Shown: positions 1 to 64,000 of the stretch, piece after piece | How the letters are laid out: every line of letters begins with the position of its first letter | Position numbering within the stretch: the first letter of the stretch is position 1 | Source of the DNA: a bacterium | GTDB lineage: Bacteria > UBA8248 | Direction: 5' to 3' | Assembly: GCA_965213625.1 (NCBI GenBank) | Contig: CBDBZU010000004.1 | Span: 1,664,001 to 1,728,000 of the forward strand | Length of the DNA stretch: 64,000 nt | Notes under the pieces: generated by a model | Seen by the model: the letters and a program-made list of their open reading frames with translations, nothing else | Database searches by the model: none | Told to the model about the DNA's origin: nothing | Made by a program: the position numbers and the translations under genes

Positions 1-678
1 TACACCGCCCACGTCGGCGCAGATGGGGACATCTCCGGTAAGCCCGGCAAGCTGCCCATCTCGCGCGGCGTGCCGATCGCCAAGGCGATGGCGGATGGCG
101 TGCTCATCGCCTTTGGCCAGAATGGCGGCCCGATTCATCCGATGAACGGGGCGCCGCTGCGGCTCGTTGTCCCCGGCTGGCCGGGGTCTTGCTCGCAGAA
201 ATGGCTCCGGCGCATCTATCTACGAGATGTCGTGCACGATGGCCCCAAGATGACGGGGACTTCCTACCGCGTGCCGCGATACAGGATCGAGCCGGGCGAG
301 AAAGTGGAGGAGAAAGATTTCGTCATCATCGAGCGGATGCCCGTCAAATCGCTGATCACCCACCCCGCGAACGGGGCGGCGTCGGGGCGCGCCGTGGAAG
401 TGCGCGGTCACGCCTGGTCGGGAGACCGGACGGTCGCCGCTGTCGACCTCTCCTATGACTTCGGCGCGACATGGATGCCGGCCGCGCTGAACGCTCCCGT
501 GAACGACGGCGCCTGGCAGAACTTTCGCGCAAATATAAGATTCCCCGAAGCCGGGTACTACGAGATATGGGCGCGGGCGACCGACAGCGGGGGGGTGATG
601 CAGCCCCACGCCATCGACTGGAACCCGAAGGGATACCTCAACAACACGATGCACCGGGTAGCACTTCGGGTGTCGTGA
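1..678 (+). CDS. Sulfite oxidase-family molybdopterin oxidoreductase (5' truncated by window edge)
   Basis: Frame open from base 1. Motifs HPMNGAPLRLVVPGWPGSCSQKWLRRI and C-terminal dimerisation domain (VKSLIT, GHAWSG, WARATD...QP...WNPKGY). Confidence 0.9.
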   Translation, partial: YTAHVGADGDISGKPGKLPISRGVPIAKAMADGVLIAFGQNGGPIHPMNGAPLRLVVPGWPGSCSQKWLRRIYLRDVVHDGPKMTGTSYRVPRYRIEPGEKVEEKDFVIIERMPVKSLITHPANGAASGRAVEVRGHAWSGDRTVAAVDLSYDFGATWMPAALNAPVNDGAWQNFRANIRFPEAGYYEIWARATDSGGVMQPHAIDWNPKGYLNNTMHRVALRVS

Positions 679-733
679 GGCGGCGCGGAGTAGAAGCTGA
701 GCGCTTCGCCGAAGAGGTGATGCTTAAGTTCGT

Positions 734-1903
734 CTAAATTTCAGACAGCTCCCTCAGCACGTCCTTGAGCGCCGCCTTGTCCTCCATGCCGAGTCCCGGC
801 AGGTCGGGGAAGCCGACGTAGCCGTCTTCCACCGCCACGCCGTCGGCGAAACCGTTGAAGGGCTTGAACACGTCGGGGTAGGACTCGCTGCCCCCCAGGC
901 CAAGACCCCCCGCGATGTTGAGCGATAGCTGGTGTCCGCCGTGGGGGATGAACGAGCGGGCCGACCAGCCGTGGGCCTCCGCCATTTCCAGCGTTCTCAG
1001 GTATTCCACCAGGCCGTAGCTGAGCGCGCAGTCGAACTGGAGGATATCCACGCCCGGCCGCATCCCCCCGTAGCGAATCAGGTTTCTCGCATCCTGGGTG
1101 GAGAAGAGGTTCTCCCCCGTCGCCATGGGATTGTCGTAGTGCTCGGCGAGTTCGGCCTGGAGCGCGTAATCGAGCGGGTCGCCCGCCTCCTCGTACCAGT
1201 GCAGTTTGTAGGGCGCCAGCGCTTCCGCGTAGGCGATGGCGGTTTTAAGGTCGAATTTCCCGTTGGCGTCCACCGCGAGATTCCGGCCCTCGCCCACGAC
1301 ATCGAGCACCGCCTCGATTCTCCTGACGTCGTCTTCGAGCGCCTCACCGCCTATCTTCATCTTGACGGTGGTGTAGCCGCGATCGAGATAGCTCCTCATC
1401 TCGTTCTGTAGCGCTTTCAAGTCTTTGCCCGGATAGTAATAGCCCCCGGCGGCGTAGACGGATACCTTTTCATCGCACTCCCCTCCGCGATAGGTATCCG
1501 CGAGGTGGCGGTAGAGCGGTTTTCCCTCGATTTTGGCCACCATGTCCCACACGGCCATGTCGATAATGCCCACGGCGACGGAGCGGTCGCCGTGCCCGCC
1601 GGGCTTTTCGTTCTTCATCATGCAGTCCCAGATTTTGGAAGGGTCGAAGTTTGATTCCGCCTCGTTGAGCAGCGACTCGGGTTCCGCTTCCTCGAGCCTG
1701 GGAATGATGCGCTCGCGCAAAAGCCCTTGCTGGGCGTAGCGTCCATTCGAGTTGAAACCGAAGCCGACGACGCGCTTTCCGTCACGCACAACATCCGTGA
1801 TGAGGGCGGCGACGCTCACCGTCATCAGGGAGAAATCGATGAACGCGTTTCTGAGGTCGGATTGGATAGGAACCACCGTCTCGCGGATGTCGATGATTTT
1901 CAA
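734..1903 (-). CDS. tarD: Mandelate racemase/enolase superfamily protein, D-tartrate dehydratase-like
   Basis: IxNAFIDFS, GFNSNGRY, NEKPGGHG, KMKIGG, DANG, YEE..DP and IPHGGH closely recall Bradyrhizobium TarD. TTG start after GGAG. Confidence 0.8.
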   Translation of the reverse strand: MKIIDIRETVVPIQSDLRNAFIDFSLMTVSVAALITDVVRDGKRVVGFGFNSNGRYAQQGLLRERIIPRLEEAEPESLLNEAESNFDPSKIWDCMMKNEKPGGHGDRSVAVGIIDMAVWDMVAKIEGKPLYRHLADTYRGGECDEKVSVYAAGGYYYPGKDLKALQNEMRSYLDRGYTTVKMKIGGEALEDDVRRIEAVLDVVGEGRNLAVDANGKFDLKTAIAYAEALAPYKLHWYEEAGDPLDYALQAELAEHYDNPMATGENLFSTQDARNLIRYGGMRPGVDILQFDCALSYGLVEYLRTLEMAEAHGWSARSFIPHGGHQLSLNIAGGLGLGGSESYPDVFKPFNGFADGVAVEDGYVGFPDLPGLGMEDKAALKDVLRELSEI

Positions 1904-2170
1904 GACGCTCTCCATTTTGGGGTGAATTCGATGTTTCGACCTTGCGATGGACGCGGCGATTCTACAGCTTATCCGGGGAAAAGGTGAAGCCGAACCGATG
2001 TCGCGGAAAGCTTTGAAACAAGCGGAGGGGAGATACAAGATCGGTTTTCCAGGGTCCGTGTAACAAATTCACAACAAAAATCGGGTATGATGGTTGCTGC
2101 ATCGTGACAACTTTTGATGGCTTGTGATTTTCTTCGTCGGAGGGGACGTGATTTTTCAGGCGGGAGAAAG

Positions 2171-4309
2171 ATGAATCAGCTGGAAGGGCGCCTGGGCGCC
2201 GAATGGATAGAGGGGGGCGTGCGTTTTTCCCTTTTCTCCGAGAACGCGGAGGGGGTCGAGCTTTGTCTGTTCGACGCGGATGACCACGGCAGGGAGACGG
2301 GGCGGGTTCCTTTTGCCCGGGAAGGCGACATCTGGCGCGCGGAGGTGGATGGCCTGGGGGCGGGACAGCCCTACGGATTCCGCGTCCACGGGCCCTATGC
2401 GCCCGCACAGGGGCATCGCTTCAACGGTTACAAGGTGCTGCTGGACCCGTATGCGAGAGCGATAGCGGGCGACGTCCGCTGGTGCGAGGAGATGTACGGT
2501 TACCGGGATGGCGACATCCACCATTTCGATGCAAGGGACAACGCACACGCGATGCCCAAGAGCGTGCTCGTGAATTCTTCCTTCGATTGGGAGGATGTCT
2601 CCCCGCCCGAAACGCCCTGGTCCGAGACCATCGTGTACGAGCTGCACGTAAAAGGCTTCACCATGCGGCATCCCGACGTGCCCGAAGAGCTGCGGGGCAC
2701 GTATTCTGGTCTGGCCCATCCTGCCGTGGTCGAATACCTGAAAGATTTGGGCGTAACGGCCATCGAACTTTTGCCCGTTCATCACCGGGTCTCGGAGCAG
2801 CGTCTCCAGACGTTGGGACTTTCCAATTATTGGGGATACGCGACGATCGGCTTTTTCGCGCCCGATGCGCGCTTTTCCAGCCGTGGAGACAGGGGCGGGC
2901 AGGTCGATGAGTTCAAGGAGATGGTGAAGACGTATCACCGCGCGGGAATCGAGGTGATTCTCGACGTGGTCTACAACCACACCGGTGAGGGGGATTTCAG
3001 GGGGCCGCATCTGGCGTTTCGCGGCTTGGACAACCGGGTCTATTACCGCGTGGACCCGAAGGATGAGAGCCGCTACATCGACACCACCGGCTGCGGCCAT
3101 TCAATGAACGCCTCACATCCGTCGGTCCTGCGTCTCATCATGGACAGCCTGCGCTACTGGGCGGAGGAATTTCACGTCGACGGCTTCCGGTTCGACCTCG
3201 CTCCCTCCCTCGCGCGCACCGGGAGGGGTTTCGACCCCGAATCGGCGTTTTTCAAGGCGATTGCGGACGATCCGGTCCTCTCGAAGCGCAAGCTCATCGC
3301 CGAACCCTGGGATTTGGGCGATGGAGGCTACCAGCTGGGGAATTTCCCAAAGGGCTGGACGGAGTGGAACGGTGAATTCCGGGACGCGGCGCGGAGTTTC
3401 TGGCGTGCGGATTTCAACCTGGCGGCGGAGTTCGCCACGCGCATGACCGGGAGCAGCGACATTTTCGAGACTAGCGGGCGAACCCCTCAGGCATGCCTCA
3501 ATTTCATCGCCTGTCATGACGGGTTCACGCTCGAAGATCTGGTGAGCTTTCAGCAAAAGCACAACGATGCGAATGGCGAGGGCAACAAGGATGGCGCGGA
3601 AGAGGAGCATAGCTGGAACGGCGGGGTGGAGGGCTCGACGGACGACCCCTTCGTATCTACCATGCGCGTGCGGCGAAAGAAGAATCTGCTTGCGAGCATG
3701 TTTCTCGCCCAGGGCGTGCCGATGATCCAGGCGGGAGACGAATTCGGCCGCACGCAGTCGGGAAACAACAACGCCTATTGCCAGGACAACGAGACCTCCT
3801 GGGTGGATTGGGCACTGGCGGAAAAGAACGAAAGCCTGCTTTCTTTCGTCAAATCCCTCATCCGCTGGACCAAAACCCGGCCGGCCTTCCGGCGTACGGA
3901 GTTTTTCCCGCAACAAAGCCCGGTCGGGGCGGACAAAGCCGAGGTTATATGGCTTCACCATCTGGGGCATGCACTACAGGCGGAAGAGTGGGATGTGCAC
4001 TACATGAAGTGTTACGGCTTCAGGCTGAGAGAAGAGGCAAGAGGTGATCTTTTTTCTCGGCATGTGGGCAGGAATCGTGATACTTTCCTGGTGCTCATGA
4101 ACGCGCATCATGAAGCCATACCCTTTGTTTTCCTCGAAGAAGACAGAAAGAAGAGATGGACAGTGGTGATGGATACATCCCAGGTCGATGAAAAAGGCTG
4201 GACCTGGCGAATTCACTCGGGCGATTCCTACCTTCTCGCCGGAGAGTCCCTGGCCTTGCTGAAAGCTCGCAACGAACCACCCGTGGCGCGGGGGGAAACT
4301 GTCACATGA
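2171..4309 (+). CDS. glgX: Glycogen debranching enzyme (GH13)
   Basis: [60 protein letters not shown]. Confidence 0.95.
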
Positions 4310-6222
4310 GCGTTGCCCACTACCCCGCGCTTTCCTACATAACGGATTACGACATTTACCTGTTCAACCAGGGCTCCCACTTCACCTTGTACGACAAGAT
4401 GGGCGCGCACCCGATGACGGTTGACGGAGAAGAGGGCGTCCACTTCGCCGTATGGGCGCCGAACGCGGATTCTGTGAGCGTTATCGGTGATTTCAACGGC
4501 TGGGACGAAAACGCCCACCCGCTGGCTCCGGTGGAAAGCTCAGGAATCTGGGCGGGATTCATTCCGGGCTTGGGGACGGGAGAGGTCTACAAATACCGGA
4601 TTCACTCGCAGTTCGGCGATTATCGCGTAGAGAAGACGGACCCTTTCGGGTTCTACAGCGAGGTTCCTCCCAAGAGCGGATCGGTCGTCTGGAATCTCGA
4701 TTACGAATGGGGGGATGAAAACTGGATGGAGTGCCGGGGCGCGTGCAACGGCCGCGAAGCGCCCATTTCCATCTATGAGCTGCACATCGGCTCCTGGCGG
4801 CGGTCGCCGCATGGGGGGAATCGCCCTCTCACCTATAGGGAACTCGCCCCCCAACTCGCCGAGCACATGCATCACATGGGTTTCACGCACGCCGAGTTCA
4901 TGCCGGTGATGGAGCATCCCTTCAACGGCTCCTGGGGGTATCAGATAACGGGCTATTTCTCTCCGACGAGCCGATTCGGAACGCCGCAGGACTTGATGTA
5001 TCTCATCGATTATCTCCACCAGCGCGGCCTGGGCGTGATACTCGACTGGGTGCCCTCGCACTTCCCCACGGACGGACACGGGCTGGGCTACTTCGACGGA
5101 ACGCATCTCTACGAGCACGCCGACCCCCGGCGGGGGTTTCATCCCGACTGGCAAAGCCACATTTTCAACTATGGGCGAAACGAAGTCGCCGCCTTCCTGA
5201 TAAGCAGCGCCTTGTACTGGCTGGAGTATTTCCACGCCGACGGGCTGCGCGTAGACGGCGTAGCCTCGATGCTCTATCTCGATTATTCGAGAAAAGAAGG
5301 CGAGTGGATTCCCAACGAAGAGGGAGGCCGCGAGAATCGGGAAGCCATCTCTTTCCTCAGGCGGCTAAACACCGAGGTCTATCGCCGGTTCCCCGACGTG
5401 CAGACCATCGCGGAAGAATCCACCTCCTGGCCGATGGTATCGAGACCCGTCGATGCGGGAGGGCTTGGATTCGGTATGAAGTGGGACATGGGCTGGATGC
5501 ACGACTCGCTCGAATACATGAAAAAAGATCCTGTTCACCGGAAATTTCACCACAACCTGCTCACGTTCCGGATGCTATATACCTACAACGAGAATTTCGT
5601 GCTGCCGCTTTCCCACGACGAGGTGGTGCACGGCAAAAGCTCCCTGCTCGGGAAGATGCCGGGAGACAACGGACGGAAATTCTCGAACCTTCGCGCGCTC
5701 TACGGGCTGATGTTCGCCCAGCCCGGAAAGAAGCTCCTCTTCATGGGCGGGGAGTTCGGCCAATGGCGAGAATGGAACCATGACGGCGCGCTCGACTGGG
5801 ACTTGACCCAGGAGCCCTTGAGGGCGGGGCTGATGAAATGGTTGCGTGACCTGAACGCCTTGTATCACCAGGAGCGCGCCCTGTTCCGGAGGGATTACGA
5901 CCCGCGCGGCTTCAAGTGGGTGGCTGCGGATGCGGCTGATGACAGCGTTTTGGGGTTCGTGCGGATCGCCACCGAGGATGAACCCATGCTGCTCGTGGCG
6001 GCCAATCTGACGCCCGTGCCCAGGACGGACTACCGGATGGGCGTTCCTGCCGACGGCGATTGGGTCGAGGTGCTGAACAGCGATTCTGAGATTTACGGAG
6101 GCAGCGGTATGGGGAACCCCGAGGGCTGCCACGCGGCGGCGGCGCCGCTTAACGACCAGCCCTACTCGATAGAGGTCACGCTGCCACCGCTCGCGGTCGT
6201 TTATTTAAGAGAGACGCATTAG
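4306..6222 (+). CDS. glgB: 1,4-alpha-glucan branching enzyme (short form)
   Basis: [62 protein letters not shown] overlap with glgX. Confidence 0.95.
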
Positions 6223-6264
6223 GCATTAGGCGGGGGTGGACACGTGTGTCCACTCCGGTTGTCT

Positions 6265-6900
6265 TTAATACAGTCCCGTCTTGTATCTCTCCTGGATTCC
6301 TTTGTTGAGTTCCTCTCCGTCGTCGTAACCGTCTTCGTCTATCTGATCGGAGAGCATCTGCCCCATCGAGGGAAACGACTTTCTCTCGATGTGTTTTTCC
6401 GCGTTCCAAAGGTCCGCGCGGATGAGGGCCTTGGCGCAGTGGAGATACACGTCTTCAATGTCGACGATCATCGCCGACAAGGGGAGTTTCCCCTTCACCG
6501 AGAGCGGTTCGAGGACTTCGGGGTCCGTGGTGATGCGCGCGCGTCCGTTCACGCGCAGCGTCTCGCACATGCCGGGCACCAGGAACAGGAGGCCGATGTG
6601 GTTGTTCCCCACGATGTTGCTCATGGTGTCGACGCGGTTGTTGCCCGGCCTGTCGGGTATGATCAGGGTGTTGTCGTCGATTACCTTCACGAATCCGGGC
6701 GGGTCCCCCTTGGGGGATGCGTCAGCACCTTCTGCCGTGGAGGAGGAAATGACCATGAAGGGAGAGAGCGCAATGAATTTCTTCGCGTGCTCGTCGAGTT
6801 TCGCCATCTGCTTCTTGACGCTGCGCTCGTTGGCCGGGCCGTAGTATTCGCGAAGCTCTTCTTTGTTTTCAATCTTCGATTCTGCCGTCGATTGCTCCAT
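6265..6900 (-). CDS. Pyridoxamine 5'-phosphate oxidase-like FMN-binding protein (MSMEG_1061 family)
   Basis: DASPKGDPPGFV, IPDRPGNNRVDT, LRVNGRA, YLHCAKALIRA.LW. Confidence 0.85.
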   Translation of the reverse strand: MEQSTAESKIENKEELREYYGPANERSVKKQMAKLDEHAKKFIALSPFMVISSSTAEGADASPKGDPPGFVKVIDDNTLIIPDRPGNNRVDTMSNIVGNNHIGLLFLVPGMCETLRVNGRARITTDPEVLEPLSVKGKLPLSAMIVDIEDVYLHCAKALIRADLWNAEKHIERKSFPSMGQMLSDQIDEDGYDDGEELNKGIQERYKTGLY

Positions 6901-6925
6901 CGAATCGTCTCCCTCCGAGGGGTTT

Positions 6926-7000
6926 TGGAGGCGCCACCCGGATTCGAACCGGGGAATAAAGGATTTGCAGTCCTCTGCCTTACCACTTGGCTATGGCGCC
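6926..7000 (-). tRNA. tRNA-Cys (GCA)
   Basis: Minus strand reads GGCGCCATAGCCAAGTGGTAAGGCAGAGGACTGCAAATCCTTTATTCCCCGGTTCGAATCCGGGTGGCGCCTCCA: acceptor stem, TTCGAA T-loop, GCA anticodon, encoded CCA. Confidence 0.95.
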
Positions 7001-7197
7001 GGGGTGTCGGGGTATGATGCCCGAAATCAAGAACCTTTATTATCCTATCTGAATCGGCGTTGTCCAGCGAGCGGCGGTTTTCTTGCTTTGTATAGGAACG
7101 GCTCGCCTGATAGTCGCGCGCGCGCGTTTTGGATTAGACTGGTTCCGGAAGCACCGTCCGGGAGGACGGGTTCTCACACGTTTTGAAGGAGGGGTTC

Positions 7198-8265
7198 ATG
7201 TCGGCGCATCCAGCAGAGCAAAAAGCGCCCGCGTATGCGGATTCCGCCTTCATGCGCGCCTGCCGGGGACTGGAGAACAACAGGACGCCCGTATGGCTCA
7301 TGCGCCAGGCGGGCAGGTATATGCGCGTGTACCGCGCCGTCCGCGAGAAGGTCTCCTTTATCGAACTTTGCCGCACGCCCGATCTGGCCGCCGAGGTGGC
7401 CATCACTGCGCTCGACGCCATCGGTGCTGACGCGGCCATCCTGTTCTCCGACATTCTGCTCATTCTCCAACCGATGGGTATGGACCTGGAATACGTGAAA
7501 GGAGACGGCCCCGTTCTCCACAACCCGGTCCGCTCCGCGGTGGACGTGGAGCGCTTGAAGGAAGCGGAGCCGCGCGGGAGCCTCGCCTTCGTGTACGAAG
7601 CGGTCCGGAAAACGAGGGAGCAGATGAACCCTGCGCTACCGCTAATCGGCTTCTGCGGCGCGCCCTTCACGCTGGCGTCCTACATGATCGAAGGCGGCGG
7701 CTCGCGGAATTTCGAGAACACGAAAAAGTTCATGTACGCCGATTCGGGCGCGTGGCACGCGCTGATGGAAAAGCTGGTGCGGGGGCTGACTATCTATCTG
7801 AACGAACAGATTCACGCAGGCGTGCAGGCGGTGCAGATTTTCGACAGCTGGGTGGGTTGCCTCTCGCCCGGGGATTTCAGGGAGTTCGTCCTGCCGCATA
7901 GCCGCGCGCTGATTGCGGGGATCGAAAAAGGCGCGCCAGTCATCCACTTCGGCACGGGAACCGCTCCCTATCTGGAAGCGTTCGCAGGAGCGGGAGGCGA
8001 CGTGGTGGGGGTGGACTTCCGGGTGGAGCTGGCCGACGCCAGGGAGCGTCTGGGCGATATGGCGGTTCAGGGAAACCTCGACCCGTGCGTCCTGTTCGCG
8101 GCACCTGAATATATCTTCGCGCGAGCGGAGGACATCCTGCGCCAGGGGGCCGTGCGTCCGGGCCACATCTTCAACCTGGGACACGGCATTCTGCCGGGCA
8201 CGCCGGTCGACAACGTCAAGAGACTCATCGAGTTCGTTCATGAATGGGAAGCGGAGGCCGAATGA
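7198..8265 (+). CDS. hemE: Uroporphyrinogen decarboxylase
   Basis: PVWLMRQAGRY, AAILFSDIL, GAPFTLASY, QIFDSW, QGNLDP, FNLGHGI. Confidence 0.95.
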   Translation: MSAHPAEQKAPAYADSAFMRACRGLENNRTPVWLMRQAGRYMRVYRAVREKVSFIELCRTPDLAAEVAITALDAIGADAAILFSDILLILQPMGMDLEYVKGDGPVLHNPVRSAVDVERLKEAEPRGSLAFVYEAVRKTREQMNPALPLIGFCGAPFTLASYMIEGGGSRNFENTKKFMYADSGAWHALMEKLVRGLTIYLNEQIHAGVQAVQIFDSWVGCLSPGDFREFVLPHSRALIAGIEKGAPVIHFGTGTAPYLEAFAGAGGDVVGVDFRVELADARERLGDMAVQGNLDPCVLFAAPEYIFARAEDILRQGAVRPGHIFNLGHGILPGTPVDNVKRLIEFVHEWEAEAE

Positions 8266-9224
8266 AGGGCAAGTTCGATTCCATCATCATGATCGGCTTC
8301 GGCGGCCCCACACGGGGTTGCTGCCGCCGTTATGAGGAATGCCCCGGCGAGGCGTATTGCTACGTGGAGGGAATTGTCGGCCAGAGGTCGGGCGGCCCCG
8401 AACGCATCAGAGAGGTGGCGGCGCACTATGAATACTTCGGCGGCGTTTCCCCTTTCACGTTTTTCTCCCAGAAACAGGCGGGCGCGCTCGAGATGGCGCT
8501 TGAACATGCGGGCGCGGGCGTTCCCGTCTACACGGGCTACCGGTTCTGGACGCCCTATGTGGAAGAGACTCTGGTCGAGATGGGCAGACGCGGGCTCAGG
8601 CGCGCCCTGGGCGTCATACTGGCGCCGCATCGCACGAAAATAAGCTGGGAGGCCTACCGGGGCGCCGTGGCGTCGGCGCGAGATGAGCTGGGCGGCGATG
8701 CGCCCGAGGTCGAATTCCTGGAAACGCCCTGGCACGAGCATCCGGGCTTCATCGACGCCATCGCCGACAGGATAGGGCAAGCCGCCCCGGAAGAGGGTGA
8801 TGTGGACGATGCCAGGGTTATTTTTACGGCCCATTCCATCCCGGTTTCCATGGCCAAGGCCTCTTCTTATGAGGTGGAATTCCGCGAAACGGCGGCTCTC
8901 GCGGCGCAAATACTGGGTTTGAGCGGCTACGAGGTCGGCTTTCAGAGCAGCCCGGACGTTCCTCCCGGAACCTGGCTCGGCCCGGACGTGACGGAGGTAA
9001 TCGGAAGCGTCGCCACAGGCGGCGTAAAGGCCGTCCTGCTGGTCCCGATCGGTTTCATATGCGACCACGTGGAGGTGCTCTTCGACCTGGACATCGAGGC
9101 GCGGGTAGCCGCCGAGTCGGCGGGGCTTCGCTTTTATCGCGCGCCCACGGTGGGTACGCACCCCGCCTTTATCGAGATGCTCTCTGCGTTGGTGCGCGCG
9201 AAGATGGCGGAGAGCGGAAGTTGA
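8262..9224 (+). CDS. hemH: Ferrochelatase (coproporphyrin/protoporphyrin) with N-terminal Cys-rich insertion
   Basis: GFGGP, HY..FGGVSP, FTAHSIP, FQS....WLGPD, PIGFICDHVEVLFDLDIE. ATGA overlap with hemE. Confidence 0.9.
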   Translation: MKGKFDSIIMIGFGGPTRGCCRRYEECPGEAYCYVEGIVGQRSGGPERIREVAAHYEYFGGVSPFTFFSQKQAGALEMALEHAGAGVPVYTGYRFWTPYVEETLVEMGRRGLRRALGVILAPHRTKISWEAYRGAVASARDELGGDAPEVEFLETPWHEHPGFIDAIADRIGQAAPEEGDVDDARVIFTAHSIPVSMAKASSYEVEFRETAALAAQILGLSGYEVGFQSSPDVPPGTWLGPDVTEVIGSVATGGVKAVLLVPIGFICDHVEVLFDLDIEARVAAESAGLRFYRAPTVGTHPAFIEMLSALVRAKMAESGS

Positions 9225-10657
9225 CCCGGAGCGCCCGGCGGGTGGTCGTGCTTGGCGGGGGGGTGACGGGGCTCACCGCCTGCTACCGGCTCCTCCAGGC
9301 CTCCGGGAAGCAGAATCTCTCCCTGGAAATTCATCTCATCGAGGCGTCTCACAGGCTCGGCGGCATCATAGAGACCGAGTTCTCAGACGGCGTCCTGATG
9401 GAAAAAGGCCCCGATTGTTTTCTCACCTCCAAGCCCGAGGGCGTCGAACTCTGCGAAGAGTTGGGACTCGGTGATCAGCTCATCGGCACGAACGAGCGCT
9501 ACAGGCGCAGCTTTGTTCTGCGGGGCGAGGAACTGCTCCCCGTACCCCAGGGGTACTATCTTCTGGCGCCTTACCGCATCGGCCCGTTCATGACGACGCC
9601 CATATTCAGTCCGCTCGGCAAGCTCAGGATGGCGCTGGACGTTCTTCTTCCGCGCAAGAGGGATGATGCGGATGAATCCCTGGCGGATTTCGTGCGCAGG
9701 CGATTCGGGCGCGAGGCGCTAGAGAGAATGGCCCAGCCCATGGTGGCGGGCATCTATTCGGCAGACCCGGAAAAGCTGAGCTTGAAAGCCACGATGCCGC
9801 AGTTCCACGAGATAGAGCGCGAGCACGGGAGCATCATCACGGGACTCAGGAAGCGGATGCAAAAGCGGAGTTCGGGCGAGGGTGTCTCTGCGAGCGGGCC
9901 GAGGTACGGCCTGTTCGTGAGTTTCGAGCGCGGCATGGGCGTGTTGACTGACGCTCTGGCGGAGAAGATTTCAGGCGCATCGGTCCGGACGGGCTGCCGA
10001 GCGGAGGCGCTCGAAAGATTCGAGCGGGGCTGGCGCGTTCATCTTCAAGACGGAGAGGTGATGGACGCCGATGCGGTATGCGTCACCCTGCCGCCTAACG
10101 CTTCGGCGCGGATGCTGGAGAAAGCCGCGCCTGAAATCTCGGAAGATTTGATGAGCATACCCAGTGGCTCTCTAGCGACGCTCAACCTGGTATTCCGCGC
10201 CGAGCAGGTGGCGAATCCACTCCACGCCATGGGTTTCGTCGTCCCTGCGATAGAGAACAAGACGCTCCTTGCGTGTTCGTTCTCCAGCACCAAGTTCCAG
10301 GGCAGAGCGCCCGAGGGACGAGTGCTCATCCGCGCCTTCGCCGGAGGCGAGGCCGCCTCCCGTGCGGGACTCACGGATGATGAACTCGCGCGCAAGCTCA
10401 TCGATGAGCTTCGGCCGATTCTGGGTATCGCCGGGGAGCCTCAAGGAAAAGTCTTTTACCGCTATGAGGAATCCCTGCCGCATTATCTGGTGGGCCACAT
10501 GGATAAGGTGCGAAGAATCGAGAACGAACTCGAAGCGACGCCGGGTCTTGCCCTCGCGGGCAACGCCTACCGCGGCGTGGGGATTCCCGATTGCGTGAAA
10601 TCGGCGGGCGAGGCGGCGGATAAGATTTTGGGCGATTTGCGGGCTATCAATCCGTAA
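9221..10657 (+). CDS. hemY: HemY-type FAD-dependent copro/protoporphyrinogen oxidase
   Basis: GGGVTGL FAD motif, RLGG, EKGPD, GIY..DP, P.Y.VGH, GNAY.GVGIPDC. TTG overlaps the hemH stop. Confidence 0.9.
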   Translation: MTRSARRVVVLGGGVTGLTACYRLLQASGKQNLSLEIHLIEASHRLGGIIETEFSDGVLMEKGPDCFLTSKPEGVELCEELGLGDQLIGTNERYRRSFVLRGEELLPVPQGYYLLAPYRIGPFMTTPIFSPLGKLRMALDVLLPRKRDDADESLADFVRRRFGREALERMAQPMVAGIYSADPEKLSLKATMPQFHEIEREHGSIITGLRKRMQKRSSGEGVSASGPRYGLFVSFERGMGVLTDALAEKISGASVRTGCRAEALERFERGWRVHLQDGEVMDADAVCVTLPPNASARMLEKAAPEISEDLMSIPSGSLATLNLVFRAEQVANPLHAMGFVVPAIENKTLLACSFSSTKFQGRAPEGRVLIRAFAGGEAASRAGLTDDELARKLIDELRPILGIAGEPQGKVFYRYEESLPHYLVGHMDKVRRIENELEATPGLALAGNAYRGVGIPDCVKSAGEAADKILGDLRAINP

Positions 10658-10780
10658 GAAAAAAGAGGACAATAGTGGAAATGCGCTCAGGGTACTGGAT
10701 TGTTTGACCGGGCGCAGCCGCATTTGGTATCAACGGCTGCCTGTATTTTTTGAATTTTTATTCCCCGCGGAGACGTTTCG

Positions 10781-11281
10781 ATGTTCGACGATGAGATGCA
10801 ACGCGATTTTCATAGGCAGGTGAGCGAGGAGATCCGCATCATCCAGAGGCCTTACGTGGGCATCGTGTCGGGCTATCATGAACTCGGCTACCGGGTACTG
10901 GGACCGGAGATGGAAGAGCAGGCGGGCTCGGTTCAGATATCCGGTAAGCTCCTGGTGTCTCCCAAACTGGTATGGACGCCGGCCGAGGCGCAGAAGACGT
11001 TCGGCGAGATTTTCGAGGATTCCGAAATGATGGATTCCGATCTCATCGGGCGCGTGTTCGCGTTCCCCGCCATGGCGGCGGGCAATTTCAACATCGAGAA
11101 CGAGCACCTGAAAATTACCCACCACGAGTGGAGCCCGGAAGTTCTAGCGGAAAAGGTGCTGAACGAACTCGCGCGCCTGGAGACCACGGACACCGCCGTA
11201 GTCCGCACGCCGGACATCCGGTTCTACCCCCTCGCCGTCCAGCGATTCATCCACGAGATCCTGAAAGAGGAATTTTCCTGA
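10781..11281 (+). CDS. Hypothetical protein (166 aa)
   Basis: GGAG RBS, host-like codon usage, no recognised domain. Confidence 0.65.
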   Translation: MFDDEMQRDFHRQVSEEIRIIQRPYVGIVSGYHELGYRVLGPEMEEQAGSVQISGKLLVSPKLVWTPAEAQKTFGEIFEDSEMMDSDLIGRVFAFPAMAAGNFNIENEHLKITHHEWSPEVLAEKVLNELARLETTDTAVVRTPDIRFYPLAVQRFIHEILKEEFS

Positions 11282-11355
11282 TCCGTGCGGCGCAACTACG
11301 GCGGAAACCGCTCTCGCCTCCAGAGCAGGAACAATAGGTTCAGGGATTTTCCGTT

Positions 11356-11961
11356 TTAGGCAGGTTTGATTGGAAAGACGCGAACGGCGCCCGGGTATTC
11401 GGGGCAGTGCTGCTCGCAGGTGCCGCAGCCCACGCAGGCCTCGCCGATGACAGGGCCTTTTCCGTCCTCTTTCTCCTCGACCCGTATCGCGCTCTCGCCG
11501 ATGGGGCAGCGCGTCACGCAGTAGTTGCACTCCTCATCCGTCCCGTTCCAGGCGAAGCACGTCTCGGGGTTCACCTCCGCGAGACCCACGCGGATCTCCT
11601 CCCTGGGCACGAGGGTGAGCGCTCCCGTGGGGCAGACCTTCATGCAGGAAAGGTCGTCGCAGACCACGCAGGCGCCGTCCACGGGGATGATGCGGGGCGC
11701 CTCGAGGCCGGAGCCGTCCTCGCGGGGGAGCATGAGGATGGCGTCCGCCGGACACGCGAGCGCGCATTGCGCACTGCCCGTGCAGAGTTCCAGGAAATCG
11801 GCTTCCGCCGCCGCGCCCGGCGGGCGCAGAACAGGCCCTTCGAGATCCGAGCGCTGCAACTGGGTTTCTCCCTGGTGCATTCCCTGCATGAAGGAGCGCA
11901 TGAAGGAGAGTGGGCCTTCGGTGAAGAACGCCTTGCGATCGATCTGCTTGTCTTCGGCCAT
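11356..11961 (-). CDS. NapG/MauM-like polyferredoxin (4Fe-4S)
   Basis: LRPPGA..E..F, C..ACP, CVVC...CMKVCPTGAL, CNYC...CP, CVGCGTC...CP. Confidence 0.85.
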   Translation of the reverse strand: MAEDKQIDRKAFFTEGPLSFMRSFMQGMHQGETQLQRSDLEGPVLRPPGAAAEADFLELCTGSAQCALACPADAILMLPREDGSGLEAPRIIPVDGACVVCDDLSCMKVCPTGALTLVPREEIRVGLAEVNPETCFAWNGTDEECNYCVTRCPIGESAIRVEEKEDGKGPVIGEACVGCGTCEQHCPEYPGAVRVFPIKPA

Positions 11962-12063
11962 TTTACTTGCATCCTCAAATCTTGTTTTTCGTTTGATAGT
12001 GTGCGACAAGTCGAGTATACAAGACTATCGTTTTTCCGCACCCCCATATTGAAGGAGAACCTC

Positions 12064-13326
12064 TTGTCCGGGGATACCGCCACACAGAAAATCCTGGCCC
12101 GCGCCAGCGGGCGTGAGCGCGTGGACGTGGGCGACATCGTCTGGGCCAAGGTCGACGCCCACGTCATGCACGACAACCAGGGGCCGTTCCGCATGGGGAA
12201 GGATTTCGCCGAACTGGGCCTTCCCATCTGGGACAAGAACCGCTTCATGCTCACGGCCGACCACCACAACCCGCCCACCGGCGATTCACAGTCGAGGGTG
12301 CTGAACGTCACCAGAGCCTGGGCGGCCGAGCAGGAGCTCTCCCATTTCTATGACGCTGAGGGCATCTGCCACATCCTCATGGCGGAGAAGGGCTTCGTGC
12401 GTCCGGGCGTTCTCGTGACCGGCACGGACAGCCACACCACCAACACGGGCGCGCTGGGGGCGCTGGGCGTGGCCATCGGCCCGACGGAGAGCATCGGCGT
12501 GCTCGCCAAGGGAGAGGTCTGGCTCCGCGTGCCCGAGACGATACGCGTACACTTCAAGGGCCGGGTTCCGGCCGGGATTTACGGGAAGGACATGGCGCTG
12601 CTCGCGCTTAAAGACCTCAAGGTCGACGGGGCGGAATACAAGGTGCTCCAGTTCGAGGGCGAGGCGCTCATGGCGTTGCCCGTCGAGGACCGCATGACGC
12701 TCTCCAACATGGCGGCGGAGTTCAGCGCCAAGAGTTCCATCATCGACGTGGATGAGGCGACGGCGGAATATCTCAAAAACGCAGGGGTGGAGGACGGCTG
12801 GGAGGCCGTGCGCTCAGACTCCGATGCGACCTATGCCGAATCCTACGAATACGACGTGACCGACTTATCGCCCCAGGTGGCGTGCCCCCACAGGATGGAC
12901 AACGTCTACCCGGTGGAGGAGGTGGACTCGCCTCCGCTCAATCGTGCGCACATCGGCTCGTGCACGGGGGCGAAGCTTCTCGATCTGCAGGCGGCGGCGG
13001 CGGTGCTCAAGGGCAGGCGGGTCGCCCACGGGGTTCAGCTTCTCATCGCGCCCGCCAGCAAGGACATCATGAGCAAGGCCATGGCGGACGGGACGCTCGG
13101 CGCGCTCATCGACGCGGGCGGCGTGCTCCTGCCCACCACCTGCGGCGTCTGCGCGGGCAGGGGACCGGGACAACTCGGAGACGGGGAGGTGTGTATCTCC
13201 TCGGCCAACCGCAACTACAAAGGACGCATGGGAAGCCTCGAGGCGTCGATATACCTGGCCTCGGCCGCCACGGTGGCGGCGAGCGCAATCAAGGGCCACG
13301 TGGCCGACCCGAGGGAGTTCATCTGA
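12064..13326 (+). CDS. Aconitase-family hydratase large subunit (LeuC/HacA type)
   Basis: TATQKILARASG, DH, GICH, DSHT, IGSCT, CGVC.G, SSANRNYKGRMG. TTG start after GAAGGAG. Confidence 0.9.
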   Translation: MSGDTATQKILARASGRERVDVGDIVWAKVDAHVMHDNQGPFRMGKDFAELGLPIWDKNRFMLTADHHNPPTGDSQSRVLNVTRAWAAEQELSHFYDAEGICHILMAEKGFVRPGVLVTGTDSHTTNTGALGALGVAIGPTESIGVLAKGEVWLRVPETIRVHFKGRVPAGIYGKDMALLALKDLKVDGAEYKVLQFEGEALMALPVEDRMTLSNMAAEFSAKSSIIDVDEATAEYLKNAGVEDGWEAVRSDSDATYAESYEYDVTDLSPQVACPHRMDNVYPVEEVDSPPLNRAHIGSCTGAKLLDLQAAAAVLKGRRVAHGVQLLIAPASKDIMSKAMADGTLGALIDAGGVLLPTTCGVCAGRGPGQLGDGEVCISSANRNYKGRMGSLEASIYLASAATVAASAIKGHVADPREFI

Positions 13327-13826
13327 TGAGCAACGAGACGCAAACGATTGAGGGCGGCGCCTGGGTGTTCGGCGACAACGTGGATACGGGCTATATCATG
13401 CCGTCCAAATACGCGAGCCTGCCGGATGAGGAACTGGCCGCTCACGCGATGGAGGGCATCGACCCCGATTTCCCCAAAAACGTGCAAGCGGGCGACGTGA
13501 TAATCGGTGGAGGGAATTTCGGCTGCGGTTCGAGCCGCGAGACGGCTCCCCGAGGCATCAAGCAAGCGGGGGTGGGCGCCGTAATCGCGCGGACGTTCGC
13601 CAGGAATTTTTTCAGGAATTCGCTGTGCATCGGGCTGCCCGTGCTCATCTGCGCCGATGCGGAATCGATAGAACAGGGCGACCGCGTTCGCGTCGACCCG
13701 ATTGCGGGAAGGGTCGAGAACCTCACCAAGGGCCAGACCCTGCAAGCCGAGCCCCTGCCAGACCACATCATGGACATGGTGAAGGCGGGCGGCCTCGTAC
13801 CCTACCTCAAACAAACGCTGACGTAA
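13326..13826 (+). CDS. Aconitase-family hydratase small subunit (LeuD/HacB type)
   Basis: FGDNVDT..I.P, NFGCGSSRE.A, FARNFFRN, GGL. Coupled to the large subunit. Confidence 0.9.
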   Translation: MSNETQTIEGGAWVFGDNVDTGYIMPSKYASLPDEELAAHAMEGIDPDFPKNVQAGDVIIGGGNFGCGSSRETAPRGIKQAGVGAVIARTFARNFFRNSLCIGLPVLICADAESIEQGDRVRVDPIAGRVENLTKGQTLQAEPLPDHIMDMVKAGGLVPYLKQTLT

Positions 13827-13840
13827 GGCCCCATCCGCCG

Positions 13841-14327
13841 GGGGCTGTTGAAAATCGCTTCAAGGAAAAGCGCCTGCGGAGCATTCACCGTCCTTGCGCT
13901 TAATATCTCCCTACCGGAGCAACCCGCCGCGCCGCTTCACCCTGAGTAGCGGCGAAGCCGCGTATCGAAGGGCGAAGTTCAGGCTTGCGAGAGAGAAGCG
14001 CCTCCCATCCTTCGATACGGCGCTTGAGCGCCTACTCAGGATGAGGGCTTGGGGCGTCGGCTCGGGATGAGGGGGAGCCCGTAGGGACAGGTCGCGATCT
14101 CTCCGATGCCGCTTGCGCCGGAATGACGAACAAAACCGCACCATCTCTTTGGGGCATATCGCGACTTCGGACAGGCCCGGTCAGGGCGCCCCCTGCGCCC
14201 GCCCTAACTATCCCTACGTCCCTACCTCTCCGGTCAGCACTATTCGCCGAATCACGAAATCAGGATTTTAAATAACCCATCCCCGGTCGGGTTCGACCTC
14301 ACTTATCGGGATTTTTCCAACAATCCC
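13841..14327. repeat. MITE-like intergenic element with IS1182-type ends containing CTGAG..GAAG palindromic repeats
   Basis: Starts GGGGCTGTTGAAAAT and ends TTTTTCCAACAATCCC. Internal CCTGAGTAGCGGCGAAGCCGCGTATCGAAGG plus an inverted partner. Confidence 0.6.
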
Positions 14328-15170
14328 TTACGGTGCGACGACGGTGCTCCTGAGCACGCCGATGTTCTCGACCTCGCACTCCACCACGTCGCCCACGCTC
14401 AGAAGTCCCGGCGGGTCCATCGCGAAGCCCACGCCCTCGGGCGTGCCGGTGGCTATCATGTCGCCGGGCACGAGCGTCATGCTCTCAGACAGCACCGAGA
14501 CGACGGTGGCGATATCGAAAATCATGTCGTTCGTGTTCGAGCTCTGCCGCGTCTGGCCGTTCACGCGAGAGATGACGGCCAGGTTGTTCCCGTCGCCTGC
14601 CTCGTCCTTGGTGACGATCCAGGGGCCCAGCGGACCGAAGCTGTCGAGCGCCTTGCCCTTGAACCACTGGTTATGGGCGCGCTGCACGTCGCGGGCCGAG
14701 ACCTCGTTCATGACGGTGTAGCCGTATACGTGATCCATCGCCTCATCGAGCGGGATGTTGATACCCTCCTTGCCGATCACGATGACGAGTTCGCATTCAT
14801 AATCGAGTTCGTTCACGTTATCGTGGAGGATGATTTCCCCGTCCGGCCCGTTGTGCGAACCCGACCACTTGCAGAAGAACACCGGAATCTCGGGGTAGAC
14901 GCCCACCGGGCGCCCATATTTGCGCGCGCCCTCATCGGCGTGTTTCTTGTAGTTGAGACCCACGGCGAGGACGGGCCGCGCGAGTTTCGCAATCGGCGCG
15001 AGCATTGTAATGGACTCGAGCGCCACCGGCTGCCCGTTGGTTACGGGCGTTCCGCCCCGGGCGATGACTTCCGCCGCGTCGCCCGTATGGGGGACGACGT
15101 CTTCTACGCCGTTTTCCGTCAATACGGCCACGCGGGGGCCAGTGTCTGATTCATAGGTCAGCAGTTTCAT
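14328..15170 (-). CDS. Fumarylacetoacetate hydrolase family protein
   Basis: VGLNY..H, LDYECEL, GYTVMNEVSARD.Q, KGK..D.FGPLGP, TGTPEGVG. Confidence 0.9.
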   Translation of the reverse strand: MKLLTYESDTGPRVAVLTENGVEDVVPHTGDAAEVIARGGTPVTNGQPVALESITMLAPIAKLARPVLAVGLNYKKHADEGARKYGRPVGVYPEIPVFFCKWSGSHNGPDGEIILHDNVNELDYECELVIVIGKEGINIPLDEAMDHVYGYTVMNEVSARDVQRAHNQWFKGKALDSFGPLGPWIVTKDEAGDGNNLAVISRVNGQTRQSSNTNDMIFDIATVVSVLSESMTLVPGDMIATGTPEGVGFAMDPPGLLSVGDVVECEVENIGVLRSTVVAP

Positions 15171-15233
15171 TTTCTCTCCTAAGTTTCACGTAAGCATAGA
15201 TGGAAAATTGAATCCGGTTTTTAGAGAAAAACC

Positions 15234-16019
15234 TCAGCCTGCGAGTTCGCGAATCATACTCGCCTGTGTTTTGGCGCCGGCGATCATGAAGTTGAGGTCG
15301 CTGCCCGAGAGGATGAAGCGCATCCCCTCCTGGATTCTGCGCTCTATCATCTGGGGATCGTAGGACCCGCCCATGCCGGCTATCTTGCCGTGCTTCTTAC
15401 AGGCGGCGTTCACCTGGTCATACACCTTGTTGACGCGGGGGTGGTCGTGCTGGCCGACGATGCCCATCCCCGTGCTCAAATCGTTCGTGCCGATCAGCAG
15501 CACGTCGATGCCATCCACAGCGGCGATGGCGTCCGCCTCATCGCCTGCTTCGGGCGTCTCGATCATGGCGACAAGGAGCGTCTCGTCGTTGATGCCGCTC
15601 AGCATCTCGGCTGCGCCGATGGCCTCGAAGCGGCCGTGGGCCAGCCCCCCGCCCGCGCTGCGTCCGCCCTCGGGCGGAAATTTGCAGATTTTCACGAACT
15701 CCTCGGCCTCTTGCGCATTGTTCACGTGGGGCAGGACGATGCCCTGCGCCCCTGAGTCCAGAATCCGCGTGCTCAGGTGTCCGTCGAGCGAGGCCACGCG
15801 CACGAGCGGCGTGATCCCTTGAGTCAGGGCGGCGATGGATATCTGCTGCGCGGTTTCGAGGTCGAAGGGTCCGTGTTCGAGGTCGATGAAGAGCCAGTCG
15901 AAGCCGGCCGCCTTCATGGCGAGGCCGACCTCCACCGATCGCGCCATTCGCACGCCCGCGCCCAGGGTGACCTCTCCGGCGTAGGATTTTCTTTTCGTCT
16001 CGTTCGTGATGATGCCCAA
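15234..16019 (-). CDS. HpcH/HpaI class II aldolase
   Basis: GFDWLFIDLEHG, LD.GAQGI..P, MIET, D...IG.NDL. TTG start after GGAGG. Confidence 0.9.
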   Translation of the reverse strand: MGIITNETKRKSYAGEVTLGAGVRMARSVEVGLAMKAAGFDWLFIDLEHGPFDLETAQQISIAALTQGITPLVRVASLDGHLSTRILDSGAQGIVLPHVNNAQEAEEFVKICKFPPEGGRSAGGGLAHGRFEAIGAAEMLSGINDETLLVAMIETPEAGDEADAIAAVDGIDVLLIGTNDLSTGMGIVGQHDHPRVNKVYDQVNAACKKHGKIAGMGGSYDPQMIERRIQEGMRFILSGSDLNFMIAGAKTQASMIRELAG

Positions 16020-16148
16020 GGCGAAGACCTCCATTCAAGGAAAAACAACTGAAACAGTGGAATCAAGCAGTATGGATTCTTACGCCCATGAAATACTCCA
16101 CTTGCGCGCTGTCGGCAAGAGCGGCGGGGGATCGGGCGTGGAGATGGC

Positions 16149-16190
16149 CGCCAAAAGCCATGACTTTCAGGGGCGAACGGCGTATTCTCG
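16149..16190 (+). repeat. 42-bp direct repeat, copy 1 (promoter-like ATGACT-N17-TATTCT)
   Basis: 41/42 identical to 17433-17474. Confidence 0.85.
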
Positions 16191-16264
16191 TTTGGGCGAC
16201 GCGGTCTTGCCGGGAGTTTGACGCCGATTAATTTATTCTGTTTTCTTTTTCTTGCGCTGCCGTC

Positions 16265-17287
16265 TTATGCGCCTGTTTCCGCGAAACGGGGCATGACTTC
16301 ACGGGCCAGGGTTTCGATAATTTCGTAGCGTTCTTCCAGCCGGAAAGGCATGGCAACGATGACCTTCTCCACTCCTATCTCTTGTAGAGTTTCGAAGCGG
16401 GCGACGATGTCGTTCGGCGTGCCTACGACGGCGAAGCGGTCCACCATGTAATCGGTGATGAGGCTTGCGTTCTTTGTCTTGTGGCCTACGTCGCTCTCGT
16501 CACACTTCTCACGAAAGGCCTGCACGTCCGGCAGGTGCTCTTCCGGCACCGCATGGAAGCCCATGCGAAAATTATGGTTGGCACGGTTGCACAGGCGCGC
16601 CCGAATTGCCCGGCGAACCGCGTCGCGGTCTTCACCGACGCTGACGATGAAATCGAACCAGATTGGCACATGGCCGGGTTCGCGGCCGGCGCGCGCCTCA
16701 CCCTCTGCGATGCAGCCCCGTGCCCACTCGATTACCTCAGGCGTCGCGCCCGCGCCAAGAATGACCGCATCGGCCAGTTCTCCGGCGATGGACAGCATTT
16801 TCGGACCGTCGGCTGCGAGGCAAATCGGTATGTGCGGCTTCCGCCAGTTGGACCGCATTCGCGCACCCTCGTAGGTTACGGGCTCGCCGTCCAGCAATCC
16901 ACGAATTACGGACAGATATTCCCGCATTTCCGCCAGACGAGCGGCGCGCTTGCCGAGCAGGTATACCGCCGTATCGCCGGAGCCGACACCGAGGAAAGTG
17001 CGCCGCGGGGTGATCGCGTAATCGATCGACCCGAACGCATTGGCGACGACCGCCGGATGCCGGATGAAGGGGACGGTCACACCGGTACCGATCCCGGCGC
17101 GTTCGGTTGCTCCGGCGGCAAGCGCCATGACGACGAAGGGATCGCGCAGGTGGAAGTGCGACAGGGAAACCGTGTCGGAGAACAGCAGCGGATCGAAGCC
17201 GAGCTCTTCTGCGCGCTGCACGAATTTCAGATATTCCGGGATCGGCGTGAATTCGTTCTGGGGTCCGATGCGGAGGCCGATCTGCAT
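16265..17287 (-). CDS. LLM-class flavin/F420-dependent oxidoreductase (Mer-like)
   Basis: AEELGFD, DPF, GTGVT.P..RHP, LGVGSGD, AADGPKML..AGELAD, VGTP. Confidence 0.85.
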   Translation of the reverse strand: MQIGLRIGPQNEFTPIPEYLKFVQRAEELGFDPLLFSDTVSLSHFHLRDPFVVMALAAGATERAGIGTGVTVPFIRHPAVVANAFGSIDYAITPRRTFLGVGSGDTAVYLLGKRAARLAEMREYLSVIRGLLDGEPVTYEGARMRSNWRKPHIPICLAADGPKMLSIAGELADAVILGAGATPEVIEWARGCIAEGEARAGREPGHVPIWFDFIVSVGEDRDAVRRAIRARLCNRANHNFRMGFHAVPEEHLPDVQAFREKCDESDVGHKTKNASLITDYMVDRFAVVGTPNDIVARFETLQEIGVEKVIVAMPFRLEERYEIIETLAREVMPRFAETGA

Positions 17288-17432
17288 CTAATATATCTCC
17301 TCATGGCTTGAGTCCGGTAATCGGGTGAGGTTGGCGCCTTGATGTTCTCGAGCCTTATCCTGCCTTGTCATGCCCCGTCAAGTCGATGGCGGGTGTTGAA
17401 GCGCTCCGGTGACGAACCTGCCCTGCACGACG

Positions 17433-17474
17433 CGCCAAAAGCCATGACTTTCAGGGGCAAACGGCGTATTCTCG
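17433..17474 (+). promoter_or_regulatory. 42-bp direct repeat, copy 2; probable promoter of the VOC gene
   Basis: ATGACT-17 nt-TATTCT about 55 nt upstream of the VOC start. Confidence 0.6.
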
Positions 17475-17528
17475 AACCGAATTCTGCGCTGCTATCGTTT
17501 ATCGGGTCATTCTCTCGGGAGGCTTTTG

Positions 17529-18032
17529 ATGATTCGCTCCATCCGTCTGCAGCACATGGGGATAAAGGTGCGCGACCTGGAGCGCTCCGTAAAATTCTAC
17601 TCCGAAGTCCTGGGCTTCAAGCTGCGATCGCGCCACGAGGCGGGCAGCCACCCGGCGGCCCCGTTCGGCTCCGCGTTCATGTATCTGGACGACTACCACC
17701 ACCAACTGGCGATATTCAGCGTGCCCGAGGACTGGGTGGATGAGGGGGGTGAGGACACCGTGCCGCGCCGCGACACAGGATTGCACCACCTGGCGTTCGA
17801 GGTGGCCGACCAGGCGGCGTTCGACGACGCGGTGGCCTACATCCGCTCGCGTACCGACATCGAGGTCGTCTGGGGACCCTTGCGCTTGGATGAGAGCAAC
17901 GGCCTCTGGGGCGGGCACGAGGGCATCTACTTCCTGGATCCGGACGGCAACCGCATCGAGGTGTTTCACGATTCGGACATGTTCCCCGGCAGCCGACCCG
18001 CCTGGCGTGATGCGCAGGGGGATGAATGCTGA
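17529..18032 (+). CDS. VOC/glyoxalase family protein
   Basis: LQHMGIKVRDLERS..FY..VLG, GLHHLAF, YFLDPDGNRIE. Confidence 0.9.
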   Translation: MIRSIRLQHMGIKVRDLERSVKFYSEVLGFKLRSRHEAGSHPAAPFGSAFMYLDDYHHQLAIFSVPEDWVDEGGEDTVPRRDTGLHHLAFEVADQAAFDDAVAYIRSRTDIEVVWGPLRLDESNGLWGGHEGIYFLDPDGNRIEVFHDSDMFPGSRPAWRDAQGDEC

Positions 18033-18634
18033 TCGACGGCGTGAGCCTGCTCGCCCTGGCGGTGGTTCTCGGCGTGGTCGTCTACTGCGTTTTCTTCCGC
18101 GACGTCTGGCTGACCCGCCGGATGAAGCCGCTGATCGAAATTCTGGATGCGGGGAGCCGCCTCGAAAGAGGTCGCCTGAGCGGTGGATATTCGGGCAAGC
18201 GCGCCTGGTTCGAGTATCGCGCGCAAAGCGGCGGGAACCCCGCCATAATGCGGGTCGGGATCGCCTGCACGGCTTCCCATTCGTTCAGAATTCACAAGAA
18301 AGAAGAGAGCCTGCAGCCTGCCGAGCGCGCTTGTCTCGAGAATGAAATCGCCAGTCCGAATCATCAGACCTTCTACTCGGGCGATCCGCTTTGGGATTCG
18401 GAACTCACTCTGGCGGCGGACTCAGAAGCCTCGTTCAGGCGCTGGATCAACCGGCCCGACGTGCACGAAACTGTTGGCTCGATTGTTTTGCGGCCTCTCA
18501 GCACCATCATTCTCTGCGAGCGGGGCGCGTTGTGCGCCGTCTATCTGGGACCGGGTGCTGAGGCCGTCTTCCAGAGCCGCTTCGCGAGGGACGCGCTGGA
18601 TGAACTCGTATCGCTCAGCGAAACCCTGGTTTGA
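18026..18634 (+). CDS. Hypothetical protein with N-terminal membrane anchor
   Basis: Hydrophobic N-terminus. Overlaps the VOC stop. Confidence 0.6.
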   Translation: MLIDGVSLLALAVVLGVVVYCVFFRDVWLTRRMKPLIEILDAGSRLERGRLSGGYSGKRAWFEYRAQSGGNPAIMRVGIACTASHSFRIHKKEESLQPAERACLENEIASPNHQTFYSGDPLWDSELTLAADSEASFRRWINRPDVHETVGSIVLRPLSTIILCERGALCAVYLGPGAEAVFQSRFARDALDELVSLSETLV

Positions 18635-18702
18635 GGAAGAGCTAATAAACTCGAAGGTAAGCGCACATTAGTCTTACGTGCTCATTGGTCGAATCCTGAA
18701 AA

Positions 18703-19185
18703 CTATTTTTTCAGCGGTGGAAGCCTCAGCAGAATGAGTTCGAATTTCTTGTCCATTTTTTCATCCAGGCGGCTTATTTTCTGATCCAACTGGTCGAATT
18801 TCTTCTCGATTTTATGGTCCAGCAGTTCTATTTGCTTGTCTATCTTCTGATTCAGCAGGGTGATTTTCCTGTCGAGTTTCTCGTCCAGACGACCTACTTT
18901 CTCGTCCAGGCGACTTATTCTTTCTCCGTTGCGCCGTATGTCTTTCTTGATACCATCGAAACGCACATCCATGTACTTCTCGAAGCGAATGATGGAGACG
19001 TTCGTGTTCCCGTCCGCCGCATCGAGCCTCTCGACTTCCGCGTCGACGCGCTCCTTGACGGGCGTGACCTGGGCGCTGACCATGAATACCGTGAATTGAT
19101 AGATACCGCCCGCTATCGCGGCCATGAACAGCCCGAACGTCCATACGCCGGCGTTGGTTTTGAAATGGTCGAAGAGTTTTTGCAT
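18703..19185 (-). CDS. Membrane-anchored coiled-coil protein with LDEK/KID-like repeats
   Basis: N-terminal TM helix, then RLDEKVGRLDEKLDRK...LDHKIEKKFDQLDQKISRLDEKMDKKF. Lower GC than neighbours. Confidence 0.7.
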   Translation of the reverse strand: MQKLFDHFKTNAGVWTFGLFMAAIAGGIYQFTVFMVSAQVTPVKERVDAEVERLDAADGNTNVSIIRFEKYMDVRFDGIKKDIRRNGERISRLDEKVGRLDEKLDRKITLLNQKIDKQIELLDHKIEKKFDQLDQKISRLDEKMDKKFELILLRLPPLKK

Positions 19186-19471
19186 GGATCCCCCCGCCTC
19201 CGGTGAGTAAGAAAGAGTACGGGTCCTCTACACAGAGACTAGTAATTTTGGACCGAAAAGTCAAAAATGCATCAAAAGCAGTCTTTCCTCATTCCCCGTT
19301 CTTTATGGATATCCCCCTTTGGTAGGGGCGGTTCGCGAACCACCCTACTGTGTGAAGGAATTGCAGGTTCGGAAGCGATTGGAACTGCGGAGCACCCCCG
19401 CCTTTCCGCCTCCCCCGCATCTGTACTAGAATCGCCGGAACTTCAACCCGAACGTGAGGGGAGTTTTCCGC

Positions 19472-20590
19472 ATGGTGAACAATCACGAACGCCCGGAGCC
19501 GCGCTTCGACTGGTTCATCCCGATCGACGGCGACGGCGAGCACATCGGCACGACGCGGGCCGAGCGTCCGCCCACGTATGAATACCTGAGCGAGGTGGTC
19601 AAGGCGGCGGCGGAGAACGATTTCTACTCCATGCTCATCCCCACGCGCTTCGCCAACGGGCTATTCGACCAGAGAGCGCCGCTGGCGGAAACATGGACGA
19701 TGGTGACGGCCTTGGCAGCGCAAAGCCGGAAAATACGCTTCCTGATAGCCGTGCGTCCGGGGTTCGTGAACCCGGGCCTCTTCGCGCAGATGGCGGCCAC
19801 GCTCAGCCAGATAACGGGCGGGCGCGTGGATTTGAACGTCGTGCCCGGCGGCATCAAGGGAGAGTTCGAAAAGATGGGGGAGCGCATCGACCACGATACG
19901 CGCTACGAGCGCGCAGAAGAATTTATCGCCGCTATCCGAAAACTCTGGGAGCGGCCTGAGCCTGTCAGCTTCGACGGGGATTTCGTGAAGCTGAATGACG
20001 TGCACTGCTCGCCCGGTCCGGCGGGAGAGACGCCAAAGTTCTATCTCGGCGGCGCATCGCCCGCCGCGCTCAAGCTTGCGGGAACGCAGTCGGACGTATA
20101 TCTCGGCTGGATAGGGCCGGTGGAGGAGACCCGAAAGCACCTGGAGCGCGCGCGTGCTTCTTTCGCCGAGTCGGGGCGAACGCCCGTATTCGGGGTGCGC
20201 TCCCATCTCGTGATGCGCGACACCGAGGACGAAGCCTGGGAGGAGACGCAAGAACTCCTCAGTAGAGCGGAGGATTCCGTGAAAGCGCAGCGCGGCGCGC
20301 TGGTGGCCGGCACGAGCATGGTGGGCGCCGCCGCCCAGGCGCGCGCGTTCGATGATTTCCGGGTCGGGCCTCATCTTTGGAACGGCATCTCCCAGGTGCG
20401 GGTGAACTGCGGCTCGGCGCTCGTGGGAACGCCCGGGCAGATCGCAGAGGAGCTTCTCGGCTACTGGCGGCTGGGCATCGACGAGTTCATCCTCTCGGGC
20501 TACCCCCACGTGGAGGAATGCCACCGCACCGCGCGCGACCTGATCCCCCGAATCAAGGAGATGATAGAGCGCGAACGGGCGGCGGCGTAG
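19472..20590 (+). CDS. LLM-class monooxygenase (SsuD-like)
   Basis: WFIP.DGD, FLIAVRPG, GGR...NVV.G, YLGG.S..A, ALVGTP, EFILSGYPH.EE. Confidence 0.85.
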   Translation: MVNNHERPEPRFDWFIPIDGDGEHIGTTRAERPPTYEYLSEVVKAAAENDFYSMLIPTRFANGLFDQRAPLAETWTMVTALAAQSRKIRFLIAVRPGFVNPGLFAQMAATLSQITGGRVDLNVVPGGIKGEFEKMGERIDHDTRYERAEEFIAAIRKLWERPEPVSFDGDFVKLNDVHCSPGPAGETPKFYLGGASPAALKLAGTQSDVYLGWIGPVEETRKHLERARASFAESGRTPVFGVRSHLVMRDTEDEAWEETQELLSRAEDSVKAQRGALVAGTSMVGAAAQARAFDDFRVGPHLWNGISQVRVNCGSALVGTPGQIAEELLGYWRLGIDEFILSGYPHVEECHRTARDLIPRIKEMIERERAAA

Positions 20591-20728
20591 GGTCTTTCAT
20601 GGCGGCGGATTCGTTTCGTGTGAAATGAAAATACGTTCACTGCAAGAGGAATATTTGAATGGTTTTGTAGAGGACGCAGACCTGCGTCCCTTTCAGGCGC
20701 CGAACACCTGTGATCGGGGCGCATATCT

Positions 20729-20973
20729 GGGTGTGTTGAAAAACCCCTCTCCGCCTCATCCTGAGTAGCGGCGAAGCCGCATATCGAAGGATGCCCTCTC
20801 GCACCGGCTCGAGGCGTTCTACTCCCCTCGCCCTTCGATACGCCGCCTTCGGCGGCTACTCAGGGTGAGGAAAGAGGCGTTGGCGGTTTGCGGGGGATCG
20901 CAAACGGGGGTGTCGCTTTTACCCCCTGACAAGGGGTGGGTACTCTCTTGACAAAGGATTTTTCAACAGCCCC
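20729..20973. mobile_element. Non-autonomous IS1182-type MITE inserted in a REP-like palindrome
   Basis: Ends GGGTGTGTTGAAAAA and TTTTTCAACAGCCCC match the IS1182 IRs at 34986/36505. Flanks rejoin as GGGGCGCATAT..ATGTGTCCCCTAC. Carries a CTGAG..GAAG repeat pair. Confidence 0.75.
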
Positions 20974-21058
20974 ATATGTGTCCCCTACAGCAACTATCAA
21001 TCGTAGGGGAAAATGAAGATTGTAATTACTAACGATAGAGCCACTTAAAGGAGAGATC

Positions 21059-22042
21059 ATGAAAGCCGTCTGGTATGAAGCGTATGGCCCGGCCAGGGAA
21101 GTGCTGAAATTCGGTGAACTCGAAATGCCGGAGCCAGGGGCCGGCGAGGTGCGGGTGCGGCTCCACGCCTCGGGCGCGAATCCCTCCGACTACAAGGCGC
21201 GCCTGGGTTCCCGCGGCGAGATGGGCTGGCCGAGAGTCATCCCGCATTCAGACGGCGCAGGCGTCATCGAGAGCGTGGGCGATGGGGTGGACGCCTCCCG
21301 CGTGGGCGAGCGCGTCTGGATTTTTAACGGCCAGTGGCAAAGGGCATACGGCACGGCGGCGGAGTACATCGTCCTGCCCGAGCGGCAGGCGGCGCCGCTG
21401 GCGGATTCGGTGGATTTCGCCCAGGGGGCCTGTCTGGCGATTCCGGCGATGACGGCCCACAGGGCGCTGTTTTTAGATGGGCCGATTGCGGGGCAGACCG
21501 CGCTCGTCACCGGTGGAGCGGGCGCCGTGGGACGCTACGGCGTGCAGCTCGCCAAGTGGGGGGGCGCCGAGGTCATCGCCACGGTCAGCAACGATGAAAA
21601 AGCGGAGATCGCGCGTGACGCGGGCGCGGACCACGTGGTGAACTACCGTGATGAAGACGCGGCGGAGCGCATCATGGAAATTACCGGTGGGGCGGGTGTG
21701 GACAGGATTTGCGAGGTGGATTTCGGCGAGAACCTGGACGTCACCCGCAAGGTGCTCAAGGGAAACGGAACCGTCGCGGCCTACGGCTCCACGCGCGCTC
21801 CCGAGCCGGTGCTGCCTTGGTACCAGATGATGCCCGAGAACACGGCCATCCGCATGGTATTCGTCTACACTATGCCGGATTCCGCCATTGCCCAGGCGTG
21901 CAGCGATATTAACTCCGCGTGCGGGGCGGGCGCGCTCACCCACCACATCGGCGCGCGCTTTTCCCTGGAAGACACCGCCGCCGCGCATGAGATCATGGAG
22001 AATTTCGCGAACGTCGGGAACGTGGTGGTGGAAATCGATTAA
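21059..22042 (+). CDS. NADPH:quinone reductase (zeta-crystallin/MDR family)
   Basis: SGANPSD.K, PHSDGAG, GTAAEY, GGAGAVG. Confidence 0.9.
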   Translation: MKAVWYEAYGPAREVLKFGELEMPEPGAGEVRVRLHASGANPSDYKARLGSRGEMGWPRVIPHSDGAGVIESVGDGVDASRVGERVWIFNGQWQRAYGTAAEYIVLPERQAAPLADSVDFAQGACLAIPAMTAHRALFLDGPIAGQTALVTGGAGAVGRYGVQLAKWGGAEVIATVSNDEKAEIARDAGADHVVNYRDEDAAERIMEITGGAGVDRICEVDFGENLDVTRKVLKGNGTVAAYGSTRAPEPVLPWYQMMPENTAIRMVFVYTMPDSAIAQACSDINSACGAGALTHHIGARFSLEDTAAAHEIMENFANVGNVVVEID

Positions 22043-22274
22043 AGCAAGCGGGGCTGCCCGGACGCTGAATTTTCCCTTGAAAGATGGCCCGTGAGGGCCT
22101 ATATTTGAAGTAGATCATAGGGGGTTGATGGCGTGATGAAGTCTAGTCCCCTGAAGCAGCGCGCCGGCCTCTCGGGGGATGACAACAGATAGCCGGCGCA
22201 GATCCTCCAGAGGTTCCGCTTTTTGTTGGTTGTGCATGCAACATCGTGCATTTTTCATATCGGAGGGAAACGCC

Positions 22275-22787
22275 ATGCGAATATACGATCCCAAGAAAGT
22301 ACTGGCAGCCGTCGATTTCTCGGACCTTAGCAGGGGCGTCCTGAAAGTCGCTGCGGAGATCGGGGAGAATCGAAACGCGGAAGTCATGGCCATCCACGTG
22401 GCCAGAAACCCCGACTACGCGGCCAAATACGGCGGCTATGGCGCGGAACTCATGGGCACTATCTCTCCGAGTAAATTGCTCGAGGATACGCGCGTCGAGC
22501 TGCAGAGCAATCTCGATGTGATGACGAAACAGATTGAATCGGCCGTGCCCATCGAGACCCTCGTCGTCTTCGGCGAACCGGTGAAGGAGATCGTCCAATT
22601 CGCCGACACGGGGGATTTCGACCTCCTCGTCATGGGCACGCACGGCCACAACATGGTGAGCCGCTTCCTGATCGGCAGCGTCTCCGAGCAGGTTCTCCGG
22701 CGCGCACCCTGCCCGGTGTTCCTGTTGAGGGACAAGGTGGCCCTGAAGAAACTGGAGGAAATGGAAGCGGAATCGGTTGAAAGCTAG
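22275..22787 (+). CDS. Universal stress protein
   Basis: VLAAVDFS, DLLVMGTHG....RFLIGSVSEQVLRRAPCPV. Confidence 0.9.
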   Translation: MRIYDPKKVLAAVDFSDLSRGVLKVAAEIGENRNAEVMAIHVARNPDYAAKYGGYGAELMGTISPSKLLEDTRVELQSNLDVMTKQIESAVPIETLVVFGEPVKEIVQFADTGDFDLLVMGTHGHNMVSRFLIGSVSEQVLRRAPCPVFLLRDKVALKKLEEMEAESVES

Positions 22788-22805
22788 AATCAAGCCGCAT
22801 CGCAT

Positions 22806-22848
22806 CGCCCTCTCCGGAACCGTGCCGGGGAGGGCGATTTTTTTGTTT
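22806..22848 (+). terminator. Rho-independent terminator after the USP gene
   Basis: TCGCCCTCTCCGG...CCGGGGAGGGCGA followed by a T-run. Confidence 0.7.
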
Positions 22849-22925
22849 TCTCCCCGTTTCCACCCTCTCTTGAACCCCCTGCCGTTTGCGGACCTGAAAT
22901 AACGGAAGATGCTTCTTCTCGCCTG

Positions 22926-22953
22926 TTGACAAATATCACCGCTTTAATAGAAT
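22926..22953 (+). promoter_or_regulatory. Sigma70-like promoter of the ABC operon
   Basis: TTGACA-N16-TAGAAT upstream of the substrate-binding protein gene. Confidence 0.55.
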
Positions 22954-23106
22954 GCGTTGTTACCTAGGCATTATGAGTTGCATATACGGACCGAGGGGCG
23001 GATTTTCTCTTTCCGCTGACCGGCGCTTCATCATGTTGATGAGCGTACGACGCGGATTTTATTTTGCGCTCTCGGTCAACACCCATGAAATAAGGAGGAG
23101 CACCAG

Positions 23107-24558
23107 ATGAGCGAGAAGCAAATCAAAAGAAGAAGCCTCCTGAAGGCCGGTCTGGCAACCGCCGTTGCGGGTCCCGCCGTTCTCGGCGGCGCAGGCAAAG
23201 CCTATGCCGGGCCCGAGGAGGACGCCGTCATCAAGGCGGGGAAGAAGCTGGGCGGCGCCAAGCTGAACGGAATGATGTGGGGCCTCTACTGGCGCAACTA
23301 CCCCGACCTGAACCGCGAATTCAACAAAGCCACCGGCATCTCCATGGACAAGGTCAGTGACGTTCCCAACCTGCAGATTCCGCAGCGGGCCATGGCCGAG
23401 GCCATCACGCGCTCGGGCAAGTTCGACATCTTTCACGTCGAGTCCATGATGATTCCCTCCCTCGCTGCGGCGGGCATGCTCGAACCTCTCGACGGCTATA
23501 TGAAGTCTGCCGGCTTCGACCTCAAGATGGTGGGGAACTTCGAGACCTTCATGCAGTATCAGGGCAAGACCTACGCCATGCCCACGGACGGAAACGTCTG
23601 CCCGCAGTTCATCCGCAAGGATCTCTTTGACAATCCAGACGAGCGCAAGGCCTTCGCCGACAAGCACGGCAAGCCCTTGAAGTGGCCGGTCACGTGGGAA
23701 GACGAACTCGAGGTGATGAAGTTCTTCCACAGGCCCGACAAGGAACTCTACGGCTTCGGCGGGCTGCGCGACAAGGCGAACAGCAGCTTCTGGTACTGGA
23801 TGTACCTCTACAGCGCGGGCGGTTTCCCGTTCGACGATGACGCCAACCCCACGCTGAACACGCCTGCGGCCGAGTACGCCTTTGACACCTGGCTCGCTCG
23901 CAAGCAGGTTTCTCACCCCGAGGCGAGCGCTTGGGGTTCGCCGCAGATGATCCCCCGGATCCGCAACGGAAAGATTTTCTCGTGCCAGTACTGGGACGGG
24001 ATTATCGCGCTCATCGAAAGCCCGACGGCGAAGACCAAGACCAGGGGCATGTGGCATTACGGACTCGTGCCGGGCTCGAAGTTCTCCGGCAAGCTCATCC
24101 ACCGCGCCTTCTCCGCTCCGGTGATGGCCATGGTCGTGAACAAGCACAGCCCGCGCAAGAAACAGGCCGTCGCATGGGCGATGTACATGAGCACCTACAA
24201 GAACAGCGCAGAGGTTGTGGGTCATCCGAAGTTCACCTTCCACGACCCCTGGCATCCCAAGCACATGACCGACCCGCAGGTGACCAAGGTCTACACCAAG
24301 CCGGGAATCAAATCCGTGGAGGACAACCTCCTCGTCACATGCCCGCCGCCGTACGTGACCGGCTACCAGGAGTTCAAGGAAGTCGTCGACCGGAACCTCT
24401 CCGAGGCCTACGCGGGCCGCAAGAAGGGCGCCAAAAAGGTGATGGGCGACATCCAGAACGAGTGGGCCAAGATTATCCGAAAGGTCGGCAAGCGCAAACT
24501 CAAGAGGGAGATTCCCTTCTACAAGGCTATGATGCCGAAAGTGAACGTTCCTTCGTAG
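23107..24558 (+). CDS. ABC transporter substrate-binding protein (CUT1-type) with Tat signal
   Basis: KRRSLLK twin-arginine signal, YAMP.DG...FIRKDLF, P.TW. Precedes the permeases. Confidence 0.85.
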   Translation: MSEKQIKRRSLLKAGLATAVAGPAVLGGAGKAYAGPEEDAVIKAGKKLGGAKLNGMMWGLYWRNYPDLNREFNKATGISMDKVSDVPNLQIPQRAMAEAITRSGKFDIFHVESMMIPSLAAAGMLEPLDGYMKSAGFDLKMVGNFETFMQYQGKTYAMPTDGNVCPQFIRKDLFDNPDERKAFADKHGKPLKWPVTWEDELEVMKFFHRPDKELYGFGGLRDKANSSFWYWMYLYSAGGFPFDDDANPTLNTPAAEYAFDTWLARKQVSHPEASAWGSPQMIPRIRNGKIFSCQYWDGIIALIESPTAKTKTRGMWHYGLVPGSKFSGKLIHRAFSAPVMAMVVNKHSPRKKQAVAWAMYMSTYKNSAEVVGHPKFTFHDPWHPKHMTDPQVTKVYTKPGIKSVEDNLLVTCPPPYVTGYQEFKEVVDRNLSEAYAGRKKGAKKVMGDIQNEWAKIIRKVGKRKLKREIPFYKAMMPKVNVPS

Positions 24559-24722
24559 AATGTAAACTCCTCTCCCCGGGGCGCGGCTCCGGGGAGGGGT
24601 TTCATGTTTCGACCGCCGGGGCCGGCGGGGAATCGCCGGCCCCGGTCGCCGACGCGATGACCGCTTCCGAATGGTTCCCGGCGTACGCTCCGATTCATTC
24701 GATACCGCAGGAGTATTTTTGA

Positions 24723-25685
24723 ATGGCAACAGCCACAATTGCGCAGCCCAAGGGTAGACGCTCCACCCGCGCCCGGGGCGTGCGCATATTCAAATGGAGC
24801 GCGCTCTCACCGCTGATTCTTCTGTTCCTGTTCCTGATGCCCGTTTTTCTCCTGCAGATATACTTTTCGCTCCATTCCTGGACGGTCTATCTCTCCACCT
24901 GGTTCGACGCGGAGTTCGTGGGGCTGGAGTTGTTCCAGGAGGTGTTGACCGAAGGGCGTTTCTGGAGGGCCATGGGGCGTTCGCTCCTGTTCGCGGGCCT
25001 CTCGACGCTGGGTTGCTTCATATGCGGCTTCATTCTGGCGCTGTTGATGTACAAGCCCTTCCGGGGGCAGGCGTTCTTCTACATTCTCTTCATCCTCCCG
25101 ATGCTGACGGTGCCCGTGGTGATCGCCTATACCGCCGACATGCTCCTGTACGAGAAAGGGCCCATCAACGGGTTCCTGAGCTATTTCCTGCCGGGAGACC
25201 TCTCGAAGTTCACCTGGCTGGCGAACCCCGATATCGCCATCTTTACGATCATACTGTTGGAAGTATGGAACTGGACGCCATTCGTCTTCATCATCATGCT
25301 GGCGGGCCTCTCCTCGCTGCCGAGCGAACCGGTGGAAGCCGCCCGCATTTTGGGGGCGAGCCGCCTGCAGATTTTCCGCGAGATCCAGCTCCCTCTCCTG
25401 CGACCCGTCATATTCCTGGCGCTCATCCTGCGTTTCCTCGAAGCCATGGCGGAGTTTCCAAAAACGTGGGGTCTCATCCAGGGAGGGCCGGGCACCGCCA
25501 CAGAAACCATACCCATCTATCTTTATTTCACGACCTGGGTGTCGTTCGACATATCGAAGGGCGCGGCGATGTCCTACGTCGTCATGGTCATCATGATATT
25601 CATTGTTCTCACGGCCATCTATGTGCTGCGCCGCGAGAAGCGGGCGATCGACGCCCTGCATGAAACGTCGCGCACGGAGGCCTAG
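24723..25685 (+). CDS. Carbohydrate ABC transporter permease
   Basis: W.WTPF...LAGL..LP.E..EAA..GAS, GGPG.ATET. Confidence 0.9.
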   Translation: MATATIAQPKGRRSTRARGVRIFKWSALSPLILLFLFLMPVFLLQIYFSLHSWTVYLSTWFDAEFVGLELFQEVLTEGRFWRAMGRSLLFAGLSTLGCFICGFILALLMYKPFRGQAFFYILFILPMLTVPVVIAYTADMLLYEKGPINGFLSYFLPGDLSKFTWLANPDIAIFTIILLEVWNWTPFVFIIMLAGLSSLPSEPVEAARILGASRLQIFREIQLPLLRPVIFLALILRFLEAMAEFPKTWGLIQGGPGTATETIPIYLYFTTWVSFDISKGAAMSYVVMVIMIFIVLTAIYVLRREKRAIDALHETSRTEA

Positions 25686-25687
25686 AC

Positions 25688-26590
25688 ATGAACCGAGTCA
25701 TGAAGGCGCGCTTGTTCAAGATCTTCCGCTACGCCATGCTTGTCGTATGGTCGGTGATCGTGGCGTTCCCGATTTTCTGGATCGTTTCCACATCGTTCAA
25801 GCCCGACTGGGAGTGGCACGCCTGGCCGCCGGTCTACTGGTCGCAAGAGGCCTCCTGGGCCAATTACCGGGCGGTGTGGGGACGTGAGGAGAGCCCCCGA
25901 ACCTCAACAGAGGCGGAAACAAAGACTGCCCGCTACGAGTCGCACTCGGCCAACAAGCCCTGGCAGGCGCTCTGGAACAGCCTCTACATCGCCATTACCG
26001 CCACTGCGCTATCGGTCGCCTTCGGCGCGATACTGGCCTACGGGGTCTCGCGCTACCGGATACTGTCCGAGATACGGATGTTCCAGCTCCTTGTGCTCAG
26101 GATGATTCCGCCCATCGTGGTGGCGGCGCCGCTGACGCTCTACTACTCGGCGATCCATTTGATGGACACGGCGCTGGGGCTGATTATCGTCTATTTCATA
26201 ACTACATTGCCGTATTCCGTCTGGATGACGAAGAGCTTCGTGGATGAGGTGCCCGTCGAGATCGAACAGGCCGCCGAGATTCTGGGCGCGACCAAGTGGC
26301 AGGCGATCCGCGAGGTCATATTCCCGCTCATACGCTCAGGCATCGTGGCGACGTTCCTGTTCATCCTCATCCTGACGTGGAGCGAATATCTGTTATCTCT
26401 CATGCTCTCGAAGGTGGACGTGGTGACGCTGCCCGTTCAACTGGCGAAATACGAAGGCTCCGACGAGGGCCGCGTCTACGGCCATCAGGCCGCTCTGGCG
26501 GTGGGCATCACCCTGCCGCTCATGATCATCGGCATTTTCATTCGAAAACACCTGGTGCGAGGTTTCACTTTCGGAATGGTGAAGAGGTAA
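25688..26590 (+). CDS. Carbohydrate ABC transporter permease
   Basis: FPIFWIVSTSFK, NSL, VP.EIEQAA..GA, WSEY. Confidence 0.9.
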   Translation: MNRVMKARLFKIFRYAMLVVWSVIVAFPIFWIVSTSFKPDWEWHAWPPVYWSQEASWANYRAVWGREESPRTSTEAETKTARYESHSANKPWQALWNSLYIAITATALSVAFGAILAYGVSRYRILSEIRMFQLLVLRMIPPIVVAAPLTLYYSAIHLMDTALGLIIVYFITTLPYSVWMTKSFVDEVPVEIEQAAEILGATKWQAIREVIFPLIRSGIVATFLFILILTWSEYLLSLMLSKVDVVTLPVQLAKYEGSDEGRVYGHQAALAVGITLPLMIIGIFIRKHLVRGFTFGMVKR

Positions 26591-26597
26591 AAGGACA

Positions 26598-27671
26598 ATG
26601 GCAAGAATCGAACTCAAGGGTTTACGCAAGGTATTCGGCAGGAACATCGAGGCCGTGAAGAACCTCGACTTCACCATCGAGGAAGGCGAGTTCGTCGTCA
26701 TCGTCGGACCCTCGGGATGCGGGAAGACGACCACGCTGCGCATGGTCGCGGGTTTCGAGGAGCCCACGGCAGGCGAGATTTCCATCGACGGACGCCTCGT
26801 GAACGACGTCGACCCCGGCGACCGCGGCGTCGGCATGGTCTTCCAGACGCACGCCCTGTTCCCGCACAAGACGATAGCCGAGAACATCGAGTTCGGCCCG
26901 CGCATGAAGAAGGTGCCGCCCGAGACGCGCAAGCAGAAGGTGCGCGAGGTGGCCGACATGGTGCGCATCACGCACCTCCTCCACAAGCTGCCTGTCGAAT
27001 GCTCGGGCGGCGAGGCGCAGCGCGCCGCATTGGCCCGCACCCTCATCACCGACCCGGCCGCCTTCCTGCTGGACGAGCCGCTCTCGAGCCTGGACGCGAA
27101 GCTCCGCCGCGAGATGCGCGCCGAGATCGACAGGTTGCACGAGGAACTCAAGAAAACCTTCGTCTACGTCACGCACGATCAGGAAGAGGCCATGACGCTC
27201 GCCGACCGCATCGTGGTGATGCGCCTGGGCGTCATCGAGCAGGTCGGTACGCCGCTCGAAATCTACAACAACCCGGTCAGCTACTTCGTGGCCGATTTCT
27301 TCGGCAGCCCGTCCATGAACCTCATCGCGGGGAAGGTGGAGGGCTCGAACGGGGCTCCCGTCTTCACCGGCGCCGGGATCGATTTCACGCTCCCCGACGC
27401 CTACGCGGGCGTGTCTTCCGGGGACTACACCCTCGGCGTGCGGCCCGAGCACATCGTGGTGGGAAGCCAGGATGCCGCCTTCTCGTGCGACATCCAGCTT
27501 GTCGAACCACTCGGCAAGGACACGCTGCTCTACTTCGAGCACGGCGCCGAGCGCCCGACCATCGCGGTCGTCGAGGCGAGCGATCGCTTCAAGGAGGGCG
27601 AGCAGTTAAACGTCACGTTCGACCCGGCGCACGTCTATCTCTTCGAGCCCGACGGGAAGCGCGTCCGGTAG
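26598..27671 (+). CDS. ABC transporter ATP-binding protein (MalK-like)
   Basis: GPSGCGKTT, SGGEAQR, LLDEPLS.LD, VTHDQEEAM. Confidence 0.95.
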   Translation: MARIELKGLRKVFGRNIEAVKNLDFTIEEGEFVVIVGPSGCGKTTTLRMVAGFEEPTAGEISIDGRLVNDVDPGDRGVGMVFQTHALFPHKTIAENIEFGPRMKKVPPETRKQKVREVADMVRITHLLHKLPVECSGGEAQRAALARTLITDPAAFLLDEPLSSLDAKLRREMRAEIDRLHEELKKTFVYVTHDQEEAMTLADRIVVMRLGVIEQVGTPLEIYNNPVSYFVADFFGSPSMNLIAGKVEGSNGAPVFTGAGIDFTLPDAYAGVSSGDYTLGVRPEHIVVGSQDAAFSCDIQLVEPLGKDTLLYFEHGAERPTIAVVEASDRFKEGEQLNVTFDPAHVYLFEPDGKRVR

Positions 27672-27942
27672 CGACGCTCCCTCTGGGAGCAACCTTTAAG
27701 GAAGATAAGAGTCCGGCGTTTCTCTTGCGGGTTGACGACGCGAGAACGCCGGTTCCCCTGCGTTCGACTCTATTTCCGTAAATCTATCCGCGAGACGCTG
27801 TTTTCGGCGGCGGCCCGTAAAAATTTCCCTTGACTCGCTCGAGATGTAGGATATATCTTGCAGGAGTCCGCATCCAAAAAATATAGTACGTGTGAACATT
27901 CTGGAAAGAAAAACCTGACCGAAAGAGGGGGAGACCTTCGGC

Positions 27943-30192
27943 ATGCATCCAGCCCACTCCAGCCACTTCGCCCGACGCGCCGGCGTCGGACGGCCAACGA
28001 ACCGCCTCTCCCACAGGGGCGTTTTCGACTCTATATTGCGCTTGAACCGCTTTGCGGCCTGCGCGCTCGCACTGGTCTTCGCTTTGTGCGCCCCGCCAGC
28101 GATTGCGGAGGATTTCAGGCAGGGTGAACTCGAGGGAAGCCTCGACATCACGGTTTCCCACGGCTTCACCTTCCGTGTCGATGATCGCGACAAAAACCTG
28201 ATCGGCTCCTCCAATGGCGGTTCGGCGACATCGGTCAACACGGACGACGGCAACCTCAACTACGATACGGGCATCGTGAGCAACGCTTCGAAGTTCATCG
28301 GCGAGTTGGACCTCAACTACCGGAACTTCGGCGCCTTCGCCCGCGTGCACGGGCTGTTCGACTTCGAGAACCAAAACGGCGACAGAGCGCGCAACGAGCT
28401 ATCGCCCGAGGCGAAGGACCTGATCGGAAAAGATTTCGAAGTGCTCGACCTCTACCTCACCGGCTCGTTCGACCTGGGCGTCGCGGCGGTGGATCTCAAG
28501 CTAGGCAATCACGTCATCAGCTGGGGCGAGAGCACGTTCATCCAGAATAGCATCAACGTCATCAACCCCTTCGACGTGACCAAGCTGAGAACACCGGGCG
28601 CGGAACTGCGCGACGGGCTGGTGCCGGTTCCGATGGTTTCGGTCTCGGCCTCGCTGAACGAGAACGTCTCCGTGGAGGGTTTTTACCAGGTGAAGTGGGA
28701 GAAGACCGAGATCGACCCGCCGGGCAGCTTCTTCTCGACGAGCGATTTCGCCGGAGCAAGTGGGAGCAGGGTCGTGCTCGGCTGGGGGGCCATCCCCGAC
28801 ACTGGATTCAGCTACGAGGCGCTGGGACGTGGCCTGACCCAGGCGGTGAACGCCGACCTCCAGAGTTTCCAGATTCCCAGCCCTGCGGCGCCGGGCACCC
28901 TGGTGCCCCTGCCCCAGAGAGCGCAGCCGGTCTTCGACCCCCATTTTCTGAATGTATACCGCGGAGGAGACGGCGAACCTGAAGACTCGGGCCAATGGGG
29001 ACTCGCGCTTCGCTACCTTGCCGAGGAGTTGAATAATACCGAGTTCGGGTTTTACTTCGTGAACTATCACAGCCGCCTGCCCCTTCTGAGCGGGCGCACC
29101 GGCACGGTGCAGGGGGTGACTGACGGCCTCTTCGCGGCGGCGGCGGTGGGCTCGCCCACTTCCGTTACCACACGGGCGGTGACGCAGGCTGTCACCCCGC
29201 TGGTTACCCAGGCGGTCACTCAGCAGGTTACAGCTGCGGTCACCGCACAAGTCCCGCCCGGCACCCCGCCAGCGGTGATTCAGGCGACAATCCGGCAGCA
29301 GGTTGCCAGTATCGTCCCCGGCGAGGTCGCCAAACAGGTCACCAGTAACGTGAGCAGGATGGCCGGCCTCCTGGCCATCGATCGCTACACGAAGACGGCG
29401 GGCTACTTCGCTGAATACCCCGAAGATATCAATCTCCTGGGCGTGAGCTTCAACACCACACTCGGCACTTCGGGCTGGGCGCTGCAGGGCGAATATTCCC
29501 GTCGCCTGGACGCGCCCCTGCAGATAGACGACGCCGAACTTTTCTTCGCCGCCCTGACGCCGCTCACCCTCGACCCCGCGACCCAAAGGTTTTGCGCGAA
29601 TTCCTTCAGCTACTGCCGGAACCAGGTAGGCGTTTTCCTCCCGGAATCCTACGTCCAAGGCTACATCGAGCGCGACGTGAGCCAGATTCAGGCCACGGCC
29701 ACCAAGGTGTTCGGTCCCACGCTGGGAGCCAACGCTTTGGCGTTCGTCGCGGAGGCGGCGCTCATGTACGTGCACGACATGCCGGACAAGAGCGTGCTGC
29801 GCCTCGAGGGGCCGGGCACGCAGACCAGCGGGGAGCCTTTCCATGCCACGGCCGCGGGCGCGCATGCCGGTTTGCCGCCGGATCCGCAGGATCGATTCGC
29901 GAGCGCCACCTCCTACGGCTACAGACTGTTGGCGCGTCTGTCGTATCTCAACGCCATCGGCGCGATCAACGTCTCGCCGCGCGTATCGTTCCAGCACGAC
30001 GTAAAGGGCACCAGTCCGGGACCGGGCGGGCCGTTCATCGAGGATCGTTTCGCGGTCACCCTCGGGCTGGGCGCGAGCTATCTCAACCGCTGGCATTTCG
30101 ACATGAGCTTCACCATGTTCGGCGGCGCCGGCAGGCACAACCAGGTGAGTGACCGCGACTTCGTTTCCGCCACAATCAAATACCTGTTCTAA
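27943..30192 (+). CDS. DUF1302 family outer-membrane protein (true start probably about 28036)
   Basis: N.DDGNLNY, SWGESTF, NP.D..KL..PG.E, NYHSRLP, EYPEDI, DRDF...T.KY.F. Confidence 0.85.
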   Translation: MHPAHSSHFARRAGVGRPTNRLSHRGVFDSILRLNRFAACALALVFALCAPPAIAEDFRQGELEGSLDITVSHGFTFRVDDRDKNLIGSSNGGSATSVNTDDGNLNYDTGIVSNASKFIGELDLNYRNFGAFARVHGLFDFENQNGDRARNELSPEAKDLIGKDFEVLDLYLTGSFDLGVAAVDLKLGNHVISWGESTFIQNSINVINPFDVTKLRTPGAELRDGLVPVPMVSVSASLNENVSVEGFYQVKWEKTEIDPPGSFFSTSDFAGASGSRVVLGWGAIPDTGFSYEALGRGLTQAVNADLQSFQIPSPAAPGTLVPLPQRAQPVFDPHFLNVYRGGDGEPEDSGQWGLALRYLAEELNNTEFGFYFVNYHSRLPLLSGRTGTVQGVTDGLFAAAAVGSPTSVTTRAVTQAVTPLVTQAVTQQVTAAVTAQVPPGTPPAVIQATIRQQVASIVPGEVAKQVTSNVSRMAGLLAIDRYTKTAGYFAEYPEDINLLGVSFNTTLGTSGWALQGEYSRRLDAPLQIDDAELFFAALTPLTLDPATQRFCANSFSYCRNQVGVFLPESYVQGYIERDVSQIQATATKVFGPTLGANALAFVAEAALMYVHDMPDKSVLRLEGPGTQTSGEPFHATAAGAHAGLPPDPQDRFASATSYGYRLLARLSYLNAIGAINVSPRVSFQHDVKGTSPGPGGPFIEDRFAVTLGLGASYLNRWHFDMSFTMFGGAGRHNQVSDRDFVSATIKYLF

Positions 30193-30221
30193 CCAACAGC
30201 GATGAAAATGGGGTAACCGCC

Positions 30222-31580
30222 ATGAAAACCATCATTTTGAGAGCCATCGTCGCGATAAGCTGCGTCCTCTTGGCAGCCAGCGCCTCCGCCGCGATTTCGG
30301 CTGATGAAATCGCCCGATTGGGCAAGGACCTGACCCCCCTCGGCGCGGTGCGGGCGGGCAACGCCTCGGGAACCATTCCGGAGTGGAAGGGCGGCATCAC
30401 GAGCCCGCCGGCGGGTTACAAGGTCGGCGATCACCACCCCGACCCCTATTCGGGCGACAAGCCGCTCTTCACCATCACCCGCGCGAACCTGGATAAACAT
30501 CGGGGAAAACTCTCCGCCGGCCTGCAGAAAATGCTGGAGACCTACCCGACGCTTAAGCTTCCGGTCTATCCGACCCGGCGCAGCGCCGCCTTCCCGAAGC
30601 GCATCTACGACGCCACGAAGCGCGTCGCTGCCACCGCGAAACTCGTAGCGGGGGGGAGCGGCGTGACAGGCGCGGTGATCGGGGTTCCGTTCCCTGTTCC
30701 GAAACACGGGGCAGAGGTGATCTGGAACCACCTGCTGCGCTTCCGGGGCGAAGCCGCCTCGCGCGTTATCGGCCAGGCCGCCGTCACCCGGAGCGGCGAC
30801 TACACGCTCGTGAGGCTCGAGGACGCATACCTCGCACGCTATTCCCTGCCGGGCATGACGGAGGCGAAACTCAACAACCGGATGATTCTCTTCCGCCAGA
30901 AAGTGGCGGCGCCCGCGCGGCTGGCGGGCCGTATTGTGCTGGCCTACGAGACGCTCAACCAGGTCGCCGAGCCGCGACACGCCTGGGTGTACAATCCCGG
31001 CCAGCGACGGGTGCGGCGCGCGCCGAACATCGCCTACGACAATCCGGGCACCGCCGCGGACGGACTGCGGACGAGCGATCAGTTCGACATGTTCAACGGG
31101 GCGCTCGACCGCTACGACTGGAAGCTCGTGGGCAAACAAGAGATGTACGTGCCCTACAACAGCTACAAGCTCCACAGCGACAAGATTACCTTCGCAGACG
31201 TTTTAAAGCCCTTGCACGTCAACCCGAAGTACCTGCGCTATGAACTGCACCGGGTCTGGGTGGTCGAGGCGACGCTCAAGGAAGGGGCGCGCCACATCTA
31301 CAAGAAACGGCGGTTCTACGTGGATGAGGATTCGTGGATGATTCTGCTGGCCGACATCTACGACAACCAGGATCAGCTCTGGCGCGTGTCGGAAGGGCAC
31401 ACCGTCAACTATTACGAAAAACCCTTGCTGGGCTACACCCTCGAGGTTCACACCGACCTACAGGCGGGGCGCTACCTCGCGCTGGGGCTCAACAACGAGT
31501 ATCCCATGAACGTCTTCGGCACGAACTACTCCTCCAGGGGTTTCACGCCCTCGGCGTTGCGCCGAATGGGCAGGAGATGA
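30222..31580 (+). CDS. DUF1329 domain protein
   Basis: LG..LTPLGA.RAGNA.GTIPEW.GG, YPTRRSA, WVYNPGQRRVRRAP, RYELHRVWVVEATLK. Confidence 0.9.
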   Translation: MKTIILRAIVAISCVLLAASASAAISADEIARLGKDLTPLGAVRAGNASGTIPEWKGGITSPPAGYKVGDHHPDPYSGDKPLFTITRANLDKHRGKLSAGLQKMLETYPTLKLPVYPTRRSAAFPKRIYDATKRVAATAKLVAGGSGVTGAVIGVPFPVPKHGAEVIWNHLLRFRGEAASRVIGQAAVTRSGDYTLVRLEDAYLARYSLPGMTEAKLNNRMILFRQKVAAPARLAGRIVLAYETLNQVAEPRHAWVYNPGQRRVRRAPNIAYDNPGTAADGLRTSDQFDMFNGALDRYDWKLVGKQEMYVPYNSYKLHSDKITFADVLKPLHVNPKYLRYELHRVWVVEATLKEGARHIYKKRRFYVDEDSWMILLADIYDNQDQLWRVSEGHTVNYYEKPLLGYTLEVHTDLQAGRYLALGLNNEYPMNVFGTNYSSRGFTPSALRRMGRR

Positions 31581-32551
31581 TTGCGTCGACCTCCGGAATC
31601 CCTGGAAGATTGAGTCTGCGCATCCTGCCCGGCCTCATCTTCTGTCTGCTGGCCTTAGGCGCGGCGAATGCCCAACCGGCGGTTCACGCGCGGCTCGCAG
31701 AGAAATCCCTGCTGATCGACGGCGCATTCGCGGGCGCGCGACTGGTGGTGGTCGGCGAGCGCGGCCACGTGCTGGTATCGGACGATGGCGGCTTGAAGTG
31801 GAAACAGGCCCGCGTACCCGTCCGCGCCCTCCTGACGGCGGTGCACATGCACGATGCGCGCATCGGCTGGGCGGTCGGGCACGACGCCGTCATCCTCCGC
31901 ACCGAAGACGGCGGCCTGACCTGGAAGGTGGCCCATTTCGCGCCCAAAGAAGAACGCCCCCTGCTCGACGTCTGGTTCCGCGACGAGCGGGTCGGCTTCG
32001 CCGTGGGGGCGTATGGTTATTTTCTCAGCACGACCGACGGCGGCCGCACCTGGAAGCCGCGAACCATCGACAAGGATGATTTCCACCTGAACGCCCTGGT
32101 TCCCGCAGGGCCGGGTCGGCTGTTCATCGCCGGTGAGGCGGGCGCGATCTACCGCAGCGACGATGGCGGCGACACCTGGCGCAAGCTCGCCTCGCCCTAC
32201 GCCGGCTCGTGGTTCTCCGCACTCGCGCTCGATGTGAACGAGTTGCTGCTCATGGGCCTCCGGGGCAATATGTATCGCTCAGAAGACGGGGGCGAGAGCT
32301 GGACCCAGGTACGCACGGGGACGAAGGCGACCCTGACGGGAGCGCTCCTTGTGAAGCCCGAACTCATGCTCGTCACAGGCCTCGAAGGCGCCCTGCTCGT
32401 GAGCCGGGACGGCGGGCGCAGCGTATCGACCGACGCCGCCTTCCGGCCGCTGACCTCGCGCCTGGGAGTCTCCAAAGCGCTCGCACTCCCTGATGGGCGG
32501 GTGCTGCTGCTCGGAGAGTTCGGGGCCAGACGCCTGCCCCGGGCCGAATAG
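31577..32551 (+). CDS. YCF48-like BNR-repeat beta-propeller protein
   Basis: VGERGHVL.SDDGG..W and repeated S/TxDGGxTW Asp-boxes. Confidence 0.9.
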   Translation: MIASTSGIPGRLSLRILPGLIFCLLALGAANAQPAVHARLAEKSLLIDGAFAGARLVVVGERGHVLVSDDGGLKWKQARVPVRALLTAVHMHDARIGWAVGHDAVILRTEDGGLTWKVAHFAPKEERPLLDVWFRDERVGFAVGAYGYFLSTTDGGRTWKPRTIDKDDFHLNALVPAGPGRLFIAGEAGAIYRSDDGGDTWRKLASPYAGSWFSALALDVNELLLMGLRGNMYRSEDGGESWTQVRTGTKATLTGALLVKPELMLVTGLEGALLVSRDGGRSVSTDAAFRPLTSRLGVSKALALPDGRVLLLGEFGARRLPRAE

Positions 32552-32561
32552 ACTTTACACC

Positions 32562-34910
32562 ATGCAGGACGCCTCCTCTCCTCCCAAAACATCCCCGGTT
32601 ACGGCCCTGCTCGAGCGCGCGCTGTTCTCACGCCGTTCGTGGGTGCTCGCCGCTTTTCTCATCGTCACGCTGGTGATGGCCTGGCAGGCCACGGGACTGC
32701 GCGTCGACGCAGGCTTCACCAAGCTGGTGCCGCTCGAACACGAGTACATGCGAACCTTCGTGAAGCATCGCGCCGCGTTCGGGGGCGCGGACCGCGTGGC
32801 GGTGGCGCTCGTGGCGCGGGAGGGCGACATCTTCAGCCCGGAGTTCTTCGCCCTGCTACAGAAGGTGAACGACGCCGTCTTCTTCGTGCCGGGCGTCGAC
32901 CGCACACAGGTCTATTCCGTGGTGACGCCGAACGTGCGCTACAACGAGGTGGTCGAGGACGGCATCGTCGCCGGCAACGTGCTGCCGCCTGATTTCAAGC
33001 CGACCAAGGCCGGTTTCGCGCGGGTGCGGGAGAACATCATCAAGGCGGGTATCGTGGGCAGGCTGGTGGCGAACGATTTTTCCGCCGCGCTTGTGAGCGC
33101 GAGGCTCCAGGAGTTTCATCCCGACACCGGTGAGCGGCTCGATTACCTGGAAGTCGCGCGGGCGCTCGAAGCCATCCGAAAAGACGCCGAGGCCGGCGGC
33201 GTGGCGAAAGTCCACATCATCGGGTTCGCGAAAGTCGTGGGCGAGATTGCGGACGGCGCAGCCCAGGTTTTGTTGTTTTTCGGCCTGGCCGTCTTGGTCA
33301 CCGCCCTCTTCGTATACGCCTATACCCGCTCGGTCCGTCTCACGGCGATGCCGCTCGCGTGTTCCCTGGTCGCGGTTGTCTGGCAGCTCGGCGCGCTCAC
33401 GGGTCTTGGCTTCGGCGTCGACCCGATGTCGATCCTGGTGCCGTTTCTGGTCTTCGCCATCGGGGTGAGCCACGGGGTGCAGATGGTGAACGCCGTGCAG
33501 GCCGAAGGGGGCGGCGGCGTTCCCGCCGCGCGGGCGAGCTTCCGCCGCCTGCTGCTGCCGGGCGCCGTGGCGCTTGCGTCCGACGCCATCGGGTTCGTGG
33601 CCATCGCGCTCATACCCGTGCGCGTCATCCAGGAGATAGCCGTCACGGCCAGCCTGGGGGTGGCCGCGATCATCCTGACGAACCTGGGCCTTCTGCCCGT
33701 GGCGCTTTCCTATCTCAAAGCGGAGACGCCGGGGGAGCGCAAGGCTTCGCCCGGACTTCTGGAGGGTCTCTGGAAGCGTGCGGCAAAGGCGGCCAGGCCG
33801 CGACCTGCGATGGTGACGATAGCCGTCGCCGCCGCGCTGCTGGCTCTCGGAGCGCGCTACGCGCCCGAGGTCCGCGTGGGCGACCAGCACCAGGGCGTGC
33901 CGGAGTTGCGCGCAAGCTCCACCTACAACCGCGATACCGCCGCCATCGTCGATCGCTTCAACATCGGCGTGGACGTGCTGACGGTGATCGTGGAGACCAT
34001 ACCGCAAGGATGCGTCGATTACCGCGTGATGCGCCTGATCGACGAGTTCGAGTGGCGCATGCGCAACGTGGAAGGCGTGCGCTCGGTGGTCGCGCTCGCC
34101 GGAATCGTCCGCAAGCTGAACGCCGGCTGGAACGAGGGGAACCTCAAGTGGCGCGCGCTGCCGCGCAACCGACACGCGCTGGCCGAATCGGTCTCCCTCG
34201 TGCCGACGAGCACGGGCCTGCTGAACGGCGACTGTTCGGCGATGCCGGTGCTCATCTACACCGCCGACCACAAGGCGCAGACCATCCGCGGGGTCGTCAC
34301 TGCAGTTAAGGCGTTCAACGAAACAAAGCGCGACGAGCGGGTCGCCTTCCGCCTCGCTGCGGGAAACGTCGGCGTGATGGCGGCGACGAACGAGGAGATA
34401 GAGGCGTCGCAGTTCCCGATTCTGGGCTACGTGTACGCCGCTGTAATCCTGCTCTGCCTGATCTCGTTCCGATCGGTGGCGGCGACCGTCTGCATCGTCG
34501 CGCCCCTGGCGCTCGTCTCCCTCCTCGCCTACGCGCTGATGGCGTTTCTGGAAATTGGCTTAAAGGTCTCCACCCTGCCTGTGGTGGCGCTGGGCGTGGG
34601 CATCGGCGTGGACTACGGGATATACATCTGCGGGCGGCTGCTCTCCTATATGAGAGAGGGGCTCGATTTCGCCGCCGCCTATGAGCGGACGCTCGCCACC
34701 ACCGGGGCGGGCGTGGTGCTCACCGGCCTCACGCTGGCCGTGGGTGTGGCGACCTGGATTCTCGCGGCGCTCAAGCTCCAGGCCGACATGGGCACGGTGC
34801 TCTCGTTCATGTTCCTGGTGAACATGGTGGGCGCCATCGCGCTGCTGCCCGCCCTGGGCGCGTTCTTGATGAAGGGGAAGCGGGCGAGGGGTAAGGGAGT
34901 GGGGGAGTAG
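32562..34910 (+). CDS. RND/MMPL family transporter
   Basis: Two TM bundles, LVFAIGVSHGVQ, LGVGIGVDYG, QADMG. Confidence 0.9.
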   Translation: MQDASSPPKTSPVTALLERALFSRRSWVLAAFLIVTLVMAWQATGLRVDAGFTKLVPLEHEYMRTFVKHRAAFGGADRVAVALVAREGDIFSPEFFALLQKVNDAVFFVPGVDRTQVYSVVTPNVRYNEVVEDGIVAGNVLPPDFKPTKAGFARVRENIIKAGIVGRLVANDFSAALVSARLQEFHPDTGERLDYLEVARALEAIRKDAEAGGVAKVHIIGFAKVVGEIADGAAQVLLFFGLAVLVTALFVYAYTRSVRLTAMPLACSLVAVVWQLGALTGLGFGVDPMSILVPFLVFAIGVSHGVQMVNAVQAEGGGGVPAARASFRRLLLPGAVALASDAIGFVAIALIPVRVIQEIAVTASLGVAAIILTNLGLLPVALSYLKAETPGERKASPGLLEGLWKRAAKAARPRPAMVTIAVAAALLALGARYAPEVRVGDQHQGVPELRASSTYNRDTAAIVDRFNIGVDVLTVIVETIPQGCVDYRVMRLIDEFEWRMRNVEGVRSVVALAGIVRKLNAGWNEGNLKWRALPRNRHALAESVSLVPTSTGLLNGDCSAMPVLIYTADHKAQTIRGVVTAVKAFNETKRDERVAFRLAAGNVGVMAATNEEIEASQFPILGYVYAAVILLCLISFRSVAATVCIVAPLALVSLLAYALMAFLEIGLKVSTLPVVALGVGIGVDYGIYICGRLLSYMREGLDFAAAYERTLATTGAGVVLTGLTLAVGVATWILAALKLQADMGTVLSFMFLVNMVGAIALLPALGAFLMKGKRARGKGVGE

Positions 34911-34985
34911 GGGCAAACACGATAGATGGATGAGTGTTGAAAAACCTCACAAAAAGAGCGCGGTGAATTTCACTCCCCCCTTGAG

Positions 34986-36505
34986 GGGGCTGTTGAAAAA
35001 GCCCCGGCATTGTGATTGGGTGTAATGACACTATCTCGCCCGAGATGGGAGTTCCCTCGATGATAGGCAGCAAGAGGCGCGAGCAGATGGATTTGTTCGT
35101 GGCCGGTTCGCTGGAACGGCTGATCCCCGAGGATCACGTCCTGATGCGCGTGGACCACGTACTGGATTTGAGCTGGCTACGGGAGGAGGTGGCGGATTGC
35201 TATTGCGCGGATAACGGTCGTCCGGGGATCGACCCGGAGGTGGCGCTCCGCTTGATGCTGGCGGGTATGTTGCTGGGCTACGTACACGACCGTCGCCTGC
35301 TTCGCGAGGCGCGTGCGCACCTGGCGATCCGGTGGTTCATCGGGTACGGGCTGCACGAGGAGTTGCCGCATCATTCGAGCCTGACGCGGATACGTCAGCG
35401 CTGGGGGGAGGCACGGTTCAAGGAGATATTCCGTCGCACGGTGCAGGCTTGCCTGGAGGCGAATGTGGCGAAGGGGGAAGTGGTGCACGTGGACGCCTCG
35501 TTGATACGCGCGGACGTGAGCTGGGAGAGCCTGGCGGCGCACCACGCGGAGAAGGTGATTCAGGAGAATCCCGTCGATGATGAGGTCGGGAAGAAGGGAG
35601 GAGGCCGCGGTGGCGGGGGTCCGGTGAGCCGGACGGACCCGGACGCGCGGCTTGCGCGCAAGAGCGCGCGGGCGGGGTTCGAGCCGAGCTACAAGCAGCA
35701 CGCGGCGGTGGACGATGAGCGGGGTGTTGTTCTCGACGTGTCGGTGACGGAGGGGACGCGGAACGAGCGTGAGATGATGGCGTCCCATATAGAGGCGGTA
35801 AGCGAGTTGTCGGGCCGCACGCCGGAGATGGTGACGGCGGATTCGGGGTACGCGTACTCGAAGGTTTACGGCGAATTGGAGCGGCGGGGCGTGGAAGCGC
35901 TGATACCAGCGAAGAAGGAACCCAGCCAGAGCCGTGTTCCGCTGCAGTTGTTCCACTACGACGCGCGCAACGAGGTGGTGAAGTGTCCGGGAGGCAAGAC
36001 GCTGCGCCCCCGGCAGGCGACGGAGCGGGGGCGCTCCTATGTATCGAAGACGCGGGATTGCGCGGGCTGCGCGCTCAGGCCCGATTGTCTGTCGAAGTCG
36101 CGCACGAGCAGGACGGTGTTGATTCCGCACGCGTATCCGGCGCTGTTGCGCGCGCGTCGGCGGCATGCGCGCTGGGGGGAGGAGGAGAAGCGTCTCTATG
36201 GCCGCCACCGTTGGCGCTCGGAGGGCTACCACGGCGAGGCGAAGAGCCGGCACGGACTGGGGCGGGCGGTGCGCCGGGGCCTTGCGAACATGCGGATCCA
36301 GTCCTACCTGACGGCGATAGCGGTGAACCTCAAGCGGCTGGCCGCCGCTTTTGCGGCGCGTATATTCGCCTTGTGGACGGCCTGTGCCGCCCGGAGACGC
36401 CGGCTGCGCGCACATGGCGCCCTCACGCGCCGATTGGGCTGCCTCCCCGCCGCCGCGTGAGCCGCCAAAACGCCCGCTTCCAACACCGGGTTTTTCAACA
36501 GACCC
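34986..36505 (+). mobile_element. IS1182-family insertion sequence
   Basis: IRs GGGGCTGTTGAAAAA and TTTTTCAACAGACCC (14/15). 5-bp target duplication TTGAG at 34981-34985 and 36506-36510. Confidence 0.9.
35060..36460 (+). CDS. IS1182 family transposase
   Basis: L..LIPEDH, GRP.IDP, WF.G...P.HSSL, VDAS, S.TDPDAR, ADSGY, CP.G..L, C.GC.LR..C, E....EAK. Confidence 0.9.
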   Translation: MIGSKRREQMDLFVAGSLERLIPEDHVLMRVDHVLDLSWLREEVADCYCADNGRPGIDPEVALRLMLAGMLLGYVHDRRLLREARAHLAIRWFIGYGLHEELPHHSSLTRIRQRWGEARFKEIFRRTVQACLEANVAKGEVVHVDASLIRADVSWESLAAHHAEKVIQENPVDDEVGKKGGGRGGGGPVSRTDPDARLARKSARAGFEPSYKQHAAVDDERGVVLDVSVTEGTRNEREMMASHIEAVSELSGRTPEMVTADSGYAYSKVYGELERRGVEALIPAKKEPSQSRVPLQLFHYDARNEVVKCPGGKTLRPRQATERGRSYVSKTRDCAGCALRPDCLSKSRTSRTVLIPHAYPALLRARRRHARWGEEEKRLYGRHRWRSEGYHGEAKSRHGLGRAVRRGLANMRIQSYLTAIAVNLKRLAAAFAARIFALWTACAARRRRLRAHGALTRRLGCLPAAA

Positions 36506-37345
36506 TTGAGGGGGAGTCGAAGAGTTGAGGGCGTAAGCCCGAAAGCGATTCGGTGGGGGGTATAACTCGGAGTGGCGATAAAACGAGATACACCCCCCAC
36601 CGAATCGGCCTTCGCATAAACCGCTCGGCCTCATCGACTCCCCCTCAAGGGGGGAGTGATTCTTCTCTCTCCTCGGCAGGTAATATACGCCCGGTCTCGA
36701 AACCAGAACTGTTTCAACAACCCCCTCAAGGGGCTGTTGAAAAGGCCTCGTCTGCGACCCTCGCAAACCGTTAACACCTCTTTCCTCACCCTGAGTAGCG
36801 GCGAAGCCGCGTATCGAAGGGCGCTCCCTCGATACGGCGCGCAAGCGCGCCTACTCGGGATGAGGGGGGAGTGATTCCCGAACCGCGCCTTACAGAAACG
36901 ACGTGCGACCGCTCCCTCCTCGGTCGGGCCATATCCTCCCGCATCGGAGTTGTTGAAGAAGATATTGTTTCCCCCCGGTCGGCGACATGATGATCCCGTA
37001 GCGGACAGGCTCAGGGCAGGCCCTTCGGTACAAACGCTCCTTTCTCAGTGGCGTTCTACCTTCGGCGGCTACTCAGGGTGAGGGTGATATGACGGCTGCT
37101 CAAGGTGAGAAAAATAAAAAATTCCCTCATCCCGAGCAGGCCCGCAAGGGCCGTATCGAGGGACGCCGCCATAGGCACAGGGGCCTGTCCCTACCAAAAA
37201 CGGTCTATGCGTTTTCTGGTTCGTCATTCCGGCATGCGCCGGAATGACGGTGAGTAATCTCGATTTGAATTGGAAGGAAGCCCCCGTCAGGACAGGCCCC
37301 CGCGCCGTCTTCATTCCTCGGTCATCATTACCCGCAAGGGCGGTT
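36506..37345. repeat. Cluster of REP-like palindromes and IS1182-type MITE ends
   Basis: ACTCCCCCTCAAGGGGGAGT, back-to-back ends TTTCAACAACCCC-CTCAA-GGGGCTGTTGAAAA, CTGAG..GAAG units, CGTCATTCCGGC..GCCGGAATGACG, AAGGGCGGTTCGCGAACCGCCCTT. Confidence 0.7.
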
Positions 37346-37392
37346 CGCGAACCGCCCTTGCAGCCGATGAACCGAAGATGGACTCCTCCGCT

Positions 37393-38217
37393 CTAAAGCG
37401 GCGGGGCGGTCGCCTTGATGGTGACGGACACCTGTTGAAAGGTTTTTACGAACCTCGTGGTGTTCGCCGCGATGGCCTCGAAGATTTTCTCTCCCTTCTC
37501 AGCCGATGCCAGAGTGGCCGCGCCGCCGACCCCCATCGCTTCGCGGTTTTGTCCGTATTCCTCCATCGTCGGCGGAAAGGAGAGTTTTGGATTTTCGACC
37601 CGGTTGACGGCGTGGTCCACGGAGACGAAGCGGTGCTCGAATTCGCCCACCTCGGGTATGGCGTCCACCGCGCGCTCCATCCGCACCTGTTCCCCGTACT
37701 TGTAGAGCATGAAGGAGGTTTCTGATTCGCACCCGTGGCCGACGCCTCCCGGGGGACTCTCGCAAACGTCGCGGATTTCCTTGCCGGCGATGAGGGCCAG
37801 GTCCACGATGGCGACCGCCGCGCCTGTTAAGTTCCTCACCCGCACGACGGCGATCTCTATCGGCGGGAGGTTCGCGACCCGGTGGCCGTTCAAGATAACG
37901 ATATGCTTGAAGCCGTGAACCACGAGGCTGTTGCATACGTCCTCGACGACGCGCGTGAGCGTCTCCGCGGCGATCGATATCGTACCCGGAAACGCGAGAT
38001 GATGCGGCGACCACCCGAACCACAGGGGAGCGGCGATAAGGGCGTCCGCCCGCCCGGCCACTTCTTCCGCGGTCGCGATGGCCTCGGCCGCGTCCGTTCC
38101 CAGCGGGCAGTGCGGCCCGTGCTGCTCCGTGGCGCCGACGGGCACGAGCGCCGTACTCCCGCGCTCCAGGTATTCCGCCACGTCCGGCCAGGTGAGTTCC
38201 TGTATCCAGCGGCTCAT
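37393..38217 (-). CDS. Creatininase family amidohydrolase
   Basis: LTW..V, PVGATEQHGPH.PLGTD, G.SPHH..FPGTI, NGH..N, GHG.E.ETS, A.AEKG. Confidence 0.9.
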   Translation of the reverse strand: MSRWIQELTWPDVAEYLERGSTALVPVGATEQHGPHCPLGTDAAEAIATAEEVAGRADALIAAPLWFGWSPHHLAFPGTISIAAETLTRVVEDVCNSLVVHGFKHIVILNGHRVANLPPIEIAVVRVRNLTGAAVAIVDLALIAGKEIRDVCESPPGGVGHGCESETSFMLYKYGEQVRMERAVDAIPEVGEFEHRFVSVDHAVNRVENPKLSFPPTMEEYGQNREAMGVGGAATLASAEKGEKIFEAIAANTTRFVKTFQQVSVTIKATAPPL

Positions 38218-38252
38218 GAATTTTCTCCTCGTTGTCTTCCGGCTCTTTTCAG

Positions 38253-38720
38253 TTACGACGTGGGCTCCACCCACCCCGACCAGCTGCGCCTTAAGGCCTC
38301 GCATTCGGCCACGCGAACCCCCGTGACGAGCGCCACGGATTGATTCCCCATCTCCAGGAGTTTTTCGACGGAATAGTCTCCATAGTCGGTCCGCCCCATT
38401 TCCGCGTGGCGCGCGCCCAGGACGAGCGTCTCGACCTTCGCCAGGACGATGGCCCAGCAGCACATCGGGCAGGGCTCCATCGCCGTGTAGAGCGTCGAGC
38501 CGGGCAGGTCGGGCGCGCCCAGTTCGCGGCATGCGTTCCGGATGGCGTCGGTCTCGCCGTGGCAGGTGGGGTCGTTGTGGGAGACGGCGCGGTTCTGCCC
38601 CCTGCCGATGATTTCTCCGTCCCTCACGATGATGGAGCCGACGGGCGGGTTCCCCGCCTCGAGCGCGAGACGGGACTCCTCGAGCGTCAATCCCATGAAG
38701 TGATGATGATCTTCGGTCAT
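38253..38720 (-). CDS. Zn-dependent nucleoside/nucleotide deaminase
   Basis: P.GS.IV, DPTCHGE..AI, EPCPMC. GGAGG RBS before MTEDHHH. Confidence 0.85.
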   Translation of the reverse strand: MTEDHHHFMGLTLEESRLALEAGNPPVGSIIVRDGEIIGRGQNRAVSHNDPTCHGETDAIRNACRELGAPDLPGSTLYTAMEPCPMCCWAIVLAKVETLVLGARHAEMGRTDYGDYSVEKLLEMGNQSVALVTGVRVAECEALRRSWSGWVEPTS

Positions 38721-38765
38721 TGAAGTTCCTCCAGGCTTAAGGCGTGATGAACAACGCAGGCGTCT

Positions 38766-38970
38766 GAGAGCGCGCGCCCGCCGAACCCCGGTGGACGTTC
38801 GCTCGATGCGTACTCCAATCAGGATGCCCGCCCCGAGATTCAGGCGCCCCTCCCGACCCTTGCGCGGGTTCCATGAGACTTGAGGCGTATTTTCCCACCG
38901 ATCGGCCTTCGATGCGAACGGGCGCGGTTCGAAGACTCCTGAACCTGGAGATGCGCCGTGGAGCGCTCTC
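38766..38970. ncRNA. Putative rod-shaped structured RNA, possibly 6S RNA (strand uncertain)
   Basis: Intergenic 205 nt closed by GAGAGCGC/GCGCTCTC, with inner stems CGAACC/GGTTCG and CGTTCGC-TCGA/TCGA-GCGAACG. Confidence 0.45.
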
Positions 38971-39306
38971 GAAAATCGCCCCGGATTCATGGAGAGCGCG
39001 GGCGCATTTTCGCGCATTTGCCCTTGGCGGCGAGGTTTCGGGTCGGTTATGGTGGCGCTGCCCAAAGAAGTCGAAACGGAAAATGAATTTCTGAAAAATT
39101 CGATAAATTTGGATAAATTCACGGGGTTATTCGATAAATAACCGTTCATTGATTTCCTGGGAAAGGACGCCGCCAGGTTGCAGCGCAGCGCAGGGGAATT
39201 CTGCCATGGTCCACGTCTTGCGCGATGACGGCAAATGCGCGGAATTGCAGGGCGGAATTTCTCCTGTCGGCCGCGCTTCGCATGCCCATATAAGAGGTTG
39301 TTCTTT

Positions 39307-39783
39307 ATGAGGGTATTCGTGCGATCCATTTCGATAACCGGCTTTGTCTGCGCCGCAGCGCTCGCCTGCGGCCTGATCCCGCCGCCATCCGCCGCCGCCC
39401 GGAGCTTCGAGAAGGGGGTGGTGCGCATCACCCAGGAGGGGCGCGAGGCCGCGGTTTCGGTGGAGATCGCCCGCAACGCCAAATCCCGCGCACAGGGCCT
39501 CATGAACAGGGAGCGGCTGGCCGAAAACGCCGGTATGCTCTTTGTTTACAAGGATGATGCAAGGCGGTTCTTCTGGATGAAGAACACGTTGATTCCCCTC
39601 TCGCTGGCCTTCATCGACTCGAAGGGCGTGATTCTCGAGATCATCCACTTGCAGCCCCACAAGCCGGGGACGCGGATTCCTTCCTACCGCTCGCGCAACA
39701 AGGTTCGCTGGGTGCTGGAGGTGAACCAGGGCTGGTTCTTGAGAAACGGCTTCGGGCTGGGCGCGCGCGTATTTCTGGAGTGA
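39307..39783 (+). CDS. DUF192 domain protein
   Basis: VEIA....R.QGLM.R, GMLF, FWMKNT.IPL..AFI, VLEVN.G. Confidence 0.9.
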   Translation: MRVFVRSISITGFVCAAALACGLIPPPSAAARSFEKGVVRITQEGREAAVSVEIARNAKSRAQGLMNRERLAENAGMLFVYKDDARRFFWMKNTLIPLSLAFIDSKGVILEIIHLQPHKPGTRIPSYRSRNKVRWVLEVNQGWFLRNGFGLGARVFLE

Positions 39784-39790
39784 GAGCGGG

Positions 39791-40861
39791 CTATACCTTC
39801 GCCGCCGCAGGCGCTTTCTCGCCCAGGGGCAGGAGGGGCATGACCTGGGATGCGAATCGCTCCATTTCTTCGAACATGGGATGGAACTGGAGCAGGAACA
39901 ATTCCACACCCGCCTCATGAAACGCCATGATGCGCTCGGCGATGGTCTCAGGCGAGCCGACGAGGCCCGTCGCCGTGCCGCCGTTCGAGCCCACGCCGCC
40001 CCCCTTCGCGCTCGTTTTCTTGTGCTGGGCGGCCTTGTCGACCCCTTTGAGCTTGGGCGTTTCGGTGATGAGCGAGAAAAGGCGCGCGAGTTCCGCCCGG
40101 GCCTCCTCGTCAGTGTCGCGGCAAACGATGAACGAACTCATCCCGTGGCGTATGGCTCTCTCATTGGCTCGCGCCTCATGGTTCACGGCGGCCATCAATG
40201 CCTTCGCGTCTTCGAGCGGACGGCCGTTGTACAGGAAAACGTCCGCGGCTTTGCCGGCCAGCTTCACGGCGGCGGTCGATTCGCCCCCGAAATAAAACGT
40301 GGGCCAGGGCTTTCGGACGGGCTTTGGGGCTGTGACGCCGTCTATTATCTCGAAATACTTGCCCTTGTAGCTGAAGCATTCCTTCGTCCAGTAGGATTTG
40401 AGGATGTGCATGACTTCTTCGGATAGATCGTAGCGCTCATCGTGCGGGGGGAAGGGGATGCCCGCCATCTCGTTTTCCTGCCCCCACCAGCCCGAGACGA
40501 TGTTGATGGCGAATCGTCCCCCGCTGATGCAGTCGATGTTCGCCCCCATCTGGGCGACGAGCGAGGGGTGGCGGTAGGCGCTCTTGGCGGCGACGATGAG
40601 TTCGATTTTCTTCGTGATGGGCGCCAGCGCCGCCGCGGTGATCCAGGCCTCCAGAACCGGCGCGCCCAAGCCCTTGATGCTGTTGAGGCTCCTATCCAGT
40701 AAGAGGGTGCTTTCGAAGCCCAACTCTTCCGCCCGTTGAATATAGCGTGCATTGTGGGCGAAGGAGGCCTCTTTCACCGTTTCGGGCTTTTCGATCCGCC
40801 CCAGAAACGTGCCCCACACGGGCGCCCACACACCCATTCTCAGCGTCATGACGACTCCCAT
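39791..40861 (-). CDS. LLM-class monooxygenase (SsuD/SfnG-like)
   Basis: AEELGF, LEAW..AAAL, GGRF.INIVSGWW, HDERY, YFGGES, GLVGSPE. Confidence 0.85.
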   Translation of the reverse strand: MGVVMTLRMGVWAPVWGTFLGRIEKPETVKEASFAHNARYIQRAEELGFESTLLLDRSLNSIKGLGAPVLEAWITAAALAPITKKIELIVAAKSAYRHPSLVAQMGANIDCISGGRFAINIVSGWWGQENEMAGIPFPPHDERYDLSEEVMHILKSYWTKECFSYKGKYFEIIDGVTAPKPVRKPWPTFYFGGESTAAVKLAGKAADVFLYNGRPLEDAKALMAAVNHEARANERAIRHGMSSFIVCRDTDEEARAELARLFSLITETPKLKGVDKAAQHKKTSAKGGGVGSNGGTATGLVGSPETIAERIMAFHEAGVELFLLQFHPMFEEMERFASQVMPLLPLGEKAPAAAKV

Positions 40862-40933
40862 CTACTCGGTTCGATAAGTGGAATTTATCATTAATCGGAT
40901 GCCGAAGTCTTGTGGGGGTTTACGAAACTGGAC

Positions 40934-40970
40934 AAAAAACCCCGCCCGGGTATGGGCCCAGGCGGGGTTT
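40934..40970 (-). terminator. Rho-independent terminator after thiC
   Basis: AAACCCCGCC.GGG...CCC.GGCGGGGTTT with a T-run on the minus strand. Confidence 0.7.
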
Positions 40971-40997
40971 GGTGTGATGTGGTCGTTAGAGTTCGGC

Positions 40998-42791
<1,794 letters not shown>

Positions 42792-42900
42792 TCAGATTGG
42801 AATTCACCGGCTTCATACAGGAGAAGGATGAAGCTTTCCCCGCGCGATGAATTCTCTTTATTCACATGTGGCGAAGGGAAAACAGAGGATGTGGAAGACC

Positions 42901-42980
42901 TGTCGCTTCCCTACGCCGGCGCTAACCGGTTCAGGTTCGAAGGGTTTGTTCTCAGCCTGCAAGGCACCCCCAGCGAACTT
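42901..42980 (-). promoter_or_regulatory. TPP riboswitch
   Basis: Minus strand GGGGTGCC..GGCTGAGA..ACCC..GAACCTGA.CCGG..A..CCGGCGTAGGGAAG upstream of thiC. Confidence 0.93.
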
Positions 42981-43240
42981 TCAATCTCGAAGATTAGCAG
43001 TCGTTACGCCGCGAGTCAAAAGGAAAACCATATGAGAAGGACGATTTTATCGACGTTTCCGGTGGCGGGGCGGAAATTTTGTTGTCATGATGGCGGCATG
43101 ATGATTCGGATGTTTATGAAATTACCTGGGCCAGGCCGCAACACCGGGAGCCTTTTCATACGATTACCGTTCTATTCCGGGCGGTTGTCCACGCCTTGGC
43201 GGTAGGCCCGATAGTTCAGGCAACGGATGAGAGAGGACGA

Positions 43241-45136
43241 ATGGGGTCGCTCGTGAAATGGGGTTGGATCTGCGTCGTAGCCAGCGCCGCGTTCTTCATC
43301 TTTGCGGGCACGTTTTCGAACCCGTTTTTACATGACGACATCGCCATAATCGGCGAGAATCCCCTCGTCCGCGAGAGTGGCCGTATCCTGGAAGCCTTTC
43401 AGCACGATTATTGGGCCGTGCTCGAGACGAACGAGAGAAGAGATCGCCTCTATCGGCCCTTCACCATCGTCTCATTCGCGCTGAATCACGCCCTCGGCGG
43501 TCTGAATCCGGTTGGCTACCGAATAATCAACGCCTTGTTTCACGCCTTTGCCTGCCTCGCGCTGTTCTGGCTGTGCGTCCGCTTCGGAGTCTCACGTAAC
43601 GCGGCGGGAGCAGTTTCCCTGCTGTTCGCTCTTCATCCGGTTCATACTGAGGCGGTGAACGCCGTCGTCGCGCGCGCCGACCTGATGGCCGCAGTGGGCG
43701 TGTTTGGGGGGTTGAGCCTCTTGATGAGCGTTGCGCTCCCTGGAATGAGACCCGGCGAAGCGCAGGGAAGTCATGAGATAGCAGCCGGTGGAAGTTTCTC
43801 ATATCGGGACGTGTTCGCACCGGTCGGTCTCACGTGCGCGCTTTGCCTTTTTGCGATGCTGTCCAAGGAAATCGGCGTGGCCCTGCTGTTCAGCGCTCTT
43901 TTGTGGTGGCTCTGGGGTCGGTATGTAATGGGAGAGAAGGAGTGTCCGCCTCTCAGGCATACGCTCACCGCCGTCTGCGCGCTCGCCCTCGTACTCATTA
44001 TATATGTGTGGATGCGATACGCCGCCTTGGGCATGTTGGCGCGCCCCTACCCGCCATCGAAACTCGACAACGTCCTGGCGCTGATGCCGGCGGGTGGACG
44101 GATCTTGGGCGCCATCGGCGTCCTGGGCCGCTATTTCAAGCTCCTGGTATGGCCGTGGCCATTGAGCATGGATTATTCCTTCGCACAGATTCCGTTGGAA
44201 GGTGCGGAAGCGATGCTCTGGGCGGCGGCGGGTATTTTGGGGCTTCTGGCGTGGGGCTACGCCGCATGGCGTCTGAGGAAAGACATGCCGTGGGTCGCCT
44301 TCGGGCTCGTCGTTTTCATCGGTGCCTACCTGCCCGTGAGTAACCTGCTGATTCCCATGGGCACCATCATGGCGGAGCGGGTGCTCTATATCCCCTCGGC
44401 CGGTTTCCTCATCGCCCTGGTGCCTACAGTGGGTGTGTTGCTTAGTGGAAGAGATTGGCGAATCGGCGCGGCGCTACTCGTTATAGTGTGCGTAGTCTTC
44501 GGTGCGCTGACGCTCAAGCGAAACCACGAGTGGGGCGATACGCTCCGTTTCTGGCGGCGGACGGCGGAGGTCTCTCCGAACAGTGCGCGTGCGCTCAGGG
44601 TGTATGGGCAGGCACTGATCGACCGAAACAGGTTCCGCGAAGCCATAGAGCCGCTCAAGAAATCCGTCGAGATTTATCCCGTCTACGATTACGCCTGGGT
44701 GGATTTAGGAATAGCGCAAATGCAAAGCGGCGACGCGGCAGCCGCAGAAATTTCTCTCAAGCGAGCCTTACGGCTCAACGATGAGAACGCCGAGGCGCAT
44801 CTGGCCCTAGGAGCACTGTACATGGGCGCTGAGCGCGGCGATCTAGCGAGGCCCCATTTCGAGCGCGCGATTGGTCTCAATCCCAGGCTGGCGGAGGCGC
44901 GCTTCAATCTGGGCACCCTGTATCTCAAGGCGGGTTCGAGGCGCCTGGCTATAGCGCAGTTCAGGGCGGCGCTGAGAGTCGAACCCGGCCACGGAGGCGT
45001 ACACCACAATCTGGCGCTGGCTTTGTATCTGGAGGGTGATCGCGCAGGCGCTCGAAAACACGCGAGAGGGGCCGAGAAGTTCGGCTCGCCGCTTCACCCA
45101 AAACTAAAAAGAGAGCTGGGTCTCACCCGGCCTTAA
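43241..45136 (+). CDS. TMTC-like GT-C membrane glycosyltransferase with C-terminal TPR repeats
   Basis: F.HDD...I..NP, YRP....SF, LFALHPVHTEAV....RA, SKE, L..DY, AER.LY.PS, then TPRs. Confidence 0.85.
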   Translation: MGSLVKWGWICVVASAAFFIFAGTFSNPFLHDDIAIIGENPLVRESGRILEAFQHDYWAVLETNERRDRLYRPFTIVSFALNHALGGLNPVGYRIINALFHAFACLALFWLCVRFGVSRNAAGAVSLLFALHPVHTEAVNAVVARADLMAAVGVFGGLSLLMSVALPGMRPGEAQGSHEIAAGGSFSYRDVFAPVGLTCALCLFAMLSKEIGVALLFSALLWWLWGRYVMGEKECPPLRHTLTAVCALALVLIIYVWMRYAALGMLARPYPPSKLDNVLALMPAGGRILGAIGVLGRYFKLLVWPWPLSMDYSFAQIPLEGAEAMLWAAAGILGLLAWGYAAWRLRKDMPWVAFGLVVFIGAYLPVSNLLIPMGTIMAERVLYIPSAGFLIALVPTVGVLLSGRDWRIGAALLVIVCVVFGALTLKRNHEWGDTLRFWRRTAEVSPNSARALRVYGQALIDRNRFREAIEPLKKSVEIYPVYDYAWVDLGIAQMQSGDAAAAEISLKRALRLNDENAEAHLALGALYMGAERGDLARPHFERAIGLNPRLAEARFNLGTLYLKAGSRRLAIAQFRAALRVEPGHGGVHHNLALALYLEGDRAGARKHARGAEKFGSPLHPKLKRELGLTRP

Positions 45137-45357
45137 GGCAGAACACGACTTGCACTTGGACGGAGTGGTATTCCGTGATGGGCGGAAGAAACTTGCTTTC
45201 TGTTACTTACGCGGTATATTTGTTGGTGGTTGGGGCTTTCTGACATCGATATCATATAACGGTTGATTAATTTTTCCGGAACCATGCTCCGTTACGGAGC
45301 GGTGTCGGCGTAGCCGACGTTTCTACCTTAAGTATGCTGCCTATGTGAGGTTTTTTC

Positions 45358-47277
45358 ATGTTCTCTAGCCTCGTTCCCAAGGCGTCGGCCCTATTGCTGG
45401 CGCTCATCGTCTTCCTCTGCGCATCTGTTGGTTCAATTCATGCGCAAGAGAACGATTATCGAAATGCACTAGGGCTCATCAGCGAGAAGATGCGCCAGAG
45501 ATTCCCGAATCTGCGCGGCGCAGTGGTCGCTGTTAAGGGGGCGGATCTTTACTTAAGCCTCGGAGAGAAGGATAAGGTGGTCAAGGGCGTCAAGATGGGC
45601 GTCTACCGCGAAGGGGCGCCGTTCCGGCACCCGACGACGGGTGTCGTTCTCGGCAAACTGGAAGAGGAGATTGGCGAAGTCGAAATCGTCGAAGTGCGGG
45701 AGAAATTCTCCATCGCTCGACTGGTCCGCCTGGCGCCGGGCGGGCGACTCTCCCCGCGCGTCAAGGACATTGTGCGCATGTCCGCGGCGAAAATTCGCTT
45801 GGCGTTACTCCCTTTCGTCAACCAGACGAAAGAGGCCGTCAGCATGGAAACACTTACGAGGGAGTTGAGTCGTCAACTCCTGAGAAGCGGACGCTTCGAG
45901 GTTTATGACGTGGACAGGCTGCAGGTATGGCTCCTGGAGACGGGCATTGCTACGGATCAGATACTCAAGGATGAGAATCCCATACGTCTGCGAAACCAGG
46001 TGCGGGGCGACATGGCCTTGGAAAACGAACTGCGTGAAATCAGAGGGAAGAAGATTCTCTCCACCCGGCTTTTGTCTCTCACAACGAAGGAAGAACTCTT
46101 CAAGGCCGTGGCGATTGCGGATGAACTGCCTTTCGATCAGAGCTTGCCGCCCCAAGTGAAGGATCTCAATCGCAGCGAGGGAGGCGGACGCGCAGGACCT
46201 GCGAACGAGAGTTTCGTGCTCGCCCGCGAGGGAGCGCCCGGCAGGGCAGGCGGCGTGAAGAGCTATTCGTTCGATAAAGTCGCCTTCCGGGGGATGTCTG
46301 TCGCGGATGTGGATGGCGACGGAAAAAACGAAGTCGTCCTCATCACGCAGACTCAGGTGATCGTCTACCGATTCGAGAATAACCGGATGCGCGAAATCGC
46401 GCGCTTCGACGAGGGGGCGGCGAACGACTTCCGCTGGCTCGACATCGCCGACATGAACGGAGACGGGACGCCCGAGTTCTACCTCGCCTCTTATCGCTCG
46501 AACGAGTTGTACTCGATAATCCTGCAGTTCAAGGGCGGGAAGTTCACGCCCCTCGTCCGGAACGACAGGACGTTTTACCGCCTCCTCCGGGTGCGGCGGC
46601 ACAAGAAGGGCGCTAATATTCCCGATTCAGAAGCCTACCTGCTCCTGGGCCAGAGCGAGGGACTCGACAAGGCGTTCGATGGCCCCATTCGCAGCTATCG
46701 GTGGTCGGGAGGAAAGCTCGCGCCTGCCGCCCCCTATGCGCTTCCGCCCGATTTGACGATTCTGGGCTTCGGCTTGTGGGATATCAACAAGGATGGCGCG
46801 CTGGAGGTCATCGAGGTGGGGAAGGACGACAGGCTGAAGGTATTTTCGAAAAGCGGCGCGGAGATATACTCGAGTTCTGAAACCTACGGCGCACCCGTCC
46901 ATAAATTCTTCTCCCTTGCCAATACTGAAAATACCAGTGACAGGATACATGTGCCGGATCTCCCGATACGCTCGCGCGTGATGGTCGAAGACGTCGACAG
47001 GGACGGGGTGGACGAGATTCTGGTGATCCGCAACGAATACGCTGTTGGCATCGCACCTGGTCTGGGCGTTTCGAGAGGGCAGGTCGCGAGTCTCATCTGG
47101 GACGGCAGCGGTTTGACCCAGACCTGGCGCTCCAGAAAACTGCGCGGGGGAGTCGTGGATTTCGCCTTTGGCGACGCAGACAACGACGGTTTCGACGATC
47201 TGGTCTTGGTTGCGACGAGTTCGGGCCCGCTGGTCGGCGAGAAAAGCCAGATTTTCTTCTACAAACTCAGGGAATAG
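45358..47277 (+). CDS. Secreted FG-GAP/VCBS-repeat protein
   Basis: Signal peptide. Repeats DVDGDGKNE, DMNGDGTPE, DINKDG..E, DVDRDGVDE, DADNDGFDD. Confidence 0.85.
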   Translation: MFSSLVPKASALLLALIVFLCASVGSIHAQENDYRNALGLISEKMRQRFPNLRGAVVAVKGADLYLSLGEKDKVVKGVKMGVYREGAPFRHPTTGVVLGKLEEEIGEVEIVEVREKFSIARLVRLAPGGRLSPRVKDIVRMSAAKIRLALLPFVNQTKEAVSMETLTRELSRQLLRSGRFEVYDVDRLQVWLLETGIATDQILKDENPIRLRNQVRGDMALENELREIRGKKILSTRLLSLTTKEELFKAVAIADELPFDQSLPPQVKDLNRSEGGGRAGPANESFVLAREGAPGRAGGVKSYSFDKVAFRGMSVADVDGDGKNEVVLITQTQVIVYRFENNRMREIARFDEGAANDFRWLDIADMNGDGTPEFYLASYRSNELYSIILQFKGGKFTPLVRNDRTFYRLLRVRRHKKGANIPDSEAYLLLGQSEGLDKAFDGPIRSYRWSGGKLAPAAPYALPPDLTILGFGLWDINKDGALEVIEVGKDDRLKVFSKSGAEIYSSSETYGAPVHKFFSLANTENTSDRIHVPDLPIRSRVMVEDVDRDGVDEILVIRNEYAVGIAPGLGVSRGQVASLIWDGSGLTQTWRSRKLRGGVVDFAFGDADNDGFDDLVLVATSSGPLVGEKSQIFFYKLRE

Positions 47278-47548
47278 GTCTTTTCCTTCAATAGCATGAA
47301 GCTTTGCCCGATTTTCTGAGGTGCAGGGCGCATTTGCGGGGCCATGATAACCTGCAAATGAAAATTTTTTTCTTGAATTGAGAGGACCCGGGTGGAGAAA
47401 AGAAAATTCCCTTCGTTTTTCTCTGGAACTGAATATCTGGTAAAAGATTGATTTTGCAATTGCTAAACATTTTTTTCCGGCGCGAGGACCGATGCAGGGT
47501 ACGAATCATGTGGGGACGAATTTTTTGGATATCCACTTGGAATGTTTG

Positions 47549-47580
47549 TTGACAAAGACCATCATCTTCTCTATTCTTTT
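47549..47580 (+). promoter_or_regulatory. Sigma70 promoter P1 overlapping a candidate attL core
   Basis: TTGACA-N17-TATTCT. Core TCTATTCTTTT at 47570-47580. No convincing gene directly downstream. Confidence 0.7.
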
Positions 47581-48604
47581 ATCGAACAGACCGTATCTAA
47601 CATTTCCCGGTAAACCAAATATCCCTGCAATACACTGATTTTATATTATATACGGCGAATTATCGTCCTGTTTCAGCGTTTCTGGTTCTTCTCCCTTGAA
47701 ATGAGTAATCAAACCGCAAGCGGGTTCATTACAACCCCTGCGCGTCCCGGCGAGCGCGTGTCGGGGGAAGTGTCCGGCGGCGGGGTGACGGCGTTCGTTG
47801 CAGCGCTCTGGGAATTGCTTCCGGTTAGTCCGGAGCAACCGCTGCCGGACATCCATTGGGGTTTGCCGCATCGTCCGCGTCCCGGGGTGTTCCGGATGCC
47901 TGGAAACCCGGCGTCTTCCAGGCCGGCGCTTCGGCCCGCTCCCCCCGTGCCAAGGTCCCGCTCCCGCAGGAGGGCTCCCGAGCGGAAACGCGCCGACACC
48001 CGCCGGAAATACCCCTGAGAGAGTGTCCCCGCCGGCGCGAAGCAGCGCGTCCACAGCGCTTCGCCCCCCGGCCTTTGGCAGGGACACCCTCCGTGCGGCA
48101 TGGGCCGATATGCCGGTGTTCCGCATCTCTTTTTCATTCCCCGATGAAAGCGCCTGGACCAGAGCGCCGCCCCTCCCGGCAAGCGTGAAATGCCCCATTG
48201 GTCTTTCACGACATTCCCACGAGGAGTCGCCGGGAGGGACGACTTGCCGCTTGAACCCAGGCGGCACAGCACAAGGAGGAAATGCGCGCCTGAAGCGGCT
48301 GGTTCGCGTTTTTCGCGGTACGGTGTTTTCCCTGAATCTGTAGGGGTATCGCGGCAAATATACACCGCCGCCGGGTCTTGCTCAACGGCTCCTGCTCGCG
48401 CAAGGCCCCCTCGTCGTCCACGTCCCTCATCCATCCGCCGATTGACAGGAACCCTCGAGACGGCAGGTCGTGGTGGTCGACGTCATACCGCCGCCCGCCG
48501 GCGAAAGGTGGAGGCAGTGGAGAGTCGCCTGGGACTGAGGGTGCGGGGTGGAGAGAGGCCGCCGCGCCCATCCGCCATCGACCCACGACCCGGGAGGATT
48601 TTCC

Positions 48605-48952
48605 ATGACAAACCGAAAACCATCCGCTGCGGCGCACTTGATCGTTCTCGCTGGCCCCGCTCTCGCGCTGCTCTACACCCTTATCGCCATAAGCGGCGGG
48701 AGGGGCGTCCGCTTCATCTCCGCGGCCTGGCTCCTCGCCGCGCTCTGGACCATCGTCACCGCGCTCTCGGGCGCCCTGTGGCGGGCGTACCGCAGCGACT
48801 GGTCCGCCTTCACCTCCTACACCCTTCCCGAGAGGAACGAAGAACAATTCGACTGGGAGACCCGGACGGGGCGTTACTCCTGGCGGCGTGATTACGAGGA
48901 AGGCGAGATGTACGATGATGATTATCCCTACGGTCACGGCCCCATCGCCTGA
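48605..48952 (+). CDS. Small membrane protein, hypothetical
   Basis: GGGAGG RBS, two TM helices, acidic tail. Confidence 0.65.
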   Translation: MTNRKPSAAAHLIVLAGPALALLYTLIAISGGRGVRFISAAWLLAALWTIVTALSGALWRAYRSDWSAFTSYTLPERNEEQFDWETRTGRYSWRRDYEEGEMYDDDYPYGHGPIA

Positions 48953-49341
48953 GCGTCCGGAGGTTTCACTCTCTGCCGCGTAAGCGGCGGCACGCGCCCC
49001 GTACCCCGGCATACCCCCCTGCTTGTTCGCCGCGGCGTCCGGTCCTCTTCACGGACGCCCATATTATCCGAAATCAATCCGCCCGGAAGGGATTTCGATA
49101 GTGGATTTCCTGCACCTTGCCGCCGTATGCGCTCACGTCCACCACCCCCCGCGCCGGGACTTGATAAAAAAATACGCTAAGACAGGCGGCATCCCTCTTT
49201 TCCTCCACAGGCGCGCCCCGCCCCGCCGAGAGACAGAGCCGGGCCGGGAGGGGGCGGCGGAAGGGGTCCGGGAGGGAGCCTCTCCCTCTCCGGTCAATAC
49301 CGGTCGCCGCCATCATCCACCCATTCCAAGGAGGCCGCGCG

Positions 49342-49644
49342 ATGCGAAAACCAAAACCTGAAGCCGACACCTTCCTCACCCATCTCCTGGGCCCTGGCCT
49401 GGCCGATGAGCGATACGAGGTCAGGCGATACAAATCCGATGCCCGGGGCAGCATCAGGCCCGCGCCCTCTCCTGAGAGCGGTAAGCGCAAAAGAAAACGC
49501 GTGACGGCCTCGCGCCGTGTTGTCAGGGAGATGCGTCCCGCCCGGGACGAGCTCATCATTTGTACGGGGATCAAAATCCCCGGGAGCGGCCTGCAGCTGT
49601 GGGGCGAACACCTCGTGTGGGGGCGGATGATGAGCCGGGGATGA
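49342..49644 (+). CDS. Hypothetical protein (doubtful or degraded)
   Basis: AAGGAGG RBS; no recognised domain. Confidence 0.35.
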   Translation: MRKPKPEADTFLTHLLGPGLADERYEVRRYKSDARGSIRPAPSPESGKRKRKRVTASRRVVREMRPARDELIICTGIKIPGSGLQLWGEHLVWGRMMSRG

Positions 49645-49710
49645 ACCCGCAAGACGTCTGGCCGCCCCACTGCCGTCTACACGACTTCACCGACACATGA
49701 GGAAAATCCT

Positions 49711-50523
49711 GTGCCACACAAGAATCCGAAAATTCGACGCGAGAGAGAACGCGAACGCCACAGGCGGAGGACCGAATCGCGTAGAGCGCGGAGAGCTTGC
49801 CCGAAGTGCGGCGAATACCCTCCTGCACCCGGGCGAACTCTCTGCGAATCCTGCCTCGGTAAATCCCTGACCGCCGAACGCGCCCGATACGCCAAAGCCC
49901 GGGAAGAGGGGTTCCCATATGGCGGGAGAGACCCCGAAAGCCGCCGCCGCATGGCGCGCGAGAGGGCGAGAAAACGCAGGCGCGAGCGTCTCGAGGCCGG
50001 GCTCTGCACGGCTTGCGGCGAACGGGAACCCGCCGGGGGCGCAGCCGTCTGCGAAATCTGCCGGGAAGCGAGACGCGCGGCGGAAAAGAAGCTTTATGAA
50101 AAAAGGAGATCCTCCGGGCGATGCGGTCGTTGCGGAGGCGCCGTTATCGGCAAGGCTTCGACGTGCGCTTCGTGCGCCGAAAGGGAGGTGAAGCGCCGCC
50201 CAAAGAAGAACGCCGCGAGCAGGAAACGCTATCGCGACAGACGCGCCCTCGGGATCTGCGTGGACTGCCAATCATCCGAAACCAACGGAGCATCAAGGTG
50301 CGCTTCCTGCGCCTTGCGCTCCTGGCACTCCTCGGGCGAGCACAGGGGGATGCCGGTCTTTCCGCCGCGCTACACCGTGGTGGAACTCGAAACGGGCGCA
50401 GAACACGGCCCCCTCGACTCCTGGGAGGAGGTAGCCATGTGCCTCGCCTTCAAGAGGCTCTCCCGCGATGAAATCGAGGTGGTCGAGGACGCGCCCTTGA
50501 TTTCCGGGCTCGCCGGGTGGTGA
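49711..50523 (+). CDS. Basic protein with four tandem CxxC-x11-CxxC zinc-finger-like repeats
   Basis: CPKC..CESC, CTAC..CEIC, CGRC..CASC and CVDC..CASC separated by Arg-rich helices. Confidence 0.8.
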   Translation: MPHKNPKIRRERERERHRRRTESRRARRACPKCGEYPPAPGRTLCESCLGKSLTAERARYAKAREEGFPYGGRDPESRRRMARERARKRRRERLEAGLCTACGEREPAGGAAVCEICREARRAAEKKLYEKRRSSGRCGRCGGAVIGKASTCASCAEREVKRRPKKNAASRKRYRDRRALGICVDCQSSETNGASRCASCALRSWHSSGEHRGMPVFPPRYTVVELETGAEHGPLDSWEEVAMCLAFKRLSRDEIEVVEDAPLISGLAGW

Positions 50524-50674
50524 GCGTCGCCTGAGCCGGCACGGCGGGGGTACGTACCGCCGGCGGGCCGACGACCGAGGGGGAGGGTTCGCCGCCTCCC
50601 TGCTCCGCAGCCGTCCCGTCGACCTCAGGGCGTCTGCCGGAAGCGGCCTCGCCGGGGGGGAGTCTCCGGTCCGC

Positions 50675-51049
50675 TCAACGCCCGCGCCATTCCCGAGGCA
50701 AAGCGAGTCCCGGGCGGCGGGGCCTTCGCTCGACCCGCCAGGCCGCCACCCATGCCGGGAGAGAGAGCAGGAGCGACTGATCGCCTGTGGGCAGCGTACC
50801 TGAGAAGCCCGCGACTGCGGCGCCGCCGAGCGCGGCCCACGCCACTAGGGCGGGACCCGGATAGCCCGAGCGGGCGAGACGCTTACAGGCGAGCGCCAGC
50901 GGCATGCCGCACGGAGCAACCGCCACCAACTCCACGAGAGAGGCGGGCGCCATCATTCCGGACACGGACCCCACGCGCAGAACCTCTTCCGCCATAATTC
51001 CTCCCGGCAGCCACGACAGCGCCGGAATCCAGAATTTGAGACTGGCCAT
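50675..51049 (-). CDS. Small membrane protein, hypothetical
   Basis: GAAGGAGGAGG RBS; hydrophobic segments. Confidence 0.55.
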   Translation of the reverse strand: MASLKFWIPALSWLPGGIMAEEVLRVGSVSGMMAPASLVELVAVAPCGMPLALACKRLARSGYPGPALVAWAALGGAAVAGFSGTLPTGDQSLLLSLPAWVAAWRVERRPRRPGLALPREWRGR

Positions 51050-51243
51050 GCCTCCTCCTTCCTCATGTCCGCGCGCCTTCTGACACGAATCCGCGGCAAA
51101 GGCAAGCGCCCTCCGCGAGCGCTCCCCGCCGGGTGAGAACCTCCCCGGGAGAGGTGAAGAGAAGCGGGGAGCCGGGCAAATGCCCGGTAGGGAGAGGGAG
51201 ACGGTCTCCAGTTCCCGCCGCCGGCGACAACCCGAGAGGAGGC

Positions 51244-51384
51244 ATGGCCATGTAGGAGAACGACTACGACGTCGACGTTCCCACCGCGGATGAGTTGCTC
51301 GCAGAACTCGGACTCGACGCGTACACGATCCGCAAGCTGCGCGACGAAGCGCAAGGCGAGGCGGAGGAGTTTTGCAGCGTCTAG
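51244..51384 (+). pseudogene. Small acidic ORF with in-frame TAG at codon 4
   Basis: GAGAGGAGG RBS; MAM*ENDYDVDVPTADELLAELGLDAYTIRKLRDEAQGEAEEFCSV. Confidence 0.5.
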
Positions 51385-51462
51385 GACGAACCGGGGGGGC
51401 GGGTGAGAGGATTCCCGGCTCCTCGACTTTATCATCCACACCACACTTCAAGGAGTATCAAA

Positions 51463-51903
51463 ATGGCATTCGGACTGAACCGTGCGGAACTGATCGGGCG
51501 TCTCGGCGCCGACGTTACCATCAACCATCTCGCGAGCGGGGGACGCGTCGCGAATCTATCCATAGCGACCGATGAGGGCTACGTGGACAGGCAGTCCGGC
51601 GATCGGGTGGAGAAAACAGAGTGGCATAGGATCGTGACATTCCAGCCGGGCCTGGTGGACATGCTCGAGAGGCACGCGAAGAAGGGTCGCCTGGTATATG
51701 TCGCGGGCAAGCTCCAGACCCGCCGCTGGAAGAAGGATGAGGAAGACTCGGATCGGTTCTCGACCGAGATCCTCATCGCGCCCGGCGGGGTCGTCCAATT
51801 CTTGGAAAAAATGAACGGGAACAACAACGGCAACGGCGCGCACCCCGAGACGGCCGACGTGGCGCCCACCGCGGGCGTAGTCGGGCAGGAGATTCCATTC
51901 TGA
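51463..51903 (+). CDS. ssb: Single-stranded DNA-binding protein (mobile-element type)
   Basis: LN...LIGRLG.D, TEWHR, KG..VYV.GKLQTR.W, C-terminal EIPF. Confidence 0.92.
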   Translation: MAFGLNRAELIGRLGADVTINHLASGGRVANLSIATDEGYVDRQSGDRVEKTEWHRIVTFQPGLVDMLERHAKKGRLVYVAGKLQTRRWKKDEEDSDRFSTEILIAPGGVVQFLEKMNGNNNGNGAHPETADVAPTAGVVGQEIPF

Positions 51904-52276
51904 TCACCCCGGGGGGTCGGCGCCACGCGCCGGCTCCCCTTCTTTTTTGCTCCGGATCCCGAGGAGGCCCGGTATGCCCCGAACACCCTCTCCCGCGTCT
52001 TTCCCTCCCTGCCGGCTTCTCTCGTCTACCGGGAACACCCCATAAATCTCCGGTTCCGTGAACGGTAAACCATGTTCCCGGAAGATCGGCTTGCACCTGC
52101 AAGCACTCCATGCTCAAGGCAGTGGCTCAGTCTACCCCCCGCTGCGGAAATTTCGGGCCGAATAACGGCCCGAAATGACCCTTTCCGCAGCATGAGAGAT
52201 TGTTTCCCGATGAGCTTCGCCTTCATCGTGAAACACCAAAAACTCTTGTGTCCCGGTGGCGGTACTAGTGTCTCTC

Positions 52277-52506
52277 TCTTAGCGCCCTCATTTTAGCACG
52301 AACGCCGGGCGAATAAAGGGTGGCCGCAAGCGGCCATCATTTACCGGTGCCCCCCAAAAACGTCGAGCGGCAAAAAACAGGAGCGCCGCTCTATGAACCG
52401 TGTTTTTCGGGAACCCCCCGGAAAATGACAAGCCCTTGATTCGCCCGCCTACGGGCATCGGCAACACCGCCCGATGCCCTTACGTGTTGAAAATGAGGCG
52501 CTAAGA
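52277..52506 (+). promoter_or_regulatory. Long fold-back structure, Frpo/ssi-like single-stranded promoter candidate
   Basis: Nested stems 52277-52300/52483-52506, 52306-52320/52433-52447 and 52337-52347/52418-52428, with side hairpins. Confidence 0.6.
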
Positions 52507-52541
52507 AGCGCATCCGTTAACTCTCTGGAAAGGAGAAAGGC

Positions 52542-52919
52542 ATGGAAACCACCGTGGTGAACCTGAACACATATGTCGATGAACCCGGCAGCGGCCTGCT
52601 GGTGAGGATCGACCGCATGACGAAGTGGGGAAACCCCTTCCGGCTCGGCGCCGACGGCGACAGCGACGCCGTCATCGAGAAATACCGGCGATGGCTGTGG
52701 GAAAAAATCCAGCGCGAGGAGCTCGACCTATACGAACTCGCCGACCTGCAGGGCTGCGAACTCGGCTGCCACTGCCACTGCCATCCCCTCCCGTGCCACG
52801 GCGATGTCCTCGCACGCGCCGCCGAGTGCGCAGCCAGGTATCTCGACGAGATGCCCAAAGAAGTAGGGCGCAACGAGCGTGGCTACGCTCTTCCCGAATT
52901 CAACCATCCCCTCGCTTGA
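52542..52919 (+). CDS. DUF4326 domain protein
   Basis: IDR.TKWGNPF, I.KYR.WL, L.G..LGC.C..P.PCHGDVL. Confidence 0.85.
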   Translation: METTVVNLNTYVDEPGSGLLVRIDRMTKWGNPFRLGADGDSDAVIEKYRRWLWEKIQREELDLYELADLQGCELGCHCHCHPLPCHGDVLARAAECAARYLDEMPKEVGRNERGYALPEFNHPLA

Positions 52920-53008
52920 GGACAACCGAACCACCGGCTGAAAAACCCAATCACTGAAAGGAGTGAATGATGACTGCCTCCGCGACTCACGACCGCAAGG
53001 AGAGCACC

Positions 53009-53929
53009 ATGTACGAGAACGATCACAACGATGCCCAGCATGAATCTTTCACCGCCATGGTCTGCGAGCAGGCCGCACTATTCGGCGCGACACCGGGGCC
53101 GGACGAGTTCGACAACCGCCCCGTGTGGGACGAGGGCGAGGCAACCGCCGCCGTCATCAAGGCCTTCGGCGCACTCGCGGAAGCTGCGCCCGACGGCACG
53201 CAACTCGCGGATGAGCGAAGAAACCTCCTGTGGGGGTTCGTCAACACCCTCGACGCGCAGACACAACGCCTCGAGCGCGCCGCCGACAAACTCATCCCCG
53301 GCATCCGCGAACTGCAGCGCGAGCAGGACGGCTCCGAGATCAGGTCGCGCGAACTCGAACTCATGACCGACCGCGCCCAGAACCTGAACGACAGGCGCGA
53401 TGCGTTCGAGGGGCTCAGGGACACGGCCGCAGAGGCCTACCGCATCGAGACCGGCGAGGTATGGCGGCCGAGGCGAGGATCACACGTCTCACAGACCGGC
53501 AAACTGACCTCCGCCGTGATCGAGGCGCGCGACTTCCAGCGCGCCAGAAAGGACCGCGAGAACACCGCACACTTGCCGCAGGGAACTCTCGTCGCCGTCG
53601 CGGGAGGCAAGGAGGCGAGCGATGCGGGTAAAATCATCGCACACCTCGACCGCCTTAAGGCCAAGTACGCCGATGTCGTCCTCGTCCACGGCGGCGGCCC
53701 CGGTGCGGAGAAGATAGCGGCGGGATGGGCCGAGCGGAACGGCGTCAACCAGGTCGTGTGTAAACCGGATTGGGATGCCCACGGACGGGCCGCTCCCTTC
53801 CGCAGGAACGACGAACTCCTGGCACTCCTGCCCAAGGGCGTGATCGCGTTCCCCGGCAGCGGCATCACCGACAACCTCGTCGACAAGGCAAAAACCCTCG
53901 GCATCCCCGTCCAGAAAATCGTCGCCTGA
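53009..53929 (+). CDS. DUF2493 (YspA/SLOG-like) domain protein of conjugative elements
   Basis: LWGFVN, EQDGSE, W.PR.GS, LVHGG..GAE.IA..WA, AAPFRRND, FPGSGIT.NL. Confidence 0.85.
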   Translation: MYENDHNDAQHESFTAMVCEQAALFGATPGPDEFDNRPVWDEGEATAAVIKAFGALAEAAPDGTQLADERRNLLWGFVNTLDAQTQRLERAADKLIPGIRELQREQDGSEIRSRELELMTDRAQNLNDRRDAFEGLRDTAAEAYRIETGEVWRPRRGSHVSQTGKLTSAVIEARDFQRARKDRENTAHLPQGTLVAVAGGKEASDAGKIIAHLDRLKAKYADVVLVHGGGPGAEKIAAGWAERNGVNQVVCKPDWDAHGRAAPFRRNDELLALLPKGVIAFPGSGITDNLVDKAKTLGIPVQKIVA

Positions 53930-54598
53930 TGCGGGAGCTCAACGGGTCGCGTCGCCCGGCGGCGCGGCCCGTTCTTCTCCTCCTTCATTTGCCGCTGTAC
54001 TTGCCTCCCCGTATTACTCTCCTCCTCTCCTCTCGCTCAGTCGCCGCGGCGGCTCCCGTTCGCCATCTTCTCCGGCGTCGATTCCCCTGTCGCTTGTCCC
54101 ACGGATTCGACCATCTGACGCCCTTCGGCGCTTCGGGTTACACACCGGAACGCAGCAGGCTGCGAAGTTCCGGCATACGACGACCGGGCTACTCTCCCGT
54201 CTCATGTCGGCGACACAGGGCGCCAGGCGCATTGCGGATCGAGCGTATGCTCAGAGCATACACAATCTTTCTCATCCCTGACGGCGCATGGCTGCGCAAG
54301 TCGCGCATGGATACCGGATCCGTCGCAATCGGTGGCGTTCCGTAATACAATGTGTTACGGCCCGCATTACGTTAGTATGCTTCCGATTCTGGCCGTTTCG
54401 CGGTGCGCCGGGGCCGCCACCTGTGCGGAGCGCTCTCTCGCAGATGGCCGCAAGCCCCTGAATACGGGACGTTGAATCGAGCGTAGACGGTCCCGGATAC
54501 GCCCTGATTTTCGCCCCGAACCAAGCCGTCGGAACCCGGAAAGGGCGAGCGATGCGGTCCGTATCGCCACCCGATCTTGTCCTGAGGAAGAGAAAAAG

Positions 54599-54985
54599 AT
54601 GACGCGAAACGACCCGAATCAGCCCGAAAAGAGCAAAAAATCAGCGGAAAAACCGGGCGAACCGAGAGCGCCGCACTCGGTTCGCTTCACCGGTTCGGAA
54701 TGGAAATTGATTAAACGAGCCGCCGAACTGCACGGTATTGCGGCCGGTGAACTCGTCCGCAACGGCGCGATGGCCGCTGTCGAGGAGCTGCTCGACGAGC
54801 CTCCAGAGGCCACCCTGTCGCATGGTCATGCCGCCCTCATCGAGTCCGTCTACCGCATGGTCTACGTGATGGCGACCCTGGATCGGGGACGATTGATCGA
54901 CGCCGGGCGCGGGAAAGAGCTCGAGGACCTCATCGCCGCGGCGCACAGAACGATGGCCGAGACCATGGACGAAGGCACAGGGTGA
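54599..54985 (+). CDS. Hypothetical ribbon-helix-helix-like DNA-binding protein
   Basis: HSVRFT..EW..I..AA..HG....ELVR pattern. Confidence 0.6.
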   Translation: MTRNDPNQPEKSKKSAEKPGEPRAPHSVRFTGSEWKLIKRAAELHGIAAGELVRNGAMAAVEELLDEPPEATLSHGHAALIESVYRMVYVMATLDRGRLIDAGRGKELEDLIAAAHRTMAETMDEGTG

Positions 54986-55330
54986 ATGCAGAGGGCGGCG
55001 CGATGCGTGCGTAAGCCGGTTTATCGGTTGCAAATTTGTTGCAAGAACCCGCGAATCGGGCCCGGTCGGACCGCGTTCAGAGCCCCAGGTCCATCTCGAT
55101 CCGCTTCCCGGGGCCGGGTTCGGGTGTCTTCGCGTGCGGCGTTTCCCGTCCGTTTTTCATGCCCGGGGAAGAGGAATCGGAGAGTCCATTCGGGTAAAGT
55201 CCAGATTGCACGGCAACCTTTCGGCCAAAGACACTTGAACACGGAACATTCCGAAGCCCGCTTCAAGAATGTCTCCAACTTGTGTTGCCGGCTTCTGTGT
55301 ATTATATTTATATATAACTTGGAGGATTTC

Positions 55331-55588
55331 ATGCACACGACAAATCTGCGCAAAGTCGGTGGTTCCATCATGCTAGCCGTTCCACCTGCCCTTCTTGACC
55401 TCCTGAAACTCGGGGTCGGCGCGAAGGTGGAAATAGACGTGGAGGACGGTCGCCTGATCGTCGAGCCCAAAGCACGTCCCGTCTATTCACTCGATGAGCT
55501 TCTCGCGCAATGCGTAGAGACCTCTACGCAGCCCGCCGAGGACCGCGCCTGGATTGAGGCCAGACCAGTTGGCAAAGAGTTGTTGTAG
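55331..55588 (+). CDS. pemI: AbrB/MazE-family antitoxin (PemI-like)
   Basis: MHTTNLRKVGGSIMLAVPP...YSLDELLAQC...W.....GKELL. AT-rich palindromic operator upstream. Confidence 0.85.
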   Translation: MHTTNLRKVGGSIMLAVPPALLDLLKLGVGAKVEIDVEDGRLIVEPKARPVYSLDELLAQCVETSTQPAEDRAWIEARPVGKELL

Positions 55589-55920
55589 TGAAGCGGGGTG
55601 AAATCTGGCTCGTCAGCCTCGACCCCACCGCAGGCCATGAACAACAGGGTACCCGTCCGGTACTGATCGTATCCCCAGACCCGTTCAATAGACTCACCGG
55701 GACGCCCGTGGTCTTGCCGATCACATCGGGCGGCGACTTTGCGCGCAGGGCAGGTTTCGCAGTTTCTCTCTCGGGCGCGGGTACCCGAACAACCGGTGTC
55801 GTCCGTTGCGACCAGCCGAGGTCCCTTGATCTCGCTGCCCGCAACTGGGCGCGTCTCGAAACCGTTCCTGAACTTATTATGGACGAAGTGCTTGCCCGAA
55901 TCGCCACCATCCTCGAATAA
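55588..55920 (+). CDS. pemK: PemK/MazF-family endoribonuclease toxin
   Basis: RGEIWLVSLDPTAGHEQQGTRPVLIVS...FN, PIT, DQ.R.LD. Confidence 0.9.
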   Translation: MKRGEIWLVSLDPTAGHEQQGTRPVLIVSPDPFNRLTGTPVVLPITSGGDFARRAGFAVSLSGAGTRTTGVVRCDQPRSLDLAARNWARLETVPELIMDEVLARIATILE

Positions 55921-56231
55921 AAAGTGATTGTTCGTCTTCAAGGCCGGACGGCACTTATCAGTGATTTCCCGTTTCGGGTCCCAGTTCTTGCGAATAACGC
56001 TAATTTGCCAATGCAATAGAGGGAGCGGCACCGATTGGCTTAATCGGTCCTGGTTCAGGGAGAGGTGAGGAGCGAAATTTCGTGCCTTGGAGCGTCAGGT
56101 GGGAAGATCGGTAAACGTAATGAATGTGATCGTACGTCAGCTTCATTTTTTTCTCCTGTTGGGTATGGATGAAAAAATTGGGGAATTGTAACCCAAAGTT
56201 GACAAGATTTTTAGGATAAATATCTACCCCG

Positions 56232-56729
56232 CTATTGGACTATTTCTACAGAGCGCCTGGCCTTTTTGTACTCGACATTCAAACGATGTACCGTCTTAAT
56301 CAACTCGGAAGACTTGCCGAAAACTACGAACATCAACTTATTTTTCCAATGGATTGCAGTTGAAAAACTTCCATGAGGAAGCCTTTTTTGATCCGTTCGA
56401 TGCACCACCATGATAAGAGCTTCAAATTCTTCGGCGGGTAGATTCTGGATTTCATCAATCAAGATGATGATCGAAGATTTGCGCGCCTTCGCTGCCTCGC
56501 CCGCGGCGACAAACACCTCGGCAAAATCACGGGCTAGCGTGCCGCTGTCGGCAACTCCTGGTTCACCATCTATGTCTAAGAAAAATTCAATATCCTCAAC
56601 CTTGATCTTGACCGCACCAACAAAACTCTTTAGAACGCGCAAACTCCTTTTTACATGTTCACTAACCCCCTTGATTCGATCAAGCTTCAGCAAGATCGAG
56701 CGCAAAGTGGCAATAATCGTTTTCGACAA
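56232..56729 (-). pseudogene. Fragment of an AAA-type ATP-binding protein
   Basis: Walker B-like IILIDEIQ and G.ADSG.L, but no Walker A and truncated ends. Low GC. Confidence 0.6.
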
Positions 56730-57218
56730 AATTCGTTCGTGCTGATTTCGATAAAGTCTGTGAGTGCGTATTCTTTAGATTTTGTTTGGAGGTGTAGCTA
56801 TTGAACTCAAGAGGAATTGAGAAGGGCTATAAGTCTTAGTGAATCAGAATCAATGCCTACTTGGTTGCCGGTTTCAGATACAGCATAACGTGCTCACCGC
56901 TCAATACAAGATATTGATTTCACTTCGTCATGTGTATAATCACGGATAAAATCGCGGAGTCTACTGGTGATGGGGTTCAATACGAGCGTCGGCGCCTTCG
57001 TATACTTGATCGAATACCATCACCTGAAAGCCGGAGTTTCTATTGATTTATTGGTCAGGCTCGGAAGTGAAGCGGTGAAATTGAAGTTCCTGGTGCACAC
57101 AGCTATCGATGCTCGAGGACGTTAAATGTATGACCCGAGTCGTCCAATACGGCGTGTTAATTCGCAAGTCGTCTGGTGGTACTAGAGAAACACGAGCAAC
57201 TGACGAGGAGGTGACTTC

Positions 57219-57518
57219 ATGAACCCCAAAATAACCATACCGAAACCCGCGCTTTCCGCCTTCTGTCGGGAGAACGGTATCCGCCGGCTTTCCGTCTTCG
57301 GCTCGGCCTTGGGTGAGGATTTTGGACCCGGGAGCGATATAGACCTTCTCGTCGAATTCGAGCCGGAAGCTAGAATCGGCTTCATGAAACTGGCCAGGAT
57401 GCAAAGGGAGTTGGCGGCCATCATTCACCGCAAGGTGGATCTGGTTCCCCAAGATGGATTGAAGCCGAAAATACGAACGGAGGCGCTTTCGGGCGCGGAA
57501 GTGATCTATGCGGCGTGA
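57219..57518 (+). CDS. MNT-family nucleotidyltransferase antitoxin
   Basis: LSVFGS......SDIDLLVEF, KVDLV. Confidence 0.9.
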   Translation: MNPKITIPKPALSAFCRENGIRRLSVFGSALGEDFGPGSDIDLLVEFEPEARIGFMKLARMQRELAAIIHRKVDLVPQDGLKPKIRTEALSGAEVIYAA

Positions 57519-57864
57519 GGAACTCTACCTCGCCGACATGCTGGAGGCTGCGGACGCCATCGGCCGATTCCTTCTGGAAACCGAGCAACATTCGTTCATC
57601 GCGGACGACCTGCTGCGTAGCGCCGTCCTGCATAAATTGGCGGTCATCGGCGAAGGAGCAACCCGGTTGTCCGATGCGTTTCAGGCGCGCCATCCCCAAA
57701 TCGAATGGGGAGACATCGTGGCGTTTCGCAACATCATCGTTCACGCCTACTTTTCTGTGGATTGGCCTATCGTCTGGGTGACGGCGACACAGGACGTTCC
57801 GGAACTTCGGCGCGGAATCGCCCGGATACTTGCGGAAGAATACCCCGACTGGGAAGCACGGTAA
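57508..57864 (+). CDS. HEPN (DUF86) toxin
   Basis: IGE, I.W.....RN...HAY..VD...VW with the Rx4H motif RNIIVH. Confidence 0.9.
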   Translation: MRREELYLADMLEAADAIGRFLLETEQHSFIADDLLRSAVLHKLAVIGEGATRLSDAFQARHPQIEWGDIVAFRNIIVHAYFSVDWPIVWVTATQDVPELRRGIARILAEEYPDWEAR

Positions 57865-58196
57865 CCTTCCTCGAGCCGCGCAGAAACAATAAACGGCATG
57901 GAACCAGATGGGCGCGAAGGGGAGAACAATCTAGTCAGGCGGATATGTCGTCCCGCCCCTGAACTCTCAAACGCCCTTGTCCGCAGGTGTGGTGACTCCG
58001 ATTTCTCCGCGCAGGAGGCGCCTGAAGGTGGCCCGTCGCCACCCGTTCCTGCACCGGGCGATCCTGCGTCCGACGCGGTTCCGCCTGCCGGCGGGCATCG
58101 AAGCCGAGCGCCCGTCGATCCAAGAGGTATATTCCGCTTGGCGCTGCTCGATGAGCGAAACCCGGCCGTCCCGTTGATGCGGCGTTTCGAGGAGAA

Positions 58197-59010
58197 TTGA
58201 CACGCGAACAGCGCGCTGCCACAGATTCCCTGTTCGCGCACGAGACCGGCGTAAGTGCCGCCGCGTCCGGGTTCGGCAAGACGGTCGTCGCAGCATTGAT
58301 GATAGCTGAGCGCGGCGTGAAGACGCTCATCCTCGTTCATCGCCGCCAGCTGATGATGCAGTGGATTGCGCGGCTTGGTGTTTTTCTCGATCTTACTACT
58401 TCCGCCATCGGACGGGCCGGGGGCAGGAAACGCAAGCTTAGCGGGGTCATAGACGTCGCCACGCTCCAGAGTCTGGAGCGCAAAAACGTGGTGGACGACC
58501 TCGTCGCCGACTACAGGCACCTCGTGGTCGACGAGTGCCACCACTTATCTGCGGTGAGCTTCGAGGTGGTGGCGCGCCGCGCCAGGGCGAGGTACGTGCT
58601 CGGGTTGTCTGCGACCATCATGCGCAAGGAGCACGCCGGGGAACTCGCCGGGAAGATCGGGCGCTTCGCGCGAAACGTCCTGCTCTTCAGAGGCGGCATG
58701 GAAGAGAGAGCGCCGCGAGATCATGCAGCGCCTGGAAGACATACCCGACGGCGAGGAGCGGGTACTGGTCGTGACCGGCCGCTATATCGGAGAGAGATTC
58801 GACGATGTCCGCCTCGACATGCTGTTCCTCGCGATGCCCGTGTCGTGGCGGGGAACGCTGGCCCAGCACTTCGGCCGCCTGCACCGGCTCCATTCAAAAA
58901 AACGCGAAGGTGCTAGTCTACGAATATATCGACGACGCGGTGCCGGCGCTCAGGCGTTATGGGCGGCAGTCGCGTCAAGGGCTACGAGAGCCTCGGCTAC
59001 ACAGTCGAGT
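58197..59010 (+). pseudogene. Degraded DEAD/DEAH-box (SF2, restriction-type) helicase
   Basis: SGFGKT, VDECHH and GLSAT, then an internal deletion and frameshifts. Helicase C motifs (GRYIGE.FD, GRLHR) lie in another frame. Confidence 0.75.
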
Positions 59011-59449
59011 GGCCCGGCGTCCCAAGCGGAACGTGAACTTACAGGCCCGGGCGAGTATGGCGCTGACGTTATTACGGTCGCGTGATCCGGACAAGGTGAA
59101 GATATAGGCCTGCCTGACGGCGGCAGGCGATCTCAAACGGTTCAGTGCCGCTCATTTTTCTAGGTTATGTACCCCTTGGAGGGCTCTTGCATCAACTGGA
59201 ATCGCCGTACGAATATCCATGAAGCTTACAAACCCCACGGTCTCGATCTACCTGAACCCAAGTAATACAAACCGTTCCGAACCCAATTCCTCACCTTATT
59301 TCATAAAGCAGGTGGTTTATGTACGTGGGGCAGTCCTTGGGAGGAGCTGCCACCTGCGAATCAATCATTCTCTTTGGGCCTACTCCCCCACCCCTGCATA
59401 AATATATCCTTGTCCTGAGGCGAGGAATGCTTCAAAGAACTCCACACAC

Positions 59450-59478
59450 AAAAAACCGGGGGGCCGAAGCCCCCCGGT
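59450..59478 (-). terminator. Rho-independent terminator of the porin gene
   Basis: Minus strand ACCGGGGGGC-TTCG-GCCCCCCGGT followed by a T-run. Confidence 0.85.
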
Positions 59479-59519
59479 CGTCATCGCGTCAGGTAAGGAC
59501 TCGAGCGTCCTTCATGCTG

Positions 59520-60746
59520 CTAGAATGAATGCCTCAACCGCCAGCTGACCACCCACCCGTCATCGGGCTCAGTCGCGTTGGCCGCTCTGCCGTAGTCGCC
59601 GCGCAGGATGACGGCGCCAACAGCGCGAAGCTCGGTACGCGGATGTATTTTCCACTTGAAGCCGGCGTTGAGCTCGGTGCCGAATTCCTTGGAAGTATCC
59701 ATATTATCTCCGGGATGACTTTCTGCGGAGTTGTAAACGGATACGCCACCACCCAGCGAAAATGTTTTGCTGATCTTGTACTCGCCTATTCCCTCGAGCA
59801 CAACCGCGCCGTTCAAATTTTTCAAAGTAACGTCTTTCAGATCGTTATTGATACTATCCCAGCGGCGCGAACTCATGATGTGAGAACCGTGGAGCCAACC
59901 GGAACCATTGTTTTGAGGGAAATGGAATTTACCCGTTTCGCCGTCTTTGCCTTCGTCATCGCCGGAGAGCATCGTGAGGTTGCCCTCGAGTTTCAGCTTG
60001 CCCAGGCTTGCGGAAGTCCTCACCAAGACGGCCCATCCCGAAAGATCCGTCCCTCCATCGAGCTCACCATCCTGGCCGACGACCGAGGCGTTCAAGTTGA
60101 AGATGCCTACCTTGCCCTTGGCGTGGAGACCGAAGAAGCTGTAGTCATAACCGTTATTCGCTCCGTTTCTGGAATTGGCCAGCCAAGGAGAGAGCGTGAG
60201 AGTGGGCGACACTTTGACGCCCACGCTGGCATAGTAATCCTCTTTATCGGCGTTGGCTTCGCTCTTGTCTTCACTAGCCTTGACATAAAACATGCTGAGC
60301 GACATGTTCTTGCTGAGCTTGCCATAGACCCCGACGCCCGGCTCGCGAGTCCGTCCGCCGCTGTCGTAGATTTCCTTATCTGGCGAGAAGCGATCCCAAC
60401 GGCCCCAACGCATGCGGAGCGTGCTGCCCGGGATCGCGAAGTCGATCGCCCAGCGGTTCACACCTAGGGTCTGACGACTGGCATTGGTGAAACCGCCGTG
60501 CGGGCTTTGAAATTCGGGCTCCCACACGGTTGTGACTGCGCCGCTCTTCACCGTGAATCGCGGGCGGATGAGCGCTTCGAGGTAATTATCCTTGTCGTCT
60601 GCGTCATCGTCCCCGTCTTTGTTGGCGTTATTGCTGGTGCCGCGCACCTGATAGAGACCGGTCATCTTGAAGTCGGCCGCATACGAGGGCAAGGTGAATG
60701 ACAAGACGAGCGCCATCGCAAATAGAGCTAACAGAATTTTCCTCAT
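59520..60746 (-). CDS. Outer-membrane beta-barrel porin-like protein
   Basis: Signal peptide MRKILL...SYA|ADF, amphipathic beta-strands, C-terminal WRLRHSF, GAGGAG RBS. Confidence 0.8.
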   Translation of the reverse strand: MRKILLALFAMALVLSFTLPSYAADFKMTGLYQVRGTSNNANKDGDDDADDKDNYLEALIRPRFTVKSGAVTTVWEPEFQSPHGGFTNASRQTLGVNRWAIDFAIPGSTLRMRWGRWDRFSPDKEIYDSGGRTREPGVGVYGKLSKNMSLSMFYVKASEDKSEANADKEDYYASVGVKVSPTLTLSPWLANSRNGANNGYDYSFFGLHAKGKVGIFNLNASVVGQDGELDGGTDLSGWAVLVRTSASLGKLKLEGNLTMLSGDDEGKDGETGKFHFPQNNGSGWLHGSHIMSSRRWDSINNDLKDVTLKNLNGAVVLEGIGEYKISKTFSLGGGVSVYNSAESHPGDNMDTSKEFGTELNAGFKWKIHPRTELRAVGAVILRGDYGRAANATEPDDGWVVSWRLRHSF

Positions 60747-60829
60747 GTGTATTTCTCCTCATCGAGGTTTCAAAAAAATGTTGCCGCCTTCCTTCGTTTT
60801 AATGTCCTGATTGTTCGATGCTTCTGAAT

Positions 60830-61001
60830 CTGTGCTTCGTCGCCTGAAACAGGGCTTCCCGCTCTCACATCACCCCCTCTCTTCAATACTGCCCCGTACG
60901 TCGACAAGGTTCTATCGAGCGATCTGATAATTGCCGCTTATGTAGACACTATCCCATTAGTAAAAATAGTCATTCCATTCTTCATTTCTCAAAAGAATAG
61001 A
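60830..61001 (-). repeat. Inverted repeat left arm (porin 5' leader plus -10 core)
   Basis: Exact reverse complement of 63829-64000 (172/172). Confidence 0.95.
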
Positions 61002-61278
61002 AAAGATATGATTTAAAAGCTAAAACGCCGACAATCATGCGCATGGATGCGCTCATGCATGATAAATACATGTTTTTAATTTATTTATAATTACACTTTC
61101 TTCCGCGTTGCCTCTTGCGCCATCGCCAGATTTGTGCTGGAATGCGCTCTCAGTTGATGCGGGACGTATGCGTTATGATGACGTATTTTGACGGGAGCGC
61201 CGCACCGGAGCATGCGGATGGGCGTTCCCGCAGACCGCCGCAGGCATGCGGTTTGATGACACACCGGAGGGAGGAACC

Positions 61279-62463
61279 ATGCCGAGGAGAAGCGAATTCA
61301 GGCTCACCAAGCGCGCCGTCGACGCGCTCGAAACCGAACGCCGCGACGCCCTGTTCTGGGACCGGGATCTGGCCGGATTCGGGGTGCGCGTCCACGCCAC
61401 GGGACGGAAGGTTTTTGTCGCGCAATCGAGAGGCCCCAGGGGGATAAAACGCGTGACCCTGGGCCGTGACGGGGAGATGTCGTGCGAGGAGGCGAGGAGG
61501 CAGGCCGCCATCGTCATCGACCGCATTAAAAGCGGCGAGGACCCCGTCCCGAAGCCGCCTGAGGCGGAACCCACCCTGGGGGAGATCGCCGAACGCTTCA
61601 TGAGCACATACGTGGAGAGGCGCCTCAAGCCGGGCAGCGTCGTGGAGTACCGCACCATGCTGGACAAATACATCCTGCCAGCCCTGGGCGGGATGGCGCT
61701 GTCCGAGGTCAGGCGGGCGCAAATCTCCGCGTTTCATCACGGCATGCGCGGCATGCCGAGCCGGGCGAACACGTCGCTCCACGTCCTCTCCCGGATGCTC
61801 AGCCTGGCCGAGGCGTGGGACCTCATCCCGCCCGGACGGAACCCGTGCAGGGGAGTGCCGCTCTACAAGACGCGCTCGCGCGAGCGGTTCCTGACGACGG
61901 AGGAATACCGCCGCCTGGGCCGGACGTTAAAAGAAGCCGAGGCGGACGGCTCGATCTGGTCGCCCGCGATCAAGGCGATCCGGCTGCTCATGCTGACCGG
62001 ATGCCGGAGGAACGAGATACTGAACCTTAAGTGGGACGATGTGGACCGCACGGCGGGCGTTCTGAGGCTCAGGGACGCCAAGGCGGGCCCCCGCATGGTT
62101 CCCCTGACGAATCCCGTGCTGAGGGTTCTCGAGACGCTCCCCCGGAAGCGGGGCGAGCCATGGGTGATCCCCGGGCAGAACCCGGGCCAGAACCTGCGGA
62201 GCCTTCACTACTACTGGCGGCGCATACGGGAGCGGGCGGGTCTCTCCGACGTGCGGATCCATGACCTGCGCCATTCGTTCGCTTCGCGTGCGCTTGCGCT
62301 GGGCGAGAGCCTCTACACGATCGGCAAGCTTCTGGGACACGCGACGGTGCCGACGACGGCGCGCTACACGCACCTGATGCTCCGGGCCGAGAAGGATGCG
62401 GCCTCCCGTGTGGGGGGAAGCATCGGCGTTCACCTGACGAACGAGAAGGAGGAACTTGAATGA
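61279..62463 (+). CDS. Tyrosine recombinase/integrase 1 (arm-binding domain)
   Basis: WD..L.GFG.RV arm domain; TGCR..E, DAKAG, HDLRH.FAS, LLGH, TARY all intact. Confidence 0.93.
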   Translation: MPRRSEFRLTKRAVDALETERRDALFWDRDLAGFGVRVHATGRKVFVAQSRGPRGIKRVTLGRDGEMSCEEARRQAAIVIDRIKSGEDPVPKPPEAEPTLGEIAERFMSTYVERRLKPGSVVEYRTMLDKYILPALGGMALSEVRRAQISAFHHGMRGMPSRANTSLHVLSRMLSLAEAWDLIPPGRNPCRGVPLYKTRSRERFLTTEEYRRLGRTLKEAEADGSIWSPAIKAIRLLMLTGCRRNEILNLKWDDVDRTAGVLRLRDAKAGPRMVPLTNPVLRVLETLPRKRGEPWVIPGQNPGQNLRSLHYYWRRIRERAGLSDVRIHDLRHSFASRALALGESLYTIGKLLGHATVPTTARYTHLMLRAEKDAASRVGGSIGVHLTNEKEELE

Positions 62464-63629
62464 AGAAGCCGGGCACGATGGTGCTGTCGAGCCGGATGGT
62501 GGAGAAGTTTGCCGTGGAAAAAGACACGGTGTACTGGGATAGTTACGTCACCGGCTTCGGCGTCAGGGTGTATCCGAGCGGGAGCAAGGTCTACATCGCC
62601 CAGGCGCGGGGGCCCGGGGGGCCGAAGCGCGTGACGATAGGCCGCCACGGGGTGATCAACGCGGATGAGGCGAGAAGGCGCGCGGCGCTCGTCATCAATC
62701 GCATCAAGTCGGGCGAGGAGGGGGTTCCAAAACAGACGAAGCCCGTGCCCGGTCCCACGGTGGCCGAAGCCGCCGCGCGGTATCTCGCCGAATACGTGGA
62801 GGTGCGCTGTAAGCCGCACACCGCCGCCATGACCCGGTCGCTACTCGGAAGACGCATCTTGCCCGCCCTGGGCGGGACGCCGCTCGCGGTGGTGGAGCGC
62901 GCGCAGGTGGCGGAACTGCACCAGAGCATGCACGAGACGCCCCCGACGGCGAACAGGACAGTCGGCATCCTCTCCGCGCTATACCGGTATGCCGAGAGGT
63001 GGGGCCTCATTCCCGAGGGAGCGCCGAACCCCTGCCGCGCCGTCGTCAAATTCCCCAAGCGACAGGGGGAGCGTTTTTTGACGGATGAAGAGTTCATCCG
63101 CCTGGGACGCACACTCGATGAGGTGGAGAAAAGCAAGCCGAAGTACGCGAACGCGGTGGCGGCGATCAGACTTCTGGCCCTGACGGGGTGCCGGAAGTCG
63201 GAAATCCTCACCCTGCGCTGGGAGAACGTGGCGCTGGAAGAGGGGGAATTGAGACTGCCCGATTCCAAGACGGGCGCCCGCGTGATATCGCTCCCGCCGC
63301 AGGCGGTCGCTCTCCTGGCCGCCCTGCCCCGGGAGGAAGGGAATCCCTGGGTGATTCGCGGCAGGAAGCCGGGCGTTCGCCTGATGAATATCTATGGCGT
63401 TTGGCACTACGTCCGAGCGCGGGCGGGTCTCGATGACGTGCGCCTCCACGACCTCCGCCACTCGTTCGCGTCCAGAGCGCTCGCGCTGGGCGAGAGCCTT
63501 CCGATGATCGGCAGGCTCCTGGGGCACAGCCGCATTGAGACCACGGCGCGCTACGCGCACCTAGCGCGCGATACCGCGTACGAAGCGGCCGAGCGGGTTG
63601 CGGCGAGCATCGAGAAAGACATACTATGA
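62460..63629 (+). CDS. Tyrosine recombinase/integrase 2 (paralog of 1)
   Basis: WD....GFG.RV; TGCRKSE, DSKTG, HDLRH.FAS, LLGH, TARY. ATGA-coupled to recombinase 1. Confidence 0.93.
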   Translation: MKKPGTMVLSSRMVEKFAVEKDTVYWDSYVTGFGVRVYPSGSKVYIAQARGPGGPKRVTIGRHGVINADEARRRAALVINRIKSGEEGVPKQTKPVPGPTVAEAAARYLAEYVEVRCKPHTAAMTRSLLGRRILPALGGTPLAVVERAQVAELHQSMHETPPTANRTVGILSALYRYAERWGLIPEGAPNPCRAVVKFPKRQGERFLTDEEFIRLGRTLDEVEKSKPKYANAVAAIRLLALTGCRKSEILTLRWENVALEEGELRLPDSKTGARVISLPPQAVALLAALPREEGNPWVIRGRKPGVRLMNIYGVWHYVRARAGLDDVRLHDLRHSFASRALALGESLPMIGRLLGHSRIETTARYAHLARDTAYEAAERVAASIEKDIL

Positions 63630-63806
63630 GAGGCAATCGACGGGGTGGACGAAAAGAACCGGACTGGCCGGGTTCGTGTGCTCGTTTTTTTGAAATTTTC
63701 AGATTCGGGGTTTGACGAATCAGTCTATCTTCGCTAATACTATGTCTATGTGGAATAGGGTGACTGATTCCGAAAGATTTCTTTTCGGATTCAGGTGGGA
63801 AGTTTG

Positions 63807-63839
63807 TTGACAAAATATAAATTTTCGATCTATTCTTTT
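63807..63839 (+). promoter_or_regulatory. Sigma70 promoter P2 overlapping a candidate attR core
   Basis: TTGACA-N18-TATTCT. Upstream GGAA.GTTTGTTGACAAA is shared with P1. Confidence 0.7.
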
Positions 63840-64000
63840 GAGAAATGAAGAATGGAATGACTATTTTTACTAATGGGATAGTGTCTACATAAGCGGCAAT
63901 TATCAGATCGCTCGATAGAACCTTGTCGACGTACGGGGCAGTATTGAAGAGAGGGGGTGATGTGAGAGCGGGAAGCCCTGTTTCAGGCGACGAAGCACAG
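63829..64000 (+). repeat. Inverted repeat right arm (second copy of the porin leader; runs off the window)
   Basis: Exact reverse complement of 60830-61001. Confidence 0.95.

Follow-up and report, generated by a model that had tools for sequence, protein, structure and literature searches.

The locus described here is probably an integrase-driven invertible porin promoter, in which an element lodged in a porin -10 box brings a second porin and a single promoter, P2, serves either gene. The cell surface can, on this evidence, probably be switched by a promoter block that flips in place. We propose that an integrative element has inserted exactly within the -10 box (TCTATTCTTT) in the promoter driving a hypervariable porin gene; it carries a complete porin cassette (leader, coding sequence, and terminator) together with a TTGACA promoter of its own, P2. 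Between inverted cores lies a 2.8-kb block, consisting of a flank, the integrase genes int1 and int2, and P2, which would act as the invertible promoter. As assembled in this genome (G000), P2 faces the chromosomal porin, and it is the element porin that adjoins the promoterless flank; the flipped arrangement is that of the sister species G020, where P2 faces the element porin and the chromosomal porin is promoterless. Because there is a single P2 on the invertible block, one good promoter would serve one of two alternative porins. Int1 and Int2 may catalyze both this flip, at a core of 10 to 11 nt, and integration, which would have left the attL-type junction called site 1. The direct repeat formed by sites 1 and 3 could support excision, rejoining the native promoter P1 to the leader. 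The likely role would be variation of a surface channel used as a phage receptor or host-recognition target.

Core, promoters, and paralogous porins

The window (the whole 64,000-nucleotide stretch analyzed) has exactly three copies of the 11-mer core, TCTATTCTTTT, at 47570-47580 (+), 60991-61001 (-), and 63829-63839 (+), referred to as sites 1, 2, and 3. Only 0.01 copies were expected, and three were reached in 0 of 100 shuffles. Across the 4.15-Mb genome there are four copies where about 0.45 would be expected; three are at the porin locus, and the context of the fourth is unrelated to it. TTGACA precedes the core at both site 1 and site 3; upstream, the two sites resemble each other at 72% across 39 nt and contain TTTGTTGACAAA in identical form. 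P1, the native porin promoter (47549-47577, +; TTGACA-17-TATTCT), scored 10/12 in a promoter scan, is homologous to the promoters of relatives with an empty site, and is now cut off from its leader by the element. Site 1 is the left, attL-like element junction, joining P1, core, and element end, and homology to the empty site ends there. The element-borne promoter on the invertible block, P2 (63807-63836, +; TTGACA-18-TATTCT), matched at 10/12 and was the top match in the 6.5 kb scanned. At site 2, the scan found no -35 hexamer with at least 4/6 matches at a spacing of 16 to 18 nt, and counting by eye gave at most 3/6.

Sites 2 and 3 head a perfect inverted repeat, of which 172 nt lie within the window and which extends to 282 nt at 100% identity when the genome beyond position 64000 is included, stopping 27 nt inside the reading frames of both porins. 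Arm A (60720-61001, -) comprises the site 2 core, a 244-nt leader, and 27 nt of porin frame, and arm B (63829-64000, +, continuing to 64110 past the window) begins with the site 3 core and the same leader. At each of the three sites, homology ends at the core. An initial annotation of this DNA had described the three cores, the related promoters at sites 1 and 3, the identical leader at sites 2 and 3, the lack of a good -35 at site 2, the limit of homology at the core, and two intact recombinases between sites 2 and 3. All of these features were reproduced, and the porin gene that the annotation expected beyond position 64000 was found there.

The promoterless, AT-rich flank upstream of int1 (61002-61245, +) meets the core at the silent junction; its counterpart in G020 is 95% identical, and related motifs also occur upstream of int1 in paralogous elements. 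A search around the three sites for arm- or core-type recombinase-binding repeats yielded none that could be defined, solely A/T-rich low-complexity words. Both leader copies carry, directly past the core, a weaker promoter-like match (TTGAGA-18-TATTTT, 9/12), so the "off" porin may not be fully silent; by its sequence, this site could drive basal expression of the "off" gene. The leader was also considered as a structured RNA, an idea that we rejected: there was no Rfam match at E values up to 1, and RNAalifold on 17 leaders gave compensatory changes in 0 of 52 pairs.

The internal, element-borne porin (59520-60746, -) is a 408-residue protein with a signal peptide, an N terminus reading MRKILL...SYAAD, and a C-terminal Phe. 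It is 69% identical to the external paralog, a 409-residue protein encoded just beyond base 64000 (window-equivalent 64084-65313, +; L004:84-1313). The terminator hairpin of the internal gene (59454-59479, -; L005 13954-13979) has the same stem as the hairpin after the external porin (L005 19854-19879, +). An AlphaFold model of the internal porin is a beta-barrel of about 18 strands (pLDDT 75, pTM 0.73), and its best PDB matches in Foldseek were AlgE, the Campylobacter jejuni MOMP, and Occ porins (TM 0.63 to 0.68, E down to 2.7e-16). With its signal peptide, predicted large barrel, and C-terminal aromatic residue, the protein has the features of an outer-membrane beta-barrel porin. There is no Pfam match, and the NCBIfam family DESULF_POR1 (homotrimeric porin), whose cut-off is 250 bits, aligned to the N-terminal half only, with scores of 50.5 and 48.9. 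Between species, the porins at this locus are 41 to 91% identical, and the product of the downstream gene dn1 is 87 to 95% identical.

The integrative element and its integrases

The insert spans 47581-63828 (16.3 kb) and is flanked by direct copies of the core, an 11-nt repeat found at positions 47570 and 63829; its right end holds int1 and int2. To its left lies a conserved chromosomal gene of the FG-GAP/LpoB-like type (45358-47277, +; Pfam FG-GAP_3, 2.3e-19), which in empty-site relatives stands directly upstream of the porin promoter. The cargo region (47581-59453) has Pfam and PHROGs matches to SSB (51403-51903), DUF4326 (52542-52919), SLOG/YspA (52967-53929), an RHH/NikA-like protein (54599-54985), a MazE-like protein (54986-55588), MntA (57219-57518), HepT (57508-57864), and a helicase fragment (58197-58916). 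Its GC content reaches 0.64 to 0.69 and falls to 0.44, and coding signal is weak over 47.6 to 51 kb. The part at about 51100-54160 has many further copies in this genome and its relatives at 81 to 86% identity, and eight tandem int pairs are present in this genome. Mobile gene content (SSB, NikA-like, MntA/HepT, and MazE-like proteins) occurs together with a backbone found in multiple copies. Judged by its genes, the element is a member of a lineage-specific, multi-copy integrative family with tandem tyrosine integrases, an SSB/DUF4326/SLOG backbone, and toxin-antitoxin cargo. A search for the att repeats of the paralogous elements, based on a conserved left-end motif and the regions upstream of int1, gave only chance-like matches of 9 to 11 nt.

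Both integrase genes are intact and lie between sites 2 and 3. The first, int1 (61246-62463, +; Pfam Phage_integrase, 7.6e-24; Arm-DNA-bind_3, 2e-11), encodes a tyrosine integrase whose N-terminal domain is of the arm-binding kind, and int2 (62460-63629, +; Pfam), which overlaps it by 4 nt, encodes a second that is 51% identical to the first. Each protein has Arm-DNA-bind_3 and SAM-like N-terminal domains. A terminator-like hairpin 3' of int2 (63669-63684, +; L005 18169-18184) is a weak consensus match only. The R, HxxR, H, and Y catalytic motifs are invariant across the eight porin-linked Int1 copies, all of which form one clade with support of 100/100 within the element family; in a quick tree of Int2, the porin-linked copies grouped weakly (support 50). 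Against the NCBIfam model NF007371 (tyrosine-type DNA invertase), the two proteins scored 15.2 and 12.5 bits (E values of 0.012 and 0.08), compared to a cut-off of 222. Given these poor family scores and the arm-binding domains, the sequences do not place the enzymes among FimB/FimE-type DNA invertases.

Empty sites, the reversed block, and competing readings

A precise empty site is present in five relatives (G002, G022, G017, G018, and G008), in which the FG-GAP gene, a TTGACA promoter, TCTATTCTTT, the leader, and a porin follow one another uninterrupted; G003 has an empty site as well. The initial annotation had predicted this order for relatives lacking the element, and at least five congeneric genomes have it. 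Together with the direct cores, these sites bear out its view of 47581-63828 as an integrated mobile element. The closest relative, G020, carries the same insertion with both flanks in common with this genome and the same site 1 junction, apart from a 1-nt insertion in the core. The two genomes are collinear over window positions 44001-53956 and 63829-69667, and between these the 2.8-kb int1-int2-P2 block of G020 is inverted exactly at the cores, so that P2 is directed at the internal porin. Downstream lie dn1 and dn2, which are syntenic in relatives; in G020 they are 92 to 96% identical at the amino acid level and adjoin the promoterless porin. Misassembly is unlikely in G020 because its repeats share only 10 nt. 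On an evolutionary scale, the flip between sites 2 and 3 that had been postulated is real, and its breakpoints coincide with the cores.

The module of porin, core, int1-int2-promoter, core, and porin was found in eight species, each of which has a single promoter-type junction and one or more of the flank type. At all 17 module junctions examined in these eight genomes, the switch from promoter or flank to leader falls at TCTATTCTTT. In five of the eight (G020, G011, G012, G016, and G021), the leader pairs share a perfect run of only 10 to 12 nt and are 77 to 84% alike overall, which favors site-specific over homologous exchange. Homogenized tracts beginning exactly at the core extend 282 nt in G000, 74 nt in G014, and 57 nt in G013, a pattern that would fit conversion seeded at the crossover site. 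In the four cargo-less modules (G011, G012, G016, and G013) and in G014, the native intergenic region adjoins int2, and G016 and G013 keep 50 to 66 nt of the FG-GAP 3' end; we tried to derive these layouts from recombination among the three sites, and no simple series of core-to-core events worked. A metagenome scan with Int1 returned one close relative among 52 loci (L050, 76%), with the order FG-GAP gene, inverted porin, core, flank, int1, int2, an orientation already known.

Alternative forms were sought in four public runs (two samples from one study) as 31-mer unitigs compared over 20 kb, leaving out a run with a word share of 0.05. No excision, site 1, or core-to-core joints were seen in unitig assemblies, which drop rare variants, and a 6.5-kb unitig passes unbroken through site 1. 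Because the 282-nt repeats are perfect, inversion between them yields no 31-mers that were not there before, and unitigs are blind to orientation; the two orientations are seen between species only (G000 and G020). The small contigs C1 to C3 of the assembly, considered as alternative forms, are unrelated to the porin locus.

The initial annotation went further and proposed a full three-site switch in which recombination at sites 1, 2, and 3 alike is routine: the element would excise, 13.4 kb would invert to bring the internal porin under the control of P1, and the 2.8-kb block would flip. Integration at direct cores and the flip between sites 2 and 3 stand, and the empty sites show that the pair of sites 1 and 3 arose by integration; the site 1 core of G000 is intact at 11/11, and a set of three junctions also occurs in G013, where two are of the flank type and one is of the promoter type. 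However, the product of sites 1 and 2, in which P1, core, and leader lead into the internal porin, appears in no genome examined, and the unbroken unitig over site 1, the lack of an excision joint in the four runs, and the mutated core in G020 likewise make routine use of all three sites doubtful.

It is unlikely that the locus is instead a fixed insertion scar, left by one integration in the ancestor of G000 and G020 and one accidental inversion between leader repeats, with the internal porin now a silent, decaying passenger in a static locus. The absence of alternative junctions in the reads would agree with such a history, as would the insertion in the G020 core and cargo that looks partly degraded (the helicase fragment and the stretch of weak coding signal). 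Only one of the eight species has the promoter pointing away from the dn1-side porin, so the flip may be rare or a one-off event. However, the promoterless porins are intact, full-length frames in all eight module genomes, both integrases remain intact and their catalytic motifs do not vary, and the one-promoter architecture has been kept in eight species though their cassettes have diverged to 44 to 91%. Core-anchored homogenization of leaders, independent in three genomes, implies repeated exchange, and the unitig data could not have revealed a flip. Least probable is recurrent inversion by RecA-dependent homologous recombination between leader repeats, with the integrases serving element integration and excision only: the 282-nt perfect repeat would allow it in G000, where the integrases are then not needed to explain the flip, and the G014 and G013 leaders are 98 to 99% alike, but the short perfect runs and diverged arms of the other five genomes are poor RecA substrates, and homologous crossovers could scatter through the leader and would leave chimeric leaders, whereas the exchange point is at the same 10 nt in every genome.

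Known switches and significance

Our preferred reading, an integrase-driven invertible promoter, has precedents, and the initial annotation was too strong in calling the arrangement unlike any described system, since inversion of promoters or expression sites among outer-membrane protein paralogs is already known. In this genome P2 (10/12) lies between perfect inverted repeats on a segment that carries two intact tyrosine recombinases, as in an inverton. It is not an Rci-type shufflon, as the exchange point here lies upstream of the whole leader and frame, and complete genes, not segments, are swapped. In the SusC/SusD outer-membrane protein shufflons of Bacteroides fragilis (Nakayama-Imaohji et al. 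2009; PMC9881135), as described in the passages drawn on here, a tyrosine recombinase likewise acts by inversion at short shared sites, moving a single promoter or expression site from one paralogous outer-membrane protein gene to another. By the same account, the B. fragilis enzyme is a chromosomal, housekeeping-type invertase with TonB-linked transporter targets, whereas here tandem arm-type integrases of a multi-copy integrative family ride on the invertible block, the crossover is a -10 box, and one alternative gene is delivered by the element. The multiple-inversion system of Dichelobacter nodosus Omp1 (Moses et al. 1995; PMC4196234), in the parts of that report used here, also has linked paralogs of a major outer-membrane protein and a site-specific inversion proposed to pick the form made. 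It is presented there with four genes and several sites. The D. nodosus crossover sites are of the Hin/Din type (serine invertase) and lie in the 5' coding region, and that system is not known to involve an integrative element, whereas the one here is element-borne.

In uropathogenic Escherichia coli, the tandem recombinases IpuA and IpuB control the UpaE autotransporter through ipuS (PMC6083910). As far as the available accounts of fimS (FimB/FimE) and ipuS go, both resemble the present locus in having a promoter on a short invertible segment that adjoins tyrosine recombinase genes, and ipuS further shares its two tandem recombinases and surface-protein target. Those accounts portray ON/OFF control of one operon by segments of about 300 bp and recombinases without an arm-binding domain, whereas here a 2.8-kb segment holds the recombinase genes and would toggle two alternative genes. 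The sap locus of Campylobacter fetus has a single promoter on an invertible segment between opposed homologous surface-protein genes with conserved 5' regions, much as here; its inversion is RecA dependent, uses conserved 5' regions of about 600 bp, and is not known to involve a dedicated recombinase on the segment. In the prophage regulatory switches of active lysogeny, a mobile element interrupts expression of a host gene and excision can restore it, and phage PA-2, with its porin Lc, is a mobile element that supplies its own porin. Unlike either case, a promoter is interrupted here, a replacement promoter is supplied, and the choice would be made by inversion without excision. Islands with several tyrosine recombinases are known as GInts (PMC5385486) and as strand-biased circularizing elements (PMC9345347, PMC10214605). 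Compared by description, they share a mobility module with more than one tandem tyrosine recombinase gene, and neither a promoter -10 box as target nor an invertible promoter inside the island comes up in their abstracts.

Our literature search returned no paper joining an invertible promoter, a tyrosine recombinase, and a porin, and what is unusual is that porin promoter inversion is tied here to an integrative element and to the tandem integrases that it encodes. The common view of phase-variable outer-membrane proteins is one of chromosomal contingency loci with dedicated invertases; here the enzymes, the promoter, and one alternative gene are the integrative element's, and the crossover is the -10 box. 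More tentatively, one integrase pair and a 10-nt core might suffice to integrate in the -10 box, silence or capture the host porin, deliver a divergent porin, flip the promoter, and excise to restore the original state, which would amount to a transferable, reversible receptor switch that has spread and been partly domesticated across an uncultured symbiont genus; we regard this broader picture as possible rather than probable. The locus offers a compact recombination substrate of a 10-nt core and two enzymes, and it documents such an arrangement, clearly and in conserved form, in a lineage represented by MAGs alone, where phase variation was not described in the literature searched. If the switch is active, it follows that the integrases of genomic islands can also work as phase-variation invertases, that horizontal transfer can carry complete switches, and that the choice of receptor shown by a host can rest with a resident element, with bearing on phage resistance and animal-host recognition.

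Insertion at a porin promoter

The 11-mer core TCTATTCTTTT occurs at 47570-47580 (+), 60991-61001 (-) and 63829-63839 (+) (sites 1, 2 and 3), three exact matches where 0.01 were expected and a count that no shuffle reached. Sites 1 and 3 follow promoters P1 (TTGACA-17-TATTCT, 47549-47577) and P2 (TTGACA-18-TATTCT, 63807-63836), each a 10/12 promoter match and P2 the top promoter-like match in the 6.5 kb scanned; their upstream regions are 72% alike over 39 nt and have TTTGTTGACAAA in common. Ahead of site 2 the sequence is AT-rich, and the promoter scan found no acceptable -35 there. The initial annotation had given these positions and strands, related TTGACA promoters at sites 1 and 3 and no good -35 at site 2, all of which was borne out. 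Across the whole 4.15-Mb assembly (G000), in which the window covers C4:1664001-1728000, the core occurs four times, the fourth copy in a context unrelated to the other three.

The insert between the direct core copies (47581-63828), uneven in base composition along its length, is a mobile element. Its overlapping tyrosine recombinase genes int1 and int2 (61246-62463 and 62460-63629; 51% identical) each encode an Arm-DNA-bind_3, a SAM-like and a catalytic domain, and its cargo includes genes for SSB, DUF4326, SLOG/YspA, RHH/NikA-like and MazE-like proteins, an MntA/HepT toxin-antitoxin pair and a helicase fragment. Many copies of the SSB-DUF4326-SLOG stretch, 81-86% identical, are found in this genome and in those of its congeners, and the genome holds eight tandem integrase pairs (three with one truncated member) plus one solo copy. 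The genes for MntA, a nucleotidyltransferase, and HepT overlap (57219-57864) and lie where the element is richest in AT (GC 0.44-0.49). P1 now reads into a motif of about 60 nt at the element's left end (47705-47768), at the start of an open reading frame beginning MSNQTASGF; this motif recurs at about 13 genomic places with 70-87% identity and may be a marker for the far end of further elements in the family. Two pairs of integrase loci on contig C4 (5721-8082/190478-192839 and 15717-18314/4111802-4114399) have identical tblastn statistics and near-identical flanks, reflecting either recent whole-element duplication or assembly duplication.

Uninterrupted sites were sought with a 20-kb query (45501-65500) against 40 relatives, one genome per species and with kin not independent, followed by feature mapping. 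Five genomes (G002, G022, G017, G018 and G008) have an FG-GAP gene, a TTGACA promoter, TCTATTCTTT, leader and porin in unbroken succession, with the core variant TTTATTCTTT in G022, and G003 has the same order. This is the layout that had been predicted for relatives lacking the element, and an FG-GAP gene followed by a porin is usual in the genus. Relative G019 has tandem porin-paralog arrays (C1:2848518-2851936 and 2441330-2444637), one directly 3' of its FG-GAP gene, which are another route to multiplying the same porin gene.

Duplicated porin cassettes and a conserved module

The porin paralog anticipated beyond base 64000 is present as a 409-aa gene (window-equivalent 64084-65313), 69% identical to the internal porin (59520-60746, minus strand), and these are the sole two copies in the genome. 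Both have a signal peptide and a terminal Phe; neither has a Pfam match, and their score against NCBIfam DESULF_POR1 falls far under its cut-off. An AlphaFold model built with 22 homologues predicts a large beta-barrel (pLDDT 75, pTM 0.73), and its best PDB matches are AlgE, Campylobacter jejuni MOMP and Occ/OprD porins (TM scores 0.63-0.68, lowest E 2.7e-16), so "porin" is a fair name for both genes. Each gene follows a 244-nt leader (60747-60990 and 63840-64083), and since an identical terminator hairpin lies 3' of both, the duplicated unit is a whole cassette of leader, coding sequence and terminator. At this length the leader is unusual, and it is well conserved between species, for example in the blocks GAGAGGGGGTGATG and CGGCAACATTTTT; a search for structured RNA in it matched nothing in Rfam and gave no covariation in favor of a structure. 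Between species, porin identity at the locus is 41-91%, versus 87-95% for dn1, a gene downstream of the external porin.

Eight species (genomes G000, the one under study, G020, G011, G012, G016, G013, G014 and G021) carry a module of porin, leader, core, flank-int1-int2-promoter, core, leader and porin, the flank being the promoterless AT-rich stretch upstream of int1; it is also found on a partial G005 contig and metagenome contig L050. In all 17 of 17 module junctions, the switch from promoter or flank to leader falls at TCTATTCTTT. Each module genome has a single promoter-type junction together with one or more flank-type junctions (two in G013; G000 additionally has the leaderless P1). In seven of the eight the promoter points toward the dn1-side porin, with the opposite orientation in G020 only.

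Two modules have further rearrangements. G013 has a second porin-leader-core-flank copy lacking integrases, adjoining its FG-GAP gene and 1.6 Mb from the full module (loci L043, G013:C2:1065000-1080000, and L028, G013:C2:2692000-2704000). Sequences just outside these two copies are neighbors in G000 (about C4:721520 and 722354), which suggests a rearrangement on the megabase scale between the duplicated parts of the module. In G014, inverted cores about 22 kb apart (L041/L042, G014:C1:3788000-3817000) enclose int1-int2, 11 kb of cargo, the entire FG-GAP gene and the native promoter, and the flank upstream of int1 is split by a 3.6-kb insertion with an open reading frame of about 800 aa.

The reversed block and its likely agents

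G020 is the closest relative, with integrases 95-96% and flanks 87-93% identical to those of G000. Its P1-core-element junction is the same, save for one nucleotide inserted in the core, and the first 6 kb of cargo are shared. On the far side the order is orthologous porin (86% aa), dn1 and the neighboring dn2 (92-96% aa). The two genomes are collinear on both sides, and the flank-int1-int2-P2 block between is reversed, giving flank-core-leader-chromosomal porin and P2-core-leader-internal porin with breakpoints at the core. The product of recombination between sites 2 and 3 envisaged in the initial annotation is thus present in a relative. The two G020 arms share a perfect run of only 10 nt, making repeat-induced misassembly unlikely. 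In its element, G020 has a second FG-GAP gene, a full-length paralog (79% aa; locus L024, 11716-13629) convergent with the internal porin; this pairing of an FG-GAP gene with an inverted porin also occurs in the cargo-less modules of G011, G012, G013 and L050.

In the best reading, an integrative element whose attachment site would be the -10 box of a porin promoter delivers another porin cassette together with a promoter-bearing block that its own integrases would be able to flip. Maximum-likelihood analysis of 33 Int1 sequences puts all eight porin-linked copies into a single clade (support 100/100), which branches within the copies carried by other elements; L050 was recognized as porin-linked only after this tree was built. 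A quick Int2 tree groups the porin-linked copies at support 50 only, as a pair of subclades that are each strongly supported. All porin-linked Int1 proteins share the integrase motifs Arg, His-x-x-Arg, His and Tyr without change, and Int2 has them as well. Int1 and Int2 are the probable catalysts of the flip.

One rival is a static scar, an arrangement that no longer changes. All eight module genomes keep their promoterless porin genes intact, and the flip may recur within populations. Four sequencing runs (two samples, one study) contain the stretch as 31-mer unitigs, which break off 30 nt into each repeat arm, as they would at any repeat. No joints between any two cores were found in these runs; a flip within the perfect 282-nt repeat makes no new 31-mers, so the unitigs are uninformative on it. 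In one of the four runs (X5, from a different sample), the sole unitig over the site-2 core/flank junction (window 61001) has an extra C exactly there.

Inversion could also have been driven by RecA. The inverted repeat with sites 2 and 3 at its inner ends spans 172 nt within the window and, with the assembly past base 64000 included, 282 nt at 100% identity, stopping 27 nt inside the two reading frames. Homogenized leader tracts starting exactly at the core measure 282 nt in G000, 74 nt in G014 (leaders 99% identical to each other) and 57 nt in G013; the leader pairs of G020, G011, G012, G016 and G021 share 10-12 perfect nt and are 77-84% alike. As for a full three-site switch, the third rival, a 6.5-kb unitig crosses site 1 unbroken, weakly arguing against abundant recombination there.

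Relation to known surface-protein switches

Set beside known systems, the element and the promoter block that its integrases would flip group with inversions of a promoter or expression site serving outer-membrane and surface proteins, such as Campylobacter fetus sap. Further examples are fim and ipuS, Bacteroides SusC/SusD shufflons (PMC9881135) and Dichelobacter nodosus Omp1 (PMC4196234). Unlike in all of these systems, the recombinases here are an integrative element's arm-type integrases, their genes ride on the invertible block, the crossover lies within the -10 box, and one alternative gene is horizontally delivered. Expression would be expected to follow promoter orientation, and the benefit to the host may be surface variation.

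Follow-up and report, generated by a model that had tools for sequence, protein, structure and literature searches.

A porin promoter in the window (the whole 64,000-nucleotide stretch of DNA analysed) is interrupted in its -10 hexamer by 16,259 bp of inserted DNA, bounded by direct copies of a short core (sites 1 and 3). A third, inverted core (site 2) lies within the insertion, together with two intact integrase genes and a second porin gene. The insertion is placed exactly at the core, the locus occurs in two arrangements in two species, and its switch module is conserved. The reading that we favour, and consider rather probable, is that of an integrative element which uses the -10 hexamer for recombination and also acts as a switch, exchanging promoters between two porin alleles. 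Since the element sits in the -10 box and brings along both a further promoter and another porin gene, its sites probably serve as a flip switch between the porins as well.

The 9-mer TATTCTTTT occurs three times in the window (47572, + strand; 60991, - strand; 63831, + strand), compared with 0.14 expected; at least three copies were seen in 0 of 100 shuffles. Every copy is the -10 portion of a porin-type promoter or promoter remnant. Across the 4.13-Mb contig, the 9-mer occurs 35 times and the 11-mer TCTATTCTTTT four times, three of them within the window. The fourth 11-mer (C4:2983287) stands directly before the ribosome-binding site of an unrelated secreted-protein gene. The 11-mer is the core of all three sites. 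Site 1 (47570-47580, + strand; 9-mer at 47572-47580) reads catcatcttctc TATTCTTTT atcgaacag, with P1 as the left arm and P' as the right arm; the same junction is found in the sister species G020. Site 2 (60991-61001, - strand; 9-mer at 60991-60999) has B* as the left arm and the leader of the left-hand porin (porinL) as the right arm. Site 3 (63829-63839, + strand; 9-mer at 63831-63839) reads aaattttcgatc TATTCTTTT gagaaatg and lies between P2 and the leader of the right-hand, resident porin (porinR). Across loci, the recombining core is 10 bp, TCTATTCTTT, and includes the -10 hexamer. TC-TATTCTTT is invariant in all but one of the 12 promoter-core-leader sites compared in 10 sister species. 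The core was present only at porin-locus loci and in one G021 fragment (0 of 22 other paralogue loci). Since a -10 box forms part of the core, its role in the promoter already accounts for some of this conservation.

Four sister species (G008, G017, G002, and G022) carry the uninterrupted site. In these, an FG-GAP gene, TTGACA-N17-TATTCTTT, the leader, the porin, and the same downstream genes are contiguous, and homology to the window jumps from 47579/47580 to 63840, exactly at the core. An earlier reading of this DNA, made from the sequence only, had proposed that the element integrates into a promoter rather than a tRNA gene and that the reconstituted promoter-leader junction be sought in related genomes. 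The junction was recovered in all four species, joined exactly at the core and within the -10 hexamer, and none of the 10 integrase loci in the genome has a tRNA gene within 3 kb. The FG-GAP gene (45358-47277, + strand; FG-GAP repeats and an LpoB-like part; Pfam FG-GAP_3, E 2.3e-19) is the left neighbour of the porin promoter in the empty-site species and has orthologues in all 22 other genomes of the genus, at 72-88% DNA identity. On the right, the porinR leader occupies 63840-64000 (+ strand), and porinR itself lies past the window end (L001:3084-4313), with an aminotransferase gene and serA after it; these genes stand downstream of the porin in 11 of 11 species examined. A degenerate P2-arm pattern had no match in metagenome contigs. 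The joint of core and P' was absent from viral contigs and gave one chance match, in an unrelated low-GC contig, among metagenome contigs.

P1 (47549-47577, + strand; TTGACA-17-TATTCT) is the native porin promoter, homologous to that immediately upstream of the porin leader in the four empty-site species, and now faces into the element. The consensus promoter scan gave an insert-borne promoter, P2 (63807-63836, + strand; TTGACA-18-TATTCT), which is predicted to drive porinR in the present arrangement. The element thus brings a replacement -35, as had been suggested earlier: in the insert, a TTGACA precedes the shared -10 by 18 nt. Over 39 nt, the -35 region of P2 matches P1 at 72%, as a diverged copy of it. 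The B* arm (61002-61245, + strand), upstream of int1, has no -35 facing the core and is homologous to the int1-upstream regions of five paralogous pairs to within 14-33 nt of the core. A weaker promoter-like site, TTGAGA-18-TATTTT, lies inside both porin leaders; hence, the 'silent' porin may not be off.

int1 (61246-62463, + strand) encodes a P4-type tyrosine integrase with Arm-DNA-bind_3, SAM-like, and Phage_integrase domains. Its paralogue int2 (62460-63629, + strand) shares 51% identity with int1, with which it overlaps by 4 nt, and is followed by a terminator-like hairpin (63669-63684). The integrases stand beside the element end, the pair adjoining the right-hand core 200 nt from site 3. 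Both proteins match Pfam Phage_integrase above the cut-off (Int1, E 7.6e-24; Int2, E 4.1e-21), Arm-DNA-bind_3 (E 2e-11 and 1.4e-7, respectively), Phage_int_SAM_3, and Phage_int_M. In the alignment of Int1 to XerD, the catalytic R (in LTGCRRNE), H-x-x-R (HDLRH), H (LLGH), and Y (ARYTH) were all matched; Int2 retains LTGCRKSE, HDLRHSFAS, LLGH, and ARYAH. With catalytic, arm-binding, and SAM-like core-binding parts all present, Int1 and Int2 are, judged by sequence, arm-domain (P4-type) tyrosine recombinases. In the IntDes subgroup, the first histidine of the RKHRH pentad is described as being replaced by tyrosine (PMC8138268); both Int1 and Int2 have HDLRH, and membership of this subgroup was ruled out. 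The int1-int2 open reading frames are intact in seven species, whose porin-locus Int1 proteins form one branch (100/100 support) among 29 homologues. A search of genome contigs with Int1 returned three close loci, already in the comparison set, and otherwise 25-42% relatives in MAGs.

The cargo of the element, including the P' arm, spans 47581-59440 (+ strand). By Pfam and NCBIfam, it has genes for a zinc-ribbon protein, SSB, DUF4326, a YspA-like SLOG protein, and RelB/NikA-like and MazE-like proteins, as well as a low-GC stretch, a helicase fragment, and a conserved hairpin motif (47705-47732). Its GC content is 62-72% over 47.6-55 kb, compared with 46-61% in the flank bins. Rfam gave 0 matches over 44-64 kb at E up to 0.1. 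Cargo of the same family occurs next to about ten paralogous integrase pairs in this genome, with blocks of 70-86% identity next to other pairs, and the cargo is missing from the empty-site species. Direct cores shared with the empty target, integrases at one end, and mobile-type cargo are features of a site-specific integrative element. These direct repeats, empty sites, terminal integrases, and a multi-copy, mobile-looking cargo family also suit a plain genomic island, in which sites 1 and 3 are attL and attR, the integrases have no task beyond integration and excision, the second porin was captured as cargo together with its core, and the orientation seen in G020 is a rare accident without regulatory role. 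We regard this explanation as unlikely, on evidence from the porins and from the sister species.

The second porin allele, porinL (59520-60746, - strand), has no TTGACA-type -35 upstream here, and its 244-nt leader (60747-60990, - strand) is identical to that of porinR. Both porins are intact and are 69% identical; the nearest relative of porinL is the single resident porin of G008 (82.5%). No porin paralogues beyond porinL and porinR were found in the genome. An MRKILLALF...SYA signal peptide and a ...RHIF end are shared by 14 of 16 aligned proteins of the family. The predicted structure (pLDDT 73.8) has about 18 strands, and its top Foldseek matches are AlgE (E 7e-15, TM 0.65), Campylobacter jejuni MOMP, and OccK/OprD; the NCBIfam DESULF_POR1 match (E 4e-13) is below the cut-off of that model. 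The signal peptide, the C-terminal aromatic residue, and the large antiparallel barrel of the model are those of outer-membrane beta-barrel porins, to which the family is assigned. Where indels cluster in the family alignment, the model has loop segments of low confidence. A perfect 282-nt inverted repeat, made up of the core, the leader, and 27 nt at the start of the coding sequence, flanks int1-int2-P2, its inner ends being sites 2 and 3. The complete identity of this repeat, compared with about 75-80% in the rest of the genes, suggests continuing exchange, which argues against a plain island, as does the perfect core retained by the silent porin copies.

The int1-int2-P2 module between inverted cores spans 61002-63828 in the window. 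Five sister species hold the module in the same orientation: G014, and G011, G012, G013, and G016, which are without the 12-kb cargo. In the latter four, the order is porin (-), inverted core, B*, int1, int2, promoter, core, and porin (+), with no third core; in G014, the inverted cores are 20.8 kb apart and enclose int1, int2, TPR, FG-GAP, and P1. Each of the five has exactly one core with TTGACA, the single-promoter state of vpma/vsa-type systems, whereas the window and G020 each have two TTGACA-bearing arms (P1 and P2). In the switch-only layouts, the insert lies between FG-GAP and P1 or upstream of TPR. Such layouts are not expected from simple core integration and are explicable only with extra deletions or inversions. 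A plain island also leaves unexplained why, with cargo and direct-repeat pair gone, int1-int2 should still be intact between inverted cores in five species, alongside a promoterless porin.

G020, the closest relative, carries the same element at the same site in another arrangement: FG-GAP-A, P1, core, P', cargo, porinX (-), and inverted core, followed by P2 (-), int2 (-), int1 (-), B*, core, leaderY, and porinY. By this order, B*-int1-int2-P2 is inverted relative to the window and to the downstream genes. The breakpoints are exactly at the 10-bp core, which the arms abut, a precision that the accident assumed for a plain island does not account for. Both orientations therefore occur between species (G020 versus G000, which is the window genome, G011, G012, G013, and G016). 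A promoter-bearing segment between inverted cores with recombinases inside, as in an inverton, is present in the window, and six other species have the same layout. Given the third inverted core, the module kept in five species, and the flip in G020, the locus is more than a plain attL/attR pair. The promoter faces the porin that adjoins the downstream genes in six of seven species, which agrees with a plain island; flipping may thus be rare. G020 has a second FG-GAP copy, and identity between its porinX and porinR is 45%. As the window and G020 do not have orthologous left-hand porins, the two loci differ by more than one inversion.

In G020, the two leaders diverge right after the core and the inverted repeat is only about 10 nt, which points to site-specific rather than homologous recombination. 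At the sapA locus of Campylobacter fetus, promoter inversion is RecA-dependent and is not known to have a dedicated recombinase. The locus described here resembles sapA in having a promoter on an invertible segment between opposed surface-protein genes with identical 5' regions. Recombination between long identical porin 5' regions, with the integrases as bystanders, would accommodate the perfect 282-nt inverted repeat of the window and the long, identical or near-identical leaders that are found also in G013 and G014. However, the long identical repeats typical of sapA breakpoints are not general here: the shared sequence is 282 nt in G000, but 10-12 nt (TCTATTCTTT plus 0-2) elsewhere, namely in G011, G012, G016, and the flipped G020. 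Furthermore, identity in the window stops exactly at the outer edge of the core, and a dedicated integrase lineage travels with the core. We consider homologous recombination a very improbable explanation.

The sequence-only reading had taken the dyad symmetry of two in-silico joints as support for real att sites. The joints themselves were reproduced: the P2 flank joined to the flank after site 1 gives TTCGAT-C-TATTCTTTT-ATCGAA, and the P1 flank joined to the leader gives TTCTC-TATTCTTTT-GAGAA. Contiguous inverted arms are 5 and 6 nt long in these recombinants, compared with 1 and 2 nt at the present junctions (sites 1 and 3) and at most 2 nt in the remaining four arm combinations. With random flanks of similar composition, the probability was 0.0057 for at least 5 nt and 0.0016 for at least 6 nt, and both occurred in 0 of 200,000 random pairs; the symmetry in this genome is unlikely to be due to chance. 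The spacers are 9 and 10 nt, so the two dyads are one base out of register. In G020, the P2 × P' joint retains four of six matches, which are not contiguous. At the 12 promoter-core-leader sites of the 10 sister species, contiguous arms are 2-5 nt long, and the full TTCTC-N9-GAGAA is found in G014 only. Because the arms are not conserved in relatives, the dyads are weak evidence; the empty sites are strong evidence. The proposal of att sites in the -10 box was thus partly supported, through the insertion at the core, and that reading had overlooked the third, inverted core and the second porin.

Four public runs hold the locus, as contigs that break at the edges of the 282-nt repeat. They stop 30 nt inside each end (60972 and 63858), which hides the orientation; the orientation in this genome rests on assembly across the perfect 282-nt repeat. 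One run contig bridges site 1 as in the window. The contigs of the four runs contain neither a 47580-63840 joint nor a circle joint, which counts neither way as these contigs collapse the repeat; their lack of heterogeneity accords with a plain island but is uninformative for the same reason. In each of the four runs, contig depth at 63 kb is about half that at 47 kb. The assembly also has small contigs, C1-C3, which are not other forms of the locus. The locus could also be a fossil of past rearrangements, with sites no longer used and two fixed promoters, one porin being expressed and the other decaying. Present activity is not seen in the contigs of the four runs, the element has lost typical transfer genes, and its cargo includes the helicase fragment and a 2-kb stretch without convincing genes, all of which fit such a fossil. 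We nevertheless judge it improbable, since porinL, int1, and int2 are intact and free of stops, their counterparts are intact in six other species, the three cores are all perfect 11-mers, and the leaders are freshly homogenised.

For the favoured element that doubles as a switch, we propose the following course. In the genus, the native locus has one gene for an outer-membrane porin of about 18 strands, with a sigma-70-type promoter (TTGACA-N17-TATTCT) and a 244-nt leader. One lineage of a multi-copy integrative family, marked by tandem P4-type integrases, would recombine at TCTATTCTTT. The element, consisting of cargo, promoterless porinL, int1, int2, and P2 between two direct cores, separates native P1 from the resident porin, to which P2 would give its -35. 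As the third core is inverted, the 2.8-kb int1-int2-P2 segment would be invertible. In the flipped state, porinL would be transcribed from P2, and the resident porin would have upstream of it the B* arm, which lacks a -35 and is presumed to be transcriptionally silent. Recombination of site 1 with site 2 would invert 13.4 kb and place porinL under P1; that of site 1 with site 3 would excise a 16.26-kb circle and restore the native promoter. Int1, Int2, or both may catalyse these events now, and flipping could be frequent. The benefit may lie in variation of a surface-exposed porin, for example a phage receptor. P2-core-P' need not be a working attP; given the arrangement of G020, the excision product there would be B*-core-P'. 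The post-int2 region of pair p7 is weakly collinear with P', which would favour P2-core-P' as the contiguous backbone, and the placement of B* at the end of the conserved int1-upstream region would favour B* as a terminal arm. No convincing direct repeats between the int1-upstream region and the hairpin-motif end were found in the paralogous elements p2 and p3.

The E. coli fim switch has adjacent paralogous tyrosine recombinase genes, fimB and fimE, and an invertible promoter element, fimS, between inverted repeats of about 9 bp, and the present locus shares this plan. Unlike in fim, the segment proposed to invert here encloses the recombinase genes, whose products are P4-type integrases with an arm domain and belong to a mobile element family, and its inversion would select one of two alternative genes instead of turning one ON or OFF. 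Moreover, with the -10 hexamer lying in the repeat itself, inversion would move just the -35 half. The Salmonella H segment likewise carries a recombinase gene and an outward promoter and selects between two surface antigens, the second flagellin being controlled indirectly through a repressor; however, Hin is a serine invertase, and that system is not known to have a third site or a link to integration. Tyrosine recombinases also invert promoter elements in UPEC (PMC6083910). In the vpma locus of Mycoplasma agalactiae, a unique promoter serves several surface-protein genes with recombination sites in shared 5' regions, and the adjacent tyrosine recombinase, Xer1, is essential for switching (PMC2268961). 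As in vpma, M. bovis vsp, and M. pulmonis vsa, the 5' regions of surface-protein genes here hold the recombination site. As far as that account describes them, the vpma sites are in the 5' untranslated region (-1 to -72) and one recombinase acts outside integrative elements, whereas the site here is a -10 box accompanied by a pair within an integrative element; the window also has two -35-bearing arms and one empty arm.

Phage HK022 integrated at torS changes expression of the neighbouring host gene through an element-encoded promoter (PMC6814406), and the present element similarly has its own promoter reading into a neighbouring host gene. Excision that restores a host gene is described among prophage regulatory switches. 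Unlike in these switches, the crossover here is in the -10 hexamer, so hybrid promoters would be made, and the element also supplies another allele of its target gene and a third, inverted site. In the literature searched, which mostly excluded subscription journals, no tandem integrase pair flipping a porin promoter and no crossover inside a -10 box were found.

More tentatively, and as something less likely than the switch itself, the locus may be a mobile-element-borne 'split-promoter shufflon', in which the integrases permute upstream halves (P1, P2, and the empty arm) in the -10 hexamer among the resident porin, the porin allele of the element, and the leading transcript of the element itself, which carries the conserved hairpin. 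Integration, excision, and porin phase variation would then all depend on a single set of sites, and the state of the element would be coupled to the porin displayed, for example excluding phages or rival elements that use the porin as a receptor.

Promoter inversions and integrative elements are each well known. Three features are unusual here: crossover falls on the -10 hexamer of a housekeeping porin promoter, the two recombinases are encoded in tandem and belong to an integrative element family with multiple copies, and the same cores bound both an insertion and an invertible promoter segment. For annotation, an 'attL/attR plus integrase' beside duplicated surface-protein genes may be a switch and not a passive island. 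If active, the locus would provide a small system of sites and enzymes amenable to plasmid tests, and would represent an integrase element turned into, or doubling as, a phase-variation switch for a major surface protein.

The 9-mer TATTCTTTT occurs three times in the window, at 47572 (+; site 1), 60991-60999 (-; site 2) and 63831 (+; site 3), against 0.14 copies expected; three or more copies were found in 0/100 shuffles. Extended by a leading TC, it forms an 11-mer with four copies in the 4.13-Mb contig, three of them within the window. Site 1 is the second hexamer of the promoter-like site TTGACA-17-TATTCT at 47549-47577 (P1, the native porin promoter). Site 3 is the second hexamer of TTGACA-18-TATTCT at 63807-63836 (P2, the insert-borne promoter). 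Site 2 is inverted and forms the inner terminus of a perfect inverted repeat, 172 nt long in the window and 282 nt once extended into the genome; besides the core, the repeat takes in a 244-nt leader and 27 nt at the start of two paralogous genes. Contigs of the public runs X3 and X6 have an extra C between 61001 and 61002, where site 2 has its outer edge; those of X4 and X5 agree with the window. This extra base is a strain difference or an error, and it lies exactly at the presumed crossover edge.

The paralogous genes are porinL (59520-60746, -), carried by the element, and the resident porinR (L001:3084-4313, just past the window end). Both are intact, they are 69% identical, and no porin paralogue beyond these two was found in the genome. 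The structure model of the porin family (16 members, pLDDT 73.8) is a barrel of ~18 strands, with AlgE, C. jejuni MOMP and OccK/OprD porins as best structural matches; in NCBIfam, the porin matches a Desulfovibrio-type trimeric porin family below threshold. The inverted cores enclose int1 (61246-62463) and int2 (62460-63629), followed by a terminator-like hairpin and then P2. The two integrases are intact and 51% identical, and both have arm-binding, core-binding and catalytic domains and retain R, H-x-x-R, H and Y. Membership of the IntDes subgroup was ruled out, since the histidine is retained. A GC-rich cargo (47581 to ~59440) encodes a zinc-ribbon protein, SSB, DUF4326, YspA-like, RelB/NikA-like and MazE-like proteins and contains a low-GC stretch and a helicase fragment. 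Its first ~2 kb (47581-49700) is without a convincing ORF, and its translations are rich in arginine, proline and glycine on both strands; nonetheless, it is 86-89% conserved in G020, another species of the genus. The 244-nt leader (63840-64000 in the window, L001:2840-3083; mirror 60747-60990) is strongly conserved in 9 species, with long invariant mid-blocks that are more conserved than the core-proximal first 45 nt. Covariation was seen in 1/45 pairs of its predicted consensus structure. The leader is predicted to be a long conserved 5' UTR.

The locus was compared in 10 other species of the genus (handles from G002 to G022). In G008, G017, G002 and G022, an FG-GAP gene is followed by promoter, TATTCTTT, leader, porin, aminotransferase and serA, and homology to the window ends at the final bases of site 1 and resumes at the base immediately past site 3. 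The 16,259 bp between the direct cores is therefore an insertion whose ends lie within the core. G020 carries a related element whose left junction is the same, with 88% identity across the join. Match positions in G018 and G010 put the promoter beside the FG-GAP gene, which resembles the empty state. Sequence comparison thus places the element at the -10 hexamer of the porin promoter. The sequence-only reading had proposed insertion into a promoter, with att sites in the -10 box. This is borne out by the empty sites, which in all four species join at the core and not elsewhere. Its proposal that the element brings a replacement -35 is likewise supported, as P2 has its own TTGACA 18 nt upstream of the -10.

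The same reading had drawn its support from dyad symmetry at the two excision joints. Its flank sequences and both in silico joints are confirmed. Contiguous inverted arms measure 5 and 6 nt at the recombinant joints, against at most 2 nt in the remaining four arm combinations. With random flanks, arms of at least 5 nt arose in 0.57% and of at least 6 nt in 0.16% of trials, and both lengths jointly in 0/200,000 random pairs. Symmetry of both joints is thus rare by chance, but it is not conserved in relatives: the P2 x P' joint of G020 (P' being the arm right of site 1) keeps 4/6 matches, non-contiguous, and native promoter-core-leader sites of sister species have arms of 2-5 nt. Because the dyad spacers also differ (9 vs 10 nt) and TC-TATTCTTT is the part that is invariant, in all but one site, we count the symmetry as weak support, and the earlier interpretation stands in part. 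The XerC/XerD site dif has asymmetric half-sites, and asymmetric half-sites would not be surprising here given two different integrases.

The two-site picture was also incomplete, missing the inverted third core (site 2) and the switch. An orthologous integrase pair was found at the porin locus in 7/11 species examined. G011, G012, G013 and G016 share the order porin (-), leader, inverted core, B* (the arm upstream of int1), int1, int2, TTGACA promoter, core, leader, porin (+) and downstream genes, without cargo and without a third core. G014 retains an uninterrupted FG-GAP-promoter-porin unit in its native form; int1 and int2 separate this unit from a promoterless porin, 20.8 kb upstream, that has an inverted core. 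Each of the five species has a -35 at one core only. A contig fragment of G021 contains int2, then the promoter and core. The promoter/integrase module has been retained in species that lost the cargo. In a tree of 29 homologues, Int1 of the seven porin loci forms a single branch (100/100 support); the tree omits one partial row of 30 loci, and one long-branch row is an Int2-like match. This group was defined by location, so the branch is a description and not an independent test. The porin-locus rows and the G021 fragment contained the 10-nt core, and 0/22 other loci did.

Compared with the window, and with the downstream genes as reference, G020 has B*-int1-int2-P2 in the opposite orientation: its left-hand porin has a core that adjoins P2, and the porin beside the aminotransferase gene has one that adjoins B*. 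The arms are ~90% identical to those of the window and reach the core at the same base. The leaders of G020 diverge right after the core, and the inverted repeat is ~10 nt; it is 11-12 nt in G011, G012 and G016. Repeats this short point to site-specific rather than homologous recombination at the cores. Across related genomes, the promoter-bearing segment is found in both orientations. The orientation in the window depends on assembly across the perfect 282-nt repeat; the contrast of G020 with the four short-repeat species is independent of it. Contigs of four public runs confirm the local junctions P1-core-P', B*-core-30 nt and P2-core-30 nt; they end at the repeat edges and so carry no orientation or excision information. 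A scan of metagenome and viral collections for the arm sequences yielded nothing relevant. In X3-X6 (4/4 runs), contig depth drops ~two-fold between the left junction (47-48.6 kb) and the integrase genes, and the SSB-YspA block is 5- to 15-fold deeper, as expected for a multi-copy family.

The G020 element also contains, ~27 kb past the left junction, a second FG-GAP gene copy and the last 90 nt of a TPR gene. This copy (L048/L049/L012) is 79% identical to that of the window and is arranged tail to tail with the left-hand porin. If the two FG-GAP copies of G020 recombined, P1, the third core and the cargo would be lost, giving the G011/G012 layout. The window and G020 have different alleles as left-hand porin, and G020 has the second FG-GAP copy, so the two loci are more than one event apart.

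We infer that Int1 and/or Int2 exchange strands inside TCTATTCTTT. In the window state, porinR would be read from P2, porinL would face B*, which is without TTGACA, and P1 would read into the element. Inversion between sites 2 and 3 would swap the porins, and inversion between sites 1 and 2 (13.4 kb) would place porinL under P1. Deletion between sites 1 and 3 would restore P1-leader-porinR and release a 16.26-kb circle carrying P2-core-P' and B*-core-leaderL (the leader of porinL). Starting from the G020 arrangement, recombination of the direct pair would create a B*-core-P' joint instead of P2-core-P', and either joint may be the working attP. Both leaders contain a weaker promoter-like site, TTGAGA-18-TATTTT (9/12), at 63838-63867 (+) and 60992-60963 (-). 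Its first two bases are the final two of the core, and its -10 part is poorly conserved in sister species. This site may make the off state leaky, leaving the porin behind the -35-less arm not fully silent.

Int1 and Int2 belong to a multi-copy family, with 22 matches in this genome and matches at E 1e-40 or better in 18/23 genomes of the genus. This genome has ~10 integrase loci, mostly tandem pairs and some broken, and no tRNA gene was found beside any of them. Inverted porin genes flank only the pair in the window. Copies of the cargo block at 48.5-55 kb lie beside other integrase loci of the genome at 70-86% identity. The homology of B* to the int1-upstream regions of five other pairs extends to within 14-33 nt of the core, so site 2 is located where the conserved part of the family ends. 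Two pairs on the main contig, C4:5721-8082 and C4:190478-192839, have near-identical 3-kb upstream and identical 330-nt downstream flanks; ~185 kb apart, they represent either one large duplication or two copies of a single element. A conserved hairpin, GTAATCAAACCGCAAGCGGGTTCATTAC, occupies 47705-47732 (context 47638-47790), ~125 nt past site 1 and behind an AT-rich promoter-like stretch. At 79-89% identity, the ~60-nt segment around it is present in 14/23 genomes of the genus, with as many as 7 copies per genome, and this genome has it at 6 further positions; in some copies, both stem sides are altered. The hairpin had no match in Rfam; possible roles include a small RNA, a 5' UTR element and a transfer/recombination site of the element family.

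The fim switch combines a paralogous tyrosine recombinase pair with a short repeat, and in Hin the recombinase and promoter are both on the invertible segment; the window locus shares both arrangements. In mycoplasma vpma, several genes are served by a unique promoter, the recombination site lies in the shared 5' region and Xer1 is essential (PMC2268961). This system resembles the window locus in its shared 5' recombination site and in a promoter serving alternative genes. Prophages can drive a host gene from their own promoter (PMC6814406), and the window element is similar in that a host gene would be read from the element promoter. Unlike in all four systems, the crossover at the window locus would fall in the -10 hexamer, the enzymes are tandem arm-domain integrases of a multi-copy element family, and the cores double as insertion boundaries. 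A literature search, with most subscription journals outside its reach, found no description of such a system. By analogy, the architecture combines features of the fim switch, Hin and vpma. PorinL is 82.5% identical to the only porin of G008, and the element therefore appears to supply another allele of precisely that gene into whose promoter it inserts. Our guess is that the benefit is variation of a surface-exposed porin, e.g., a phage receptor.

Follow-up and report, generated by a model that had tools for sequence, protein, structure and literature searches.

Two divergent porin-like genes in the genome under study (G000) appear to be toggled by an invertible promoter segment that carries its own recombinases, and we put the probability of this reading, a site-specific inversion switch, at about 70%. 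The locus was analysed in a stretch of 64,000 nucleotides (the window; G000:C4:1664001-1728000), with use of the genome sequence beyond the window edge. In the proposed mechanism two paralogous porin-like genes would face apart, each with the same leader of roughly 255 nt that starts at a -10 box (TATTCT in the core TCTATTCTTT), and the 2.83-kb segment between them would contain an int1-int2 operon and have the sole good -35 box (TTGACA) at one of its ends. Recombination between the inverted cores would flip the segment, carry the -35 box to the other leader and swap the porin that is made. As assembled, the agt-proximal porin would be ON and the distal porin (59520-60746) OFF, because the -35 box faces the agt-proximal leader. 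Which of the two porins is produced most likely depends on the orientation of the segment; we infer that Int1 and Int2 catalyse the inversion, that the crossover falls at the core or beside it, that TTGACA-TATTCT works as the promoter, that the expression of the two porins is mutually exclusive and that the switch operates within populations. The benefit, we speculate, could be variation of the surface channel that is seen by phages or host.

A preliminary description of the window had reported that positions 60830-61001 are the exact reverse complement of 63829-64000 and that the match runs up to the window edge. Both points hold: the arms are 172 nt long and 100% complementary, they enclose 2,827 nt, and the match continues outside the window to give an exact repeat of 282 bp (60720-61001 versus 63829-64110). 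When the alignment was extended past 64000, as had been proposed, exact identity was found to end at 64110, with the first mismatch (60719/64111) falling in codon 10 of both flanking genes. The left arm (60720-61001) comprises the 255-nt leader and the first 27 nt of coding sequence, and the right arm (forward strand; 63829-64000, on to 64110 outside the window) starts with the core and constitutes the leader of the agt-proximal porin. Beyond the exact repeat the identity drops (91% when 517 nt are compared, about 80% for 1,581 nt), since the entire flanking genes and their terminators are inverted paralogs; the exact repeat is the inner end of an inverted duplication of ~1.57 kb formed by the two porin-like genes. 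The inner boundary is sharp, with 6 mismatches within the first 9 positions inward.

Of the 23 genomes in the genus, seven (G000, G011, G012, G013, G014, G016 and G020; the switch genomes) have the arrangement porin(-), int1 int2, porin(+), adjoining agt-serA-hisZ-purA, and a 3-kb contig of G005 has int2 next to the promoter-side porin. In five of the seven switch genomes the arms share only an exact run of 9-11 nt at the boundary and are 80-86% alike overall, and in G014 they share 73 exact nt, with 95% identity over about 400 nt. The perfect identity in G000 had been attributed to recent duplication or to ongoing recombination/gene conversion; only the second option stands, as a recent gene conversion or leader replacement specific to the G000 lineage, because the arms are so much less alike in most of the other genomes. 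The long perfect repeat itself does not appear to be the working part.

The repeat starts at the identical core TCTATTCTTT in all 14 arms of the seven switch genomes. In the right arm the core (63829-63838, forward strand) contains the -10 box TATTCT (63831-63836), which lies within the repeat, in the first bases of the arm, and the -35 box TTGACA (63807-63812) lies inside the segment at its int2-distal end, both as described before; the two hexamers are separated by an 18-nt spacer. TTGACA-18-TATTCT is the best sigma-70-like match (10/12) in L001 1200-7700, the sigma-70 consensus being assumed for this lineage. At the inner end of the left arm the core (60992-61001, reverse strand) has the -10-like TATTCT without a -35 box, and no promoter-like match was found at this left junction. 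All seven switch genomes have TTGACA 17-18 nt before TATTCT at the int2-distal end only, and this spacing is also kept in 8 further genomes of the genus. Six single-porin genomes (G002, G004, G006, G008, G017 and G018), in which no recombinase was found within 8-10 kb upstream, carry the same promoter unsplit, which suggests that the -35 and -10 boxes are one ancestral promoter that was divided by the switch. The core is invariant in these single-porin genomes too, so that a role in the promoter could by itself account for its conservation.

The two inner flanks of the segment, N and P, are dissimilar. The P region (63630-63828, forward strand) contains, besides the -35 box, terminator-like hairpins after int2 (63669-63684 and 63702-63721), and the N region (61002-61278, forward strand) is an A+T-rich, unique sequence upstream of int1 that can be aligned in the seven genomes. 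It contains two conserved direct repeats of 15 nt (61168-61182 and 61246-61260), 167 and 245 nt from the core, which are candidate arm-type sites; the motif matched twice in 16 kb, each time with a single mismatch, versus 0.32 expected. When the arm alignment was inspected by eye, no binding sites with clear dyad symmetry emerged around the core, and a 9-8-9 dyad around the G000 core (7/9 matching) was dropped as it is not kept in other genomes. For 16 distinct leaders RNAalifold predicted a few local helices (-25 kcal/mol), and an Rfam scan of the locus returned nothing in the leader and one sub-threshold match, at a terminator.

The preliminary description had also stated that the segment holds only two recombinases, and indeed no other open reading frame with a family match was found in it. 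Int1 (61279-62463, forward strand; 394 aa) can also be read from 61246, and its homologues start at the second Met; int2 (62460-63629, forward strand; 389 aa) overlaps the int1 stop by 4 nt with its start. Both can be assigned by their domains to the tyrosine recombinase/phage integrase family (PF00589; 7.6e-24 for Int1 and 4.1e-21 for Int2), with the order Arm-binding, SAM-like, catalytic: Int1 has in addition PF13356 (2e-11) and PF14659, and Int2 has PF13356 (1.4e-7). The active-site Arg, Lys, His-x-x-Arg, His and Tyr of Int1 align with those of XerD (1a0p), whose roles we take to be those assigned in the XerD literature, and Int2, 50% identical to Int1, has the same residues. The recombinase genes are intact in all seven switch genomes (14/14 open reading frames), and their dN/dS of 0.14-0.37 points to purifying selection. 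The seven switch Int1 proteins form a clade (100/99) apart from the other copies in G000, of which there are at least 7, some inside repeats of at least 11 kb, so that the pair is or was mobile; 3 of the 7 other copies that were placed in the Int1 tree are broken. These other pairs were considered as further switches and rejected: in none of 11 places does an inverted repeat bracket the pair (0/11) or does the core motif occur near its ends (0/11). A tRNA-targeted island was likewise ruled out, with no tRNA detected by ARAGORN in 50000-64000. The prediction of an Int1+Int2 complex (score 0.05, mark 0.32) bears neither for nor against a hetero-oligomer.

The distal porin-like gene (59520-60746, reverse strand; 408 aa) is the silent-side copy in the G000 assembly, and the agt-proximal gene (forward strand; 409 aa) starts with an ATG at 64084 and has its body outside the window. 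They are the only two copies in G000 and share 69% amino acid identity. The distal protein has a weak OMP_b-brl match below the Pfam cut-off, and no Pfam family above it. AlphaFold models the protein as a barrel of 18 strands (mean pLDDT 68.5, pTM 0.69), for which the best PDB matches in Foldseek were AlgE, the MOMP of C. jejuni and Occ channels (E about 1e-13 to 1e-9, TM 0.5-0.64), and the C-terminal residue is Phe. General porins and 18-strand outer-membrane channels are recognised by a signal peptide, a 16-18-strand barrel and a C-terminal aromatic residue, and the modelled barrel and the terminal Phe place the distal protein among them. The porin reading frames are open in 15 of the 15 cases examined, and the silent-side porins also seem to be under purifying selection, to judge from a dN/dS of 0.20-0.31 in close pairs.

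With the agt flank as reference, the recombinase operon is directed toward agt in six of the seven genomes and away from it in G020, so that both orientations occur among the species. The recombinases of G020 are the closest to those of G000 (95-96% identical for Int1/Int2), its TTGACA end abuts the distal porin, and the two loci align in reverse over 5,163 nt. The earlier claim that inversion moves the -35 box from one leader to the other fits these comparative data, as the segment and its -35 box are flipped with respect to agt-serA-hisZ-purA. In G020 the arm joined to the N flank has a sequence of the agt-side type immediately beyond the core: its identity is 0.80-0.87 to eight agt-side arms (G016, G013, G002, G000, G018, G017, G005 and G003), only 0.72-0.77 to those of G008, G011, G012 and G006, and 0.68-0.73 to four N-linked arms of the distal type. 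This suggests an exchange at or next to the core. The two arms of G020 are 82% alike and differ by an internal deletion, and on that account would be a poor substrate for homologous recombination. That six of seven assemblies have one orientation implies that flipping may be rare or biased.

How the switch came about is a matter on which we hold one tentative and rather doubtful view: the unit of terminator, porin and leader (from the -10 box), N region and int1-int2 may have descended from a mobile element with two integrases and be a portable porin swap cassette that lacks a promoter of its own. The arm-bearing, attP-like core of such a cassette would recombine with the -10 box of a host promoter (attB-like) and thereby capture the promoter of the resident porin; as the arm-like repeats are one-sided and stay with the inner segment, each flip would remake the same pair of sites and be reversible without an excisionase. 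Hints in this direction are that the duplicated unit spans precisely from the -10 box to just past the terminator, that the distance from cassette to resident promoter differs in G014 from that in the others, that G013 has a second, recombinase-less copy of porin, leader and N region 1.6 Mb away, and that the recombinase pair has mobile relatives in G000.

The locus might instead be static, with paralogous porins that are each transcribed in their own way, an old and possibly domesticated integrase pair between them and a single fixed rearrangement in G020. The predominance of one orientation would agree with this, as would a weaker promoter-like site (TTGAGA-18-TATTTT, 9/12) within both arms of G000 and other rearrangements at the locus, such as the about 10 kb of chromosomal genes plus an insertion element between the arms of G014. 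We nevertheless consider a static locus unlikely: the promoter is split exactly between -35 and -10 in 7/7 genomes, the -10/core is invariant on all seven arms that have no -35 box, whereas the rest has diverged by 5-20% in six of the seven genomes, and neither the silent-side porins nor the two recombinases are broken, their dN/dS pointing to selection. The hexamers of the inner promoter-like site are not conserved in the other genomes.

Quite unlikely, too, is an inversion in which the long inverted leaders, together with the 5' ends of the genes, undergo homologous recombination of the RecA type, the recombinases being cargo of a mobile element that was inserted between the two paralogs. 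The exact repeats of G000 and G014 would offer ample substrate and their arms show gene conversion, the recombinase pair is multi-copy and occurs in long repeats elsewhere, and clear core-type binding sites were not found in the arm alignment. Against this stand the retention of an intact pair with its own Int1 clade and signs of purifying selection in seven genomes, while 3 of 7 other copies in G000 are broken, the short exact boundary runs in five of the seven genomes, and the flank exchange in G020, which maps beside the core and not along the arm.

The repeat is not an assembly artefact: perfect long inverted repeats do arise as an artefact of long-read data, but a fold-back or collapsed repeat is extremely improbable here, given that the arms extend into diverged paralogs, that the repeat stands out by depth and by its four-sided connections in all runs, and that the architecture recurs in six other genomes. 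The run data were Logan contigs (k=31-type) of four DNA-type runs from two samples; the search for runs that contain the stretch returned no RNA run. In 4/4 runs the repeat forms its own unitig, of 282 nt (X2, X5) or 302 nt (X3, X4), with a depth of about 1.6-2.2 times that of its neighbours (131 versus 61 and 75 in X2; 263 versus 162 and 174 in X5), and unique contigs run into it from all four sides. The misassembly that the preliminary description had named as a possible refutation is contradicted by this depth, together with the shared layout. Logan contigs end at the repeat, and no new k-mer words arise when a segment inverts through arms of identical sequence. The small contigs C1-C3 were considered as haplotigs of the alternative orientation and ruled out, as they have no match to the locus. 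A fifth run, from a sponge metagenome, has a share of 0.05 of the stretch, which is not evidence of habitat.

Invertons are recognised by inverted repeats around a segment that contains or adjoins a recombinase gene; the locus has this make-up, and it resembles several known systems in part. Salmonella Hin is a serine recombinase acting on hix sites of 26 bp, and flagellin alternation needs a repressor. The shared property would be that recombinase gene and outward-facing promoter lie together inside the invertible segment; here only tyrosine recombinase domains, and no serine recombinase domain of the Hin/Gin type, are found at the locus, and a second divergent gene would take the place of the repressor. 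Lambda-type integrases use arm-type sites at a distance from the core. Int1 and Int2 share the domain order of such Arm-type (lambda/P4-like) integrases and have close paralog pairs in large repeated elements of G000; unlike the integrases of mobile islands, they are fixed at one chromosomal locus in seven species and flanked by inverted instead of direct sites, so that the expected product is inversion and not integration/excision. In Campylobacter fetus the sapA inversion, which involves S-layer protein genes, is RecA-dependent and is not known to have a dedicated recombinase. As in that system, a single outward promoter would lie on an invertible segment between opposed surface-protein paralogs with a conserved 5' region, and inversion would pick the gene; the differences are the two dedicated recombinases embedded in 7/7 loci and arms that in most genomes (five of seven) are too diverged for easy homologous exchange. 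The fimS element of E. coli is about 0.3 kb long with 9-bp repeats, has its recombinase genes outside and without an Arm domain, and contains the whole promoter, which puts one operon ON or OFF. Like fimS and the related ipuS, the present locus would combine a promoter-bearing invertible element, two paralogous tyrosine recombinases and a phase-variable surface structure; unlike in fimS, the recombinase genes lie inside the element and encode proteins with a PF13356 arm domain, the element includes no more of the promoter than its -35 box, and two genes would alternate.

Papers on fimS (FimB/FimE) and ipuS (IpuA/IpuB) include PMC6083910 and PMC8777976, and the work on C. fetus sapA promoter inversion is cited in PMC4232325. 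In the BT1033-52 shufflon of Bacteroides thetaiotaomicron, as far as the available text of 10.1101/521070 goes, one mid-locus tyrosine recombinase (BT1041) acts on a 7-bp site within the coding 5' ends of three partners that encode TonB-dependent SusC-like transporters, and a link to phage pressure is proposed. There, as would be the case here, a short site puts alternative outer-membrane barrel genes under one promoter; compared with that account, our locus has 18-strand porin-like genes, two partners, two recombinases and a site that overlaps the -10 box. Two surface proteins also alternate by DNA inversion at specific inverted repeats in Ureaplasma (mba/UU376; PMC3047005), a wall-less Gram-positive relative in which these are lipoprotein antigens and for which the accessible text describes no embedded recombinase pair. 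The multi-integrase islands termed GInts consist, in the portion of PMC5385486 at hand, of three recombinases and a fourth gene, and this fourth gene is not seen here.

Promoter inversion is a familiar type of switch for surface variation, which would recur here in an uncultivated lineage and with an unusual layout; to our knowledge, the cases worked out so far are nearly all from gut bacteria and pathogens, and none of the papers listed in the literature searches deals with a switch of this kind in the lineage. Four features of the layout are uncommon: the putative recombination site separates the -35 from the -10 box of the promoter, two Arm-type integrases ride within the element, two complete porin genes would be toggled instead of a single operon being turned on or off, and relatives of the recombinases are still present in mobile elements of the same genome. 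The locus may illustrate in readable form how two integrases of a mobile element become a gene switch of their host, and as a compact, self-contained, two-state system it would be suited to testing in a laboratory host. In this group, pressure from phages or a host would then probably act on the porin. A metagenome scan with Int1 recovered 53 loci, of which only one is close (L044, 76%); it has the order porin(-), N junction, int1 int2, on a contig that ends before the flank, which leaves its orientation unreadable. The related proteins carry Nitrospinae/Nitrospinota MAG labels.

The preliminary description had placed an inverted repeat around a recombinase pair, with a -35 box at one end of the enclosed segment and the -10 box within the repeat, and all of these features were recovered. 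The stretches 60830-61001 and 63829-64000 (172 nt, 2,827 nt apart) are 100% complementary, and the exact match, followed past position 64000, extends to 282 bp (60720-61001 and 63829-64110; first mismatch at 60719/64111), which comprises a 255-nt leader and the first nine codons. Beyond the exact part the identity of the arms declines gradually (91% over 517 nt, ~80% over 1,581 nt) because the two whole flanking genes are inverted paralogs, the similarity of which ends just beyond their nearly identical terminators; the inner boundary is abrupt. The segment between these porin genes holds two recombinase genes, int1 and int2, and on the 3' side of int2 there follow, in order: two terminator-like hairpins, TTGACA (63807-63812), 18 nt, and TATTCT (63831-63836), which falls within the opening bases of the right arm. 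These two boxes form the top sigma-70-like match in the 6.5 kb scanned (10/12; sigma-70 rules were assumed for the host). At the opposite end of the segment TATTCT recurs behind unrelated, A+T-rich sequence, in which no match to a -35 box was found. A weak promoter-like site inside both arms occurs, among the genomes compared, only in the genome under study (G000, in which the window corresponds to C4:1664001-1728000).

In the proposed switch, the two inverted cores (the 10 nt at the inner end of each arm, containing the -10 box) would be recombined by Int1 and/or Int2, and the flip would carry the -35 box and the recombinase operon from one leader to the other, a complete promoter being formed only at the leader that receives the -35 box. 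The hairpins after int2 would block recombinase transcription from entering the porin gene. Upstream of int1 lies a conserved 15-nt direct repeat in two copies (61168-61182, 61246-61260), which are candidate arm-type sites or a candidate operator; because they are confined to the inner side, each flip would presumably restore the same pair of sites, and both directions might then proceed without a directionality factor.

The arrangement porin(-)/int1 int2/porin(+) beside agt-serA-hisZ-purA was resolved in seven of the 23 genomes of the genus in the collection (G000, G011, G012, G013, G014, G016 and G020; the detailed comparison took in all genomes but G009 and G021), and in G005 int2 adjoins the promoter-side porin on a 3-kb contig. 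In all 14 aligned upstream regions of these seven genomes the arm starts at the same TCTATTCTTT, inward of which two unrelated sequence classes are found: P, with TTGACA 17-18 nt before TATTCT, always positioned beyond int2, and N, always positioned upstream of int1. The same predicted promoter is present unsplit, with the 17/18-nt spacing, in six single-porin genomes (G002, G004, G006, G008, G017 and G018), where the 8-10 kb retrieved upstream contain no recombinase; it is also present in G003, where the contig stops 0.6 kb beyond. The exact 9-nt motif was not found beside the porin in G022, G007, G001, G015, G019 and G010. G019 carries two tandem same-orientation porin paralogs upstream of agt (locus L040, G019:C1:2840000-2858000, 8519-11937) and a second tandem pair elsewhere, with no recombinase nearby, which is a different way to hold several porin genes.

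With the agt flank as reference, six of the seven genomes have the P end pointing toward the agt-proximal porin. In G020 the segment is reversed, with the P end toward the distal porin; its Int1 and Int2 are 95-96% identical to those of G000, and the two loci align in reverse over 5,163 nt. As G020 is one 4.48-Mb contig and its arms are only 82% alike, a misjoin is unlikely there. A single orientation thus prevails among the assemblies, and a static arrangement with G020 as one fixed inversion would be an unlikely, though not negligible, explanation. The porin reading frames are open in all 15 cases examined, and the silent-side porins have dN/dS values of 0.20-0.31 (close pairs), low values that would be expected given occasional expression.

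The crossover point was read from the arms. At the boundary all arms share nothing but the 10-nt core, and in most genomes it is followed directly by side-specific signatures. Over its first 60 nt the N-joined arm of G020 has an identity of 0.80-0.87 to eight agt-side arms of other genomes; the identity drops to 0.72-0.77 with the agt-side arms of G008, G011, G012 and G006 and is 0.68-0.73 with the distal-type, N-linked arms of G011, G012, G016 and a metagenome locus (L044). An arm of agt-side type is here joined to N, so only the inner flank has swapped partner, and the comparison places the G020 crossover at the core or within ~10 nt of it, which fits a site-specific reaction. Inversion by homologous recombination, with the recombinases as passengers, is improbable: exchange somewhere along the arm does not fit the G020 arm, which is 82% identical and carries a ~30-nt deletion. 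Conservation of the core could be due to promoter function alone, and clear binding-site symmetry was not found around it.

From the inner boundary, G000 has an exact run of 281 nt that follows the first T; in G014 the run is 73 nt long, and in G011, G012, G013, G016 and G020 it reaches only 9-11 nt. Over leader and gene start the arms are 92.5% identical in G000 and 95% in G014, and the remaining five genomes give 80-86%. The 100% identity had initially been attributed to recent duplication or ongoing recombination or gene conversion. Given the shorter exact runs elsewhere, the long perfect repeat of G000 reflects recent homogenisation particular to this lineage, brought about by gene conversion or by replacement of the distal leader. 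An assembly artefact can be dismissed, since in the Logan contigs of four runs from two samples the repeat forms its own unitig, which measures 282 nt in X2 and X5 and 302 nt in X3 and X4 and has a depth ~1.6-2.2 times that of its neighbours. In run X5, from the second sample, the contig spanning the N junction has one extra C exactly at 61001/61002 (position 3001 of the switch locus L001), between the repeat and the N flank, which is absent from the three runs of the other sample and is a strain difference located on the presumed recombination junction.

The gene int1 (61279-62463, +) encodes 394 aa, counted from the Met where homologues start, and int2 (62460-63629, +; 389 aa) overlaps its stop by 4 nt. 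Both products, 50% identical to each other, contain Arm DNA-binding, SAM-like and catalytic domains, with complete active-site residues in an alignment with XerD. At least seven further int1-int2 pairs, at 61-71% aa identity to the switch pair, lie outside the window on contig C4 of G000 (5722-8085, 190479-192842, 334500-336853, 487841-490327, 955733-957675, 1975054-1977445 and 4071913-4074271); neither bracketing inverted repeats nor the core motif were found at these pairs. In three of the copies one gene is split or truncated, and some pairs lie inside near-identical repeats of at least 11 kb: C4:1-11070 and C4:184758-195821, with a pair within, are 99.8% identical, and the pair is therefore carried by large repeated, probably mobile, elements. 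Int1 of the seven switch loci forms a clade (100/99) separate from the other G000 copies (Int2 was not settled by the tree), and the recombinase frames at these loci are all intact (14 of 14; pairwise dN/dS 0.14-0.37). Set against the broken, repeat-borne copies, the switch pair seems to have been domesticated from a mobile family. Pieces resembling int1 or the N region occur a few kb from the switch in G016 (L025, 11948-12487) and G011 (G011:C1:2561165-2561321); the locus thus tends to have mobile copies of the pair in its vicinity. Other tandem integrase sets occur at C4:15717-18407 / 4111802-4114492 and at C4:3499170-3501336.

The flanking genes, the distal porin (59520-60746, -; 408 aa) and the agt-proximal porin (+, 409 aa; ATG at 64084, just outside the window, L001 6084-7313), encode outer-membrane barrels. 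Both proteins begin with a signal peptide and end in Phe; their Pfam matches are weak, all below cut-offs. An AlphaFold model has 18 strands (mean pLDDT 68.5, pTM 0.69), with AlgE, C. jejuni MOMP and Occ channels as top PDB matches (TM 0.5-0.64). They are the only two copies in G000 and are 69% identical, with 59% identity in the predicted long (outer) loops versus 73% in strands and turns; the indels in an alignment of 20 porin sequences fall almost all within these loops. The closest relative of the distal porin is the single porin of G008 (88% aa identity; dN/dS 0.20). The ~250-nt leader (60747-60991 and 63839-64083) has long blocks invariant across 16 distinct genus sequences, a few local helices by RNAalifold and no match in Rfam; a small hairpin in it could engage the Shine-Dalgarno region in base pairing immediately before the ATG.

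The proposed logic of the locus is that of invertible promoters, known examples of which are fimS with FimB/FimE, Hin/hix and the C. fetus sap locus. Membership of the fim and Hin families was rejected, as their defining features were looked for and not found. Comparable logic is described for the B. thetaiotaomicron shufflon, where recombinase BT1041 exchanges susC-like barrel genes at a 7-bp site (10.1101/521070), and for Ureaplasma mba/UU376, which alternate through DNA inversion (PMC3047005). Unlike all five systems, the present locus combines three features: the element carries two Arm-type integrases, the putative recombination site separates the -35 from the -10 box of the predicted promoter, and two complete porin genes would be toggled. 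A non-exhaustive literature search found no report of such a switch in this lineage.

It is possible, if doubtful, that porin, leader (from the -10 box), N region and int1-int2 together constitute a portable cassette that captures a resident porin promoter. Offered for this are the duplicated unit, which spans exactly from the -10 box to just beyond the terminator, the G014 cassette, which lies ~10 kb further from the resident promoter and therefore has chromosomal genes (~10 kb) plus an insertion element between its arms, and a second porin, leader and N-region copy in G013, 1.6 Mb away and without recombinases. This third, promoterless porin (L030, G013:C2:1064000-1082000, 6537-7742, -; core at 7997, with leader and N-type flank) belongs to a unit 79-88% identical to the distal unit of the G013 switch, up to the would-be int1 start; no recombinase was found within ~10 kb, and it may be a silent cassette or a relic.

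The arms of G014 are 21 kb apart (L028 and L029, G014:C1:3786000-3819000); its N region carries an inserted 3.4-kb element that matches two places in G000 at 84-90% identity, the counterparts of window positions 37393-47277 are found between int2 and the promoter end, and many inverted repeats of 65-200 nt are scattered over the locus. In G000, a stretch of ~12 kb (47284-59440) separates the conserved left flank from the distal porin and is absent at this place from G008, G011 and G012. It contains a SLOG-domain protein (52967-53929), a nucleotidyltransferase/HepT-like toxin-antitoxin pair (57219-57864), a truncated ResIII/DEAD helicase fragment (58197-58916) and a MazE-like ORF, and looks like a small defence/TA island adjoining the switch.
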